Source: Protoeuglena noctilucae
Lineage: Eukaryota
Reading direction: 5' to 3'
Assembly (NCBI GenBank): GCA_958009085.1
Contig: OY253672.1
Span: 930,001 to 994,000, forward strand
DNA length: 64,000 bases
In this document: piece by piece, positions 1 to 64,000 of the stretch
Position numbering within the stretch: position 1 is the stretch's first letter
Layout of the letters: each line of letters begins with the position of its first letter
Translations under genes and position numbers: made by a program
Notes under the pieces: model-generated
The model's database searches: none
Seen by the model: the letters and a program-made list of their open reading frames with translations, nothing else
Told to the model about the DNA's origin: nothing

Positions 1-236
1 GGATGCTTGACCCATGCCAGGCTAAACGTGCTTGGTTTGCCCTCTACCACCCTAGGTGGCGCTCTGGTTTGCCCAACTGCGTCCGTTCCGCTTTCCTCTG
101 CCCACCTGCCGAGTCACCCTGTAGCGGGCAGGTTCTCAGCCCCGGGACAGACGGCATGGACCATTCAAAGTACAAAAGACTGGCAACTTGCGTTTTGTGC
201 CCTGGCACTGGGGCACTGGGGCAGTCCCCAGGCAGG

Positions 237-2228
237 CTAGGCAGACTTCACGACGGCCACCAGCCGCCCCTCCCGCACCGCCAGGCGCACCACGCGATGC
301 TCCGCGGTGCCCCTCGCGCCGTCGCCCCAGCCAATCTCCTTCTCCAATGCCTGCCCCGCCATCCTATTCACCACGTTGCGCACACCGACCGCCCCCTCCA
401 AGGCAAGGCTCGGACCCGAGTCGCTCTCGTCCGCCGACGTGTACTCGATGTGATCCGCCTGCGTCACAGATGCAATGCAAACGCCCTTGCAAGCGCGGTG
501 GCCCCTCATCACCCACCGCACACCACATCCATCCTCTCCCCTGCCGCCCTCCGTCGCCGCATCACGCCCCATCGCGCGCCTCACCAGGAAGTCCACCACG
601 TCGTCGTCCCACTGCAGCTCGTAGCCCGACTTGGACCGCAGCACTGGCGCGTACGTCCGCGCCAGAAACGTGCCGGTGACCTCGCGGATGTGGCTCCGGT
701 GGAGAGGGAAGAAGGGCACGTAGAAATCCACCAGCGAAATGGCCCGGGAGTTGGTCAGGCTGGAACTGGCCTCGTCCTGCGGTGACGAAGCGACGGAGCG
801 ATGGCTGAACATCTTCATCAGAGGAGGTCCACTGTGCCCATCGTGGCTGAAACAGGGCCAGGAAGGGCCCTGACCCCTCCACCCTGCACTGCCACACGCA
901 GCTACCCCACCGTCCTGCCTCGCAGCCACCCAGCTACCCCACCGCCCTGCCTCGCAGCCCACGCCCCTCACCTCGCACGCCTCGTCCCGCGACCACTGCT
1001 CGTACAAAGTGTTCTTGAGGGACGCCTGCAGCTGCGGCGTGGACACGGCCCCGCCCCCCGATGCGTAGGCCTTCCTCGCCTCGTCCACCACCTCTGCCAT
1101 GCCAGCATTGGACTCGAGAACCATCACCGCACGCCGGGCATCCACGCCCTCCGCGTGCAGCACGCCGTGGTCCATGAGCTGCCGCAGGAAACCCCGGGCT
1201 TTGCAGTCGAGCCTGGAGCGCAGAGCGGCGCGGGGTCGCTTGCAGCGTGGACATGTACACGTCCAGAAACAGACGCCAAAGAATCGAATACCGAGGCACA
1301 CACGCACGCGTCTGCGCAGAGCACGAGCCCTCTGTCCCCGCCCACCTGTCGTATTCCTCGATCACCACCAACGCGTCCTTGTGTTTCTTCAGATGCCGGA
1401 CCATCTCCTCCCGTATCTTTGCCCACTGCTCCTCCCGGTCCCTGAATGCAGGGAGCAAGCGAGAACATCGAGCGTTTTCCCAATACATCGGGCACATCCT
1501 CAACACGCCATGACTTGATGAGAACGCCCAGGCTTGTAGTCAACACGTATAGCACCTTCCCAACACATGAGGCGCCTTGCACACGCTGTGTGCCTGCCTC
1601 CACCCAATGCGGCCCTGGTTGCCCAGCTCACCGTGCATAGTAGTTGACGCCGAAGAGAGTCAGGTAGCCGGGACATGCGGGGCCCTGGCACGACCCGCGC
1701 CGCTCGGGAGGGACGTCCCAGAGGCTCAAAGCGAGGACGCGGTGGGTAAGGGACTTGCCGACCCCAGGCGGGCCATGCAGGGAGAAGACGAGGGGCCCCT
1801 GGGGGTCCGTGGATGCCAGGTGCGCACACGTCGCGGACACGATGGTGGCGACGGCGTCCGACTGCCCCTGCACCTCCGCCGGCAGCGCCTGGCGCAGCGC
1901 CTCGCATGCGCGAGGGGAGAAGGGCTGCGACTGGGCGCTGTCGAGGAAGCGCGACGCGGATCCTAGCAGCGTGGAGAGGGTCTGACCCGAATGGCCGAGG
2001 AGCGCGGACGCAGCGCTGAGGCCGTGGTGCGCGGAATTTGATAGGACCGCGTGCACTGCGGCGTACCTGCGCGCGAGGCGAGGCGCCGCGGAGGTTCGCA
2101 GCGGACGGAGCGAGAAGACGGGAGCCGTTTACACCCGACAAGAAGCAGGACGCGCACCCGAAATGCTTGCCCGCGAGGAAGTAGGCCGCGGCACCCAGCA
2201 TCACGACAAAGAGGTGGTACGCGCCCAT
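237..2228 (-). CDS. Torsin-family AAA+ ATPase (multi-exon)
   Basis: Hydrophobic N-terminus MGAYHLFVVMLGAAAYFLAG. Torsin-like motifs in spliced exons: VQGQSDAVATI, PLVFSLHGPPGVGKS (Walker A), LVVIEEYDRL (Walker B region), AVMVLESNAG, LVDFYVPFFPLHRSHIR. GT-AG introns. Confidence 0.75.
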
Positions 2229-3720
2229 ACGGCCGGGAACCGCCTCCCCAGACTTCGTTGACTTCTGGAGAGCCTTGTTTGAAGTACGCTCGTGCCCGCT
2301 TTGGGTCTTATGGCTCTGCGACGACTCTGCAGGGGCGGGGAGACAAACGGGTTTCGCTGGCCTCGTCCCCGTCACGCGCACGTGCGACGCAGGTTGCCAG
2401 CCGTTCGAGTATGCGTGTCTTGGCAGCATGCAGCGGTCTCTCCCGCGTTGCCGAGCGGCCCCGGCAGGGAGAGCCCCTGCTTTCCCCAACAGTCACCTGG
2501 GCCGTGCGACTTCCCAGCGCTACGCTCCGACCCCCCCTCCATCTGCATGGCTCCATCGCTGGGTACCTTGGTCACTTCGGTATCCTGCCGTTTCAAGGAT
2601 TTGCTCTGAGCGCAGAAAACCAACGAAAAACTCAGGGCAGCCCTTTACGGCCCCTCCGCGAGCTCCAGTCCATCGACGCGACCATCGAATGCCGCGCGGT
2701 TTGGAGGGTGCGACGACATTGTCGCAATCAATGCCAGCGGTCCCCCATTGGCAGCTCACCATCTTCCTGGGATCGGAAGACGCGCAGAATGCTGTATGCG
2801 TGGCAGTCAGAATGGCAGGGAGTGGACCAAAGGAAGGTGTATGGCTGTGGAGGAAGATGCCAGGCCAAAGGCTGAGGGCCAGTGGCTCGACCGTGCAGGG
2901 CCGGCAATGATTCTAGGTCTCGAGTGTCAGTGAGCGAAGGATCCTGCGTGTGCACTCGCATCTACACGACTCGTCACAGCGATCCACTGAACAACCGCAG
3001 TCGATCTGCAGCGAGCTCTTCAGAGCTCAACTGAGTCGGACTGGCATTGCGCCAGAAGTACCGTTTCTTCAACCTCGAAAACACCACCACACGTCTCATG
3101 CGCAGTGGCCACCCAGCACGTCGGCGACGCCTGCCGCGACCCGCCCCGCCCGCGCCAAACCGCACCATGCAGCCCAGCGCGCGCCAGCGTCTCGCAACAC
3201 CGTCGCAACGCCCCCGTGCCATCCTGACCTGAGGCCCCCCCACAAACAACGGGCCTGAGGTCCACCCCCACAAAAAAAAATCATCGCAGGCGTACACTAA
3301 CGCGTGCAACACATGCAACTTCGCTTTCTCTTGGAATCCCACCCCCACCCTGCCAGCCCGCGCCCCGATCGCGAGCCAGCCCCCACCGCTCCCACCCAAA
3401 CCTCTCAGTCCTTCGGACCCCCTGCCACATCTTGCTGGGCCCGAGTGACCGACTGCGCCCCCCTGGGCGCGAACAGCACCGCGGCATTGCCGCATGACAG
3501 GCCACGTGCCACCCCAGGTTCCCTCACGCCACCCTCTGTCTCTTGCACTGCGGCTCGTCGCCGCCACACTCCTCGGCCCAAGCCGAACACTGCGCCTCGG
3601 GCGCCGCCCTGCAAACGCACGACTTCGCAGCCCAAACTCGCACACCCGCCAGCACCCCACCCTGCCGCGCGTCCCCCACATGTCCCCCGCCAGCCACATG
3701 CTGCGACATGCTGCCCGGCC

Positions 3721-5547
3721 TCACCTCTTGGCTCCCTCAGCGACCGCCGCGGCCTCGGCCTGCGCCTTCTCGGCCTGGATGCCCGCCACGAGGCCCTGGT
3801 AAGGGTTCCAGTCGATAAGGTCCATGATGTAGATCTCGGCCGCAGGGAGGGCGGCGGGCGAGCACCCCGCGATGTAGGCGAGGCGGGAGGCCTTGGTGAT
3901 GGAGCGCCGGTGCCCGTCGCACTTCATGGCGATCCAGAAGCACGCCGCCAGGGCCGCCACCACCGGGCTGCCCACGTCAATCTCGCAGAGCTTGGCGATG
4001 GCGAGGCGGGGCAGCACGCGCATCCAGATGATGAGCGCCCTGCAGAGCAAACGGCACCGAACCGCTCTCGCACGCGCCGCCGCCTGCCACGCTTCTGCAC
4101 TTCGCGCCCCCACTGCGCCGGCCGCACCTCTGGAGGACCTTGCGGCTGTTCATCCGACACAGGCAGGCCCAGGTGGCCAGGACCGTCACGAGGAGCCTCT
4201 TGTTGTTGGGCAGGAGCATCTGCAGCTGCTGGTCCAGCGACAACGTCGGCGTCGGCGGGCGGGGGGACTGGGCGGGACTGCGGGGGCGTGGCGGGGCGGC
4301 GCTGAGCCGCGGCGGGGCGGCGCGGAGGGTGAGAGTCGCGGCGACCGTCGCGGGCCTCGCCTGTTGGGCACGGTGGAGCCCTGGGACGCAGGGGGCACCG
4401 CGGAGGCACCCACGCTGCTTAGGGCCACAGAGGGGACCGTCACGGGCACGGGGGCGCCCGCCACCTGCCCGCCGGGCGCGCAGGGCCGGATGCGCACGGC
4501 CCACGGGCCGGCGGCGCCGACCTGCACGGCGCCCTGCGGGAGGGTCGGCGGCAGCATCCCGTAGCACGCGTACCCCGTCGTGGGGACCCCCGGGACCGGC
4601 ACGTGGCGGGCCGCCGGCGCGGGTGCGCGCGCCTCCTCCCGGACCGTGTACGCGGCCCCGGTCTTGGGCGCCTGCGCCTGCGCCTGCGCCGCCGGCGCCC
4701 TGGCTGGCACGCAGAACATGTCGATGAGCTGCTCGGCGATCTGCTCCTGGGACCTCAGAGGGGCCTTGTCCTGCGGCGGGGGTCGGCGGAGGACGAGCGT
4801 CGCGAGGCGGACGGCGCTGGCCACCGCGGCGCCACCCCTACTTCATCCAAGCGCGGCCCTCGCCTGGGCGAGGCCCTGGGCCGAAGCGACGCCGGGGCTG
4901 TCCCCGTCCGGAGAGCTGTCGAGGGCGTCGGTGGAGCCCGTGTGCTTGCTCGAGTCGTCCAGCGCGAAGAGGGGGTGGCCCAGCGGCTCGGTGACCCCCG
5001 CGCTCGAGGCGCGGCTGCGTCCCCTCGCGTCCTCGCCCGCGGCCATGCAGGACGACCGGGAGAGGCGGTGGCACGGCGGGCCGCCGAAGGACGCGTCCGG
5101 GGCGAAGAGCAGGCCCTCGAGGGGGTTGAGGTGGGGCGCCGGGGGCATGATCATGACCGGCGCGGGCGCGTTGCCCGACATCGGGCACGAGCCGGGCCTC
5201 GTGACGCAGCCGTCCTGGTACTGGGCCAGCAGGTCCGGGTGGGTGTAGGACGACACGTCGAAGGACATTGCCGGGTGGTACCCGGCGGGCGAGGGGCCCC
5301 CGTCGCAGTCGAGGCCGATCGTGGCCATGGAGCCGTACTTGCTGTGGAGGGGGGCTGCGCGGGGGAGCGGGCCGGGATTCCATTGGCGACTTGGCGAAGC
5401 GCTGCTAGCCACCGGGTCGCGCTGCACTGCGCCCCGCGGTCGCGGTCCCCACCGTACCCCGCCACGTGCTGCGGCCTCACCATGAGACCCCGCGTCCCCG
5501 GCCCAAGCGGGCCCGAGGACGCCGCCGTCGAGCTGCGGGTAATCCAT
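3721..5547 (-). CDS. Divergent cyclin-like protein with a long low-complexity N-terminus
   Basis: Last exons encode cyclin-box-like ALIIWMRVL...AALAACFWIAMKCD...AAEIYIMDLIDWNPY. They are joined to the upstream ORFs via introns, including GC-AG intron 4771-4863. Confidence 0.55.
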
Positions 5548-6764
5548 ATAGTCCCCGCGGGCGTGTTGCGGAGGCCGGCTACGGCTCCCGCGGGAAGAGT
5601 GCTGCTGGCTCCACGATGCCGGTGAAGCACGCGTGCTGGTTTGCCGGGGGGACTCGACGCGTCCGCGACGCCAGCAGCGGTGCCGACCCGGACTCAGAAC
5701 GTGGCGCGCATGTTGAGTAGGTAACTGACGCGGAACAGGGACTCAGCAACGCAGAGGTGTCATGCACTCCAGTGTCTCCAGCGCGGGACCTGCGAGCGCG
5801 GCGGGGCCGGCGCGGCGTGAGGGGCGGCAAGAGGCCCTGAACGCACCGCCGGCGGGCCGTCCTGCGTGCTGCGCCCCGCACGCAGGTCGCTCGGCCACGC
5901 CACGTCGGGGCGTCCCCCAGAAGCAACCGCCGCGGGCGCGACGCCGCGGGGACGCGGGCTCGGACAGAGGAACAAAAAAACCGACGTCCGGGCAAAGCGA
6001 GGGGCGGGGCGGAGCCCGGACGGGGCGTGGCAGCAGGTTGGCACGTCGCCAGACGACCGGGACGGCCGGGGGGCCCGACGGAAACGCGCGGGGGCCGTTG
6101 GACAACTCAGGAGGCGACGGGTCGTCCGCAGAAGGCAAGGGAACGGACGAGGGGGCTTGCCGACCCCGACCCACGAGAGCGACCGACGAGCACCGACTCT
6201 GGCTCCATGTGAAGAAGCTAGGAAATAACATGGCGTCACGCGTCGCGGCCACACGTCGAGAGCCCGCTCCGGCGCGACCCTTCGAAAAGTCCCCTCGAGA
6301 AGCCTCGCCCCGCCCGTGGGGCCGCCCCCACGGCTCTGGGAAGCCGCGCTGTCTCCCGGGGAGGCGTCGGAGGTCCCCGGGGCCGGCCCCGGGCGCCTCA
6401 CCCGGGTCGACCCCACCCCCCCCCACCCTTCCCGGCTCACCGTAGGGCGTTCTGGCTCCAGACGAGTAGCGCTGCTGGCTCGTATTAGCCGCAACAGCGT
6501 CTGTCAGGAGCTCGGGGAGGTCGTGCGTTGGACGAGCGCGGTGGGGGAGGTTTGCGAGTTCGCGCCAAGTGTGGCCCCGCCACGTATCGAGCCAAGCTAT
6601 GCTCCGTTCCACGCACAGAGGCCCGCGGAGCTCCAGCTGGCCACTTCAACGGCTCCGTTTTCTGGCAAGTTTTGCGGGGCGCCCGCAAGGGCGCGGCCCA
6701 GGGCCCAAGGCGGTGCGATACAACGAGAACGCAAGAAGAGTAAGCGCGGGCGGCACGCCAGCGC

Positions 6765-9497
6765 TCAGAAGCGCGACGTGTCGCGGCCGAAGAGCTTGGC
6801 GCGGAGCCAGTCCGTGGCGACAAGCATTTGGTTGCGCAGGGAGATCTGGGAGATGGTCTCGAACCCTTTCCACCCGAACCCCGCCGCGAGGCCCGTGATG
6901 GGACCTGGGAAGGCGCAGGGAGGCCGGGGGTCACGTCATCACGATCGCGCGCCACGCCAGCTCCGGCACGTCGCATCCCCGAGGCCCCCCGCCTGCTCAC
7001 CGATGACGGGGATGTCCATCACGGCGCGATCGTCCCCGACGTACGCTAGCTGCCCCTTGTGGTTGTACTGGAAGGGCCGGATGCCCGCGAGGGTGTCGTC
7101 CGTGCCTGTGAGCTTCGTCTCCCCCAGCACCTTGGCCAGGTACTCCCCCTGCTGCCTCGCGACCTGGGCGGTGGCGGGCAGGACGCGCAGGTTGCTCTCG
7201 ATGCGGCCCAGCAGCTCCTTGAAGTCGTCGAGCGTCAGGAGGCTCTTCTCGTCCAGGCCATCCAGCGTCTGCTTGACGCCGCGGGACCGCAGGAAGCCGG
7301 ACGCGAAGCCGCCGAAGCGGTCCGAGTTGGCGCCCAAGAAGCTCGCGTACTCCTGCGTGCGCGAAGAGGAGGGCGGGGGCACATGCAGGAGGGCAGCTGC
7401 GACAGTGTAAGCCCCTCGGCATGGGCCAGCTGCTTTGCCCCACGTACCTCGAGGTGCGGGTAGTCCTTCGAGGTCTCCAGGAGGATGTTCCGGAGCTCGA
7501 GGAGGGAGAGGCGGCCGTCCTTGTTGGCATCGCCCTGTGGGGATGCAGGGGATGGAGAGAGTTGTGGCGGCGCGGCCTGGACCTCACCCGGAGGCGAGCC
7601 CACGAAACACCGGCGGACGGAGGAGTGCGCCGTCCGCCGGCGAGACGCGCCCGCGTCCTGCTCTGCGCACCGCCTTGTCGCGACGGCCACGGTCGGGGGC
7701 CGCAGCGATGGTTGAGGCGCGCTGGCCTGGCCTGGCCTGGCCTGGCCTGGCCTGGCCGGCCCGTGTCGAGCCCTCGCCCCCGCCTCACCTTCTCGAAGAG
7801 CTCCTGGCACTTGACGAGCGCGCGGGGCTGCTCGATGGTGGCCACGTCGCCGATGGCGAAGATGCTGCCCCTGCTGCCCTTCACGCGCAGGTACTGGTCG
7901 GTGGTGATGGCGCGGAAGTTGGTCTGGGACCCCTCGGGGAGGCTCTGCTGCAGCTGCTGCGCCAGGGGGTTGAGCTTGATGCCCGTGCACCAGATGCACA
8001 CGCCGAACTTGAGCTCGCGTTTCGCCCCGTCCTGGCCGACCAGGCGCACGAAGTCGCGCTCCACGCCGGCAACCTTGGTGTTGAGGAGGAGGTCGATGTC
8101 GGAGCGGAAGAACTGGCGGGCCGCGTACTCGGAGATGCGCCGGTCGTACGTGGACAGGATGTGGTCCTGCAGCTCCACCACTGCGGCGCAGGAGGAGTCG
8201 CTCGTGCGCGTCGCGGCTGCGCTCGGCGGCGACGGACTCGCGAGTCTGCACCCGCAGGCGCCGGCCCTCACCGGAGATGCGGCAGTCGTCCACCAGGTCG
8301 CCGTACAGCTCGCGCATGTCCTCCCGGACCATGTCGCGCATCTCGGCCGCCACCTCCACGCCCGTGGGGCCCCCTCCCACAATTACCATCGACAGCAGCC
8401 GCTTGCGCTCCTCGGGGGGCGTGTGGGGCAGCGCAGCGCGCTCAAACAGCTCTGACACGCGCTGGCGCAGGCGCTTGGCGTCGTCAATGGTCTTGAAGAA
8501 GTAGCAGTTCTCCTCCACGCCCGGAGTGCCGAAGGTGTTGTTGATCGACCCCACGGCCACCACCAGGATGTCGTACTCGACCTGCAGACGGTAGGCGGGA
8601 TGTGGGGGCGTCGCGGCGCGCGCGCAACAGCAAGCGTCCGATGCGCCCGGGAAGTCAGCCGGGGCGCACCTTGAAGCAGGCTTGGTCGAGGCCGGCGTCC
8701 TTGGGGAAGCAGCACACGAGCTCCTCGCGCTCGGGGTCGATGCTCTGGCAGAGCGCCTCGTAGTACCGGCCCTTGCCCCGCACCTGGTTCCTGCGGAACA
8801 GCAAAACAAGCCGCGCGATGCACCGGTGCGCTCGCGTCGCGGATCGCGCAGCCTGACGGGGCGCGATCCGCCCGGCACCTGACGGGCTCCACGATCGAGC
8901 GGTCTTCCATGGTCCCCGTGCAGACGGCGGGCAGGAGGGGCGTGTAGAGGAAATAGTTGCGTGGGGAGATTAACACCACGTCGTATTTGTCGGAGGTCTC
9001 CTGCGGGGGGACGCGCAGCCCGTACCACCGTGGGGCCGGGAGCGCTCGGGGGTCACAGGCGGGTCCCGCGCGGGCGCTCCTGCCGCGCCTCACCTCCGTC
9101 AGCGCCTTCATCATCGACATAGCCCCCCAGCCGGACCCCAGGATGACCACCCGCGGCTTGGCGGTCTTTTTGGGTGGCGCAGTCCCCTTCGGCAGCCCGT
9201 CCAGCGCGGGCAGCCCGTTGCGGCTCCCATCCGTCCCCACCAGCTCCTGCGCGGGCGGAACGCCGTGTCAGGAGGGCATCCAGCTGCGAGTTTCCTGCGA
9301 GACCCTCGATCGCCGAGGGACGCCAAAGGTCGGAGCACCCCGCTCGCCTTCGTCTTCTGCGCCGCGCGCGCAATGCCCGATCTCCGCAGCTTCGTCCTCG
9401 TCATCCATGTGAGGCGCCCGTGCGCGGTGCGGGGCCGCTGCGCGCATCCATGGGCGAGCCGCGCTCCGAGGGCCCGGGCGGGGGCCGCCAAGTCCAT
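6765..9497 (-). CDS. Type II NAD(P)H dehydrogenase, EF-hand-containing (NDB-like)
   Basis: PRVVILGSGWGA, ISPRNYFLYTPLLP, IVGGGPTGVE, FAIGD, EF-hand DANKDGRLSLLE, LPATAQVARQQG, PFQYNHKGQLAYVG, C-terminus DWLRAKLFGRDTSRF*. Confidence 0.93.
7722..7757. repeat. (CCTGG)6 microsatellite in an intron of the NADH dehydrogenase gene
   Basis: Six tandem CCTGG units read directly from the sequence. Confidence 0.9.
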
Positions 9498-9833
9498 CGC
9501 CCGCACGCTCCGACGAGCTCTTCCGTCGAGGTCGGACGCGACTCGCTGAATGCGGCGACGGTATCGGTGCGAGGGCGAAAGATCGAGAAATAGGCGGCGT
9601 CTTTTTAGGAGGTTCGACGACTACTCCAGCGTGCGTCGTCAAGAAGCAGGAAATAATGCCTCGGGAGAGCGCGGGAGATGCGGAAATGCGCTCGGTGCAA
9701 GAAACCAGGGTCACCCCGCACACTTCCTCGCTCCTGCGCCTTGCTGCGACTCCGATGGCAACAAGAAGCTGCTTGTGCACGAGTTCACGAGCATTTGCAG
9801 GTCCAGGACCGCTTCGGGACGCCAACGAACTTG

Positions 9834-10524
9834 ATGTCCTCCCTCGGGGCGTGTGCGTACGCTGCACGATGGCCAGCGGCCATGCAGCGGCGACCCGGGC
9901 AACTGGGTCCTCATGTGCGCTCGGTGAGAAGCGCCCTTTCCACTGGCATGGCTTGGCTCGATGGCTTTCGGGCTCTTAAGTGAGTGAGTCTCTCCGCAGA
10001 GACGGGTAGTTGCTGCACACGTCAAGCGAAAGTTCAAGAGCTTTGAAGACATGGTGACCTCCTCCGACGTACCAGGTGATTGAGTGGAGAAACGCCTGGA
10101 GCACGAGCAATGGGGCTGGGCGAGGGCGCTGCAGCACCAGGCGGCCACACTGGAGAGGACTTAGACCCGGTTCCCGCCGGAACCCGCCCTAAGTCCTCCA
10201 AGTGCATCGAAGGCGATGCGCAGGAAAGCAGCGTGCTTCCCTGCGCACGCAGTTGTCGTCGACTTCTACGCGACGTGGTGCGGGCCGTGCCAGCTCATGG
10301 GGGGCCAAATACTGCCGGCCGTGGCCAAGCTGCTGGAGGCGGACGACGTGCCGGTGCTGGTGACGAAGGTCGATACGGAGCGGTACCCGCAGACCGCGTC
10401 GCGGTACGGCGTCAGCGCCCTGCCCACCATCGTGGTCTTCAAGGGCGGGCGCGAGGTCCACAGGGTAGAGGGGGTGCTCCCGGCACCCCGTCTCGCCAGC
10501 GAAATCAAGCAGGTCCTGTCCTAG
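9834..10524 (+). CDS. TRXy: Plastid thioredoxin y
   Basis: Three exons: transit-like peptide, KRKFKSFEDMVTSSDVP, then VVVDFYATWCGPCQLM...KVDTERYP...ALPTIVVFK. Confidence 0.9.
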
Positions 10525-10526
10525 GC

Positions 10527-11481
10527 TCAGGCCTCCTCAGCCGACTCGCGACGGATTCGCCTCCCCAGGGGATTGCGTTTGATAGACAGCACCTCCACCT
10601 CGATGGTCAGCTCGCTGTTTGGGGGAACCTCCCCCACCTGCCTGTCGCCCCACGCAAGGTTTGGTGGGACGATCAAGCTCCTTCGACCTCCCACCCGCAT
10701 GCCCCTCACGCCTAGGTCCAGGCCCTGCAGCCACGACGTATTGAAGTTAGTACAGGCGACCTGCTGCCGGTGCCCCCCGAATGCGCGTGTGTCACCTTGA
10801 GCGTGCCACCCGCCCCCTCGGCGCCGACGTCGAACCCCAGCGGGTTGCCGCCAGTCACGCCCATGCCCTGGCGGCTCGTGTACACGGTCAGGGTCTTCCA
10901 CTGCGTTGTGGCGAAGCGGGGGTCTGACCAGGAATGGCAACCGGGATGAAGCGGGGGGGCGAAGCGGGGACGCGCGTCACACCTTGCAGTCAAAATGAAC
11001 CGCCACGCGATCCCCGAGCATCACCGGGTCGCCGCCGCCCACCTCCACGTCGTACACGCCCAGCCCATCCTCGTTAAACGTGTACTTCTCCCTGAGGCGA
11101 CCATCCACGATGCCTCTGACGCTACGCGTGGCAGGATTGTTCGTGCCGCAAATGGTTCACCGGTCGGCCGCCTCATCACCTGGGTATCTTGCTACGTCGC
11201 GGCTTATTCAAGTCTTTCTGAAAGCCAGGGAGGGCCAGTGCCTCGCGCGGCCCCGCGAGCGCTGGCGTCGTCGACGCTAATAGGAGGAGAAGGCGCCTGC
11301 GGGGGAGAGAGCCGTCCGTGGTGGTCAGCACGGGAGATTTGACCGCGTGGGACCGACGCCGCCCGAGCATGCGACTCGCTGACCTTCCCGGTGCGCTCTT
11401 GGTCGCGATCGCCTCGCATCGAACATTTCTGCCCGCCTGCGTACACCTCGGGCCCGGGAGGCCCGCGGCAAGGCCGACCAT
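10527..11481 (-). CDS. FKBP16-4: Thylakoid FKBP-type peptidyl-prolyl isomerase (FKBP16-4-like)
   Basis: Twin-Arg lumen signal (PRRRLLLLLA...AREALA), TSRQGMGVTGGNPLGFDVG, GLDLGVRGMRVGGRRSLIVPP, EVPPNSELTIEVEVLSIK. Confidence 0.88.
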
Positions 11482-11604
11482 GATCACGTTTACCAGGCGA
11501 TTCGATCTCTGCACAAGTCAGTGCCTGCTTTTTGCAGATTGCAACGAAGTACGTTCTTCAACAGCTAAGGGCCCCCACTGTCGGCCAACCTGACGTTTGA
11601 TGCG

Positions 11605-14296
11605 CTACTTCCTGGCTGGTGTCTTGCGCCCGCGCGGGGTCTTGGGCGACGTGGGCCGGGTTGCCCCCGACACGCGCTGGGAAGGGGACTGAACACGCTC
11701 AGGAGACTGCGGAGAGGGGTCAAACAGCGTGCCGAGTTTAGAGCGATCACAGCAAAAGCCGACCTCGCCACTGCACCCCTCATGCCATTGCCGCACCTGG
11801 GTACCAGAATTGCCGCGGCTGCGGGAAGCGCCACGGCTGCGGGAAGCGCCACGGCTGCGGGAAGCGGCCCTGCCGCGAGCCGGTGCCCCAGCCTCGCCGT
11901 TCCCCACGGCGCCGGCCTTGGGCGGGGCCGGGGCGAGCTTGGGCACGATGACGAAAGCCCTGGGAGAGCGGAGCAATGCAGAGGGACTCTCGGGTTGGGA
12001 ACTCGCTTGGTGCGAACAGAGGCCGCTCGCCCGACCCCCATTGAGTCTCTCATCTCACTTGATGTCGAGGCCGCGGCAGATTTCGTTAATGGTGGTGACC
12101 ACGTAGTGCCCGTAGATGGCGGTGACGGCGAGGAAGGCGGCCCAGGCAGCGGCCTTGCTGTCGACCATTGGGTAGAAGCGGTTGAGGATGGCGAGGGCCA
12201 TGACAGCGGGCGTGGTCCTGTCGGGCCAAAAGTCCACCTTGCACATGTGGGCCACGATGAGCCTCGAGGCCTGCAGCGCAAACGCCACCCCGAACGTGGC
12301 CAGCAAGACTGCGGGGAGGGACGCACGCGCTGTCTTGGCACACGCACGCCTCGCGCCCCGCTCGTCCCCGACGCCACCAACCCAGTGCTTGCCGTGTGCG
12401 ATGTAGGGGTCCTGGTACGCCAAAGGCTGCCGCACGAGAAGGAAACCCTCGACGAGGAGGAGCAGGAACCACATGAGGTGCCTCAGGGCAGCGCGGACGC
12501 CCAACGCCTGCGTTGGCGAGAAGATTAATCAAGGGTCGGCGGCCCGTGACATTGAGAAAGGTTGGCGGGCCCTCCTCGCCGCAGAGCACCGGCGGCACAG
12601 CGACTTGGCTGTCACCTTGTCGCCGCGGTCCTCGCGGGGTATAACCTGGGCCAGGTCCCCGGACAGGAAGAGGCGCCCCACGTTGCCAGAAACCATGTGC
12701 ACGGCGCCGAGGGACATGCCCACGCACGCGAGGTCGCCTGCGGCATTGCGGGGGAGGGAGGGCGTCGGCGCTGGGCGCTAGGCGGCTGCGACACTGGCTA
12801 GGCGGCTGCGACACTGGCGGGGCTTCGCGAACACACCGACCCTCGTCGAGGCGATCATCGGCACGGCCCATGTCCATTTGAGGGACTTGGCGACGGACGC
12901 AAAGGCTGCGACGACGGCGCCGATGCCCGGGATGGCCGCCACGCGCGCGTTCCAGAACTGGACGCCGAAGAGCGCCGTGACGAGGTGCACGGAGGCCAGG
13001 GCGTAAATGGACTCGGTCAAGCCGACGATTCCGTTGCCGTACACTGCGGGTGGAGAACACGCACGCAGCGACAGTTCTCGCCATGCCGTCTCTCCATCTC
13101 TCCCTCCCAGGTGTGCTGTGGCCTGTCGGCCTACGCTCACCCATGCTGCCCGTGTGGTACTCCTCCCAGTGCCCAGCGATCCACACGATAAACGCAGCCG
13201 TCTCGGTCATGAAGCTGACCCAGTTGAAGCCGATGTTGGCCGCGGCGATGGCGGAGAAGACCTGAGGGGGTCGAGAGGCACCGCTTGGGGTTGCGCAACT
13301 ACGGTGTCTCACCCAGTGGAGCTTGTGAAAGCGTTGCAGCCGCGGCCGGAGAGCTTACCAGGAAGTGGAGCGTGAGGGCGTCGCAGCCATGGTCAAAGAG
13401 CTGCCCCAGGGGGGTGGAGCTCCCGGTCCGGCGTGCCTGCTTGCCGTCCAGGCAGTCGAGGTGCATGTAGATCAAGGTGGTCGCGAAGTTGAGGACGTAA
13501 ACCCAAGTGGGGGCCTCTCCCGAGTAGGAGGGGACGAACCACGCCATCACCAGGTACCTGTAAGGGCAAAGGACTCTTGTGAGGAAGGCAGGGCCAGTGA
13601 CCCCGCGACGCTGTCGCCAGGCACCCAGCCCCCCGTCACGCGCGTTCTTGAGCAACCCGGCTGCGCGTGGCTCACCCCACCAGCGCGAAGATGGTGCCGC
13701 ATAGGGTGATGAGGTTGGGAGCTAGCCACGTCGGTAGCAGCTGCACGGCACCTGCATGCGCGAGCCCGGGTCCGGATGGCTTTGGAAGCGCAAGAGGAGA
13801 GCATCTACGTCGCGACGGTTGTACATGGTGTCTTTGGCTTTCGCGCAAACAGCGCGGCGCGGTCTCAGCGCGGCGGTGGCCCTGGACAAGTAACGTCAAG
13901 GGGCCCGGCGGTGCCGGCAGAGCGCTCTTGTGCGGCGCGCAGTACCCAGAAAGAGTCATTACAGGATACACGGGCAATCGAACACGTGCAGAGCGAAATG
14001 AGTGGCGAGTTGGCCGCGGAAAACGCTGCCGAAGGGTTTGAACCAGCTCATTGCGGGAAGCATTGATTTGCTCGGGGCTCGCGAGCATGTATGCACTGAC
14101 ATTGTGTCGATGAAGGCGACGAGCGTGTCAATGCGGACTAAAGTCGCGTCGGGCGGCGCGCACGGTTGAATGGGGGCGCCGCACACAGCGCACCGTTCCA
14201 GAAGGGCTGGTGGACCTCGTCCAGCCACGTCAGGCCCGTCGACTTGTACTTGTAGTTCTTCAGGCCCTGAATGGCCTCCGCCGACATGTACAGCAT
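11605..14296 (-). CDS. AAPT1: Choline/ethanolamine phosphotransferase (AAPT/CEPT, CDP-alcohol phosphotransferase)
   Basis: MLYMSAEAIQGLKNYKYKS, LPTWLAPNLITL, CDP-alcohol motif LDCLDGKQARRTGSSTPLGQLFDHGCD, HWEEYHTG, SRLIVAHM. Confidence 0.93.
11815..11866. repeat. 18-bp coding tandem repeat x3 (ASRSRG) in the AAPT C-terminal tail
   Basis: CGGCTGCGGGAAGCGCCA repeated three times, the last copy partial. Confidence 0.85.
12776..12817. repeat. 20-bp tandem duplication in an AAPT intron
   Basis: GCTAGGCGGCTGCGACACTG occurs twice in tandem. Confidence 0.85.
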
Positions 14297-14454
14297 CTTC
14301 TCACATGCAGCATTCGCGCGCTATCAGACGCTGCCACCGACCGCAGCATGCGCCAGCGCGGAACTTCGCGAGGCGATGACGCTCAAGCATCGCCCCTGGA
14401 AACCTGAATGGCCACGGTGGCCCAGCATGCCAGAAGCAATGCCCCACGCGTGCC

Positions 14455-15677
14455 CTACGCGGCCTTGGAAGCCCCCTGGTGGCTTTTAGCGGCGCTCGCG
14501 AGGAATGCTTCGCATTTGGCCCTCATCTGACTCGCTATCATGCCGGCCATCTCAGTAGGGAGCCCCAAGTCGTCGCACGTCTGCTTGGCAAAGTCGTTGA
14601 TCAACGGGAGTGGGTCGAAAGGGTACCACGTGACTGCGGGGGTCCGAGGACGCATCGGATGAGATCCATGGGCACCGCATGTCATTGAAGGAACGACACA
14701 GAGGGACACAGCCGACGAGCCGCGCGAGCGTGGGTGCTGGTACTCACCCGTGTCTCTGAATTCATGCCCATCCAATGCGACGTCGATGGCAATCTCGAGG
14801 GGCTGCGGCTCCTTCCGCGGCTGGTAACCCCCGAACTTGCGAAGCGCGTACTCAATTTGGTTCTGCACCTGCCCTATCATGTCCGGGCTCCCCAAATTCA
14901 GCTGCTTGCACAGGGCCACCGCCACCGCAGCAGGGCTCACGCTGCTGTCCCCCAAGGGCCACTGTGTCGGGCAAGCAGGGGCTGCACATGAACACCTCCC
15001 AGGCTTGCGAGGGCCTGCGGCGCCTCACCCAGACCTGCCAAGCTCACCAGGATGGTCTCCTCGTGCATCTCCCCGAGTTGATGGTCATAGACGCGACCCA
15101 ATGTGATGGTGATGGGTATCGTCGGATAGGGTGGCGCGTTCCTCCGCACGCCTCTGCGCGGGCACAGCCCCGGGCGCAGCAGGTGCGGAATGGCAGGCCA
15201 CGCTCGCCACGGCCCACAGCCTGACACCTACCCGTGCCTCACCTAATCCCGTGCTTCTTGCTCCCCGTGAGCCTAATCCCGTACGGCACGCTGGGAAGCC
15301 CGGCCTGCGATGTGCTCGGCTCCTCGGCCCTCTGCGGACAACGGCCACGGGAGCGCATTCCATGTACATGCTGCGACAGCGAGGCTCGCCAGGCCCTGCC
15401 GGCTGCCGCGGAAGGATGCGTGCTGACCCGCTTGAGGAAGTCGGCGCGCACGGCCTTGTCCACGCTCCGTATCAAAGCCCCAGGGGCTGGCAATTCGTCC
15501 AGCTTCATCTTGCCCACGCCCTCCTTCCCATCGATGCGCCGAGAAGGGGCGAAGGGTGAGACGCAGGACGGTGCAGCGCCTGTCACTTGGTTCAGGGGTG
15601 ATTGTGTAGCGAACGAGCGCGAGAGTGTATGCCCTGGCGGCCGCGACTTGCTCAGTGCATCCAAACTGCACCGACAT
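14455..15677 (-). CDS. SNF5/INI1-repeat protein (putative SWI/SNF subunit)
   Basis: LEIAIDVALDGHEFRDT|VTWYPFDPLPLINDFAKQTCDDLGLPTEMAGMIASQMR matches the SNF5 repeat. A more divergent repeat lies upstream. Start codon uncertain. Confidence 0.65.
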
Positions 15678-16334
15678 CGCGGGGGCGGCCCGCGCCTGGA
15701 CCGGTGGATCTGACAAGCGACGTCTCTGACATGTTGCCGCCCCCCCGCGTCTGCTGGACCGCAGGCTCGACCTTGCACACTATATCTCTCTCCTAGCCAC
15801 GTGGGACACCGGCCCTCCTCGGGCGGATTCCCCATCTCGCGCGTCCGACGGCAAAGTCCCCCTGCTCAGAGCAGGTGAGGTACCGGCCCACTCCGCTCAC
15901 CCAACTTGACACATGACTATCGCTCGGGCTCCAGCCGGGCGCTCGCGCCCACCGAGGGGCCCGTGTTTTCGAATTGCCCGCTGGTGCTGCCCCCGCGACC
16001 CTGCGACAATCCCGCCCGTTCCATCCATCGACCCTAGCCGCTGTGGACAAAATCACGACTCTTGTGCCTCTGCGGCCAGCCCGCCATTGCCGCGGGGACC
16101 CACGCGACGCACGACGCGGTCTGCACGCCATGCTCGCCGTCCTCGCCGAGCCGGGTGCACGACGCGGCCCCGCACCCCACCCTCGCGTTGCGTTTGTTCA
16201 CCTTAACCTGTCGGGCTAGAGAAGGGAGGCGTTTCCGGCGTGTGGGCGGCACTCGCGGCCCCGTCGCCATGTGCGCAGCGTTCCCGGCCCCACACGAGCC
16301 GCCCCTCGCCGCAGGAGATGGCTCTCTGAGGAAG

Positions 16335-16962
16335 ATGATTAGGTATCTCCTACTCCAGAACAGGCAGGGAAAGACGCGGCTCAGCAAGTGGTACGTCCCC
16401 GTGACCGACTCGGAGAAGCGCGAGATAGAATACGACGTGCACCGCCTCGTGACCAAGGCGAGGGGCGGTGCGCTGGCATCGCTGACACAGGTAGACGCCG
16501 CTCGCGCGCCGGGCCGACCGGCCGACCCCGCGCGGCCCCCGCAGCGGAGCAAGTCCGCGAGCAACGTGCTCGAGTTTGGCAAGCACAAGGTGGTCTACAA
16601 GCAGTACGCGGGGCTCTTCTTCTCGTGCTGCATCGACCTGGCCGACAACGAGCTTGTCGTCCTCGAGGCGATGCACCTGTTCGTCGAGCTGCTGGACCAC
16701 TACTTTGAGCAAGTGTGCGAGCTCGACCTCGTCTTCAACTTCCACAAGGTTTACCTCATCATCGACGAGTTCATCCTCGGCGGGGAGGTGCAGGAGACGT
16801 CCAAGGTTAGCAGGGCGGGGCGGGGTGCAGGCTTGCTTCCCGCGGGCGGGGGACGCGGGGCCCATGCGAGCGGCCACCCATCCACGTGACCGATGTCCGT
16901 TGTGCGAGCAGAAGACCATCCTGGAGCGGCTGGTGGAGATTGATCGGACGGAGAAGAACTAG
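16335..16962 (+). CDS. AP2S1: AP-2 adaptor complex sigma subunit
   Basis: [59 protein letters not shown]. Introns 16458-16544 (GC-AG) and about 16807-16910. Confidence 0.95.
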
Positions 16963-16980
16963 ACGCGGGCGTGAGGTGCC

Positions 16981-18168
16981 ATGACGGGCCCCAACGTGGC
17001 GCCGACGGCGCCGATGGTGGCGGGGAAGCTCCGCTTCGGGGTGCACGCGTGCTCCGGGGAGGACCCCGACTACCCCGCGCGGGAGCTGCTGTACCACTCG
17101 GCGCACACGCGGGGCTGGCAGACCCCGCGTTTCTGCCGGTACCCCCAGGAGGTCGTGCTCAGGCTCGACCGCCCGGCGCGCGTGCAGCAGATCCAGATCC
17201 TGTCCCACGAGTACAAGATCACGCAGCGCCTCGAGATATTCGTCGGCGTGCCCCCGCCCGGCGAGACGGACCCCGAGCGGTGCTCCTTCCGCCGGCTGGG
17301 CCACCTCAGCTTCCACACCAATGAGAGGACCAACTACCAGGCCCGGGAGCTCAAGACCGTGCACATCAACGACCCCGCGGTGCTCATCAAGTTCGTCGTC
17401 AACGGGCCCCACGTCAACCAGCACAACGTGTACAACCAGGCACGCTGGCTGTGCCTGCTTGCTGCTGCAGCCCTGCCACCCCTCCGCGTGGGCGTTGAGT
17501 GCTCGCCCCTTCCGCACGCCCGCAGGTCTGCATCATCGCCATCAACCTCCTCGGCGAGCCCCTGCCCGCGCCTGCCCCCGGGGCGGCGCCGGGGGTGCCG
17601 GGTGTCGGGGCCATCGACGCGGCGGCGCGCGACTTTGCGCTGGAGATGAACGTCGACTCGGTGACGGCGGCGCAGATCCGGGAGCTGGCGGCGGAGAAGG
17701 CCCGGGCGATCGCGGAGGAGGACTACGACAGGGCCAAGGAGCTGAAGGGCGCGATGGACCGATTGCGGGAGGTGGGGCGCAAGGTGGCGCAGCTGGAGGC
17801 CAAGAAGCGCGCCGCGGTGGAGCGGGAGGACTACGACGAGGCCAAGGCGCTCAAGGAGGACATCGACAAGCTGCGGGCGGGCGGAGTCGTGGCGTCCGTG
17901 CCCAGGCATGCGCGGGAGGCGGGAGGGGACGTGCTGACGCGGCTGGCGGGGGCCCCGCCGCCGGCGCCGGGCGGGGCGCCGCCGGCGGACTTCGACGAGA
18001 CGCCCGTGGGCGCGGGGGCTGGCGGCGCGGCGCAGGGGTACGGCTTGCCGGAGGAGGGAGGATACCCGGCGGAGGAGGACGAAGACGGGCGGCAGATGCG
18101 GCGCGCGCTCAGCAGCAACGGCAACGGGGATGCGGCGGGCCGGGGCAAGGGGCCACTGTCGGCCAAGG
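16981..18168 (+). CDS. CEP104: Centrosomal/flagellar-tip protein CEP104 (FAP256-like), 5' part, cut by the assembly gap
   Basis: GWQTPRFCRYPQE, IQILSHEYKI, RRLGHLSFHTNERTNYQARELKTVHI, NVYNQ|VCIIAINLLG, then UVR-like coiled coil AIAEEDYDRAKELK...AVEREDYDEAK. Confidence 0.9.
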
Positions 18169-18368
18169 NNNNNNNNNNNNNNNNNNNNNNNNNNNNNNNN
18201 NNNNNNNNNNNNNNNNNNNNNNNNNNNNNNNNNNNNNNNNNNNNNNNNNNNNNNNNNNNNNNNNNNNNNNNNNNNNNNNNNNNNNNNNNNNNNNNNNNNN
18301 NNNNNNNNNNNNNNNNNNNNNNNNNNNNNNNNNNNNNNNNNNNNNNNNNNNNNNNNNNNNNNNNNNNN
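18169..18368. other. Assembly gap (200 N)
   Basis: Run of N characters. Confidence 1.
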
Positions 18369-19000
18369 GACGACCCCGCCGTGTACGAGCGGGAGCTGCA
18401 GGTGGGGTGGCAGGGGTGGCATGGACACGTGCGTATGCCGGTGGCTGCTCCGGGTGCATGACATGCCCTCGAGCCAGCTGCTCCGCGATTCCTTGCATGC
18501 TTCTGCTGTTCCCGCGACCGCCGTGTCATGTCAGCGGCTCTCCGTCATCGCAGGCGAAGGAGCGGAAGTTCGGTCCGAACCACGAGGAGGTTGCGGAGGC
18601 GTGCAGCAACCTGGCCATCCTGTACAACCAGAACGGCGACTACAAGCGGGCTCTGCCGCTGTACGAGCGCGCCCTGCGCATCTGGGAGAAGACCAAGGGG
18701 CCGGAGTGCGCAGACGTGGCCCACACGCTCACGGGTGCGTGGACGCCTGCGCACCACGCGCCAGAGCGTGCGTGGAGAAGAGCGCGCGTAGACTGGATCT
18801 CGTGTCAACTATATGTATGATTGATCACAAACGTGCTTTTCCCGCCGCCCGCAGACCTGGCGGTGCTGTACTTGGAGCAGGGTGACGACGACCGCGGCCG
18901 GCCGCTCCTCGAGCGTGCCCTGCGCATCCAGGAGCGGGAGCTGGGGCCGGACCATCCGGACGTCAAGGCCATCCGCGACGTGCTGCAGTCAGAGGACTGA
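18369..19000 (+). CDS. Kinesin-light-chain-type TPR repeats (3' end of a gene, possibly the CEP104 gene)
   Basis: GPNHEEVAEACSNLAILY...ALPLYERALRIWEKTKGPECADVAHTLT|DLAVLY...ERALRIQERELGPDHPDV. Stop TGA at 18998-19000. Confidence 0.8.
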
Positions 19001-19495
19001 ACCACGTTGGGGCCCTGTTGCTGGGCCTGGGGCCAGGGCGGTTGCAGGGGTGGGCACTGAGTGCTTGTGAGGCAGCGGGGGCTTTGAGGGCTTGTTGCTT
19101 AAAGTGCGGTGTTTCAAACGGCGAGCGAAGGTCGCGGGGAGTCGCAGCGGCAGCCCAGCAGTCACAGCAAGGGGTCAAGGACGTCGTCGGAGTGATGTGG
19201 ATCGAATGCTGATGCTGACCCCTCAAACTCCCCTATCGCGCCCACGGCAGGCCTGCCCTGCACCCAGGGGTCGCTTTCTCCAGCCGTGAGGTCGTCCCAC
19301 AGCGCCCCGGCGCTGTCTGACCCATCGCCCATCCAATCCTCCCTTCGCACTAAGTCCACTGCAGCCATGGGTGCAGTGAGTAGCTGCACCAGTTACCCAC
19401 GCATAGCATGAACACACAGGTGCTGACGTGCGAAAGCAGGCTGCCCCCTGTCCTCTCACCCGCACCTGCACAACGCCCCAGCCGTCATCCATCCC

Positions 19496-20612
19496 TCACT
19501 CACCCCCAAACACAGACTCGAAAGCATCCAGCAGAGCGTATCGGTATTCGTCCAGCAGCCTATCTGCTTCCGCAGAGTACACGGCGGGGTAGCCGAATCC
19601 CTTGCTTTGAGGGGCAAACGCGGGCCACTCGGGGGGCGACAGCAGCGACCCCGATCCTTGCTGCGGAGGTGCCACGAAAGCGGTGCGGTCGACTCCGGCA
19701 GCGACGCGGAATGGAAAAACAACTCGAGTCTGGCTGATGCTGTGGGTCGCGGCTGAAGCATGAAGGCCAGCACTGGCGCAGTGACCGGGCATGCATGCGA
19801 TGGGCTGCGCACCAGGACGGTCCGGACGCTGCCAACGGGCCGGTCCCCGATGCCGCAGGGCACGATGGCGGAGAAGGGCAGAAGGTCGACGGCCACGTTC
19901 AGCGCCAGGCCGTGGTATGCCACCCAACGCCGCGCGCCCACCCCAATGGCGCAGACCTTGACGCCACCGGCCCAAACCCCCGTCATGCCCGGGACGCGGT
20001 CGCCTTTGATGCCCGACACCTCCCACAGCGCCCGTATCGCCACTTCTTCCAGACTCCTGCGAAGGCGCGCGAATCGCGATAAAAACAGCTCATGTGAGTT
20101 GGGCACCCACCTTGGGTGCGCTCGGCGCGCGATGCCAGGGCCTCACCGCAGGTACCAGTGCAGGTCTTTCTGATAGGATTGCAAGTCGATCACGGGATAC
20201 ATGACAAGCTGTCCAGGGCCGTGATACGTGACCTCTCCGCCACGCTCCGTCCGAAACAGGGGCTGCGGGAGGCGCGGGGGGCTTCTCAAGCGCTGCTAAG
20301 GATCCCCATGTGGAGATGATATGCGCATGCGTCACTCACTGCCGGCGGATGCTCCATATCAAACTTGACGTGGGCGCGGGAGCTGCCCGTCCCCAGCGTG
20401 TACGTCGGCGGATGCTGGAGGAGGAGGACCGTGTCGACGCTGCCCACCGCACCGTCTCTCGTGCGATGGGACACCCGCCGTTTCATCCAGCCCCACGCGG
20501 CTTCGTACGGCACGACGTTCCGAGAGAGGTCGATCGCAACGACCGTGGGGCGGGTCGCCGCAGCGCGCACAGGCCTCGCGGCGGCCCCTGCGCTAGGCCA
20601 TCCCCGACTCAT
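19496..20612 (-). CDS. LIP2: Octanoyltransferase LipB/LIP2 (probably plastid)
   Basis: [58 protein letters not shown]. The 3' end may include one more small exon. Confidence 0.93.
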
Positions 20613-20883
20613 AGGCACGCTCTGTTCTGCGGGACCCGGAGTCGTGCTATTGCGCGCCCTCTTCGCAGGAACGGAGCTTTAGAGCGCGCATAGCTCGGAG
20701 AACAATAGCGAGTCGCCTGGCAAATTGATTGGCGAACTCTGCCTCTCACGCGTTTCCTAACAACACAAGACACCTGAGGGTTGCAGCGTCTGCGCGTGAG
20801 AAGGCCCTGGCTTCGCAGCTCAGCCGTCAATGTTCCATCTAGCACGCGGCTGGCAATCTTTGTCAGGTCGATATTCAACAGAC

Positions 20884-23839
20884 TCAGACGAACGCCAGGC
20901 GCTGGCTCCCGACGAGGTCTGCGTACTCGCCCTGCAAGGCCAGCAGCTCTTTGTGCGTCCCCTGCTCGATGACCCGCCCCTCCTTCAGGACGACAATCTT
21001 GTCCGCACTCTGCACCGTGCTGAGCCGATGCGCGATCACCAGCACTGCGGGCAGGTGCGCGAAGGGTGCTCCTGGACCTCGTGGTCGTTCCAGACCAGTG
21101 CAGTTAGCTAAACGAACCTCGCGAGCTCACCGGTGCGCCCACGCTCCAGCCTCTCCATCGCCTCGTGCACGAACCGCTCGCTGACGGCGTCCAGGGCGGA
21201 GGTCGCCTCGTCCAGAATCAGCACCGGAGCGTCCTTGACCAAGGCGCGCGCCACGGCGATGCGCTGCCGCTGCCCGCCGCTCAGCAGCGTCCCCTGGGGC
21301 CCCACGACCGTGTCGAACCCCGCGGGCATGCGCGCGATGAACTCGTGGGCGTTTGCGGTGCGCGCGGCCCTCTCCACGGCCTCCTGGGAGCACTCGCCCA
21401 TGGCCCCATATGAGATGTTGTCCGCAATGGTGCCCGTAAAGAGGGCCGGCTCCTGCGTGACGAAAGCGACCGCCTGGGCCCACGCGGGCTTGCTGAAGGC
21501 GGAGACGGGCACGTCGCCCACCAAGACCTCCCCCGCGTCGGGGCGATAGAGCTGGGCGATGAGGGAGGCGATCGTGCTCTTGCCGCTCCCGCTCCGGCCC
21601 ACCAGCGCCGTCACGCAGCCCCGCTCGATCGTCAGATCCAAGTCGCGGATCACGGACACCTCCGGCCGCGCGGGGTACCGGAAGGACACCCCCCGCAGCA
21701 CGATGTCGCCCTCCTGCGCCGCACGCCGCGCCTGTGCCGCACGCCTGCAAGCGCACAAGACCGGGAGCGGTGGCTGGGCATGACCCCAAGCGGGGCATGA
21801 CCGGAAGCGCGCGTCACCTGCCCAGGTGACCCACCCACACCCCCACTCACCTCCGCGCCTCCGCGTTGTACTGCTCCGCAGCTCCCGATGCCATCGCCGC
21901 CGCCATGACCTCCGCGCGGTCGGCCAGCAGGCTCGTGGCACTCGACTCTGACCGAGGCCGCGGGCTCGCTCCGGAGCTCTCGCTCTCCGCTCCCTCCTCG
22001 ACACTCCCCTCCGGACGCAGGTGCGCGGCTAGGCGTGGGTCGCTCCACCGGTGCGCCCCCCGCATGCCTCGCACCACGTCCGTTTCAGGCGATGCGTTTG
22101 CCAGCACCTCCTGGATCCGCTCGATCGCGCCGCTGGCCTTCCTGCGCGGGAGACGCACGCGGAGATAAATACAAGCCCTTGTCATGTATGCTCATCTCAT
22201 GCAGCCCAGCGTCGTTCAGGGCTGTGCTTTGAACGCAGGCGCTCACCGGAGATCTCCGAGCGTGTTGGCCACGCCCTGGGTCGCGAAGCACAGTGAGAAG
22301 GTGAAGCCGATGCCGCTGAGGAGTGCACGCACCGGCATTAGGCCCCGGGAGACGAGGTAACCCCCCACAGCGAAGAGCTTCGGGCACAGAAGGCGGGGCA
22401 GAGGGTTCGCGCACTGAGCGCAGGCCTCCAGGTCCAGAGCGGGCGCGAAGGCGGATGCTCGCCCCGCTCACCAGCAGCAGCGACAGGTGGATGCTGCCGC
22501 GTATGAGCACCTCCTGGGTGGCTTTAGCCCCCAGGGCACGCAGACCCGTGTCAAAGGACGCCTCCACGTATGCCCCGAACCGCGCTTGCTCCAGGCCCTC
22601 CCCGGCGCACGTGCGCACTGCGGAGCAGTCAAGAGGTGGCAACGTGCCAACCGGCAGTGCTGGCGGGGCGCGTGTGCAGGTGGATGCCAAGCGGGCGTTG
22701 GGGCCGCCGCGCCTCTCCTGGCTCTCACCGGTCTTGATGGCTCCCAGGGCCTCCCCCGCCACGCTGACCATCTGCGACACCTGCCGTGCGTCCGATGCGA
22801 AGAGCGCCTTGAGGCGGCGCGAGTGCCGGGCCGCGACGACCCCCGACAGCACAATCACCGCCGCCATCGGCGGGCCCATCCGGGCGCTGAGCCAGACCAG
22901 GATGGCCACGCTGCCCACGGCCTCGAGCACAGCACGGAGCCCTCTGTCCCGCGAGGTGTTCCCGACCACCACGTCCCGCACCACCCCCAGCTGCGTCGAC
23001 ACCAGCGTCAGCAGCTCCCCCGTCGCGAACCGGTCGAAGAACTCCACCCTGCGTAGTACACAGGGTGACGTCCACGCCAATTAGTCCCGGGGTGCTGAGA
23101 TGCACGCCAGGGCTTCGCTGCCGCATCCGACTTGCGCCACTCGCCTGTTTCCCAGGAGGGCGCGGAAGAGGTCCATGCGCATCTGCGCGAGCGTGAGCTC
23201 GGCGACGAGTCCGATGCTCCGGATGTACACCTGGGTGAGCAGCGGCTCGACCGTGTAGACCACGGCAAGCGCGGCCCACACGCGCCAGTAGGAGTGCATG
23301 GGGGCAGCTGAGGCGAGGCTTTCGAACAGCACGCCGGTGAGGACAGGTGCTGCCAGGTTGCAGGACGCGCACACTAGGACGCTCAGGAGCCCGATGAGCG
23401 TGTGACGCTTATGTCGCAGCGCAAGCGACCACAGGTAGGCGCCGGAGAAGGGGCCATTCTCGGACCAGGCGGGATCCTCCTCTCCCTGGAACTTGGGAGC
23501 CTTCGCGTCGGCATCCGTGAAGCCATCTGAAGGGGGGCGCGCGCGGGCAGCGGCACCACGGCATGGGGCGAACTTCGGGGCCACATGCGCGCGGTCCAGG
23601 GAGGCCAGGGGCCCTGTCAGTTCCTCATGGAGATCCGTGAGCTTCTGCATAGCAGATGTGGGCGAGGTTGGCTGCCTGGCGCGGCTGCCTCTACGCGAAC
23701 GCGCAAATCGCGGCGCTTGCGGGCCTCCACTCACCCGCAGCCGTCCCTCCCCCCGCTGGAGGCGCCTCAGCCCAACCATACCCCCTCCGCATTTGATTCC
23801 GCTATCTGTGCAAGCCACTCTGCATCGGAGGCCAAGCAT
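20884..23839 (-). CDS. ABCB half-transporter (ABCB28-like, probably organellar)
   Basis: Transmembrane domain followed by a nucleotide-binding domain: [37 protein letters not shown]. Also [10 protein letters not shown]. Start codon uncertain. Confidence 0.9.
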
Positions 23840-24128
23840 ACTGAGGACACGGATCAACAAAGTGCACGGGGCGATGCATGCATCGCGCGGCCCCCTCGCG
23901 GCACGGAGAGAAGCGGCTAGAATGGCATACGATTGACCGCGTGGCTCACCGATCGCCGATTTCTCCCCCTGACATTGCTGTGTCACGCGCACGCCAGGAT
24001 TCGATTGCGTCGCGCTTGCTTTGCATAGCAGCTTCTCTCGACTCACAGCACAGCGGCACGAGACTGCCATACTCAATAGGCCGTGACGCAAACGCCTCGG
24101 GCCTCACGACCTGCACTACACCGCCTGG

Positions 24129-25525
24129 ATGGAGTCGAACACGGGCGACCCGGCCCTTCCGGCCTGGAAGGGCCTCTTTGAGTGGTCCATGAAGTGAGTA
24201 TTTCGCAACCCCCAGATGATGGCGCAGGGCGGTGCGCGCACACGCTCTCAGGGCGTCGGTGGGCCTCTGCGACGATGTCTCTGCCGCCGGAACGTTCTGC
24301 AGGCACAGCGACGGGACAGCGCCGGCCCCCGAAGTCGACCGCGAGAAAATGTAGTTCCTCGCCGACGCGATGAAGCATTATACCGTCGACATCCCGGTGA
24401 AGATGACCAAAATCAAGGCGTTCCTCGACACGGCGGTGGCGGGCGGCGCAGACGTCGAGGAGGTCGTTCGCAGCCTCGAGGAGTTGGTAGAGATAGTCGA
24501 GAACCTTGATTTCGCATCGGACTACAACAGGATAGGGGGTTTGCCAGCTCTGATGGCCCTTCTGAAGGTGAGGAAGGGTGAAGCGCACGTGCTTGGGCCC
24601 CAGCTGGGTGCTGCTGGCAGCCTAACGGGGCAGGGGAATGCAGAGTGCGTGCACCGAGTGCTCGCAGAGCCCGCACGCGTCGGTCCGCGCCGGGGCGGCG
24701 GAGGTGATTGCGACGAGCGCGCAGAACCACGACAGGGTGCAAGGCGAGATGCTCGCTGCAGGGGTCATGGGGGTTCTGGTGTCGCTTTTCGGGGACGAAG
24801 ATCCCGTTGTGGTGGCCAAGGCGCTGTTGGCGGTGGGCAGCCTCGTGCGCGGCAACGACGCGGGCGTGGCGGCATTCAAGGCCGCCCAGGGGCCCACTGA
24901 GCTGTGGGGTCTCCTAGGGCATCAGGTGCGGGCATCGGAGCGGGGGTTGTCGCGAATCACACTGCATCAAAGCCCATGCCCGACCGCGGAAACTGCCCTG
25001 GGCCGTTGCAGGATGTGCGGGTGCGGCGGAAGGCATTGCAGGTTCTGCAGGGGCTGCTGAAGGCGGACCACGACAGTCGCTTAATGGCTGCGGAGCGGGG
25101 CGCCGCCAACCAACTAGCCCAGGTGACGATACCAACAAAAGGCCTGAGAATGGTGCCGACAATGAGGGAACGTGTTAGCGACACCCCAGCAGGGTCACAG
25201 GACCAGCCAGCCGGCGGCCTACGGTAGCCTGACTACCAGAACGAGCGGAAAAGGGTGCCCGCTCCCGCAGGTGCTTTCGGAGGAGCTTGCCGGGGGCTCG
25301 GCCGACATGCCGCGCGTCCACATGGCCCTGGAGGCCCTCTTTGCGCTCGCGCGGGACCCGGGGGCGCGGGCGAGCGTCGTGGGGGCGGCGACCTTGCCCG
25401 GCACCCTCCGGGATTGGGAGCGGCGGCTGGCGGGGATGCCCCTCGAAGACCGCGATGCGCTCCGCGAGGAGTCTGTCTTGATCAAGCTCCTTAGCCGCGT
25501 CTGCGCGGGAGACGGCGCCGGCTGA
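24129..25525 (+). CDS. FES1: Hsp70 nucleotide exchange factor FES1/HSPBP1 (in-frame TAG at 24352-24354)
   Basis: [17 protein letters not shown]...[47 protein letters not shown] armadillo repeats. Confidence 0.85.
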
Positions 25526-25535
25526 GCGCCGCCCC

Positions 25536-27455
25536 TCATGCCTGGGGCTCCTCTCCCTGCCGCGTCCGCCCGCTGTTGCGTCCGACGTGGCTGCGCAGAC
25601 TGTTGAGCCGCTGCTGCCGCTCCGCAGGCGACTGCTCCTGGTCCGGATGGTCGGGATCCCTGGGCAACGACAGCACCTTGGCCAAAGCGTCCTCCTGCGT
25701 AGGTGCCACCTGCCGCACGGGCGGCATGCAGCAGCAGAAGCAGAGGTTGAACCACGTCTTCTGGCACGACGTCCACCCGTCGAACATGTCCCCGCTGCCG
25801 GGCGCGCCCCGGGCCCGGCCGGACGGGGCCGACAGGGACGCCCCGCCCTGGCCGTGGGCGGCCAAGAGCTCCCTGCGAGGGGCGCCCCGTGTGGCGGGGT
25901 CGCACCGGCGCTCCGCTCCATGAATGCCTCTGCATTTGGTGGGCATACATCCACCCACCTGAGGCGTCGGATCTCCTCTTGGTACTCCCGGATCGTGCGG
26001 TCCCTGGGATCCTCGTTGACGACGGGCTTGTTCTTGATGCGCTTGGCACGGTCAGCGTACCGCAGCGTGGAGAGCGTCTCGTCGTAGTTCCAGTCGGCGG
26101 GGCCGATGTTGGCGAACATGCTGCACTTGTTGTTGCCGCCGAGCGAGTCCTGGAGCAGCCGCGTCAGCTTCGAGTCGCGGTAGGGGATGTGGGGCCGCTG
26201 GTCCACCAGCGCACTGCGGGCGAGACGGGAGGGCCGCATGAGCCGGCGGCAGGGGGGCAGGCGCCAAGCGAGGGCCCAGCAGAGACGCTGACGTGTCACC
26301 TGATCACGTTGCCCAGCGCTGTCAGACTGAGGTTGATGTTGACGCCCTCCTTGAACCGCGTCCCCTCTGCACCCGTCTTCCCGGCACGCTCAGAGCCCGC
26401 CAAGTCCACCTGCGGTGGCCTTGCCGACACTTCTGTGACACCCCTGCTTGCCAGCGCCGCACCTCCCCAGGTTGTGCTGCGCGGCGCCCTTGCGCCCCCG
26501 CCAGCCCGTGCCTTATGCGACACGGGCCCCGGCCAGCGCGGCGCCTCACCAGGTTGAGCTTGGCGACGCGCGCATGGTCGTTGCCCTTCTCGTCCTGGTG
26601 CGACGACGCGACGGTGATGGAGAAGATGCAGTGGGACCGAGAGCTTCCCTTGTTCATGGACGTCTCCCCGACCACGCGGTTCTTGCGCCCCACCTCCAGG
26701 CACTTCTCCATGTCCTCGACGCACCCCACCACGAACGAGCTCAACCCCTGCACCACCACCACCCCCGCCTCCTCCCGCAGCTCCAGCTTGGCCGTGGGGT
26801 CGCGCCCGAGCAGGTCGCGAATCTCCTCGTTGTACAGCTCCAAGCTGCTGACCTTGACGAGGTACTCGCGGCCGGACTTGTCGGCGTCGATGCTCGCGAA
26901 GAGGTGCTCGAACGTGTTGGGGATCACGCCCCGCGTCTCACGGTCGCCCTTGCCCTCCATCGTGTAGGTCTTGCCTGGGTGAAGTGGGGGCGGTGCCGTG
27001 GGCGAGCACGTGAGGTGCCGGCTGGGCTGGACATCCAGGCCGAGCGGAAGTCATTGTCACGCACCTGTGCCCGTCTGGCCATATGCGAAGATGGTGCAGT
27101 TGAAACCCTGTAGCACGGCCTCCACCTGGGGCTTGGCCACTTCCTCGAAAATCTCTCGTTGGGTAGTCTGCAGCGCGTGGCACAGTCACAGATTCAATTG
27201 GGGATTGCTGGGAAAGCACTGTGGAAGCACACATGCGAGCATGTGCGCCCGCACCTTCTCGGCGAAGACCTTATCGAAGGTGAAACGGCGGGGCTCGGTC
27301 TCCGATGGATCTTTTGGGTTTCGCAAGACCACCTCGCCCCTCGAGGGCTCCATGCTCACGCAGTTCATGCGCCCATCGCGTATCTCGACGTCATTCAGCG
27401 GCCTGCACCGGACCACCACCCGGACGGACTCCGCAGCCCCGCTGGCCTTCACCAT
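25536..27455 (-). CDS. Kinesin-2-like motor with a very short tail
   Basis: [66 protein letters not shown], neck [12 protein letters not shown]. Confidence 0.93.
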
Positions 27456-27858
27456 GGCGATGCGCTGTTCTTCAGCAAGAGGCGTCCCCTGCTGCTCTGG
27501 GCCCGCGGCCTGCTTTGGCGCGCAGCTGGCTCGAGTACGCAAGGCGCGCGAGGCCTAGCGAGGCCCAACCAAGACGTCACCACACGAGTTCGATCTCAGC
27601 GAAACTGCACTTAGGGCGGATAGGTCGAAAGCGCGGCCATGTTTTCGCCGCGACCCGCGCGAGTGCGCGCCAGACCTGACAGCAGGCCGCGGCTCGATCG
27701 ACGGAGTGGCTGGTGGAGTGGGCCACGATATGCCGTCGAAACGTGATCGGGGAGGGGTTGGGGCTCTGCGGCTCTAAATGCCAGCATGACCTCATGGGCT
27801 GGCCAGGGAGGCTACGGGTGACAATGCCGAGAGGGCGAGCGCGTCAACGGCATCGGAG

Positions 27859-29231
27859 ATGACCGCCCTGCCGAGCATTACGAGTTACGATTGCCTCCAT
27901 TTCCGCAGTGGAGAGGCTGGCTTTTATGCCGGCTTTGACAGCGGCGCGGGAGGAGGCGAAAGGCGCCGCCGGAGTGAGGGACTGAGTCCGGATGCCGTGC
28001 TGAGCGGGGCCCTGGGACTCGGGTTCGTGCTGCTTTTCGTCGGGCGCTACTTTCAGGGCAATTCGGGAGCGCTCCAGCGCGTCCACCACGTCCGTGAAAC
28101 GTACGAGAGCGCCGTGGACCGTTGGGAGGCCATCCTGACGCGTAAGGGGGGCCTGGCCGAGGCCATGCTGAATCCTGCGGACACATACACCTTTCACGTG
28201 ATCACGAGCCTCGTCCCGGGACAAACGTCGACCCAATATACTACCCACCTGCCTTTGGAGGTGAGCGCATGCTGCATTCATTTGCAGAAACCGATGAGCG
28301 CGATTCGCAGCCGCACCATGGCGGCGCACGCGCCCGTGGCATGTGCGAATGTGTGGCCCCAGCTGTCCTCGCATCGCAGGTCGTGCGCCGGCGGGTCAAC
28401 CTGCTCCCGCGCCACGTCTCGACCCGGTCGTATGAAGAGATAGTTCTGAAGAACACCGATCCGGGATTTTTCGACCGGGTCGACCAGGAGCGTATCCGAA
28501 GGGTGAGCGCCGAGCACAGGGGTCGCTGTGGCGAGCTCGTTGCGGCCTCTGGATCGTGCCGCCTCCTCCCGTCACAGGGCAAGCACCGGACGGGGCGGGT
28601 GGAGGACTGGATGTTCGAACCGATGCGCTTCTTGATGGTACTCCACCTGCCAGGGCGGGGAGTGTCCCACCAGGAGGCCATACAGCTGCCGTTCGCGAGG
28701 CGCGTCGCGCTCCCAGGTGTGACGGGCCGGTCCTGCACGCGCCAGGGTGGGACGCTCGAGCCTGATGGCACGTGCGCCAGGCACGAGGTGGTGCGGAGCG
28801 TCTGCATGGTCTTCGAGTACCTGGGCGGGGAGTTCCGCAACGCCTTCTCGGGGTCGTCGGTCAAACTCTACGAGACCGTCTCCTGGGACAGCCCCAAGGC
28901 CCGCGTCGGGTGCAGCCCTGCGGACGGGTGGACGGCCGTGCAGTGGGCGCCCGTCCCCGCGGGCAGCCACCTGGGGGCCTTCAACCCCACCATCACGGTG
29001 TGCTTCACGGGCGACCCCGTCCTGGACGCCCAGGCCGTCACCTCCGGCCGCCTCGACGTCCCCTACGTCTTCCCCTACTCTGGCGCGCTGTCCTCCGCCC
29101 TCTACGCCATCTCGCTGCTTCTGATTGTCCCTGCCGGCATCCTCCTCGGTGTGCGGTACTGGGGCCGCGTCGCCCGGCAGCAGCGTAGCCGGGAAGAGCT
29201 CCCGTCCGGGGGGTTCAACCCTGGTTTCTAA
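27859..29231 (+). CDS. Hypothetical protein with N- and C-terminal transmembrane helices
   Basis: Spliced ORFs with GC3 bias. Hydrophobic segments AVLSGALGLGFVLLFVG and ALYAISLLLIVPAGILLGV. Confidence 0.6.
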
Positions 29232-29263
29232 CGAGCAGCGCAGCTCGCAGCTCATCTCTTGAA

Positions 29264-31079
29264 CTAGAGCATGCCTTCTCCGGGCAGCCTGGCCCTGCCG
29301 CCACTGTTGGGCTCATACAGGCGCCCCGTGCGGCCGTCCATAGCGTGCTTGTCCGCACCCGGCACGAGCGGCCGGTCCTCCTTAGAGAACGTCCGCATGC
29401 CACCCGCGTACGTCTGCTCCTCCTCCGTCGCCGCCTGCCTCTGCGCGCCGGACAAGGTGCGGTGTTGGGTGGCACTCGAGCACGCGGCGTACCACCATGT
29501 CCCTGTCAGCTTCAGGTGGACAGCTCACCAGGGTGGGGACGCCCGTGAGGCGGTCGCGTGGGCCGCGCTCGTAGAGCACGTCTCCCTCGTTCTCCAGCGT
29601 TACTGAGAGGCCCAGGTCGGCGCGGGCGCCGCGCGAGTGGGCGACGCGCGCCGTCAGGGCGGCCGTGGCGTTCAGCAGCGCGTGCCACGACTTGAACGCG
29701 AGCGTGGCCGTGGTGGCCTCGGGGCCGGTCGCCGCCTTCAGGAGCCAGCAGCGGTTGAGCTGCCAGGCCGCCCCGCCACGCAACGCCAGCCCCTCGCCCC
29801 TGCGGTACGCCATCTGCAAAGCCAGGTCCACGTAGTTGGTGATGCCCACCACCGCGTTGGGGTCCTCCAGGACGTTATACACCGACCGCCGCGTGGCCTG
29901 GCGCTGCACGAGCGTCAGAAGCGGCTCCTCCCCCTTAAGCGGCACCTCGATCGCGGCCGTGAAGCCGCTGCCCGGGAAGCGCCCCGTCGCGACCGCTGCC
30001 GCCACCCGCAGCTCCCCCGCGGGTGTCTGGGGCTGGCCGCCGAGGTGGCTCGCCAGGATGCCTTGGGCGGGGAGCAGCCCGGCCACGACGGCACCGACGC
30101 CGCGGTCGGCCCGGTCCAGCAGCGGGGCCCCCGGCTGCGTGGCCCCGGCCCCGGCGTACGTCAGCGCCAGCGCCAGGGTGCGGGGGCGATTGGCGCCATG
30201 GCTTGCAGGGACAGAAGCATCGCCCGTGCCATTCGCGGTCGCTCTCAGGTCGATGTTGACGGCGGCCCAGGCGTGCGAGACGCGCGCACTGCCCCCTGCC
30301 CACGCGCCGTGGGCGCCGACCGACGCCGCCGCGCTCGTGAGCTTGGCACCCCAGACGAGGGGCAGGTGCGTGGATTCGTGGGGCTTGCTGAGCGGTAACC
30401 CGACGAAGGCGCCGAGGCCGACGGGCATCTTCCTGCGGGCAGCAAGAGCGGGATGAGGGTGTGTGGGTGGGATGATGGCGCGTGCCTGGTAACTCCGCAC
30501 CCCTGCCTGTGGAGGCGAGGAAAGGCCCTCCCACCGCTCACTTCGGTGCGACAAAGGCCGCCAGGGTGGCGACCGGCGGCGTGTCGGGAGCGCCCCACCC
30601 CTGTGACGCCGAGAAGTCCGCCAGGAGCAGCGCGTTGGGCGTCACCAAGGGACGGACGCGAAAGGCGAAGTCCATGAAGAAGGGCGGGCTCCCAGTGGGC
30701 CCAGCCTCTGCTGCGGGCACTGAAGCGCGCGAAGTTGGGGAAGTTCGCTGCCGGCGAGAGCGAGGGACGTCCAAGTGGAGCGTGCGCCCCTGCGGCACGA
30801 CGCACCGTTGTCGCGCCTCGCATCGCCACGGCCCTGGGGCACCTGCTCCGCGGCCAACGTGAGGCTCACGAAGTCGTCGTCCAGGGGTGCGATGTGCGCG
30901 GTGATCCCTCTCTGCGTGGCCACGTGCGTATGCAAAAGGCGGTGCAGCTCGGCCCTCGCAAAGGAGCTCGAGAGCGGCGATGCGAACAGACGGGCCTCCC
31001 TGCTGTGGTCTCGGTCGAAGAAGGGCGGAACGAGCACTACGCTCGGGGGCTTCTCTGCCGTGGAAAGCTTCAGGCCCAT
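29264..31079 (-). CDS. OM47: Mitochondrial outer-membrane beta-barrel OM47-like protein
   Basis: MGLKLSTAEKPPSVVLVPPFFD, VVGITNYVDLA, AAWQLNRCWLLKA, LAFKSW resemble the plant OM47 family. Confidence 0.75.
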
Positions 31080-31112
31080 GGCGCCACGAGCCCCGTCACC
31101 CCACAAGCGGTC

Positions 31113-31807
31113 TCAAGGGTCCGAGGGGCCACCCTGAGGCTCCTCGGCGACCCCCGCGGGCGAGGGTGCGTAGACGCTGCTGGTGCGTGCGCCTGTCGAC
31201 GGACCCGGGGTCCCGACGCCTGCCTGCGCCAGGGCGTGGCGGACGGTGCCGGCAGGGTAGCGGCGGGGCACGATCCCTTGCAGAACGGCGGCCCCTCTGA
31301 TGTTGCCGACGGCCTGCGCCACGTCGTCGTAAGAGATCTCCTCGCGTCCGGCTGAGGAGGCCGCGTCGGCTGCGGAAGCAGCGACGTTGCGAAGGAACAG
31401 CTCCGAAGCTTTGGCTGTGACGTAGGCCGCCTTGTCGCTGCACGCCTCCAATCGCAGTTGCTCCTGAACGAGCGCTTTCACGTGAGCAAGCGATATGGCC
31501 GACTCGGGGAGCTCTACAATCGCCTGCGTGCAAAGCAGGCATCAGTGCCTCTGCACGTCGCAGGGGGGCGGCCCCAGCCGGCATAGAACATCCATGCCGG
31601 CAGTATAACACACAAAAAGGGCGTCGTTGGCAGCACGTCGCGGATCGCGGCAGGGATCGACAACCGCGGGCAGCAAAGCGAAGCACAGCGCAAGGGCGGA
31701 TGCCGAAGCCATCGTCCCACCGAATGAGCTGCGCCGTTCTCGCCGGCGCGGAGAAGATGATCGTATGCTGCCTGCGTCGACTCCTGCAAAGGGCCGGGCG
31801 GAGTCAT
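31113..31807 (-). CDS. Histone-fold protein (NF-YC/DPB3/CHRAC15-like)
   Basis: ISLAHVKALV...SDKAAYVTAKASELFL...ISYDDVAQAV...LQGIVP. First exon inferred (MTPPGPLQ...). Confidence 0.8.
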
Positions 31808-31992
31808 CGCGAGGGGAGTGGGGGCCGCGATGCTCGCAACACGGCCGTGCCCAGTTGCGGCGCAAAGGGGCTGTGGCCGTTTGCAGGTATCAAAGTACAA
31901 AGCACTAGTCCAGTCTTCAAGACTTGAAAGCGCAACTGAGTTGCCTACAGCACACACTGGCACGTTCAGCACACTCGCAGGCACACAGCCGC

Positions 31993-33969
31993 CTACAGCT
32001 GCACGCGGTAGCCCATTTGCCGATTGAGGTACTGGGTGTCGACGCCCGAGTCGCGCTTGAGCGCCACGCGCCCCGTGCGGGCCACCTCGAGGATGCCGTA
32101 AGGCGCAAGCAGGTCCTGGATGGCGCGCATCTGCGGCAAAGTCGACGGCAGCAGTGGCGTAGATGTCACGGGGGTAGGCCAAGCAATATTGAATGCAACT
32201 ACGACCATGCACCAGGCAGAGGCCAGGCCGACAGCACGATGCCCATGTCACGTCATGCGCACCTTGCTCTCGCGCCCCGTGAGCTCGATGGTGACCGTCG
32301 AGAGGGTGAGGTCCACGATGTGCCCGCGGAAGATGTCGGCGATGTCCTTCACCTCCCTCCGCTGCGCCGCGTTGCACCGCACCTTGACCAGCATGAGCTC
32401 CCGGTACGCAAAGGGCGCTTCAGTCAAGTCCTCGACCCTCTCCACGCCGACGATCTGCGAGCGCAGCACCCGACCCACCTCACGACGCGCTCACACCCAC
32501 CGCCCACGGCATCTGTAACGCTGCACCGGCCGTGGCCCCGCGCCCGCACCTTCTCAATCTGCTTAATGAGCTTGTCGATGGCGCCCGCAGAGGCCGGCAC
32601 GACCACCGTGATGCGCGACATGCCGGGCGTCTCCGCGTGCCCGACCGCCAGGCTCTGCACGTTGTAGCCGCGGCGCGACATGACGGAGGTGACGCGGTTG
32701 AGGATGCCGGGCTCGTCGGCCAGGAGGATGGACAGCGTGTGCGCGCTGTAGGCGGACTCCATCTCGGCCGGCATGTTGTACGCCGCGTCGAGGATGTTCT
32801 CCACCTCCCACACGCCCTCGGCGTCCCCGCTCCCGTTGCCAAACACGTCGATGTGCTCCTCCGAGGGGATGTCCGGCCTCCGCGCCCCCGTCCGCGACGG
32901 CGTGCGCTCCGTGCCGTCGCCCCAGCCACCCATCTGCAGCAGGTCCGCCCCGCGCTTGAGTGCGATCTTGCCCGTCCGCGCCAGCTCCACCACCCCGAAC
33001 TTGGCCAGCGCCCGCTGGAACGCGGCGATCTTCCCGGAGTCCCCCGTGCACGCGAGCGTCAGGCACCGGTCCGAAGCGTCCACCACAGACGACCGGAAGA
33101 TGTCCGTGAGCTGCAGCACCTCGGTGCGTGCCGGCCCCGGGGGCGCCCGCAGCTTGATCAGCACGAGCTCCCTCTCCACGCGCGAGGCCCCCGTGATGTC
33201 CTCCACGTACCGCACCTTGACCAGCTTGCCCAGCTGCTGCACCAGGTTGTCCACCGTCGACTGCAGGGGCCAGCGAGAGCAGTCAGCGCGCTGCGCACAG
33301 CGCGTCCTGCACCATCCAGCTACCCAGGCGACCCTCCACGCTGTGCGCCGCGCACCTCGCTGCCGGTGACGGTGATGGTGAAGAGGGCCTTGTCCAGGTT
33401 CAGGCCGACCGCCAGAGACTCGATGTTGGCGCCGCGCCGGGCGAACACGCCGGCGACGCGGTTGATGAGGCCAGCCTCGTCGGCCACGAACACGGATATC
33501 GTGTGCTTGCGCATGCCCTCCTCGAGCGGCTGCAGATCCTGGATGTACACGTCGCCCCCGGTCCGCGGCTCGGCCCCAGCCACCGCGTCCTCCACCTGCA
33601 GGGCCCGCGCCTCGGGATACGTGGGCTATCACCCACGCTGCCGCAGCCAGCAACCACATGAGGTGTGAAGAAACGCTTCGCGACTCTTGCCGTCACCTTG
33701 CCGGGCACAGCCATGCTGTACGGGCTGCTCTCATCCTGGGCTGCCTTACGCAGCACGCCGCGGCGCCGCAGGGGCTGCGCAGCGACCCGGACGGCCTTCA
33801 GAGGACATGACGAAACAACATGGCTGACCTGGGAGGCTGCGGCCACGAGCAGATGAGGGCCGGCGTCTCGCGGGCCAGCAACTCGCCGCGACTCGCACCG
33901 ATGCCCATCCGTCATCTCCAGCGCCGGTCGATGGCGACTGGCGGGTACAGCAGACGCTCGAGGTAACAT
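31993..33969 (-). CDS. AHASS: Acetolactate synthase small (regulatory) subunit, duplicated ACT type, plastid
   Basis: [34 protein letters not shown], second repeat [46 protein letters not shown]. Confidence 0.96.
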
Positions 33970-34710
33970 GCAGTCTCCGTAACGGTTTGGGCCCCCAAAA
34001 CGCAGCGCCCAGCATCCTCCCACCCATTTCGTGCCTCAGCAAGCCATTCCTCGCATCGGGTGACGATACAGCAATCGCACGCAGCAGCAGCAGCAATTCA
34101 TAATCACAGGCTTGCGGGGGAGCAGAAAACCTGCCACATCGGCGGCCCACCGACCCCTCCCGTCACCGTCGGCGGCAATCTGCGCGCTGTGGAGGAGCCA
34201 CACGCGATCCCAAGCGCATGAAATCGCTCACCCGGAACACGCAGCGATGCAGCCATGATCATCGCCCGTGCCTACTTGAGGTCGCCGCTGCAGCGGTGGA
34301 TGATGCGATTGCGCCTGCCGTCGACCTGTTCACGATCCACTGGTCATCGGCGCAGTGAGGCACGACCCGACAGGGCCGCCCTTGTGGAGAACTCCCCGCT
34401 TTCTGGCGGCACACCGACGCCCGCCGGGAACAGCGCACTCCCGGAGGCGTCGGCGACCCGCATCCCGCGCACTTCTTCGGGCGAGCAGTGGCTTCCATCA
34501 GCGCCCCTTTGTCGCTCTCCTTGTGCCGCAGCCTCACAGAGCAAGGCAACCCTAAACGAGGGAGCCTCGCGCGCAGCCGCCCTGCCTCCGCTCCCGCGCT
34601 AGCGTCACCCGAGCATATCGTTGTCTGTCTGGCTGCCCAGCGCCTGCGCGGGGGGGTCACCACAGTGCTTGTGCGTGGCGCGGGCGCCGCCGAGCGTTAC
34701 GGGGTGATTG

Positions 34711-37463
34711 ATGCTGCCGGAGCACGCCCCTTTGGAAGGGGTGATTGGCGTGTTCAACGAGGAGGGGAGCGCTCTGGCGCTCATCAGCCCAGATGGGCGC
34801 ATCACCCTGCACGACACTGGTGAGCGGGAGACTCGGGACCCTGCGGAGGCGTGGGCCGCGTTTGCCGGGGCTTCCCCCGCCCATTCCCTCTGTTGAACGT
34901 CGAATGATTGCACCGCATGTCTGCTTTGATAGAATATGCGCGGACGCGAGAGCATCGGCCGCCCTTTCTCCCGGACTGGAGACGGCGGGCCCGCCGCTGT
35001 CCGCTCGGGACCTTTGGCGCCGTGCTGAACCCCTGCGATTGCAATTTCGATACTTTGTCATGGATGGAGTGGGATAGCACTGGGACAGGGCCGCTCGGGG
35101 TTGCGCGACGGCCGAAAGTGGCTCCCGAGTTCCCCCTGGCGCAGCCGGGACCTCGGCCCCGGTCAATCTGGTGACAGCGACCGGCGGGATGGCGAACGGG
35201 GAAGGACATCTTGCCGACCAGTGCCAGTGCGCGGCGTGGGGGACGGCGGTGACGGCCAAGGGCCGCAGGAAGCAAGGCGAGGGGCAGCGCCGGCCAAGGG
35301 GCGCCCGTCGCCGCGGCCGGTGGCCGGCGGAGCTCCGCTGTTGCGTCCGTCGATCGCGTAAGCCTCCCTCCGCGTCCCGCTCGCGCAGTCCTGGCCGTGG
35401 GGCTGCAGTCGGGGGCTGTGCGCGCCTATGACGTCGACCGCAGCCGCGTCCTGTGGACCGCCCCGGAGTGCCACGAGGGCGGCGTCGCGTCCCTGGGCTT
35501 TTCTGTCGCAGACGGCGGCCGCTTCTTCACCTGCGGCCCGGACGCGCGCGTCGCGGGGCTCTCGGCGACCTCAGGCGACACGGCCGTGCAGTTCCAGGCT
35601 GGGTCCCGGGGCCTCACCGCCGTCTCTGCCAGCCCCGACGGGTCCCGCATCCTCGCCGCGTCCTCCTCCGTGGCCATCTACGCCGCGGACGGCACCCGCA
35701 CCTCAAAGTTCACCGGGCACCCCAACCCAGCATGTGCCGCCGCCTTCTCTCCCGACGGTGCTTACGCCGTCTCCGCCGCCAGCGGGGAACTCTCCGCCCT
35801 CGTTTGGGATTCCTTTCGCCGCAAGGGTGGTGCCCTCTGCGCCCTGCCGCTCCCAGCCCCGGCCATGCGCGTCTTCACCAGCCCACTCCCCAACCAATCC
35901 GAGGCATTTGCGTGCGGGGTCATTACCGAGGCAGGGGAGCTGCTCGTCTTCCGCGTGGAGCCCGGCGCGGGCCAGGTGCGCCCGCCGCGGCGCTCGCTTG
36001 GCGCTTCGCGGGTCAGCGTGGGCCCGACGGCGCCCGTCAAGGGGTGTGTCTCTGACACCGCTCACAGGTGCACGAGTTGGCGCACATCGCGGGGGCGAAG
36101 GGGAAGAAGGGCGGCAAGGGCGTAGTGCTGGCTGCGTCGCTGCGAGGCTCGGAGGTGCTGCTGGCCCACGGGCCGCCCATCCGCCCCACCATCGCCCGCG
36201 TCGCGTTCGAGCGAGGGGGCGAGCCTGTGGGGTCCGTGGCGCTGGAGGCGCGAGGGGGCGCGCTACTGGATGACAAGGGCGGCGTGAACGGTTCCGGGAC
36301 ACCGGCGGCCCAGGCGAAGCCTCGCAAGGTAGTGGCGGCAGACGGGGGCGATGAAACGGTGCGGGTGCGGCCGCCGCTTGACTCGCGGGGCCAGGCCAAG
36401 CGCGGGCGGGGGGAGTCGGAAGACGAGGGGTCGAGCGAGGAGGAGGAGGATGGCGGGAGTGGGGATGAGGGCATGGAGGAGCCTGGGACGTCGCCGGACG
36501 GGTCGGGCGCCGAGGACGGAGAGGGCGCGGGGTTCGGGGAGCGGGAGACGACGCTGGGGGAGCGGGTGGCGGCGCTGGAGGAGCAGTACGAGCGATTGGA
36601 GGGGGCGAGGCCTAGGGCGGCGGCGGAGGCCGGGGCGGACGCCGGGGCGGGGGCGGGGGCGGGGGCAGGGCCGAGCACGTCGCGGGCCGCGGAGGTCCGC
36701 GAGGCCATTCGGGCCGACTCTCTGAGCGTGCTGCTGACGCAGGCGATCCGGTGAGAGCGCTGGGGGTGAGGTTGATCTTGCCTGCGGTCATTGGCAAGCT
36801 GCCGGCAGCGACGCGCCAGTGCTCCCCCGCTTGCGCAGGGCGGGCGACCGCGCCCTGCTGGAGCGGTGTCTCTCGGTGGGCCAGAAGCGCGTGGTGACCA
36901 ACACGGTCCGCCGCCTGCTCCCCGCGGACGCCGCGGCGTTCCTCCGTGCTGCGGTGGCGCGGCTGGTGTCGCGGCCGCAGCGAGGGCGGCAGCTGACCAC
37001 GTGGGTGCGCGCAGTCCTGTCCCACCACGCGTCCTACCTCATGGCGGCTCCCGGCGCCCAGGCTCCCCTCGCGACCCTCTACCGCGCCATCGACGCGCGT
37101 GCGGCGTCCTTCCGTGGCCTCCTGTCCCTCCAGGGCCGCCTGGAGCTCGTCACCGCCGCGGTGCCTGAGGCTGCCGACGACGTGGACGTCGGGTGGCCCA
37201 AGGTGGAAATCGACGAGGCAGAGGCGAGTGCGGGACGGGGCAGGGCGACCTGGCGTGTTTTGCCAAGGAGTGAAATCACTTGCTCTCGCTGGGCTGACTT
37301 CATGCACTCACTGTCGCTGGGTCTTCAATGCGCGCAGTTGAGCGATGCAGAGCGGCTTGGCGATGACTACACCGAGAGCGACAGCGAATCAGGGGACGCG
37401 GCGACCTCTTCGGAAGACGACGAGGGCGACGGGTCTGAATCTGGGAGCGAGGAAGCCGACTGA
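34711..37463 (+). CDS. UTP5: WDR43/UTP5-like SSU processome protein (WD40 plus Utp12 domain)
   Basis: WD repeats (KFTGH, FSPDG), ADSLSVLLTQA, DRALLERCL, NTVRRL, WVRAVLSHHASYL, LLSLQGRLEL, acidic tail. Confidence 0.85.
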
Positions 37464-37542
37464 AAGGGGCGTGCCGGGCGACTAGAGAGCGCGGGGCGAG
37501 CCATAGGACCTGGAGAGCTGGTTGCCTGTCTGAAGGAAAGGG

Positions 37543-37547
37543 TGTAA
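37543..37547 (+). terminator. TGTAA chlorophyte poly(A) signal candidate for UTP5
   Basis: TGTAA lies about 80 nt after the stop at 37463. Confidence 0.55.
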
Positions 37548-37550
37548 GCA

Positions 37551-37639
37551 GTGAACAGAGGCGGGGCTCGTCACAAGCTGTGAACGGAGGCGGGGCTCGT
37601 CACATCAAGCTGTGAACAGAGGCAGGGCCCGTCACATCA
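37551..37639. repeat. About 30-bp tandem repeat x3 overlapping the LONRF stop and 3' UTR
   Basis: GTGAAC(A/G)GAGGC(G/A)GGGC(T/C)CGTCACA units start at 37551, 37580 and 37612. Confidence 0.9.
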
Positions 37640-40078
37640 TCTGGCACCCCGTGGAGCGCCCTGGGCTGGTCTCAGAAGTCGTGAGGGCCTCCTTGACAGC
37701 CTTCAAGCGTCCGAGAGTGCTCCGGGTCGCCAACAGCTGCATCTCAGAGTTGGTGTCCATTGGGACCAAGGACGCCACTGGGAGCGGAAACCAGGGATGG
37801 AGTTAGGGAAGTGTAGGATGGTGCCGCCGCTGTTCACGCAATGCTGGTCAAGCGAACAGTGGCCAGCGTGGGGGACGCTTCATGTGCCACGTCGAGGTGC
37901 AAGCGGCACTCACCGAAGAGCCCGAGTGCCTCCGGTTCGTCGACAGAGGGAAGTTCCCTCAGCTGCTCAACGATCCTCCGCACGCCCGGCATCGACTCGG
38001 GCAGTCGCGCCAGCCGCGCACCGAAGTCCACCGCCAGCTGCCGCACCTCCTGCGCAGCACGAGAGAGTAGTGAGTAAAGGCCGCAGCACTGTCTCATTAT
38101 CTCGACCCGACCCTCCACATGTTGCCGAGCCCGTCCCATCCATGGCCCGCCCCTCTGCATGTTGACTCCGTCTGCCTAGAAGGCAGACCCGCTCCTCACC
38201 GCGCTGAAAGCCTGTATTTCGTTGGCCTCCTCCGCACTCTGCACCTCCTCGTCCGTCAGCGGACGGACCCGCCCCACACGGTAGCCGTCCAGCTCCCAGG
38301 ACTCGCAGACCACGATGCGGCGCACACCCTGAGCACGAGATATGCAACGCATTAAGTCAATCCATCCGGAGACGCTACAGCGAGGTGCGGATGCTTCAGG
38401 GAGGTTGCAGGGGGTGGTTGAGAGCCACAGCGCGGTGCGAACCCTGCGCTCGCCTTGATCTCCAGGTAGTACCTCCCGTCCGGCTGCAGCTGGCAGTCAG
38501 TGATCTCCACCTCGGTCGCAATGGGGTGCACCTTCCTTTGCACCTCCCGGGTCTCCCGCTCCATCACGTTCGTCATCACCGCCATGCCGAACCTCCGCGA
38601 TCCCTCCATGCACCGACGAGTCATCAACCGGTACCTGCAGCGACCACGAGTGGTAAGGAAGTCGCCCAACGGGCTCCCCACTCACTACGAAGCAAGTGCA
38701 CCGTGCATGGTGGGTGGTCCCACGCACGCCACTTCACACTGCAGCAGTCTGCCTCACCGGGGCTCGAAGATGTTGAGCGCGATGGTGGAGCCCGGGAAGA
38801 GGCACGACATGATGAAGAGGGGCAGGGTGATGTCCCCGGAGGCTGTGGCCTCGTCGGCCAGGCCGCGTGCAGCTGCGTGCTCCTGGGCCCTCTCGGCGTA
38901 CTCGTCGGGGAAGCAGGCGCGGAGGAGGTTGGCGAGGACGAGCGTGACGGGAAGCTGGGGCACGGGGAGAGGTGCGACGGCGGAAGGTCAGCGATGACGC
39001 GAGGTGTCGCATCCGAGGAACGGCGTAGAAGTGGGGCGCGGAGACGGTCTGAGACTGGCTCGCATGCAGGCCCCGCTCACCCGTCGCCCGGTGTGGAGGA
39101 CTGTGCGGCACAGGGGGCACTTGGGCTGGTGCTCGATGGCACGCTCGAAGCACTCGCGGCAGAACGAGTGACCGCAGGGAGTCGTGACGGGCTCGAACAG
39201 CATCTTGTAGCACTGCGGGCCACATGGCGTGGGATTGTGCCATCATGAACGCACATGCCACTGTGTGCGTTGCGCTGCGTGGGCCAGGTCGTGTTGGCGC
39301 ACACATCGCCGCGAGCAGCACGGCGACCAAGTGAGCATCCAGCCACGTCAGCACGAAGTGCCACTTGCCACGGTGCAGTCAAAGTCCTCGGTTGGCTCCA
39401 CGCGCCGGCGCTTGCTCGACGTGCGAGACAGGCTCGGCTGTCCCGGGACTTGGCTCGGGGCCTCGGGCGCAGGCCCTGGCATCTCAGCCTCGCTGAGGCG
39501 CTCGTCGATCGCTCGGAGTCCCGCTGCCAGCTCGGCGTCGGTCGGATCCAGCAGCATGCCCTCGAAGAAAGCCTCTCTTGCGCCTGTGTAGTCCTCAGCG
39601 AGGAAAAGCGCCGCGGCCTTGCGATGGTATCCCCTGGCACTGTCGGGTTCCAAATGAAGGGCTTTCTCCGCGTCCTTCAGGGCCAGCTCGGCTATCTGCG
39701 CGGGCGGGGCTTTCGTGCATTGCTTGCCGACCTATCGTCGCTAGCGTCGAGCCATGCATGCGTCCCAGTGGCGCGAATCGCTGCGGCGAGCGCATCGCTG
39801 CGTACCTGGGTAGGATCCTGCCCAAAGAGTGCATTGTCCTCGCTGTGCGACGCCGGGCGCATCCGCAGCGAGTAGCTCATCGAAGCGAAGGCCGCGGATC
39901 GGTTGCGGTGCACCAGGGCGGCATGCTTCCCCTTGCACGTGCGCAGGAGGGCCGTGTACTCGGCGATGGCTGATCGGTAGTTGCCCTCCACCAGAGCTGT
40001 GTCCGCAGTCGTGGACGGGGCGTCCGTGTAAACCTCTGGGGTTTTTTGGAGAATTGCATCCATCTGAGACTCCTCCAT
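37632..40078 (-). CDS. TPR + RING + LON substrate-binding domain protein (LONRF-like E3 ligase)
   Basis: TPR (ALKDAEKAL), RING DFDCTV|CYKMLFEPVTTPCGHSFCRECF...CPLCR, LON-N LPLFIM...LNIFEPR|YRLMTRRCMEGSRRFGM. Ends CQMM*. Confidence 0.9.
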
Positions 40079-40286
40079 GCTCAGCGCTACTCTACGTACA
40101 TCGCCGGGCGTCGCCCTTCGAGGGGTTGGTGGACGGACAGTGTCCAGGGCGCGTAAAAATCCTGGAGCAACTTTTGCCCTAGCCAGAAATCATTCTTTGA
40201 AGACAGCTGCGCACGCGCGCATCCCACAAGTTCTCTGTGGGCCTGTTGGCCGTTCGTTGTGGCCAGCGCGTGTCGCGGTCGGCGCG

Positions 40287-43200
40287 ATGGGGCCGAAGGG
40301 GGGCGCACGCGGGAAGGCCGCGCTCCAGCTCAAGGTGCGCCGCGCGCGGGGGTCGGCGGGCGAATCGGCGGATGCGTCATCGCGAGTTCGTCGCTATTGC
40401 TGCCGCGGCCGCGACAGCAACGGTCGCATCTCAACACACGACGCGTAGGCGCGGGATCCCAGCCGCCGCTGTTGCGCGCAGCTGGACGCCGTGTACGATG
40501 CTATGGACAGCGGGCACTGGAAGCGCGCGCTGAAGCTCATCGACACGCTGTGGGCGAAAGACTCGAGCGACCCGGAGCTTCGCGCCCTGCGCGGGACGGC
40601 CCTGTCCAAGTCGGGGCGCGGGGCGGATGCGCTGGCCACCGTCGAGCCGCTCGTGGCGGCGGGCGTGACGAACGCGCACGTCCGTAATCTCACCGCGCGC
40701 GTGCTGCGATGGGAGGGGCGCCAGGATCTCCTCGCCGACCTCTACGAGGCCGGCATGAGCGGAGCGACCACGGCCGATGGTCTTCGGGAGCTTTTCCACG
40801 CCATGTCCGGTCTCGGGCTGCACGTCAAGCAGCAGCAGGCGGCGATGAGGTGCGCGCCCCCCTCTGCTGCCCCTGCATAGCAGGGTAGCTCGCACGCTGG
40901 GTGGCAGACCCCGCCTAGACAGTAGACAGTGTGGGGAGCCCTGTGCGCCACTGCGACCTAGTGACCTCGACGATACTCGCCCCTGCTAGCAGGTTGAGCC
41001 GGCTGGAGGGCTCTCGTGAGGCGCAGTGGTGGGCGATTGTGTCGGTGGTGCTCCAAGCGCGCGCGGCTGCCCGCGCCCTGCTGCCCGGCACCCCGGAGAG
41101 CGCCGGCTTGGAGCTCGGCGCGGGCAAAGGGACGTCTCCGTCCGTGGAGCAGCTGGCTCAGCTGGCCCTGCGCATGGCGACGGACGCCAAGCTGCCTCGT
41201 CCCAGGACCGCACCAGAGGAGGGCGTGGTGCTGGGGCTACTGAGGGCGACGGGGCAGCACGAGGAGGTGCTTGCGGAGCTGAACAGAGCCGGTGAGGGCG
41301 AGGGGGCACATGCAGGCACACATAAGGTCCTTGCAGGGAGTGCTGCTCCAGCAGCAAGTGAAAGCCAAACAGTCAGCAAGCAGAGCCGTCGCGATGTGAA
41401 TTGGAGGTTCGTTCGTTTCGCTGCAGACGTTACTGGGGCGGGGGGCGATGTGGTGGAGGCGAGGGCGGCGGTGGCGGCATCGCTGGGGCGTGCGGAGGAG
41501 GCGCGGGTGCTGTGGGAGGAGGCACTGCGGGTCCGACCCGATGACTGGTGGCTGTGGCTGCAATGGGGGGCGTGCGTGGTGCCGTTGGGGGGTCGCTGCA
41601 CTGCAGATGCGTACCGGTGCGTTGGGCGCGGGTGGATGACGCTCGCCAGCTCGGCTGACGGATGAATGGCCGCGAACGCAACCAATGCACCCTCTCTCTC
41701 TCGTTGCGGCGCAGGCCCGAGGGCGAGATGGACTCCATGGTCATCGCAGTGCAGCACGTCATGGGCACGGCCCCGAGGGCCGACTCGGTGCCTTTGGACC
41801 AGGTGACCCAGTGGACGCGCGGAGACAGGTCGATGGCAGTGCAGGGGGATGGAAGAGATACGCTGTGTTACAACCCAGCATTGCTGTAGGTGCCCGCTGT
41901 CTTTGCGACCGGCGACCACGGATGTGCATCAGCAGAAGGGTCAGAGTTGGCGGTGCTCACTATGCTGGGCGTGCCGAGTGAGCCTGGCGTTTATCGCCGT
42001 CGACGCAGGAGCCGAACGAGGAGTTGCTGGCGAGGGCCCGGGCGTTTCTGGCGGACTTGCAGCGGAGCGCCGATGAGGCGGCGGGGGGCCAGCTGGTGCG
42101 GGCACCCCTGCTGGCGGCGGCAGAGCTGGAGCGCAGGCTAATGCTGCGGCGGAACGCGGGGGAGCGCGACGGGCGCGCCCTCACAGCCGCGGTGTCTGCG
42201 TACTTTGACCGATACGGCCATGTGACGAGCGCCGCGGCGGATGTGGCGGCGGTGGTTTCCCGCGACCTGGTGCGTGGTGGCGCGGCGTCATGGCATGACG
42301 GAAGTGGAATGGATGGGATGCCTTGCCAGCGAAGTTTTTGATGCCTGGGCAGCCTGTTGCTTGCGCTTGTGACACAGCCAGCGAACCTGTCCGTGTCAGG
42401 GTGCAGTTGCGCGACGCATGCGAAGGATGCAAGCTTGTTCTGATGCTTCCCTGTCCCGCAGCCGTGGCATGGCCGGGAGGAGTTGGCCCGCACCCTTCGC
42501 GATAGCTGCCCGGAGGTGGCGGGCGAGGGCAAGGAGGCGGAGAGGGCCTTGCGCCGCCTCGTCTCTGCTCGCGCGGCCGCTCACTGCATGGGACTCCCCC
42601 GGCAAGAACGCCCCGACGAGGCACAGGCGGCATGGGTCGAGGTGCGGGGCCTCTCCTGTTTGCGCCTCCCTCTTATCCATCTCGCCCATTTGATAGACGA
42701 TGCTGTCGATCGGAGAGTCAACAGCATGAGGGCTTGTTACAAAACCCTTCTGCTCACTTACGTGACAGATGACTGCACTCACGCGCGTGATGCTTGTGGC
42801 GCTTCCGTGGAGACCCGGTGAGACTCCGCCGCTCTGCGTCTCACTGCAGGAGGCGCAGTCTCTCGCAGAGGTCTTCTGGTCGACGCTCCCGCTGAGCAAG
42901 GGCCTGGACCGCCGGGAAAGGGGCCCGTCGGACGAGGCAGTGACCATGGCCGCGTCGTACCTCGTGCACGCCTACGCCGCCTCGCACCGGGGGGCGCGTG
43001 GCGCAGGGGACGCGGAGGGGGCGGGGCCCGACGGCGCCCCGCACGCCCCGCGGGTGGAGCTGGCGGCCGCGGCGCTGCTGGTGCTGGAGAGTGCGCTGCG
43101 GAAGCGGCCCCACAACGCGGGGATGCTGGTGGCGGCCGCCTCATGCTGCGCGCTCCTGGGGTCCCTGCCGGCCATGATGGGCCACGTCAAGGCCCTGGAC

Positions 43201-45302
43201 CTGAAGCAAGTGCAGCTTGAGTCCCTCGTCCCTCACCTGGTCACGCCGGCAGGTCAGCGTTGGGCATAGTGGCCAGCGCAGGACCGGGGCGCTTGGTGGG
43301 CCCCACACACCCCGTTGCTGTGCTCTGGGTCAAACTCCGTCGCTGCTTGCTCGCAGCGGTGGCGTTGGGCGGGCCGAGCCAGGACACGTCGCGCGTGGTG
43401 GGCACGACGGTGGTGTTTGGCGACGACCACGCCGTAACACACCATGACTCCCTGCGCCTGTGCTTCGAGAAGGGGTCGTACACGAAGGCCGTCGAGTTCG
43501 TGGACTTCTCGCAGCGCATCGCACACTCGTTCGCCCGCGCCTGCGCCAAGGTCGAGGTGAGGGCGGTGGTGGCCCGGGAGGAACGGTGCGATGCGGGCGT
43601 CGATGGACCTGCCGCACTCGCCTGTGGCTGGCTGGGCGCGTCTGGCTCATCGCACGCAGTCACGTCGCTTCGGCTCGCCGCCCACGCAGCTGGCGGCCGC
43701 CGGCCTGCGCCAGGCGGTGCGTGGTGGGAGGGACGCCTTCCTGGCTGCGCTCGACACGGCAGCGTCGGCGGGGCGCCCGCTGGCGGAGCGAGCGCTGAGC
43801 GGGGACAGCGGCGGCGCTCCCGCGCTCGAGCCCTCCCGCCTGGCGCACCTGCACCTCAACTGGGACCTGTCCGTGCGTTGCGACTGGGCGCCGCCTGCAC
43901 CTGGCACCGCCGAGGCTCTCACGGGGTGGGCCGAGCGGGCGAGCGGGGGCGCCGAGAGCTGGGCCCCGGGCGTGGCCGTGGGCGCGAGCGGCAAATGGTG
44001 GGCGCGGCCGGGGGCTCTGGAAGAGGCGCAGCGGGCCGAGCGGGCAGGGCCCAGCGTGTCTGGCGGTGGCGGGGCAGACCGTGGCGGTGACTCCCAGGCT
44101 GACGCGGCGAGGGGCTTCTTGCTCGAGTCGCGGCGCGCCCTGGCGGCTCGCGCGTGCACTTTCGTCGCGGTGCGGGGTTGTGTGGTCCGGGAGGGGCCAG
44201 CGCAGCGCTCTGAGGAGGCAGCTGCGGAGGCGTTGATCGGTGAGCTTGAGAGAATGGGCGTCTCAGACAATGACGCGCACGCGAAGAGCCCCCTGGGGCG
44301 CCTGGCGATGGGTCGGCGGCTGCTGCGGTGGCTGCTGTGCGCATCGCGGGCGGTGGGGCGGGTGGCGGCGGGTCTCGAGGGCGGGCCGGGGGAGAACGAC
44401 GAGGGCTCTGCGGCGGAAGAGAGGCGCGAGGCGGTGGCCAGGGAGGCGTCCTCGGCACTGGAAGCGCTGAGTCAGGTCCGTGTCATGGTGTGCGCAAGCA
44501 AGCGCGTGCGCAGGACCAATGACGCGGGTGCGCTAGCGACTGCGAAGGCCTTGCTCCCTCGCAGGAGGTCTCGCGAGTGTGTAAGGCTGGGATCGTCGGG
44601 GGCCCCTGGCAGGGAGAGGACTGCGTGGCTAGCAAGGGAGAGCGGGGGGTCTCTGCGCTGCTGAGCGGAGACTGGGTGTCGTTCGTGGCGCGCACAGCCA
44701 GCGAGGAGCTGGCGTGGGTCAGGTGCGGCAGGGTGTCATGTTGCGGGAGGCGAGCGCGTGGCCCGTCACGACCATCTCCGGGCCGTTTCACGATCTGTCG
44801 CCGCTTCGCCCGCAGGTTCGCCCTGGAGTCGTGGGCGAGCGAGCTCGGCCTGCCGCGGGGCAAGAAGGCCAAGGCCCGGGCGAAGGGCGAGGCCCACGCG
44901 GGGGCGGAGGCGCTGGCCTCCGTACATGCAACCCTTCGCCAGGCCATCCGGGATTGCGAGGCGGCCATGGCGGCGGCGGGCGCGTGGCTGCGCGACGCAG
45001 CGAAGGCGGTGGCCAGGGGAGGGAGCCGAGCCGTCCTGCGTGAGTTGAACCGCCGGGGGGGGGGGGGGGGGGGGGGGTGTGGGTGCGGGGCGTGCTGGGC
45101 GACGCGTGGCGGGGGCAGCGACCGGCACGCCAGGCTGGCGCCCGCAGGCTCGCTGAGCGCGTTGGACGGGGCGCGGCTCTGGGGCTCCGAGGGTTTCGAC
45201 CCCGCGGGCGTGTTGGACGGGGTGGCGAAGGGCGTGGCTGCGACGCTCGACGAGGCCGCGAGGGACTTGGGGACGCTGGCCCGGGGGCTGGCGGGCATCT
45301 GA
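40287..45302 (+). CDS. NAA25: NatB N-terminal acetyltransferase auxiliary subunit (NAA25/MDM20-like)
   Basis: LDAVYDAMDSGHWKRALKL, KQQQAAMR, PDDWWLW, YFDRYGH..SAAADV, LDRRERGPSDE, ALDLKQVQLESL, FEKGSYTKAVEFVDF. Confidence 0.8.
45055..45077. repeat. Poly-G tract (about 23 nt), probably intronic
   Basis: Homopolymer downstream of a GTGAGT donor near 45039. Confidence 0.85.
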
Positions 45303-45464
45303 TGACGCGCGAACGCTTTCTAGCGAAACGGAACGGTGGGAGCAGATACGTCTTCAAGTCGACACTGCCCTAGGTCAGCAGGCGCGCCAAGCCGCGCGCT
45401 GCCCTGGCGTGACTCCGCGCGCAGCAACGTAGCTCGGCGCGGCGTCTACGCCTCCATCAGCGGC

Positions 45465-45882
45465 TTACTTCTTGCCGTCCTTCTGCGAGCGGGGAGAGGA
45501 GGAAACTTGAGGTCGACACATGCACACCCATGCATGTCGTCGAGGACGCGGCTGCGGCTGCGCGGCACGCGACACGGCATTTGCGATCTCACCTTGCCGG
45601 CGGCGGCGGGGGCGGCGGCCTTGGCGTCAGCGGGCTTGCCGGCGGGGGCAGCCTGCGAGGGCGAGGGCACGTTGACAGTTGGGCCGAGAACGGGAGTGCC
45701 GGGAGCGGATCGCGAGTGCCAGCGAGCAGGCCGCGCCGACAAAATGCATCAATTTGCGTCCGCGTCCTCGTGAGCCGAGAACAAGGTCCCCACATGCGGC
45801 CAACAACCTGCCCCATGGCCACACTCAACATCCCCCAGGCGCCACGCGGCCGCCTCACCTTGGCGTCCTTGGGCATCGGCAT
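45465..45882 (-). CDS. 33-aa Lys/Ala-rich microprotein, three exons
   Basis: Exons 45882-45859, 45652-45593 and 45482-45465, joined by phase-0 GTGAG..GCAG introns, give MPMPKDAKAAPAGKPADAKAAAPAAAGKKDGKK*. Start context AAAATG. Confidence 0.65.
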
Positions 45883-46617
45883 TTTGATGGAGTTGAGACA
45901 CGGCCAGTGAAGGACCTGCGGACGCGGGAAATGGCCGCGCGAGGTCAGTCGGGACCTCGACCGTTACGAACAGCTGGAGACCCCCCGCCTCGCGCCCCTG
46001 CGACCCGCAACACGCATGCAACCGGAGCCTCCGGCTAATCTACCCGCGAATGAACCAGGAACGGGCCACAGATACCGAAAAAGCGCTCCCCGAAACCGGC
46101 AAGGCCCCAACCGACAACCACACTTCGCAAGTCCCGCCGCGCGCAGGGAAGCGTCGAGGGGGCCCATCGCCCCGCCTGCCGCATTAGAAGCTACAAACGA
46201 AACGGGTTGCGTCCCCTAGTCGCGCGCAAGCCACGCATCGCACCGTGAGGCTGCGATAAACTACGGGCAGCCCGCGCCCCCTTTTGCTTGCTCGACTCAC
46301 CGAAAGAGTGCTGGATCGGGGGTCGTTGGAGGCTGGACATTGTCAGGGGGTACGGCGCGCTCGGGCTATTTGAGGTTTTCGCCTCGGGGCCGCGGGGGCG
46401 GTATGGACCTACGGGGCATTCCCCACCATGCCGAAATCCTAGTCTCCGCGCTCTCATCGCTACACTTTCGTCCCAATCGTGCATGCTTGAACCATCCCGA
46501 CGAGTCCTCCGGCCCAGACCGTGCCCGCCAGCAAAATTACGGCCCACCCGCGCACTGCGTCCGCCCATGGTGGGCAAATTTGGGTTCATGTGGTCGCTTG
46601 AGCCCGGGGTTGGGGCG

Positions 46618-47521
46618 ATGTCGTCCGCTGCCCCGGCCCTCGCGACGCCAGGAGGGCGGGCTGCCGCATGCGCGCTCGCCAACCCCGTCAGGGCCAGGAG
46701 GCGCGCCGCAAGGCCTTGCCTGGCCGCGTCTGCACGAGCGGAGCGGTCGAAAGATGCGGGAACGAGCGCCCAAACAAGCTCCCAAAGCGCCCCCGGCCTG
46801 CTCACGATGGCGGAGCTGGGGGAGGTGGCGGCCCGACGGGGCGTGCAGCTGAGGGTTCAGTCGTGGGGCCCGCTCTTCCGCATCACCTTCACGGAGCGCG
46901 GGCGGGACGTGGAGCTGGGACTCATCACCGGGTTCACGGTGCCCTTGCTCGGCCTCGTTCACTTCGAAAATATGCTGGTGGTGAGCCGTGCAGCGCGGCC
47001 ATGCGCGGATGCACCTGCCTGGCGCACATGTGTGTCGACGGGACGGTCACTGGCCCGCAGTTCAACTCGCGGATGCGCGGCAAGGGAGAGATGCGGCGAA
47101 ACGCCCTGGGCCTGGGCTTCCTGGTGGGGGCGGCGGGGATTGTCTACGGCCACGAGCGGGGGTGCACCAAGGCCGAGATCCTGGCCATCAACGACGACCC
47201 CACCCAGTTCCGAAAGCTGGTCAGGCAAGGGGCCGCGTGCACACATTGTCGCTGCGTGGGCCGCCGACCCTCCCGGTGCCCCTCATCCTGAGGCCCCGGT
47301 TGCCACCACCCAGGTATTACGAGCGTTTCGGGTGGGAGCCGGTGAGGGAGGTGACGGGGGACACCCTCGCCGACCTGCCGCACATGGTGGTGTGGGGCGG
47401 TGCGGGCATGCGCATGGACGCGGACATCGGCCGCATGATGAGGCGGTGGAGCAGGGCCGTCGCGCTCTCCGCAGCGACGGGAAACATGCCGACGCAGCCA
47501 CTTGAACCGGAAGAGTGCTGA
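46618..47521 (+). CDS. Conserved plant/algal GNAT-like protein of unknown function, probably plastid
   Basis: Transit-like N-terminus, GPLFRIT, GCTKAEILAINDD...KLVR|YYERFG...LPHMVVWGGAGMRMDA. Start codon uncertain. Confidence 0.65.
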
Positions 47522-47537
47522 GGGGCCCGGCCGCACC

Positions 47538-50071
47538 CTACACGGTCATCGGAGCCGGGCTGATGGGGGCCAGGCTGAGGGGCGCTGCGCTCAAGAGCGG
47601 CGATGCCTCGAGGGTGACCCTTGCGTCGAGAGCCCGGTCGCTGGAGGCGCCCCAGCCGACGCTTTGGCGAGCACGCCTCCTCGCCGCGACGGCGCTCATC
47701 GGCCTGCGGGGCTTCCCCTCGGGGGCCGTGACGGGTGCCACGCCCCCGCCCTCGGGCAGGCTGTTGGCCCCGTGGCGCGCCGAGTTGACCTCCGAGGCGC
47801 GACGGCGGGCCGGAGGCGGGAGCAGCGGGGGCGTGGGGCTCACGGGGACCGTCGCGGCCTGCCTGGCACTGTTGGCGCGGCTGGCCCCTGGCGGGGTCCC
47901 TGGGCGCAAGGCAAAGGAGGGTCCTCGTCACGCGACGGTGCGTGCCCGTGTCTCCGCTTCATCGTCCGCTGCAGTCCTCACCTGGCAAGGACCGCTCCAG
48001 GGCCACCATCCTCTCCTGGAGCTGCGCAGACATGTGCAGGAGCCCCGCCCGCAGCACCTCCCTCAACACGTCTGCGGGGGCGAGGGCGGGTCGCGGGGGC
48101 TACAATATCTGCGCGCGGAACGTCTGGGGCGCTGCGCTCGCACCCGGGTGCCTGCGCGCGCACCGGGGTGCTTGCTTGAGAGAACGCCTGTCGGGGACGG
48201 GCTCCGTGCCGCGCCCTGGGCCGTGTCCCCCTCCTGCACCGCCATCAAGCCGGACGCGAGCTCTTGGATGGCCTGCATCTCCGCCTGGTGCCTCCCCAGC
48301 TCCTCCAGAGCGCTCGTCAGGGAGTCCAGCACTGCGACCTTCTCCTCGATGCTCCGGCACTCGTCCTCTAGCGTGTGCGCGTCGTCCGCCGCGCCCTGCT
48401 GCGCCGCAACGGCCTCGCCACCGCTCTCCGCCGGTTTCGCCCCGCCTGAGTCCTGCCCCACCGGCTTGGCTGCGCCGTCGCTTGAGTTTGGCGCAGGGGG
48501 CTTTGTCTTGAACACGGCCGGTGGACCCTTGACCTGCCACTTGCGCGCCGGAGGAGGCGATGAGGCCGCCCCCCCTCTTCTAGGCCCTTTCCGCCCCACC
48601 GCTGCCGCAGCCGGCGCACGGCTTGTTGAACCGGCGCCACCTGACCGATGCGTGGCACCCGCCCTTGTGCCTGTGCTCTCCCCCGCCCAGGGGCTCAGGC
48701 CCCCCGCGCTTGGCAGCGCGACGCTGGGCGTATGCTCGCTGCCACGCGCGGACGCGGAGGGGCGCGTCGAGCCCGGAGTGGCCACGTGTGCCGTTGCTGA
48801 TGCGGACGCCGCGCGCCGGTTGCCGCCCTTCCTCGGCGGCGGCGACAGGGGCCGGACGTGCGTGGCGGCCGCACCACGCCACGGCGCGGCCCCGAAGGTG
48901 GAAGCGCCCGGGACCCAGGCGTCCCATGCCCTGGGCGTATGGGTCACGGGCGGGCGGCTGCCCAGCTCGTGGTGCCTGCTGCGCCACGGCAGCTGCGAGG
49001 GCATGTCCCCGGCCGTGTTGGGGCGGCGCGGACTCTGGCGCCGCGTGTGCCGGGACGCGACGGTACGCGCTGTCGACTCTGGGCGCGTGGAGGCCAAGTC
49101 CTGCGGCGGGGAGGGGGCGACGGTGTTGTGGGGAGCGAGGGGAACGCAAGCCCCGGCGGGGTGGGGTTCTGCGGGATCCGTCTCACCCAAGCAGCGCCGC
49201 TCTGGCCAGTCGCAACGTGCGCGTCGTGCGGGGTGCGCCGGGCACGCCGCTCAGACAGTGTCGGGCTAGATGCCCGGGAGCGAGAGCTGGCCACCGTCGC
49301 GATGCTCGCGTGGACGGTCTCTCGCGGCAGCGTGCTCCAACAAGCGTCCAGGGGCACGCGGACGGCCGTGCGTGCGGCCAGGCCCGACATGCCCCCACGC
49401 ATGAGCACGAGGAGCGGGTGGACGCGTTGGGTCGCTGGCGGCACTGGGTCTCTCCCCGTCGTGGAGGGCAGCGACGCCCTCGTCGAGGATGGCGGCCCGG
49501 GCGTGTGCCGATGCTGTCGGGCAGAGTATGCGCTCCGCTGACTTTGCGGGGTGCGATGGGCGGCCCCAGGAACTGGGCCCCGTGGATGGCGCGCATCCCC
49601 AATTGCTGGTCCGACCGACGGCGACGCCTTCTCGGCCCGCGCAGATCTTGCCTCGTCCCTCCCGTTCCGGGCGCCGGGCATCCACTCGTCATCGCTGTCG
49701 ATGGCGCGGCCGGAGTGGTCTGCAAGCATACGTACGTACCGGGCTTGGCATGCCACGACCGATTCGTGGAAATGTGCGAAGCCTGCGCGAGGTGTTCTTC
49801 ACCTGTGAAGTCGAGAACCCCGTCCACGTCGTTCCATCTCTCGGGGGCCCCGGGGCCGTCGGCTGTGTCCCCATTTGGGATGTGGTCCGCATCATGTGCA
49901 TGCCTCCCCGTTGGGGGCCCCGGGGGCTCCGGACAGGCGTCTTCAGGAGCCAGTCGATTTGCGCTCAATGGACGGATCGCGGCCTTGCGCCCCAGCTCCG
50001 CCGTCGGGTCCAAAGGCGTAGCCCCGGCAGCATCGGGCTTGTGGAACTGGAAAGACTCCTCCCGGCGCAGC
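47538..50071 (-). CDS. Large low-complexity hypothetical protein with a coiled-coil segment
   Basis: Long overlapping ORFs with splice sites; coiled coil LEDECRSIEEKVAVLDSLTSALEEL. No family recognised, and the 5' end is uncertain. Confidence 0.45.
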
Positions 50072-50842
50072 ATTCCTGCGCATACGAGAACAGAATGGAG
50101 GTGCACACATTTCAGCTGGAAGGGGCGTCTCGGACAGAGCGGGATAGACAAGCCAGCATGACAAGCAGCACAAAGACAGGGGCCCTGGCTCGTACCGAAG
50201 CGCTGGCAGCTGCGCACCTGCACCCATGGGCTGCGGCTGCCGTACTAGAGCTTGGGCCACATGCCTGCCGCTAGCCCCTTCCCAGGGCCACCCGTGAAGG
50301 CTGATGGAATGTTATCAGGGACGGGCCCCTAGACGAGCACGACACGCGCTTGACCCTTCACGCATCATGAGTAGTGCTCGCGCAGGTATCCGCTGAGTAC
50401 AACTGCTACCTGTGCAAGCCGGGCAGGTGCCACCGCAAGTGCTCTGACGGCACCTGAGCGAATTGCGCTCAATCCTGTGGCAGTCGCTACTCCCGTCAGC
50501 TCTTAGAGGCGCAGGTACGCTGCTGAAGCTATTGCACGAACAGCAGCTCGAGGCTCCTGGTGTTCTCATTCCCTGCCTGGGTGCCGGGGCTTCGGCATAC
50601 TTCGCCACACGGCATTCATTTGGTGGTGAGTTTGCATGGCAGCTGACACGCGTCCTCTCGAGCATGCTAGGCCGCGGAATTCGGGGTGCACATGCTGGTC
50701 GCACATGCACGTCTGCGCGCCCTGGTATAGCGTTCTAAAGGGGCGCTTCGTTGGCATTGCGTCGCAACATCCATTGCAAGGGCCCCGGACCCTGCGCATA
50801 AGGCAGCCAATGTTCATGTGCTCTCGTCTGCAGGCTCGGAAA

Positions 50843-51935
50843 ATGGACCAGGCCTTCCACGCGCCCAAGTTGCAGCTGTTGCTGAGCGAGGCTACGATCG
50901 TAGACATCATTGCCTCCCAGAGGTCGACGGGGGGAGAGAGCACGTCCGAGTCGCGGGCGCGCGACGAGCTTGCCAAAGTGAGAGTCACGCTTCTGAAAGC
51001 TCGCCCAACACGTTGCGCGCGATTGCTGCGGCGACAGCTGAATGTCTGTAGCCTTGCGTGCAGGTCCTGCAGGGCGACGGCGCGTTTCAAAGGCCGGAGC
51101 GCGCGGCGGTAATGGTGGACCTGCTCTACGCGGCCATGCAGCAGTGTGTATCCATGGACTTCTCGGCGCGCCAGACGGCCATCGCGCTCACGATCGTCAA
51201 AATTCTGCACGAGAAGTCCATGGCCGGACGGCTGACGATTGAGAACTCGTTCCGGGTGCTGCAGGTGAAATTCAGCATTCCGGCCGTGCCGGTGGACCCC
51301 AGTGCGCCCGCGCCACGCGATTTGACCGGCCCCGGCCACCGCAGGACCTGCTACTTACCTTCACTGTGCATCGCCCGCCCTTCAGCGAGGGCGTCTTCTC
51401 TCCCGAGGAGGCGCGCACCTTTACTGCCTGGACCCTCAGCGCCTTCTTCCGCCTCTACAAGCTCCACATGTACGCCTTCACAAAGCGGGCCACCAAGGAT
51501 GTGCGCACGGTGCCTCTCGTGGACGGTCTGGAGGCCGTCCCGGACTTCATCCTCAACGCATCGCTCGACGGCACCGTCCCGTGGGAGGCTCACGAGGCCC
51601 AGGTGGGTGGCCGGGCGGGAATCGCTGGCGTCTTGCATCCAGCGATGCGATCGAACATTGTGACGCACGGGTGCGCGCTGCAGGAGGCGGACAAGGCGGC
51701 CAAGGCCGCGGCGGAGGCGCGCGAGGCCGAGGAGCGGGCGCAGAAGGCGGAGGAGGAGCGGGTGAAGCGGGAGCTGGAGGAGGCGTACCAGGAGACGATG
51801 CCGGACGAGGTGGAGCGCAAAGTTCGGGCGGTCGTGGAGCGCGAGGTGGCGCGGATGCGGGGCGAGGTCGAGGCGCAGTACCACGAAGAGCACGAGCGGC
51901 TGCGGCAACAGCTGGCCACGTTGAAAGTGCAGTGA
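50843..51935 (+). CDS. CFAP119: Flagellar central-pair C1a protein CFAP119-like (CLAMP domain)
   Basis: DLLLTFTVHRPPFSEGVFS...FFRLYKLHMYAFT, followed by a C-terminal coiled coil. Confidence 0.8.
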
Positions 51936-52059
51936 ACCGCGGCAAAGGAGGGTTAGCTCGAGGGCGTGCAAAGGCAGCACGGCGACGCCAGCACAGCACG
52001 AGGGGCGCACGTCTAAGCTGCTAGTGCTGGGCATGCAGGGCAGCGCGCCAGTGAGGCTC

Positions 52060-53172
52060 TCAGTAGTCGTCGTGAGCCGCGTTGTGGACGCCAGAGCGCT
52101 CCTCCCCCAGCTGCGGGCGTGAAACAGGGGACATTCCTCTCATCTCGCCTGCAAAATCGGACAGCAGCAAGACAGGAGACTGGCAGAGCCGGAACGAGGC
52201 GCACCTCGTGCCTCCCTCCCGTGCTTTGGTAGGACCCCGTCTTGTTGTGCCTGACCGCCATCTGGTGCGACGTGCCCATCTCCATGTCCACCTCCTGCAT
52301 GCCCCCCGGCTGCGGCACCGCGTACCGGTCCCCAGCGGGCGGGGCCCCAGCCGCTGCCCCGGGCGTGGGGATCCCGGGCCCGCGCTTGCCCCCCGCGCCA
52401 CCAGCGTTCGCCGGCGGGGCGTCCTTCGCCGCCCCGTTCACGTCCTCGGCGTCACGAACGACTTATGTCCTGGCGCGGAGACGAGGGCAGCGTGTTGACG
52501 ACTATGCGAGTGCGACATCAGGTGATCTCTCTGCGAATTGAGGGCGGTGGGTGAGGAGCAACCCGCTCTCCCGTCCCCGCACCCATGCTCACCAGAGGCC
52601 CGTGAGGATGATGCCGAGGTAGAAGGCGATCGTCAGTCCTGCAAAGCCCGCCGCCGCGGCCCTCCCCTGGGAGTCGGTGTAGACGCTAGCGAAGTACTCC
52701 GTGCTGATGGTCGTGTAGATACACCCGATGACAAGCAGGGCGAGCATGGTGTTCCTGATGTTGGGGTACGAGAAGTGGTTGCGGAAGCCAACGACCAGCC
52801 ACGCAATGTAGATGCCTGCATGGAGAAGGCGGGAGACGCGCTCAAAGATGCGACTACACCCCCGCACCCCTCATCTCGTCGCCCCCACTCGGTCCCTCAC
52901 CGGAGGTCCAGAACAGGTGGTACCAATGGTTCTCGAACGTCCGCTCGCATGTCGAGGTGCTGCCACCCTCCTTCCTGCAATGGTCTTCAAGCAAGCAAGC
53001 ACCGGGGGGTTCCCATGGTCGGTCGCCGCTTACATAACCTGGTACGTGGATTGCGAAGGCAGCAGCAGCACTCACTGTGGGTCGCGCCGACTCCTCCAAG
53101 GGCGACGACAAAGAACAGAAGCCAGAGTGCGCCCAGTCCGATGAGGACGAGCGTCTTAGGCACCTTGGCCAT
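52060..53172 (-). CDS. Small four-TM membrane protein of unknown function (tail separated by an apparent in-frame stop)
   Basis: LVLIGLGALWLLFFVVALGG, Cys-pair loop, IYIAWLVVG, MLALLVIGCIY, AAAAGFAGLTIAFYLGIIL. Downstream exons have strong GC3 bias. Confidence 0.55.
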
Positions 53173-53942
53173 GGCGTCAACACGGACGTGAATCCTCCTG
53201 CCCGAAGCCCGCCTGCCCGACTCTTGCCGCGCGTCCGCCTGCGGGAGGACGGAAAAGGCCAACGGCGCCTCTTGCGACGGGGATAACGAAGCTGATTTGC
53301 GACGATGGGGCCCCGAAGAAGGGCGCGACCCCTTCGGGCGCAGTCGAGCGCGGTGAGCCAGAGTCGAGGGACGGGCCCTCGCCAACAAATATTAAGTGCA
53401 TGATTGTGCGGAATGTGTGGCGGTGGAGACGGGAGGGCGCAGAGGGACGGGCGGCTTGCGGTCAAATGCATTTACAAGCGCGCAGGCCGCGGGCCCCCTC
53501 CAGGCATTGGCGTGAGCTCGCGTCCCTCGCGGCACTTCAGCTTTGAGTGCAGATGTGGGCGCGCCGCGGCATTTCCGCGCCAAGCGCCTCCTCACCGCGG
53601 GGGGTCGCTTGGTTGGTAGACTGCCCCTCGCCAAAACCCTTGAACCGTGTAGCTCTCGGCTGTGCGGATGTCACGACGCTCTTCTTCCCTCGCGTTGACC
53701 GACAGGGCCTCTTTGGTGGACCCGGCGAGCTCACTGGCGCGCCGCGAGTTTTGTCTGACGGGGCCATCTGGGCGCGATCCGCGAGGATCGGTTCCGTTTT
53801 CAAAAGTTGGGTTGCTGGTCCGCGGGAGGCTGGTGGGAGGTCCGTCTCTGCTGAGAGCACATTTTGAAGGGGATTGGAAAAGCGCGCCGGGGACAGAGGC
53901 GACACCGCCTGCGCTCCGCGCTCGGTGCGTGAAGTGGGGGCC

Positions 53943-55310
53943 ATGAACGACGCCGACGGGTGGAAGAAGGTGGCCCTGTTCATGGCGGAACAGACGGAGA
54001 AGTGAGAGCGCGTGAAGTAGGCCTACACACGGCGGGCGTCCTCCGCGGCTCGTGCTTGACAACAGCGCTTTCAAGCGGCCTGGTTCAATAGAGCCTCGCT
54101 GGGCGTGGGGTGCGAGGGGAAGGGCATCTCATGCACCGTGCACCGCCTCAGGTTCGCGTCCAAGCTCGCAACGGCGGTCCGCGAGTACGTGAACAAGGGC
54201 ACGAGTCTCAAGTCGGTCATGGAGGGTGAAAAGCGGGGTCGCAAGCGGAAGGTGAGGGGCGAGACCGGTTGCCGCCCCGAGCTCAACAACGGCCACTGCG
54301 CGCGCTCCGGGGGACCCTCGCGCCTGAACAGCGCGCCGGGTTGACGATATTGCGTGTCGTATCTTTCTCACCCCGCGAATGTCTCTTCTCATCCGACGAC
54401 GGCCGCGCCACGCCCCTGAACCCTGCAGAACAAGGACCCGTCCAAGAAGCGCGCCCCCACCGACTACAACCTGTGGATGAGGTGGAAGATCTCGACCCTG
54501 AAGGCAGACGAGGAGACTCAGTCCAAGGTGGGCCACCTTGGCGTCGCGTGGCCCAGGTATCGCGCCCGCTCGCAGCTGTGCTTTCGAAGCCACGGTGAGC
54601 CCCTCTGCGCAGGGGAATCCCAACTACGAGAAGTCCGCCCACAAGCTCGTGTTCAAGGAGGCCGCGGAGGCATGGAAGCAGCTGAGCGAGCGGGAGAAGG
54701 AGGAGCAGATGCAGAAGGCTAGGGTGAGAGCATCTGCGGGCGGAGCGTTGCAAGCCCTGTGGCCGTGTGACACGACGCGGCGAGCCGCTTCCCGTCGTGG
54801 CGTTGGCGTTCCCAGAAGTTCACGGAGGAGCACGACCACGAGATTGAGATGCACACGGTGGGCCACGAGCGCGACGAGGAGGTGTCCACGCACGGGGCGG
54901 GCGACGACGACGACGAGGACGACGAGCCGACGCCGGAGCCCGTCAAGAAGAAGCCGAAGCAGGCGAGGGCGGGAGCGCGCGGGCCGTGGGGCTGGTCGCG
55001 CGCAGGGGCGTGGTGCGCGAGACGGCAGGCACGGGGTCGGTGACGCGCAGGGTGCTGCGGTGCTGGGGCCGGTGAAGGCTGCGAAGAAGGCCGACGCGCA
55101 CGGGGACGCCATGCACGTGCAGAAGAAGAAAAAGGCGAGGCTGTGAGCTCGTCGCGGGTGCGCGCATCGCGTGGCGGAGGCTGAGGCGTGCTGCACGCCG
55201 CCCACTCCTGCATCGTGCTCCGTTTCCTACAGAAGCACAAGCACGACAACGAGGGCGTCACGCCGACCAAGAAGCACAAGAAGAAGCACCACGCGGGAGA
55301 CGAGTCCTGA
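53943..55310 (+). CDS. HMG-box protein with acidic and Lys-rich tails
   Basis: KDPSKKRAPTDYNLWMR...HKLVFKEAAEAWKQLSEREKEE, acidic DDDDEDDE, terminal KKHKKKHH. Confidence 0.75.
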
Positions 55311-55611
55311 GCCTGCCTGGGGTGCCATGTGGGATGCGCAAAAGCGCGTGATGATGTTCAGGGGTCAGCACTGCTTGAGCATGCGCCGCACGCCATGGCG
55401 TGCTCGACTTCCCCCAGCTCCCAGTCTAAGTATCTGACACGAAAACGGCACGCCTAGGACAAATGTACCAAACAGTCACGCGAGCCCTTGTGCGCAAGTT
55501 GACGGCCTGGCTGGCACACATCCGCTTGCGTCACACTGCATCAGGGCCTCCTTCCTCCGCAGCCACAGTCTTGTACTGTGCGTTGCTGCGCCTGGCCCGC
55601 GGCTCTGCGTT

Positions 55612-57886
55612 TCAGGAAGCAGGAACGCAGTAGACTCGTCTGCATCCCTGCGCCCGCGGGTGGCCCATGCAGACGCGGCACATGCGCCCCTTGCCTCTGC
55701 CCTCGCCGTTGGCGGCATGCCCCTGTGGCTTGGCCGGCAGCGCCCGGCGCTTGGAGTATACGAGCGCCATCCCGGCCAGGGAAAGGCAGCCAGCCGAGGC
55801 TAGGAAGAAGAGCGGAAGCGTGAGGGAGGAGCCTTGCTCGACAATCACGGGCGACAGCGCTGGGTGCGGGCCCTCCGCGGCCGGCGGCAAGGTGGACGAC
55901 CGGGGCGTCTGCGGAGGGCGACAGGGGCGGGAGAGAATGGAAGAACTGAAAAATTCAGAAACTGATGCCTGCCAGGTGACACGACGTGTAGCCTCCACCA
56001 AGCCCGCGCCCTCGCCTCGGCAGGTGCTCGGCTCTGGATCTTGGCCCGTACCTCGGCCGGGATGCCGGGGTGGTCGGGCAGCATCGTCACCAGGTGCAGA
56101 AGAGCCTTCGTCCAGCGGTTGACCTCCCGGGTCTTCCCCGCTTGCGTCGTGGGGTTGAACATCCTGCGGGGCGCGGGGCGGGCAGCCAGAGCGCGTCAGC
56201 TCTGCCGGAGCCCATTGCAAGAGCATCCGCAGCAGCCCAGGGGTCCGCCCATCACCGGAAACACTCGTGGAAACCGGCATCGAAGTCGCCGTAGATCTCC
56301 CACGTGCTGACGAACGGCACGCGCTCCTTGGCCCACATGTGGTCCGTCGCAGTCCCATGTGCCAGGTACCCCACCGTCTTGCCCCCAGGCCCCACCAGGC
56401 ACTCTCCCGGGTCGCACACCTGCGAGGGACCAGCAGCGACAGTGTGCGCTTCGTCACGCCAGCTACCTGACAAGCTGCGAGTGGGTCATGGCATCAGCGG
56501 GTTGCCCCCGACACACCTTGGAATTGATCTGCTCTAGGAGCTGTAACTGAGCGCGGGCGTTCTCGTCATCTGGAACGACGGCCAGGTGGTCGTATGGCGC
56601 AAACATGGCGAACATGCCGCTGTGTATGTTGACGAAGGCGTGGGGCTTGAACTCCCGGACTGCGACAGAGAGACGGCAACAGCGCTGTCTCCTGCCCGCA
56701 CGTGCGGCAGCTCTCGGCAACAGCGGGGCTCGCCGCTCACCCAGCGATAACGTGAGCGCCGCCTCGGGCTCGGACAGGGGTTTTGTCCCCGGGTACTCCT
56801 CTGAGGGGTTGTAGTCAGGCTCCTTGACGCCCCAATCCACCTCGTAGTTCCGGTTAATGTCCACGCCGCGCCCGTTCTTGCGCTCGCAGGATTCGTTGTT
56901 CTCCACCTGCAAGACGGTAAGACGCGGCCGCGTCGGGTCAGGCGCGCCGTCGAGGGTGCCACCGCGGGACGTCCGCTTCAGCAACACACAAGCAAAGCGA
57001 GCCGTGCAGGGATGCCCGCGAACGAGCCAGCGAGTCACCTTCTTCCTGCCGTTCACGTTCTCCATGGGCAGGATGAGGAAGGACGCGTGGGGCAGCACGG
57101 CAGCCAGGCTGTCCGCCTCCTCCTCCGTCAACCCCAGCTCAGCCCGAGCCCTGGCGGGGTCCGTCAGGGCGTCCAACAACGCAAGCCCGACCTCAACTGC
57201 AAGAGGGGCAACGCGCAGGGGTTCTTGCTCAGCTTCAAGCCCTGCGTCAGGCCTCCCCTCGCTGGCAGGGCCGCAGACACACCTGTGAGGACCTCACGCG
57301 CATGCTCCCCGAAGACGACCATGACTCGTATCTTGTTCTGGTCGGCCGCGTTGATTCCCGCGGGCCGCACCCGCACCACCGGGGTGACTGTGGTGTAGGC
57401 CTTCCCATCCGTCGAGGTGCGCGGCACGAACTCGAGCGACACCGTCCCTGCGATTGTGGCCACGAAGGGCCGCCGGTCACTTCGAGGGAGTCGTCAGCGT
57501 CACCGCTCGCGCACCGGGCGCGCGGAAAGCGCCGCCGGCGCGACGCATTGCCGCGCACCCGTGTGCCGGTCTGCCCAATCCTCGAGGCGGTCGAAGACGT
57601 CGCGGGACTTCATGTAAAGGTTCCAATCCACAAGAACCGTGCCCAACAGATCCCTCCCTGAGAAAGCTGCGCCGGACGACGCGTCCTCGGCGCTCTGCCT
57701 CGTGCGGCGCAGGGCATGGTCCCCCCCGACGCGTGGTGGCTCGGCAAGGGCGCCCGCGCCTGCAGCTGAACGGGAGATCGACGACGTCGTACTGCAAAGG
57801 TCGCTGCGATGCATGTCGACCGCAATAGGGCTGTTCTCACCTAAGAGCGCTGCAACGAGAACCACGCGGAAGAGCCGCCGTCCCAT
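55612..57886 (-). CDS. Zinc carboxypeptidase, M14 family (signal peptide, C-terminal hydrophobic anchor)
   Basis: FGEHARE, ERKNGRGVDINRNY, YPGTKPLSEPE, VNIHSG, GYLAHGTATD, TWEIYGD. Confidence 0.92.
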
Positions 57887-58255
57887 TTCATGCACGCGCC
57901 TACTGCAGCACGTGGCAGTCGTGGACCTATCTCCTACACAAGCGAGCCCAGCCTGCGACGCCTTGCATGCCCGCGTGGGGTGTGACCCCCGCGCATGGCA
58001 GTGCTGATGCGTCTCGCGCCCGTGGCAACCAGCCTTGGGTCCTACCTGGTCGCGAATTGCAGGCGTCGCGGCCTATCTGGCTTTTGTGGTGGCTGAGCAC
58101 GGGACTGGCAGCGATGCACGTGACTGAGCTGAAGGGAGGGGCGAGGAGACGAGGTTTCGCAGAGACGAGATCGTGCTTCGCTGACGCCAGGGCCTGAGTT
58201 CCACGCAGCGTCCGCTCCTGTCCATCTCTGGCCGGGAGAAGCTCTCCAGCCGGTC

Positions 58256-59365
58256 ATGGCGGCGGTCCTGTCCGCCAGGGCGCATCCGTGCCCCGGATGC
58301 GCGATGATGCAGAAGAGGGGCGCCGTCGTTGCGCGTGCGGGTCCGACGCACGTGGATCCGACCACGGGGAAGGCGCAGATGCTCGTCCACGTCCCGCCCC
58401 ACCCGCTCATCAAGCATTTCGTCGCCGTGTGTCGGAACAAAGCCTCCCCGACGCCTGTGTTCCGCAATGCCCTCGCGGAGCTGGGCAAGATTTTGATTTA
58501 CGAGGCCGCCCGGTGAGCGGGCGACGGCCGGAAACGTACGCCAGCAAAAGCTGCTTTTCCGGCTTCCGCACGCCCGGTCGCCCACCTTGACCGTCGCTCT
58601 GTCCTGCAGTGATTGGTTGCCGACGGTGGAGGGCCAGGTGGAGACGCCGCTGGGCGTGGCGGACGTGGAGTGCGTGGATGTCACGCAGCCGGTCAAGGTG
58701 GTGGCCATCCTCCGCGCGGGGCTTGTCCCGCTCGAGCATGCCGGCACCATGCTTCCAGCGCAAGAGGTCTACCATTTGGGGCTGGTCAGGTGAGCGTGAG
58801 GACGCGGGGTGCGAACGCGGCGGCGCAGGGGGCAGGCGAGGCGATGTCCGTCCCGGTCCTGGGCACAGGGACGAGGAGACGCTGCAGCCGAAGATGTACC
58901 TCAACAAGCTTCCCGAAAAGTTCTCTCGGACCGACCGCGTCCTCGTCTCGGACCCGATGCTTGCGACGGGTGAGCAAGTCCCGCGCTACGCTTGGCCTTT
59001 GTGACGAGCGTGCCATGCGCTGCTTGCGCATCGCGGGCGGTCGCCGCGGGTCGCAGGTGGCACCATCTGCTACGCTCTGGACGAGATCATCGCACGGGGC
59101 GCGGACCCCGCATTGATCCGCGTCATTGCGCTCGTTGCAGCGCCCCCCGCCCTCAGCAAGATGAGCAAGAAGTACCCAGGGCTGCGGGTGAGGGAGACGC
59201 GAAACGCAAGAACCATGCCGGAGTGCGGTCCCCGAGCGCCTCAACGCGACGTTGGTGGCTCGTCCGCAGGTGTACACGGGGATGATCGACGAGGAGGTAA
59301 ACGAGCAGGGTTTCATCGTCCCTGGCGTCGGGGATGCCGGGGACCGCGCCTTCGGGACCGCCTAG
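58256..59365 (+). CDS. UPP: Uracil phosphoribosyltransferase, plastid type
   Basis: [53 protein letters not shown]. Confidence 0.96.
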
Positions 59366-59399
59366 CAGCTTCCGTGAAAGCCTGCGGCACGTGTTTCCT

Positions 59400-60713
59400 T
59401 CAATGCCGCTCTAGCAAGTCCGCCACGCCAGCCAGCTCCCCGCTCCGGAACCTCCGGAAGCGCACGCTTTCAAATCCCAAAGACAGCAATTGTAACACCA
59501 CCTCCCCGGCCAACGCACCGCCGGACATGGAGGGACTTGCCCGCCCGCCCCCCGCACCCCTCTCCACCGCCACCTCCCCAGGGCCCCACGACTCCCCGTC
59601 CCTCGCGCCAGCCGCTGCCAGAGCGCGAGGCTCCAGCGCCACCTCCGCGGCCCCGTCCGCCACGACGCGCACCCGGAACGCGTCGTGCGGCCCCAGTCCG
59701 AGCACGGAGGCCACGGCTGCCTCCGCCTCCTCTACCAGCCCCAGTCGCGACGCGGTGGCGGGGACGCCGAGGGCGAGCCGCGAGCGCAGGCATGGCGATG
59801 CCGCCCAGTCCCAGTTGGGCAGCCCCGCGGCCCGCGCGCACGCCCGCACGGCCGACTTGGACAGCGGCGAGAGCGGGGAGAGCACATCCCAGTCCCTGGC
59901 CGCCACGAGCCCCAGGCGGGAAGGATCCCTGAAGACACGACGCTGAGCGGCATGTCACGGGATGGTCGAGTTGGCAGCGACGCAGGCGCCGCCAATGGCC
60001 CGTCACAGCCGTGCTCGCCTGAGGTCGTCTGCGTTAGTGCCGTTGACCAAGACCACGGAACGGAGATGTGTTTGGCCCTCCCCTACCGACGACGACGAGC
60101 TTGGTCGCTCTGCGGCCGCAGTGTCACTACCCGCGAGCGCCGCCCTTGCGACGGCGTCCAGGGTGCTGTACAGCTCCGTCTTGCACACGAAGCACGCCTC
60201 CCCGTCGTTCGTCACGTACCGATCGCGCGAGCCCTCCGCCGTCGGGACCTCGGAGAGCTCCAAGCCCATCGACGCCGCGACTGCGTGGGCGCGAGTGCGC
60301 TGCAGTGCCGACAGGCTCGGTGACACTCCCAGTAAAGCCTGCGTCGAGAAAGCCGGGGCAGGGTCGCGGACGAGACGAAAAGCTGCGCGTGGTGCGGAAC
60401 GACAACACCGGCGTGCGCTCACCCGGACACGGCTAGTCCCCAGGGCCTGGCAGCAGAGGTGGAGGGCTAGCGTCGAGTCCACGCCTCCCGAGAAGGCGAC
60501 GGCTGCGAGAGCCCCGTTGGCAGTCCCCGTGCTCTCGAAAGACGCTCGTAAGGAGCACACCAGGGCGTCGAGCAAGGCCCGCGCCTCGCCCTCCGCGTAG
60601 CCATCCGCATCGGTGCCCGGGAGGGTCACCACCTCCCCGCGGCTGACAGCCTCCAGGAAACGGTCGCGCTGATGCTGCACGTCAACTGACACGCTGTCGA
60701 AATCTATGTGCAT
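59400..60713 (-). CDS. larE: LarE-like PP-loop ATP-dependent sulfur transferase
   Basis: VAFSGGVDS, NDGEACFVCKTELY, NGTNADDL|RDPSRLGLVAA, SPL...SKSAVR, WDWAASPCLRSRL, RVR. Confidence 0.8.
59491..59495 (+). terminator. TGTAA poly(A) signal candidate for UPP, lying inside the antisense LarE-like CDS
   Basis: First TGTAA downstream of the UPP stop. Confidence 0.5.
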
Positions 60714-61180
60714 TACGAAGGTGAACCGGCGGTTATACGCTCTGCCGGGCGTGCACAGTGCGCCGGATGTCCAACACGCTACGTACCAACCGATGGGGCA
60801 GGAGGCAGCGTGGGCGAGTAGCTTGGCCCTGACTTTGCGTGGACAGCGACGCAACGCCTTTGCGAGAGTTCCCGCCGCTTTCCAGCCACCCCAGCCACCC
60901 CAGGCGTGGGTGCTTGTGGTGCTATCCGCAGAGACATCCAGGGCAAGGATAGGAGGGTCTTGGTGAGTCCCGAGTCACGTTTATTGCACAGTGACGATAG
61001 CAGCGGGTACAGGACACTTGTACCGCGTGACACATCGATGAAGGGCATGGTTAAACCCAGCCTCGCCGCATTCGCTCTCTTCCGGCACTCGCCATTCATC
61101 CCAGCGCAAGACGAGACATATGGAGGTGTCGCTGAGATTGCGCGAGCATTGATTGGCAAAACGGCCGAGCATTCAAAGTC

Positions 61181-63178
61181 ATGGTGGCGCGAGGCGCGAC
61201 GGCGGCCGCTGAGGTCGTCGCCATCAGTGAGTGTCACGCCAGCCATTTTAAAACGTCCATGGCCACTCGCGAGGATGCTCCGCACGCGCCCATACCGCCG
61301 CTGCAGCGGGGCCCGGCACAGCGCGGCGAGCCGGGTTTGCACCCCAGCGCCCCGCGGCCTCCGCAGCGTCTCTGCCCAGCTGGGATACCCTGCGCAAAGG
61401 GTCGTTGAGGCATCGTCCTGAGGACCGCGCCCAGGCGGTGAACGACCGCATCGAGGACTTCGCGGAGGCACTCGAGGCCGTGCAGGCAGATGCGCCTGTC
61501 GGGGAGGGCGCGCCGCGCGCCGACGAAACGCACCGCTTCGACGTGAGCGTGGCAGCGATCGCGCAGCAGGAGGTCGGAGTCGTGGGCCGCATCTGCGCGG
61601 ACGGCGACGGGCGCCTCAGCGAGGGGTCCATCGCGCTCGAGGGCTCCACGGGGAGGTCCCGGGGCGCCAGCGTAGCGCTCGACCTCAGCCGGGTGCCGGC
61701 ATTCTCGGTATTCCCGGGCCAGGTGGTGGCCGTCCGGGGATTAAACCCGACGGGCCGGGCCTTCCTTGCCCAAAGCATCGCCACCGCGTACCCGGACGGG
61801 GCGCGGCCAGGCAGGTGCGTGGCGCGCGCCAGGGTCGAGTCGCCGCAGCGCCGTCGTCGCCGCTCGACGCCCACCTTGTCTCGGCGCGCCGCAGGTCGGG
61901 GAAGGGCGCCGGGGGTGTGCGTGGCGCTCAGGCCGACATGCCCCAGGGCGCCGTGCGGGTGGTGGCTGCTTCCGGCCCATTCGCGTCGTCCCCCGACCAG
62001 GACCCCTCGGGCCTGACGGCAGTTCTCACGGCTGCCGCGACTCGAAAGGCCGACCTCGTCGTCCTCACCGGGCCTTTCCTCGACGCGGAGTCCCCCGCCG
62101 TGCGGGAGGGGCGCCTGGGGGAGGCTTTGGAGGACGTATTCGCGCGACACGTGGCAGCGAAGGTCGGAAAGTTTCAGCGGGAGAACCCCACGTCCCGGGT
62201 GAGGGTGCATGGGGCACACGGGGGACGGCGGCGGTGCTGCTCGTGGCGTCTGGCCGACCACGGTCGTGGCCTCCGTCGCAGGTGGTCTTGATTCCGAGTC
62301 CACGCGACGCCCTGGCGGATCCGGAGATGCCACAGGCGCCCCTGGACGACCGCCTGCTTGAGGGACTTGACCCCGCAGGCGTGCTCTCAATGCCCAACCC
62401 GTGTCTGCTGGCGTGGCTCCCGCCCAACGACGGGGACCGGTCCCTGGTCATCGGTGCCGTCACGGCGGATGTTGTCAAGCACCTCGGTGAGATCTGCCAC
62501 GCCAAGCATGGGGCGACGCTCCTGCTGTCAGCCAGCCTGGGGTACGTGCGTTTACCCCTTGCCGCGTTGAGCTTAAGGCAGCGGTTGCGCAAGCGTCGTC
62601 ACTGACAATCGACTGTTCCTGCGCCCAGCCATGGCCGAGGTCTCGAGGAACATGGGGGCGGACCGCGTGGGAAGGCTGTGCCAGCATTTGGTGGACCAGC
62701 GGTGCTTCTACCCCGTCGCCCCGAGCCCCATGGATGCTGACGGGGTGCGTGCGGCGACCGGGGCTGCAGCGGGCCTCGCTGAGCAGGCGCAGTGCCACCC
62801 TTCGGAAAGACTCGTGCACGCAACAGCTTAGGACCTTCCAATTGCATGCAGATTCCCTCTGCCTTGATCGAGTCCACGCTGTCCAAGGAGCTCATGATGT
62901 CCGAGCTGCCCCACGTCCTCCTCATGCCCTCGACGCTGCCCCCGCACGCAAAGGCGCTGCAGTCTGGCGCGGGAAAGGTGCGGCGTGGTTGTGGGGTTCC
63001 GCAGTGACTGCCAACGCACGCCGACAAGCGTCCCCGGCAATGCTGTTAGACCCCGAATCTCACGCAGGTGTGGTGTGTGAATCCCGGAGTGGCAGCCAAG
63101 TTGCAGTGTGCAGTGGTGGACGTTCTCGAGGCGTCTGCCGGGCCCGAGCGTGTTCAGGTCGAGCTGCTGACTTTGTAG
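61181..63178 (+). CDS. POLA2: DNA polymerase alpha subunit B
   Basis: VVGRICADGDGRL..SIALEG, FSVFPGQVVAVRGLNPTG, VVAASGPF, VLTGPFLD, VLIPSPRD, HLVDQRCFYP, CVNPG. Start codon uncertain. Confidence 0.92.
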
Positions 63179-63193
63179 GGATAAAGAGTGACC

Positions 63194-63198
63194 TGTAA
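63194..63198 (+). terminator. TGTAA poly(A) signal candidate for POLA2
   Basis: TGTAA lies 15 nt after the stop. Confidence 0.5.
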
Positions 63199-63371
63199 CC
63201 TCGTTCAATGGCGCAAGCGTGGTCCCCGCAAGCCGCATGGGTTCGGACATGGGTAGGAAAGAACGGGCATGCGCAGTGGTGCCTAGTGACGCATGCTATA
63301 GCCTGCCAGCCGCTGGGGCCTGGATTAGAAGGACGTCAAACTGCCGCCCTCTGCTTTACTTAAAAGCAATG

Positions 63372-64000
63372 TCAAATCACATTGGGGTCCTTGAGGATGC
63401 CGCCCACCACGCCGGCCACGCTGATGAGCCCCAGCACGACCTCCACGACAATGAGCCAGATGATGATCCACTCGAGGCGGCTGTTGTGCATAAAGTGCTC
63501 CTGGTCCCGAACCATGCCTGCGACGAGGGCAAGGGGCGGCATGGGTCAGAGGCGGGCGCCGTCGTGGGCGTCGTGCACCCACGCACCGGCCACACGAACG
63601 CACGTCATGCAGCTGTATCCTCACCAAACATGTCCGACAGCACCCCGCACCGCGTGTTGAGCACCTCCACCCGCGTGTCCAGCTCCAAGTAGTCACAGCA
63701 CCTCCTGCGAACGCCGAACAGTGCGGGTGGCTCGGTCACGCTGCGCCCCAAGCAACAGCGCACCCACGGCGCCCGTCTGTCCGCAGCCGATATCTCCATC
63801 CGCGCCTTGGCTCCCCGCGCCATGGCAAGCACATGTCGCTCACCGGTAGAGGCTCTGGAGCGTGTCGGGGGCTGACCAGAAGAACTCAGGGGTGTCGAGC
63901 ACAGTCGAGAGCAGGTTGACGGCTGACCGGTGGATGAACACCTCCCCGATGAGCTTGTTGATGTCCTTGCGGCCCAACAACACACGGCCTGTGGGCAGCG
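63372..64000 (-). CDS. RMD1: RMD1/RMND1 (DUF155) family protein, 3' part
   Basis: KLIGEVFIHRSAVNL...LDTPEFFW, YLELDTRVEVLN, SRLEWIIIWLIVVE. Confidence 0.9.

Follow-up and report, generated by a model that had tools for sequence, protein, structure and literature searches.

Introduction

GC-AG introns account for about 1% of introns in mammals and land plants (PMC2490688, PMC6310983, PMC11732430). In algae, Iwata and Gotoh (2011; PMC3033335) reported GC-AG shares of 39.6% in Aureococcus, 22.2% in Micromonas pusilla, 7.7% in Chlorella sp. and 2.7% in Micromonas RCC299, and why the share reaches 10–60% in some GC-rich algae but stays low in close relatives is a published open question. The pelagophytes Aureococcus and Pelagomonas were given 14–17% GC-AG, attributed to high GC (bioRxiv 10.1101/2024.10.30.620910), and in Emiliania huxleyi GC forms the majority of donors (56–65%), with GA at about 4% (PMC4028052). 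No earlier report of frequent GC-AG introns in pedinophytes was found in a literature search with subscription journals largely outside it; the main text of the genome preprint on pedinophyte YPF-701 holds no passage on splice sites, and no GC-AG share for individual species turned up in the supplementary passages of PMC6310983.

Here, we analyzed a window of 64,000 nucleotides from Protoeuglena noctilucae, which groups with a pedinophyte in a one-gene tree, together with a sample of its genome. By model estimate about one intron in seven starts with GC, a share of 12–15% instead of 1%. The trait is a further example of a type known from GC-rich algae, with no novel splicing system: GC content agrees with the roughly 64–70% of such genomes, the share is several times 1% and the U1 5' end is unchanged (AUACUUACCUG). 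The algae of PMC3033335, chlorophytes included, likewise combine a GC-rich genome, GC-AG far above 1% and a canonical U1 5' end, but the present organism belongs to a different class (pedinophyte, by the one-gene tree), and the context rule and within-genome GC3 effect measured here do not appear in the available text of that paper. A sequence-only reading of the window had suggested a lineage-specific relaxation of 5' splice-site recognition; the trait is not unique to this lineage, having been published for two chlorophytes, M. pusilla and Chlorella (PMC3033335). Pelagophytes show a nearly equal share, but they are unrelated intron-poor heterokonts with less than one intron per gene, against about 5.8 here. 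Emiliania has GC donors with canonical AG acceptors that are mis-modelled by GT-first gene finders, as here, but it differs in its GC majority and its GA donors, whereas in our organism GC stands at 13–15% and GA at background. Mammals and land plants follow the same compensation rule, a stricter consensus with -1G and +5G; in contrast, GC-AG introns are about ten times commoner here and C is the majority base at the strongest sites.

Materials and Methods

The genome sample comprised 814 kb, or 3% of a 26 Mb genome. Introns were taken from a self-trained gene model at p of at least 0.9; every donor other than GT was scored with the loose GT matrix, and the priors were equal. Five duplicate introns, three GA/GG calls and contigs C26/C27 (33–38% GC, no introns) were excluded before the context counts. 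RNA evidence came from contigs of four metatranscriptome runs of one study on 35170–55160, a stretch picked for its many previously proposed GC sites, where 17 RNA joints among 46 were read (15 listed and 2 inferred from contig pieces). The 17 do not include the joint of donor 54963, and the intron with donor 55135 extends beyond this stretch. Because the 14 GT introns among them seeded the starting matrices of the model, GT sites are not tested fully independently in the window; UTR introns lie outside the model.

Splicing at GC donors in the window

The GC-AG introns of the window are real. All 13 GC donors proposed by the sequence-only reading are GC at their coordinates on the given strand, ten of them AG|GCGAG, with one AG|GCAAG, one TG|GCAAG (39368) and one AG|GCACG (17440), and the gene model adds three more (4360, 55694 and 56015). 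At a model probability of at least 0.5 the window holds 136 introns, comprising 16 GC, 119 GT and 1 GA. The GC-AG introns are as follows.

4278..4360, minus strand: GC-AG intron, donor 4360 CAG|GCGAGG, added by the gene model (p=1.0; model evidence); retention gives a frameshift
4771..4863, minus strand: GC-AG intron, donor 4863 CAG|GCGAGG; gene model p=1.0; retention gives an in-frame stop
9247..9347, minus strand: GC-AG intron, donor 9347 AAG|GCGAGC, upstream of Pyr_redox_2 exons; gene model p=0.99 (model evidence)
16458..16544, plus strand: GC-AG intron of the AP-2 sigma gene, AAG|GCGAGG, 87 nt, in frame without a stop; protein colinearity, model p=0.99
17440..17525, plus strand: GC-AG intron of CEP104, CAG|GCACGC, at YNQ|V; protein colinearity
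23049..23144, minus strand: GC-AG intron of an ABCB transporter gene, CAG|GCGAGT; ABCB8 colinearity with a weak upstream match, model p=1.0; retention gives a stop
35277..35388, plus strand: GC-AG intron of a WD40/Utp12-domain gene, AAG|GCGAGG; model p=1.0; RNA contig pieces start at 35387 (indirect)
37224..37337, plus strand: GC-AG intron of the WD40/Utp12-domain gene, GAG|GCGAGT; RNA contig X4 record 19 joins 37221 to 37336
38329..38453, minus strand: GC-AG intron of a TPR-RING-LON gene, AAG|GCGAGC; RNA joint in 3/4 runs
39213..39368, minus strand: GC-AG intron splitting the RING CxxC, GTG|GCAAGT; RNA joint in 3/4 runs; the next exon matches from RING model position 4–5
47225..47313, plus strand: GC-AG intron, CAG|GCAAGG; model p=1.0; two RNA contigs with a piece boundary at 47311 (indirect)
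54963..55050, plus strand: GC-AG intron of an HMG-like gene, CAG|GCGAGG; model p=1.0 (model evidence)
55135..55232, plus strand: GC-AG intron of the HMG-like gene, AAG|GCGAGG; model p=1.0 (model evidence)
55605..55694, minus strand: GC-AG intron, GAG|GCAAGG, added by the gene model (p=0.86); alternative GC donor at 55706 (p=0.14), no in-frame GT within 45 nt
55909..56015, minus strand: GC-AG intron, GAG|GCGAGG, added by the gene model (p=0.98; model evidence)
59929..60018, minus strand: GC-AG intron of a LarE-like gene with weak LarE likeness, CAG|GCGAGC; model p=0.96; retention gives a stop

Evidence beyond the model fixes three of the 13 donors by RNA joints and three by protein colinearity. 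Among the 17 RNA joints read, 3 were GC-AG (38453, 39368 and 37224), 14 were GT-AG and none had a GA or GG donor. Removal of the 17440 intron makes CEP104 colinear at YNQ|V with 24/24 aligned homologs, removal of the 16458 intron takes out exactly 29 codons relative to AP-2 sigma (residues 1–41 align with 1–41, and 74 with 45), and around donor 23144 the protein is colinear with ABCB8 (164 with 127, downstream residue 2 with 132), with a weak upstream match (E 0.64). The contig-piece boundaries at 35387 and 47311 are those expected for donors 35277 and 47225 given shared AG/CAG ends, which is indirect evidence, and for 4863, 9347, 54963, 55135 and 60018 the evidence is the gene model (posterior 0.96–1.0). 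Database protein P0068 is identical to the U1C model spliced over a GC-AG intron. Of the donors that had been described as forced by conserved protein sequence, the one in the RING CxxC has its RNA joint, and those of CEP104 and the ABCB gene have protein colinearity. The LarE label is a weak match (E 0.05), as is the HMG label (E about 0.01). For the cyclin-like gene, retention of the 4863 intron does introduce the in-frame stop; neither this label nor the GNAT-like one was backed by Pfam in the exons examined. The bare AGGCGAG motif occurs 24 times in the window against 19.2 expected (order-3 Markov), no excess over chance; this count is uninformative, so support for the GC introns was drawn from the other data. 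No tRNA genes were found in the window.

Frequency of GC-AG introns

In the 814 kb, the gene model called 1389 distinct introns, of which 184 were GC, 1202 GT, 2 GA and 1 GG. The estimated GC share is thus 184/1386 GT+GC introns, ~13% (95% CI 11.5–15.2%), or 14.5% with a GC-specific matrix, in agreement with the earlier claim of a frequency far above ~1%. The held-out blocks C19–C23 gave 23/221 (10%), compared with 15.5% in the training blocks, and genome GC was 0.63–0.68 across 11 nuclear blocks. Forbidding GC donors lowered the model log-likelihood by ~1750, as expected if GT-only gene finders mis-model these genes, and replacing GC by GA or GG lost ~1650 log units. An artefact of a GC-rich genome was ruled out because GA and GG, at equal prior and matrix, stayed at 3/1389 and this swap was so costly. 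A circular consensus was also ruled out, since non-GT donors were scored with the loose GT matrix. The model missed 5/17 RNA introns, all GT (3 unlisted and 2 at about 0.45).

GC donors and the strength of the splice site

The tight AG|GCRAG consensus seen in the window was reproduced in the genome sample, where with the loose GT matrix -1G occurred in 184/184 and +5G in 182/184 GC donors, stricter than in GT donors. The +2C is almost confined to donors in which the exon part of the signal (AG at -2/-1) and its intron part (+4A, +5G) are both present; GT donors mostly carry one half or the other. AG plus +4A occurred jointly in 160/184 GC donors vs 341/1202 GT donors, and within GT donors the two were anticorrelated (OR 0.33, p=6e-19). 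The GC share was 157/399 (39%) in the permissive context AG|GYRAG, 27/987 (2.7%) elsewhere and 36/45 (80%) at MAG|GYRAGT. The last value did not differ from the intergenic ratio GCGA/(GCGA+GTGA) of 0.71 (p=0.25) but exceeded the intron-interior ratio of 0.59 (p=0.004), and the result therefore depends on the neutral reference chosen. In permissive context, -3C, -3A, +3A and +6T each increased the odds of GC (z 2.4–5.5), and so did local GC3 (z 2.5) and intron GC (z 3.1); by GC3 tercile the GC share was 28, 41 and 50%. Relaxed recognition of the 5' splice site, as proposed earlier, is not general, with GA and GG at background and GC confined to the strongest contexts; no broad relaxation across GT, GC and GA was found.

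We consider it most likely that the strongest donors drift from T to C while substitution is biased towards GC, an explanation that is probably, though by no means certainly, correct. These would be ordinary major-spliceosome introns in which the +2 base changed from T to C. Full pairing elsewhere, with U1, U5 loop 1 and the U6 ACAGA box, would offset the +2C mismatch to U1, so that selection against C may fade as the donor strengthens, until at the best donors +2 would be near-neutral and drift toward the GC-biased equilibrium of the genome. The genome share would then come close to the product of the permissive-context fraction (29%) and the probability of C in that context (39%), with a small addition. 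The GC/context gradient and the GC3 effect support this drift, as do the canonical U1, U6, U5 and U2 and the CEP104 intron described below. Neutral fixation of GC donors in strong contexts has been proposed in mammals (PMC2490688), human GC donors require -1G and +5G, interpreted as U5 and U6 cooperation (PMC11732430), and U1 snRNP binds +2C better than +2A (PMC4383343).

Selection might instead favor GC donors as weak sites that allow intron retention or alternative splicing to be regulated; in line with this, GC introns occur in the genes for AP-2 sigma and U1C and in the METTL16-like gene, and heavy intron retention is known in Emiliania (PMC4028052). At 13–15%, however, chance alone puts one in most intron-rich genes; GC introns showed neither clustering along genes (p=0.69) nor 3n-length enrichment (30% vs 32%), and GC is highest at the otherwise strongest sites, which makes such selection improbable. 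Intron length and branch-motif rate did not differ between GC and GT introns.

The spliceosome

The sequence-only reading had suggested variant U1 or U6 snRNAs that pair with GC donors. The U1 5' end and the U6 ACAGA box were inspected: the only U1 found starts AUACUUACCUG, U6 contains ACAGAGA, and U5 loop 1 is canonical too, as is the motif by which U2 pairs with the branch site, so that the idea fails at the DNA level and we regard it as very improbable. U1 does fall short of the Rfam threshold (65.9 against 69.5 bits), but the deviations sit in stems. One U1 copy was found among the best candidates scored in an assembly with gaps, and of 8 matches to the U1 loop pattern a U1-like 5' end occurred in that one gene only. 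The introns have the properties of major-spliceosome GC-AG introns: GC...AG ends spliced out of transcripts, a stricter consensus and canonical U1, U2, U5 and U6. The GCRAG donors are unlike the U12-type motif, and a U12 snRNA search, run with no positive control, gave no match.

A lineage change in a spliceosome protein or RNA modification, for example in the U1C zinc finger, could also have cut the cost of +2C, with GC bias filling the opened sites. Iwata and Gotoh proposed U1 snRNP proteins or base modification (PMC3033335), and the GC-AG share varies widely among GC-rich chlorophytes. Among the 119 closest listed homologs (of 431 matches, mostly land plants), the U1C residues S11, L18 and L28 occurred in 0/119 each and F12 in 5/119, and in human U1 snRNP residues 11 and 12 touch the backbone of the 5' splice site (PMC4383343). 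Against this, yeast U1C likewise has S11 and L18, Picochlorum U1C varies at 11, 18 and 19, and alanine at these positions left yeast growth unaffected (as cited in PMC4383343). We hold this alternative, which is compatible with drift, to be possible but considerably less probable. More specifically, and still more doubtful, the pedinophyte spliceosome may be blind to T versus C at +2 once the donor pairs with U5 and U6, through a trans change such as U1C S11/F12/L18/L28; if so, such a change, beyond GC content, would separate GC-AG-rich from GC-AG-poor algae and answer the 'enigma' of PMC3033335. The U1C deviations are candidates for such a change, and the U1C gene itself carries a GC intron. 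LUC7 and a METTL16-like gene are present in the genome.

Intron positions in other genomes

Comparison of orthologous intron positions, suggested earlier as a check, was informative for CEP104. The site has GT introns in L114, L118 and L073 and a GC intron in L072, and the GC intron here occupies a position where other eukaryotes carry a GT intron. This bears on whether the GC introns arose by copying of a mobile intron (introner) family with a GC donor. Gains in this lineage are possible, since L066 and L067, syntenic relatives with few introns, have none at the CEP104 site, and L067 has none at the AP-2 sigma site either. However, the CEP104 position is common to distant eukaryotes, and all-vs-all blastn of 1071 introns (600 kb) yielded 10 matches, of which 6 were identical pairs that seem to stem from a single duplicated gene, with no family of GC introns, in a search to which old decayed bursts are invisible; we give an introner origin very little credence. 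About 1 GC was seen among 5–6 introns of L067, L066–L068 being too intron-poor for a rate, and of two GA calls in L066–L068 one was a misplaced GT donor, and the other seems to be displaced from a GT close by.

Two observations speak against drift alone. The 71% GC chlorophyte-like contig L118 had 0/10 GC in permissive donors (one 17 kb contig, scored with a foreign-trained model), and Micromonas RCC299 has 2.7% GC-AG at 64% GC vs 22% at 66% in M. pusilla (PMC3033335). GC content by itself fails to predict the trait. In the present genome the snRNA genes are single and canonical, C rises cleanly from about 0% to 80% as donors get stronger, and there is a local GC3 effect; the question reduces to two quantities that can be measured and set side by side for different species, namely what fraction of donors is permissive and what share of these has C. 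At ~5.8 introns per gene and 13–15% GC, about half of all genes would be expected to contain one GC intron or more, and a GT-only annotation would therefore be wrong in many genes of this genome.

GC donors in the window

The sequence-only reading listed 13 GC donors with a tight AG|GCRAG consensus; all 13 begin with GC in the sequence, and the consensus holds at 11 and fails at the other two. The bare motif is no commoner than its order-3 Markov background (raw count 24 vs. 19.2 expected), and the introns were therefore tested in three independent ways, by RNA, by proteins and by a gene model.

Window DNA is present in public marine metatranscriptome runs. Contigs of four runs from one study were aligned to positions 35170-55160, a biased sample because this stretch was picked for its seven listed sites; 31 of the 47 contigs from run X1 were at least 99% identical to it. 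The 17 joints assessed (15 listed of 46, and two deduced from contig pieces) comprised, after strand correction, 14 GT-AG and three GC-AG introns, the latter spliced at GC as had been predicted:

Donor 37224, GC-AG intron joined in RNA contigs
Donor 38453, GC-AG intron joined in RNA contigs
Donor 39368, GC-AG intron joined in RNA contigs

RNA showed the acceptor side only at donors 35277 and 47225, and the joint of 54963 was absent among the 15 of 46 joints listed. The 37224 intron is stop-free in frame. Convergent genes are closely packed at 37300-37780, 45300-45500 and 47300-47900, where single RNA contigs, which cannot show transcript overlap, cross the 3' ends of opposite-strand genes.

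The claim that conserved protein sequence forces certain junctions was borne out for CEP104 and ABCB. CEP104 spliced at 17440 was colinear with 24/24 aligned homologs (24 of 67 matches were aligned), and neighbouring GT donors remove or insert residues; ABCB8 aligned colinearly across the ABCB junction at 23144, with weak similarity on the upstream side. AP-2 sigma became colinear once the exact 87-base intron at 16458 was excised; this intron (16458-16544) preserves the reading frame and contains no stop codon, and its retention would insert 29 residues. Among the proposed gene labels, HMG and LarE found weak support, and cyclin-like and GNAT-like were unconfirmed. A run of 200 N (18169-18368), an assembly gap, lies within CEP104.

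Genome-wide frequency

The assembly (G000, 26.3 Mb, 27 contigs; window at G000:C5:930001-994000) was analyzed with a purpose-written two-strand hidden Markov model, in which the second intron base may be A, C, G or T and GC, GA and GG share equal priors and one matrix. In the 600 kb training set from six contigs, introns at posterior ≥0.9 comprised 939 GT, 173 GC, 2 GA and 1 GG, and with non-GT donors on the looser GT matrix 917 GT, 154 GC, 1 GA and 1 GG. The log-likelihood was 34259 with GT+GC, compared with 32509 when only GT was allowed, 32601 with GT+GA and 32607 with GT+GG. When the window and four held-out blocks were added to the training blocks (814 kb in total), the loose setting gave 184 GC, 1202 GT and 3 GA/GG among 1389 distinct introns, a model estimate of 13.3% GC among GT+GC (95% CI 11.5-15.2), and the GC-specific matrix gave 211/1458. 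The GC share was about 8 to 20% in blocks with more than 40 introns, 23/221 in the held-out C19-C23 blocks and 13/61 in 15 additional small loci.

Every one of the 13 listed sites scored at least 0.96, and further GC introns were called at 4360, 55694 and 56015. Against RNA, 12/17 introns were recovered at ≥0.87, including all three GC introns; the five misses were all GT. They lie in RNA-supported spliced genes at 51900-53600 (-) and 48100-49700 (-), which the coding model scored poorly and which gave no Pfam matches in the frames tested; these genes may have odd codon use or non-coding exons. The 10 kb read from contigs C26 (45 kb, 38% GC) and C27 (101 kb, 33% GC) had no introns, and both are probably organelle genomes. 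We conclude that the GC-AG introns are real and genome-wide.

A high GC-AG share is a known phenomenon, unsurprising to a specialist. Published values are 22.2% and 2.7% for two Micromonas genomes (M. pusilla and RCC299, respectively), 7.7% for Chlorella and 39.6% for Aureococcus (Iwata & Gotoh, PMC3033335), 14-17% for pelagophytes (bioRxiv 2024.10.30.620910), 56-65% for Emiliania (PMC4028052) and 1.2% for plants on average (PMC6310983). Our literature searches found no published report of this trait in a pedinophyte, and the main text of the YPF-701 preprint does not mention splice sites.

Structure of the GC donors

GC donors have a stricter context, as already described (PMC11732430; PMC2490688): -1G occurred in 184/184 and +5G in 182/184. 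GT donors formed two anticorrelated classes (OR 0.33), one with exon-AG and one with +4A; both signals were combined in 160/184 GC donors. The GC share was 39% (157/399) in the permissive context AG|GYRAG, 2.7% (27/987) outside it and 80% (36/45) in the strongest donors, MAG|GYRAGT; the last value is consistent with the share of GCGA in intergenic DNA (0.71, p=0.25) and above that in intron interiors (0.59, p=0.004). In a logistic model of the permissive context, the odds were raised by -3C (z 4.2), -3A (z 4.5), +3A (z 2.4), +6T (z 5.5), local GC3 (z 2.5) and intron GC (z 3.1). Median length (110 GC vs. 112 GT) and the acceptor and branch-motif rates did not differ, GC introns were not clustered within genes, and no repeated intron family was found among 1071 introns.

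C at +2 is confined almost entirely to donors with both flanking signals and is graded by site strength and local GC. Pairing with U1, U5 and U6 may offset the A-C mismatch at +2, selection on +2 would disappear at the best donors, and GC-biased mutation or gene conversion would then put C there. We consider this combination of compensated pairing, lost selection and GC-biased filling the probable explanation, with reservations.

Spliceosome components

Variant U1 or U6 snRNA had been suggested as the mechanism, and this was not upheld: the one U1 gene found starts with AUACUUACCUG and U6 contains ACAGAGA, both standard. The usual consensus is also kept in loop 1 of U5 (GCCUUUUAC) and in the U2 motif that pairs with the branch site (GUGUAGUA). 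U1, U2, U5 and U6 gave one match each, and U1 (G000:C20:523585) and U5 (C20:547394) lie 24 kb apart. LUC7 and METTL16-like genes are present; a U12 snRNA search, run without a positive control, gave no match.

A permissive trans-acting change might be required in addition, which we regard as rather unlikely. U1C residues S11, F12, L18 and L28 occur in 0, 5, 0 and 0 of the 119 homologs listed (of 431 matches, mainly land plants), and in the human structure residues 11 and 12 contact the backbone of the splice site (PMC4383343). Yeast U1C also has S11 and L18, and alanine at these positions left yeast growth unaffected (PMC4383343); the unusual residues are a lead only. The spliced U1C model, outside the window, agrees at all of 203 residues with P0068, a database protein encoded on a contig of 2.1 kb. 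Its second intron is GC-AG (L064:1872-2029, on G000:C1; AAG|GCGAGC), as is one in the METTL16-like gene (L121:1906-2066), both expected by chance at 13-15%.

U1 is canonical in Micromonas pusilla, Chlorella, Aureococcus and Micromonas RCC299 as well, and the origin of their GC-AG introns was termed an enigma (Iwata & Gotoh, PMC3033335). Our results serve annotation and provide a clean test case for this open question.

Phylogenetic placement and related loci

A 25-row tree of a single gene, CEP104, placed the window with Pedinophyceae sp. YPF-701 and three other proteins (100/99). Among 55 metagenome loci, L073, L114-L116 and L118 have a GT intron at the YNQ|V position of CEP104, L072 has a GC intron there, and the closest relatives, L066-L068, lack an intron at this site. 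At least the 17440 GC donor thus occupies an old intron position. In L118, a chlorophyte-like contig of 71% GC, 0/10 permissive donors were GC, which argues that GC content is insufficient. Genome GC and GC-AG share are reported to correlate weakly (PMC7072748).

The L072 intron (583-683), from an unrelated 52% GC organism, shares with 17440 the site and the unusual donor CAG|GCACGC; L073, related to L072, has GT there. L066, L067 and L068 keep the AP-2 sigma/CEP104 gene order of window 12000-19000, and L067 also retains the genes of 12-14 kb. These loci are intron-poor, compared with about 5.8 introns per gene in the window genome; there has been strong intron gain or loss inside this clade.

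Follow-up and report, generated by a model that had tools for sequence, protein, structure and literature searches.

The locus lies on the minus strand of a 64,000-nt stretch of Protoeuglena noctilucae DNA (GenBank assembly GCA_958009085.1, contig OY253672.1, positions 930,001 to 994,000), hereafter the window, in whose coordinates all positions are given. Two open reading frames follow each other closely: ORF1, encoding 165 aa, and ORF2, encoding a 507-aa OM47-type beta-barrel in four exons. In the direction of transcription, the features are:

31916..31920, minus strand: TTGAA between the upstream gene, whose stop is at 31993, and ORF1, marking a boundary; in all four RNA runs that gene forms its own contig
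31808..31906, minus strand: 5' leader without ATG; RNA contigs start at about 31867-31906, giving a leader of at least 60-99 nt
31721..31807, minus strand: ORF1 exon 1, 29 codons from the ATG at 31807 (sequence, RNA contigs, gene finder)
31524..31720, minus strand: ORF1 intron, 197 nt, GT..AG, containing five ATGs; skipped in all four RNA runs
31113..31523, minus strand: ORF1 exon 2, with an H2A-type histone fold (Dpb3/CHRAC-like, PF00808), a low-complexity tail and a TGA stop at 31115-31113
31080..31112, minus strand: inter-ORF spacer, 33 nt, in frame, without ATG, TTGAA or TGGGA; crossed by contigs of RNA runs X1, X2 and X3
30806..31079, minus strand: ORF2 exon 1, ATG at 31079, with the Met-Gly...VLVPP N-terminus typical of its family
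30542..30710, minus strand: ORF2 exon 2 (RNA contigs)
29529..30432, minus strand: ORF2 exon 3, most of the beta-barrel (RNA contigs, homologues, Porin_3, structure model)
29264..29440, minus strand: ORF2 exon 4, TAG stop at 29266-29264 (RNA contigs)
29230, minus strand: TAGAA variant, upstream of the TTGAA at 29218
29214..29218, minus strand: TTGAA, the first after the ORF1 stop and a candidate signal for the 3' end of the unit as a whole; an X3 contig ends at about 29207

Re-reading of the sequence bore out the initial annotation, which had placed the ORF1 stop 33 nt before the ORF2 ATG at 31079. The median distance in 69 same-strand neighbour pairs was 344 nt. The ORF1 stop and the ORF2 start share one frame, with a single TGA between the two ORFs, and annotation pipelines could easily overlook ORF1. 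The gene upstream of ORF1 (stop at 31993) presumably encodes the small subunit of acetolactate synthase. On the opposite side, a convergent plus-strand gene of four exons (27786-29231), with no Pfam match in the frame scanned, stops 32 nt from the ORF2 stop. The TTGAA of each strand (29214-29218, minus; 29259-29263, plus) lies at or inside the end of the opposite gene, so that the 3' ends overlap.

The Pfam domain PF00808 was detected in ORF1 above the cut-off (E 2.4e-5). With weak E-values, its best solved relatives were 5y26_B (E 0.002), which is S. pombe C16C4.22 and which we take to be Dpb3, and CHRAC-16 (E 0.01), followed by NF-YC (E 0.23), while Atlas matches under 0.9 included CENP-S. 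A word-seeded protein search with ORF1 returned only ORF1 itself and no relative, indicating a very divergent protein. Judged from its sequence, ORF1 is predicted to be an H2A-type histone fold, and the ranking favours Dpb3/CHRAC-16 over NF-YC. The genome also carries separate NF-YC-, NF-YB-, NC2- and Dpb4-like genes (labels read from their translations), as well as a second Dpb3-like histone-fold paralogue (L033, G000:C1:476361-479468), in which the fold is apparently preceded by a stretch that we take to be HMG-box-like. Because of this paralogue, ORF1 is not assignable to Pol epsilon as opposed to CHRAC. Compared with Dpb3/POLE4 and CHRAC1/CHRAC-16, ORF1 is alike in PF00808 and in its best solved relatives, and differs by its strong divergence.

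For ORF2, an unseeded search identified 96 relatives at E ≤ 0.001; word-seeded searches returned only ORF2 itself, or two matches when the family alignment was used. Named members of the family come from chlorophytes, streptophyte algae (425-432 aa in the streptophyte members), land plants, Cafeteria and Perkinsus. Porin_3 was matched by 14 of the 58 aligned members, ORF2 itself not being among them. The structure model of a 372-aa part of ORF2 was almost entirely beta strand (mean pLDDT 70.6), and a fold search with this model returned bacterial porins alone, with low TM-scores, which supports a predicted barrel and nothing finer. ORF2 is distinct from the two other Porin_3 loci of the genome, and its matches to TOM40 were weak (E 0.03-0.14). 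The family is a Porin3-type all-beta barrel, separate from VDAC and TOM40. Land-plant members, none of them named OM47, matched in a small set with E-values between 4e-17 and 4e-12, and in a quick tree ORF2 formed a long branch among the chlorophyte rows. ORF2 fits the OM47 lineage, a putative name that draws on these family features. The labels of the initial annotation, a chromatin or Pol-epsilon-type subunit and OM47, are broadly right, OM47 being a putative assignment and the subunit either Pol-epsilon- or CHRAC-like. Arabidopsis OM47 (At3g27930) is a Porin3-type beta-barrel of the mitochondrial outer membrane, described as plant-specific in the accessible text of PMC5100019. ORF2 resembles it in its all-beta barrel model and in belonging to a family with Porin_3 matches, and differs in its length of 507 aa and its long branch, whereas the family as a whole reaches Cafeteria and Perkinsus (P0054, P0072), beyond the plant-specific range given in that text. 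Homologues begin with Met-Gly at the position matching 31079, which supports initiation of ORF2 there. Both ORFs are intact and belong to conserved families, and nothing was found that links the histone-fold protein to the barrel in function.

Eight public sequencing runs covered at least half of the window. The four recorded as RNA (X1 to X4) were examined as assembled contigs; they come from one study and at most three samples, X2 and X3 sharing the same sample. All four introns, one in ORF1 and three in ORF2, were spliced out in each of these runs, and since 13 joints in total sit at splice sites, the signal is RNA. The intron that the initial annotation had inferred in ORF1 proved exact, contigs of all four runs skipping 31720-31524 and reaching 148-187 letters past this joint on the 5' side. 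A single contig with the ORF1 joint and all ORF2 joints was present in X1 (3349 letters) and in X2 (3354 letters). A contig of X3 spans the spacer (30806-31173) and the contigs of X4 do not, so that the junction was crossed in three of the four runs. The upstream gene, 185 nt away, was assembled as its own contig in every run. The convergent plus-strand gene at 27.8-29.2 kb is likewise part of the junction contigs of X1 and X2; contigs can therefore merge separate overlapping RNAs, and they fall short of proving a single molecule. Loose ends were also observed in two runs, at 30402 and 30817 in a second, less similar contig of X1 and, 19 letters long, at 31906 in X3. Sequencing error at the ORF1 TGA was considered and rejected, as the RNA contigs covering that stop agree with the genome and carry no deviating letters.

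Near the ORF1/ORF2 junction, cover holes were present in X3 (31174-31250) and X4 (about 30895-31294), and the ORF1 contigs were shallower than the ORF2 contigs (6.1 versus 9.2 in X3, 4.9 versus 8.0 in X4). The GC content of the hole region (0.73-0.76) does not exceed that of well-covered parts of ORF2, so GC bias is no explanation. The holes and the depth difference lean towards two units. They were given no weight, because contig holes and depths prove nothing, the X4 hole lies deep in both coding sequences, and X1 and X2 cross the region.

A re-scan of the sequence upheld the claim that the spliced RNA has no ATG between the two starts, all ATGs being confined to the intron. After the ORF1 start, no ATG occurs in any frame across the 528 nt of spliced ORF1 and spacer; the first two ATGs of the spliced model are those at 31807 and 31079, and the five between them (31712, 31595, 31591, 31584 and 31542) are all intronic. 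A comparison with the count expected from composition, also proposed in the initial annotation, gave 0 ATGs against 4.2 by base composition (P0 0.015) and 2.7 by a dinucleotide model. As a genome-specific null, gene models were predicted on 994 kb, approximately 4% of the 26.3-Mb genome, with a small gene finder trained on 664 kb. Of the 13 introns seen in RNA it found 12, and it predicted ORF1 exactly; this check is not fully independent, as the finder had been seeded with, among others, those 13 introns and the coding sequence of ORF2. Of the 839 528-nt coding windows in these gene models, 14 were without ATG (3 of 322 when matched for AT content), and of the 81 genes with 120-220 codons, ORF1 alone had no internal ATG. 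The probability of no Met in 164 codons was 0.037 and that of no out-of-frame ATG, given genome codon usage, was 0.19 (jointly about 0.007). The ATG gap exceeds chance, although none of the P values is blind, the locus having been chosen for its missing ATGs.

ATG loss was also analyzed in relation to gene spacing. Internal ATGs were absent from three of the 11 genes lying at most 60 nt from the next same-strand ORF (0.19 expected), compared with one of the remaining 379 genes (2.6 expected). Besides ORF1, the three comprise two small ORFs from a single locus on contig C6; the other eight close-spaced genes showed no ATG depletion, and some of them resemble split models. As for the start codons, the contexts of ORF1 and ORF2 ranked at percentiles 71/90, 65/96 and 39/49 in three windows, relative to 134 filtered and unmapped predicted starts, and a cruder start matrix reversed the order (46th for ORF1, 29th for ORF2). 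The ORF1 start is probably weaker than the ORF2 start, yet not weak in absolute terms. The GCCATGG context of ORF2, previously described as strong, is so on positions -6 to +4 (96th percentile) and only middling on the wider window (49th percentile).

We then turn to the 3' end. The usual poly(A) signal of chlorophytes is UGUAA (accessible text of PMC7896298 and PMC1868727), and TGTAA was rejected as a 3'-end signal here, being unenriched after stops (17/341 versus 14.9 expected). The motif TTGAA was enriched at this place (105/341 versus 26.7 expected), and the enrichment was repeated in two contigs fetched after the motif had been discovered (31/111 versus 9.1). In 93 tandem spacers, TTGAA occurred 34 times in sense and 11 times in antisense orientation. 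It seems to be a candidate non-standard poly(A) signal of P. noctilucae; in the literature on poly(A) signals that was searched, with most subscription journals outside its scope, UUGAA/TTGAA was not found in the role of a 3'-end signal. Neither TTGAA nor TAGAA occurs between the ORF1 and ORF2 stops. By comparison, TTGAA is found inside the spacer for 46 of the 79 tandem genes with spacers longer than 100 nt, which speaks for one unit. Since it lies within 300 nt of the stop in just 162 of 372 genes, its absence between the ORFs is weak evidence, roughly doubling the odds and no more.

We also looked for the gene pair in other organisms. A histone fold beside a member of the ORF2 family was absent in 80 metagenome loci, of which 20 had at least 600 nt upstream, 14 of them distinct; the histone-fold profile used detected 5 of 6 left-out controls. 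None of these 14 distinct relative loci has the pair. With no close relative among the metagenome loci, it may be young or lineage-restricted. The idea that OM47 habitually serves as ORF2 with other partners was rejected, as no clear short ATG-free upstream ORF was seen in 23 loci inspected. In two of these 23 (L047 and L063), however, there are ATG-free stretches of 515 and 680 nt.

Nuclear bicistronic loci translated by leaky scanning have been reported in green algae (Gallaher et al., 2021, PMC7896298; Duenas et al., 2025, PMC11892635). In the accessible text of these papers, the loci have a short ORF1, short spacers (median 40 nt in A. protothecoides; PMC11892635), AUG depletion and weaker ORF1 contexts, and leaky scanning was shown by mutation (PMC11892635). 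The present locus shares with them the short ORF1, the long ORF2, a spacer of tens of bases and AUG depletion, the last being, as the initial annotation had stated, a published hallmark of such bicistrons in chlorophytes. Likewise, the ORF1 start probably ranks below that of ORF2, so that of the leaky-scanning features AUG depletion before ORF2 is present as such and a weak ORF1 Kozak context only relative to ORF2, and the 3'-end signal, here a putative motif, is found only after ORF2. The locus differs in that this motif is apparently TTGAA rather than UGUAA, and it is known from sequence and RNA contigs. Conserved colinearity is common, although not required, among the published bicistrons, whereas the pair studied here was not seen in relatives. 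The annotated high-confidence loci in the accessible text of PMC11892635 include no barrel, NF-Y or polymerase epsilon entry, their one histone-fold entry being BLOC-1 subunit 1. The locus list of PMC7896298, in its accessible part, gives gene ids without annotation, so the present pair could be in it. No report of a bicistronic histone-fold/OM47 pair in algae was found in the literature searched.

Taken as a whole, the short spacing, the absence of ATG, the lack of a 3'-end motif between the stops and the junction-crossing contigs support the reading of ORF1-ORF2 as an ordinary green-algal leaky-scanning bicistron on one mRNA, to which we assign a probability of approximately 0.75. One capped mRNA would start at about 31900, lose four introns, carry both ORFs and end past the TTGAA at 29218. 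The majority of scanning ribosomes would initiate at 31807 and produce the histone-fold protein. Some would bypass this start, meet no AUG for 528 nt and initiate at 31079, yielding the barrel with its own Met-Gly N-terminus. The co-expression of both proteins suggested in the initial annotation is supported to the extent of the bicistron itself (spacing, ATG gap, contigs); that the two ORFs share one molecule, that TTGAA acts as its poly(A) signal and that both proteins are made is what we infer from these observations. The preference for scanning over reinitiation is by analogy with the Auxenochlorella experiments (PMC11892635), and probably holds here as well.

Two overlapping transcription units, which we consider unlikely, would place an OM47 start site inside ORF1, with the ORF1 transcript ending within OM47 or reading through it untranslated for ORF2. 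Genes overlap readily here, as illustrated by the convergent stop 32 nt from the ORF2 stop and by the fused contigs, and the ORF1 start is not weak. The OM47 contig of X3 starts at 31173, so that 94 nt precede the ORF2 ATG, which would be plausible for a leader, and an ORF1 exon 2 doubling as the OM47 5' leader would likewise purge ATGs there. However, the ATG-free stretch covers both ORF1 exons and not merely the last 100 nt, no TTGAA or TAGAA is available to ORF1 before 29230, and X1 and X2 each provide one unbroken contig.

Far less probable is a single mRNA on which ribosomes reinitiate at ORF2 after translating ORF1, or on which readthrough of the in-frame TGA gives a histone-fold/barrel fusion. 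The 33-nt spacer is short, the ORFs are in one frame and a single TGA separates them, and some reinitiation is compatible with the accessible text of PMC11892635. But ATG loss 500 nt upstream is unnecessary for reinitiation, and a TURBS-like TGGGA near the ORF1 stop was looked for and none was found. As for readthrough, TGA-G is the commonest stop context here (104/409 models), the RNA contigs that span the TGA show it unaltered, and the homologues have their Met-Gly start at the position of 31079.

The initial annotation had also suggested that splicing of the ORF1 intron could gate ORF2 translation. Retention would bring in five AUGs and end ORF1 after 97 codons at a TAG (31516-31514), 88% of the 2027 predicted introns are shorter than this one, and contigs drop rare variants, so a retained form could escape them. 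With an intron ATG density of 0.015 per base, 3.0 ATGs are expected in 197 nt against the five present, and 97 of the 348 predicted introns of 160-240 nt hold at least five; the ATG content of the ORF1 intron is ordinary. Regulated retention as a switch on ORF2 is hardly credible and is left without support by these 97 similar introns, by the spliced form being alone in all four runs and by the likelihood that retention would also ruin ORF1, giving no selective shift in the ratio of the two proteins.

Two other close-spaced groups were observed. In the window (16130-19000, plus strand), an upstream gene that we take to be adaptor-complex sigma-like has its stop at 16962, 18 nt before a CEP104_N gene and without TTGAA; its ORF retains at least one internal ATG, and the gene model is uncertain. 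On contig C6 (C6:664076-665957; L157:4076-5957, minus strand), a candidate tricistron consists of an 83-aa ORF, an 84-aa Complex1_LYR ORF and a ZIP transporter, with the ORFs 12 and 13 nt apart, both small ORFs lacking an internal ATG and TTGAA present after the last stop only. LYR proteins are found in published bicistrons (accessible text of PMC11892635). The TTGAA motif and the candidate tricistron may be newer than the main finding.

Since other green algae already provide tested examples of the mechanism, one further locus adds little in kind, although the leaky-scanning bicistron proposed here would be a clean example, with an RNA-confirmed AUG-free stretch of 528 nt and a pair not seen in relatives. 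The by-product of the analysis, the TTGAA motif, matters more than the bicistron itself: should it serve as a poly(A) signal, P. noctilucae would be an exception to the UGUAA rule given for most chlorophytes. Tentatively, and at somewhat less than even odds, the lineage may have swapped UGUAA for UUGAA and built its own bi- and tricistrons, unrelated neighbouring genes becoming joined when the upstream signal is lost, after which the first ORF is purged of every AUG, both here and at the C6 locus. If so, the birth of bicistrons would be traceable under different 3'-end rules.
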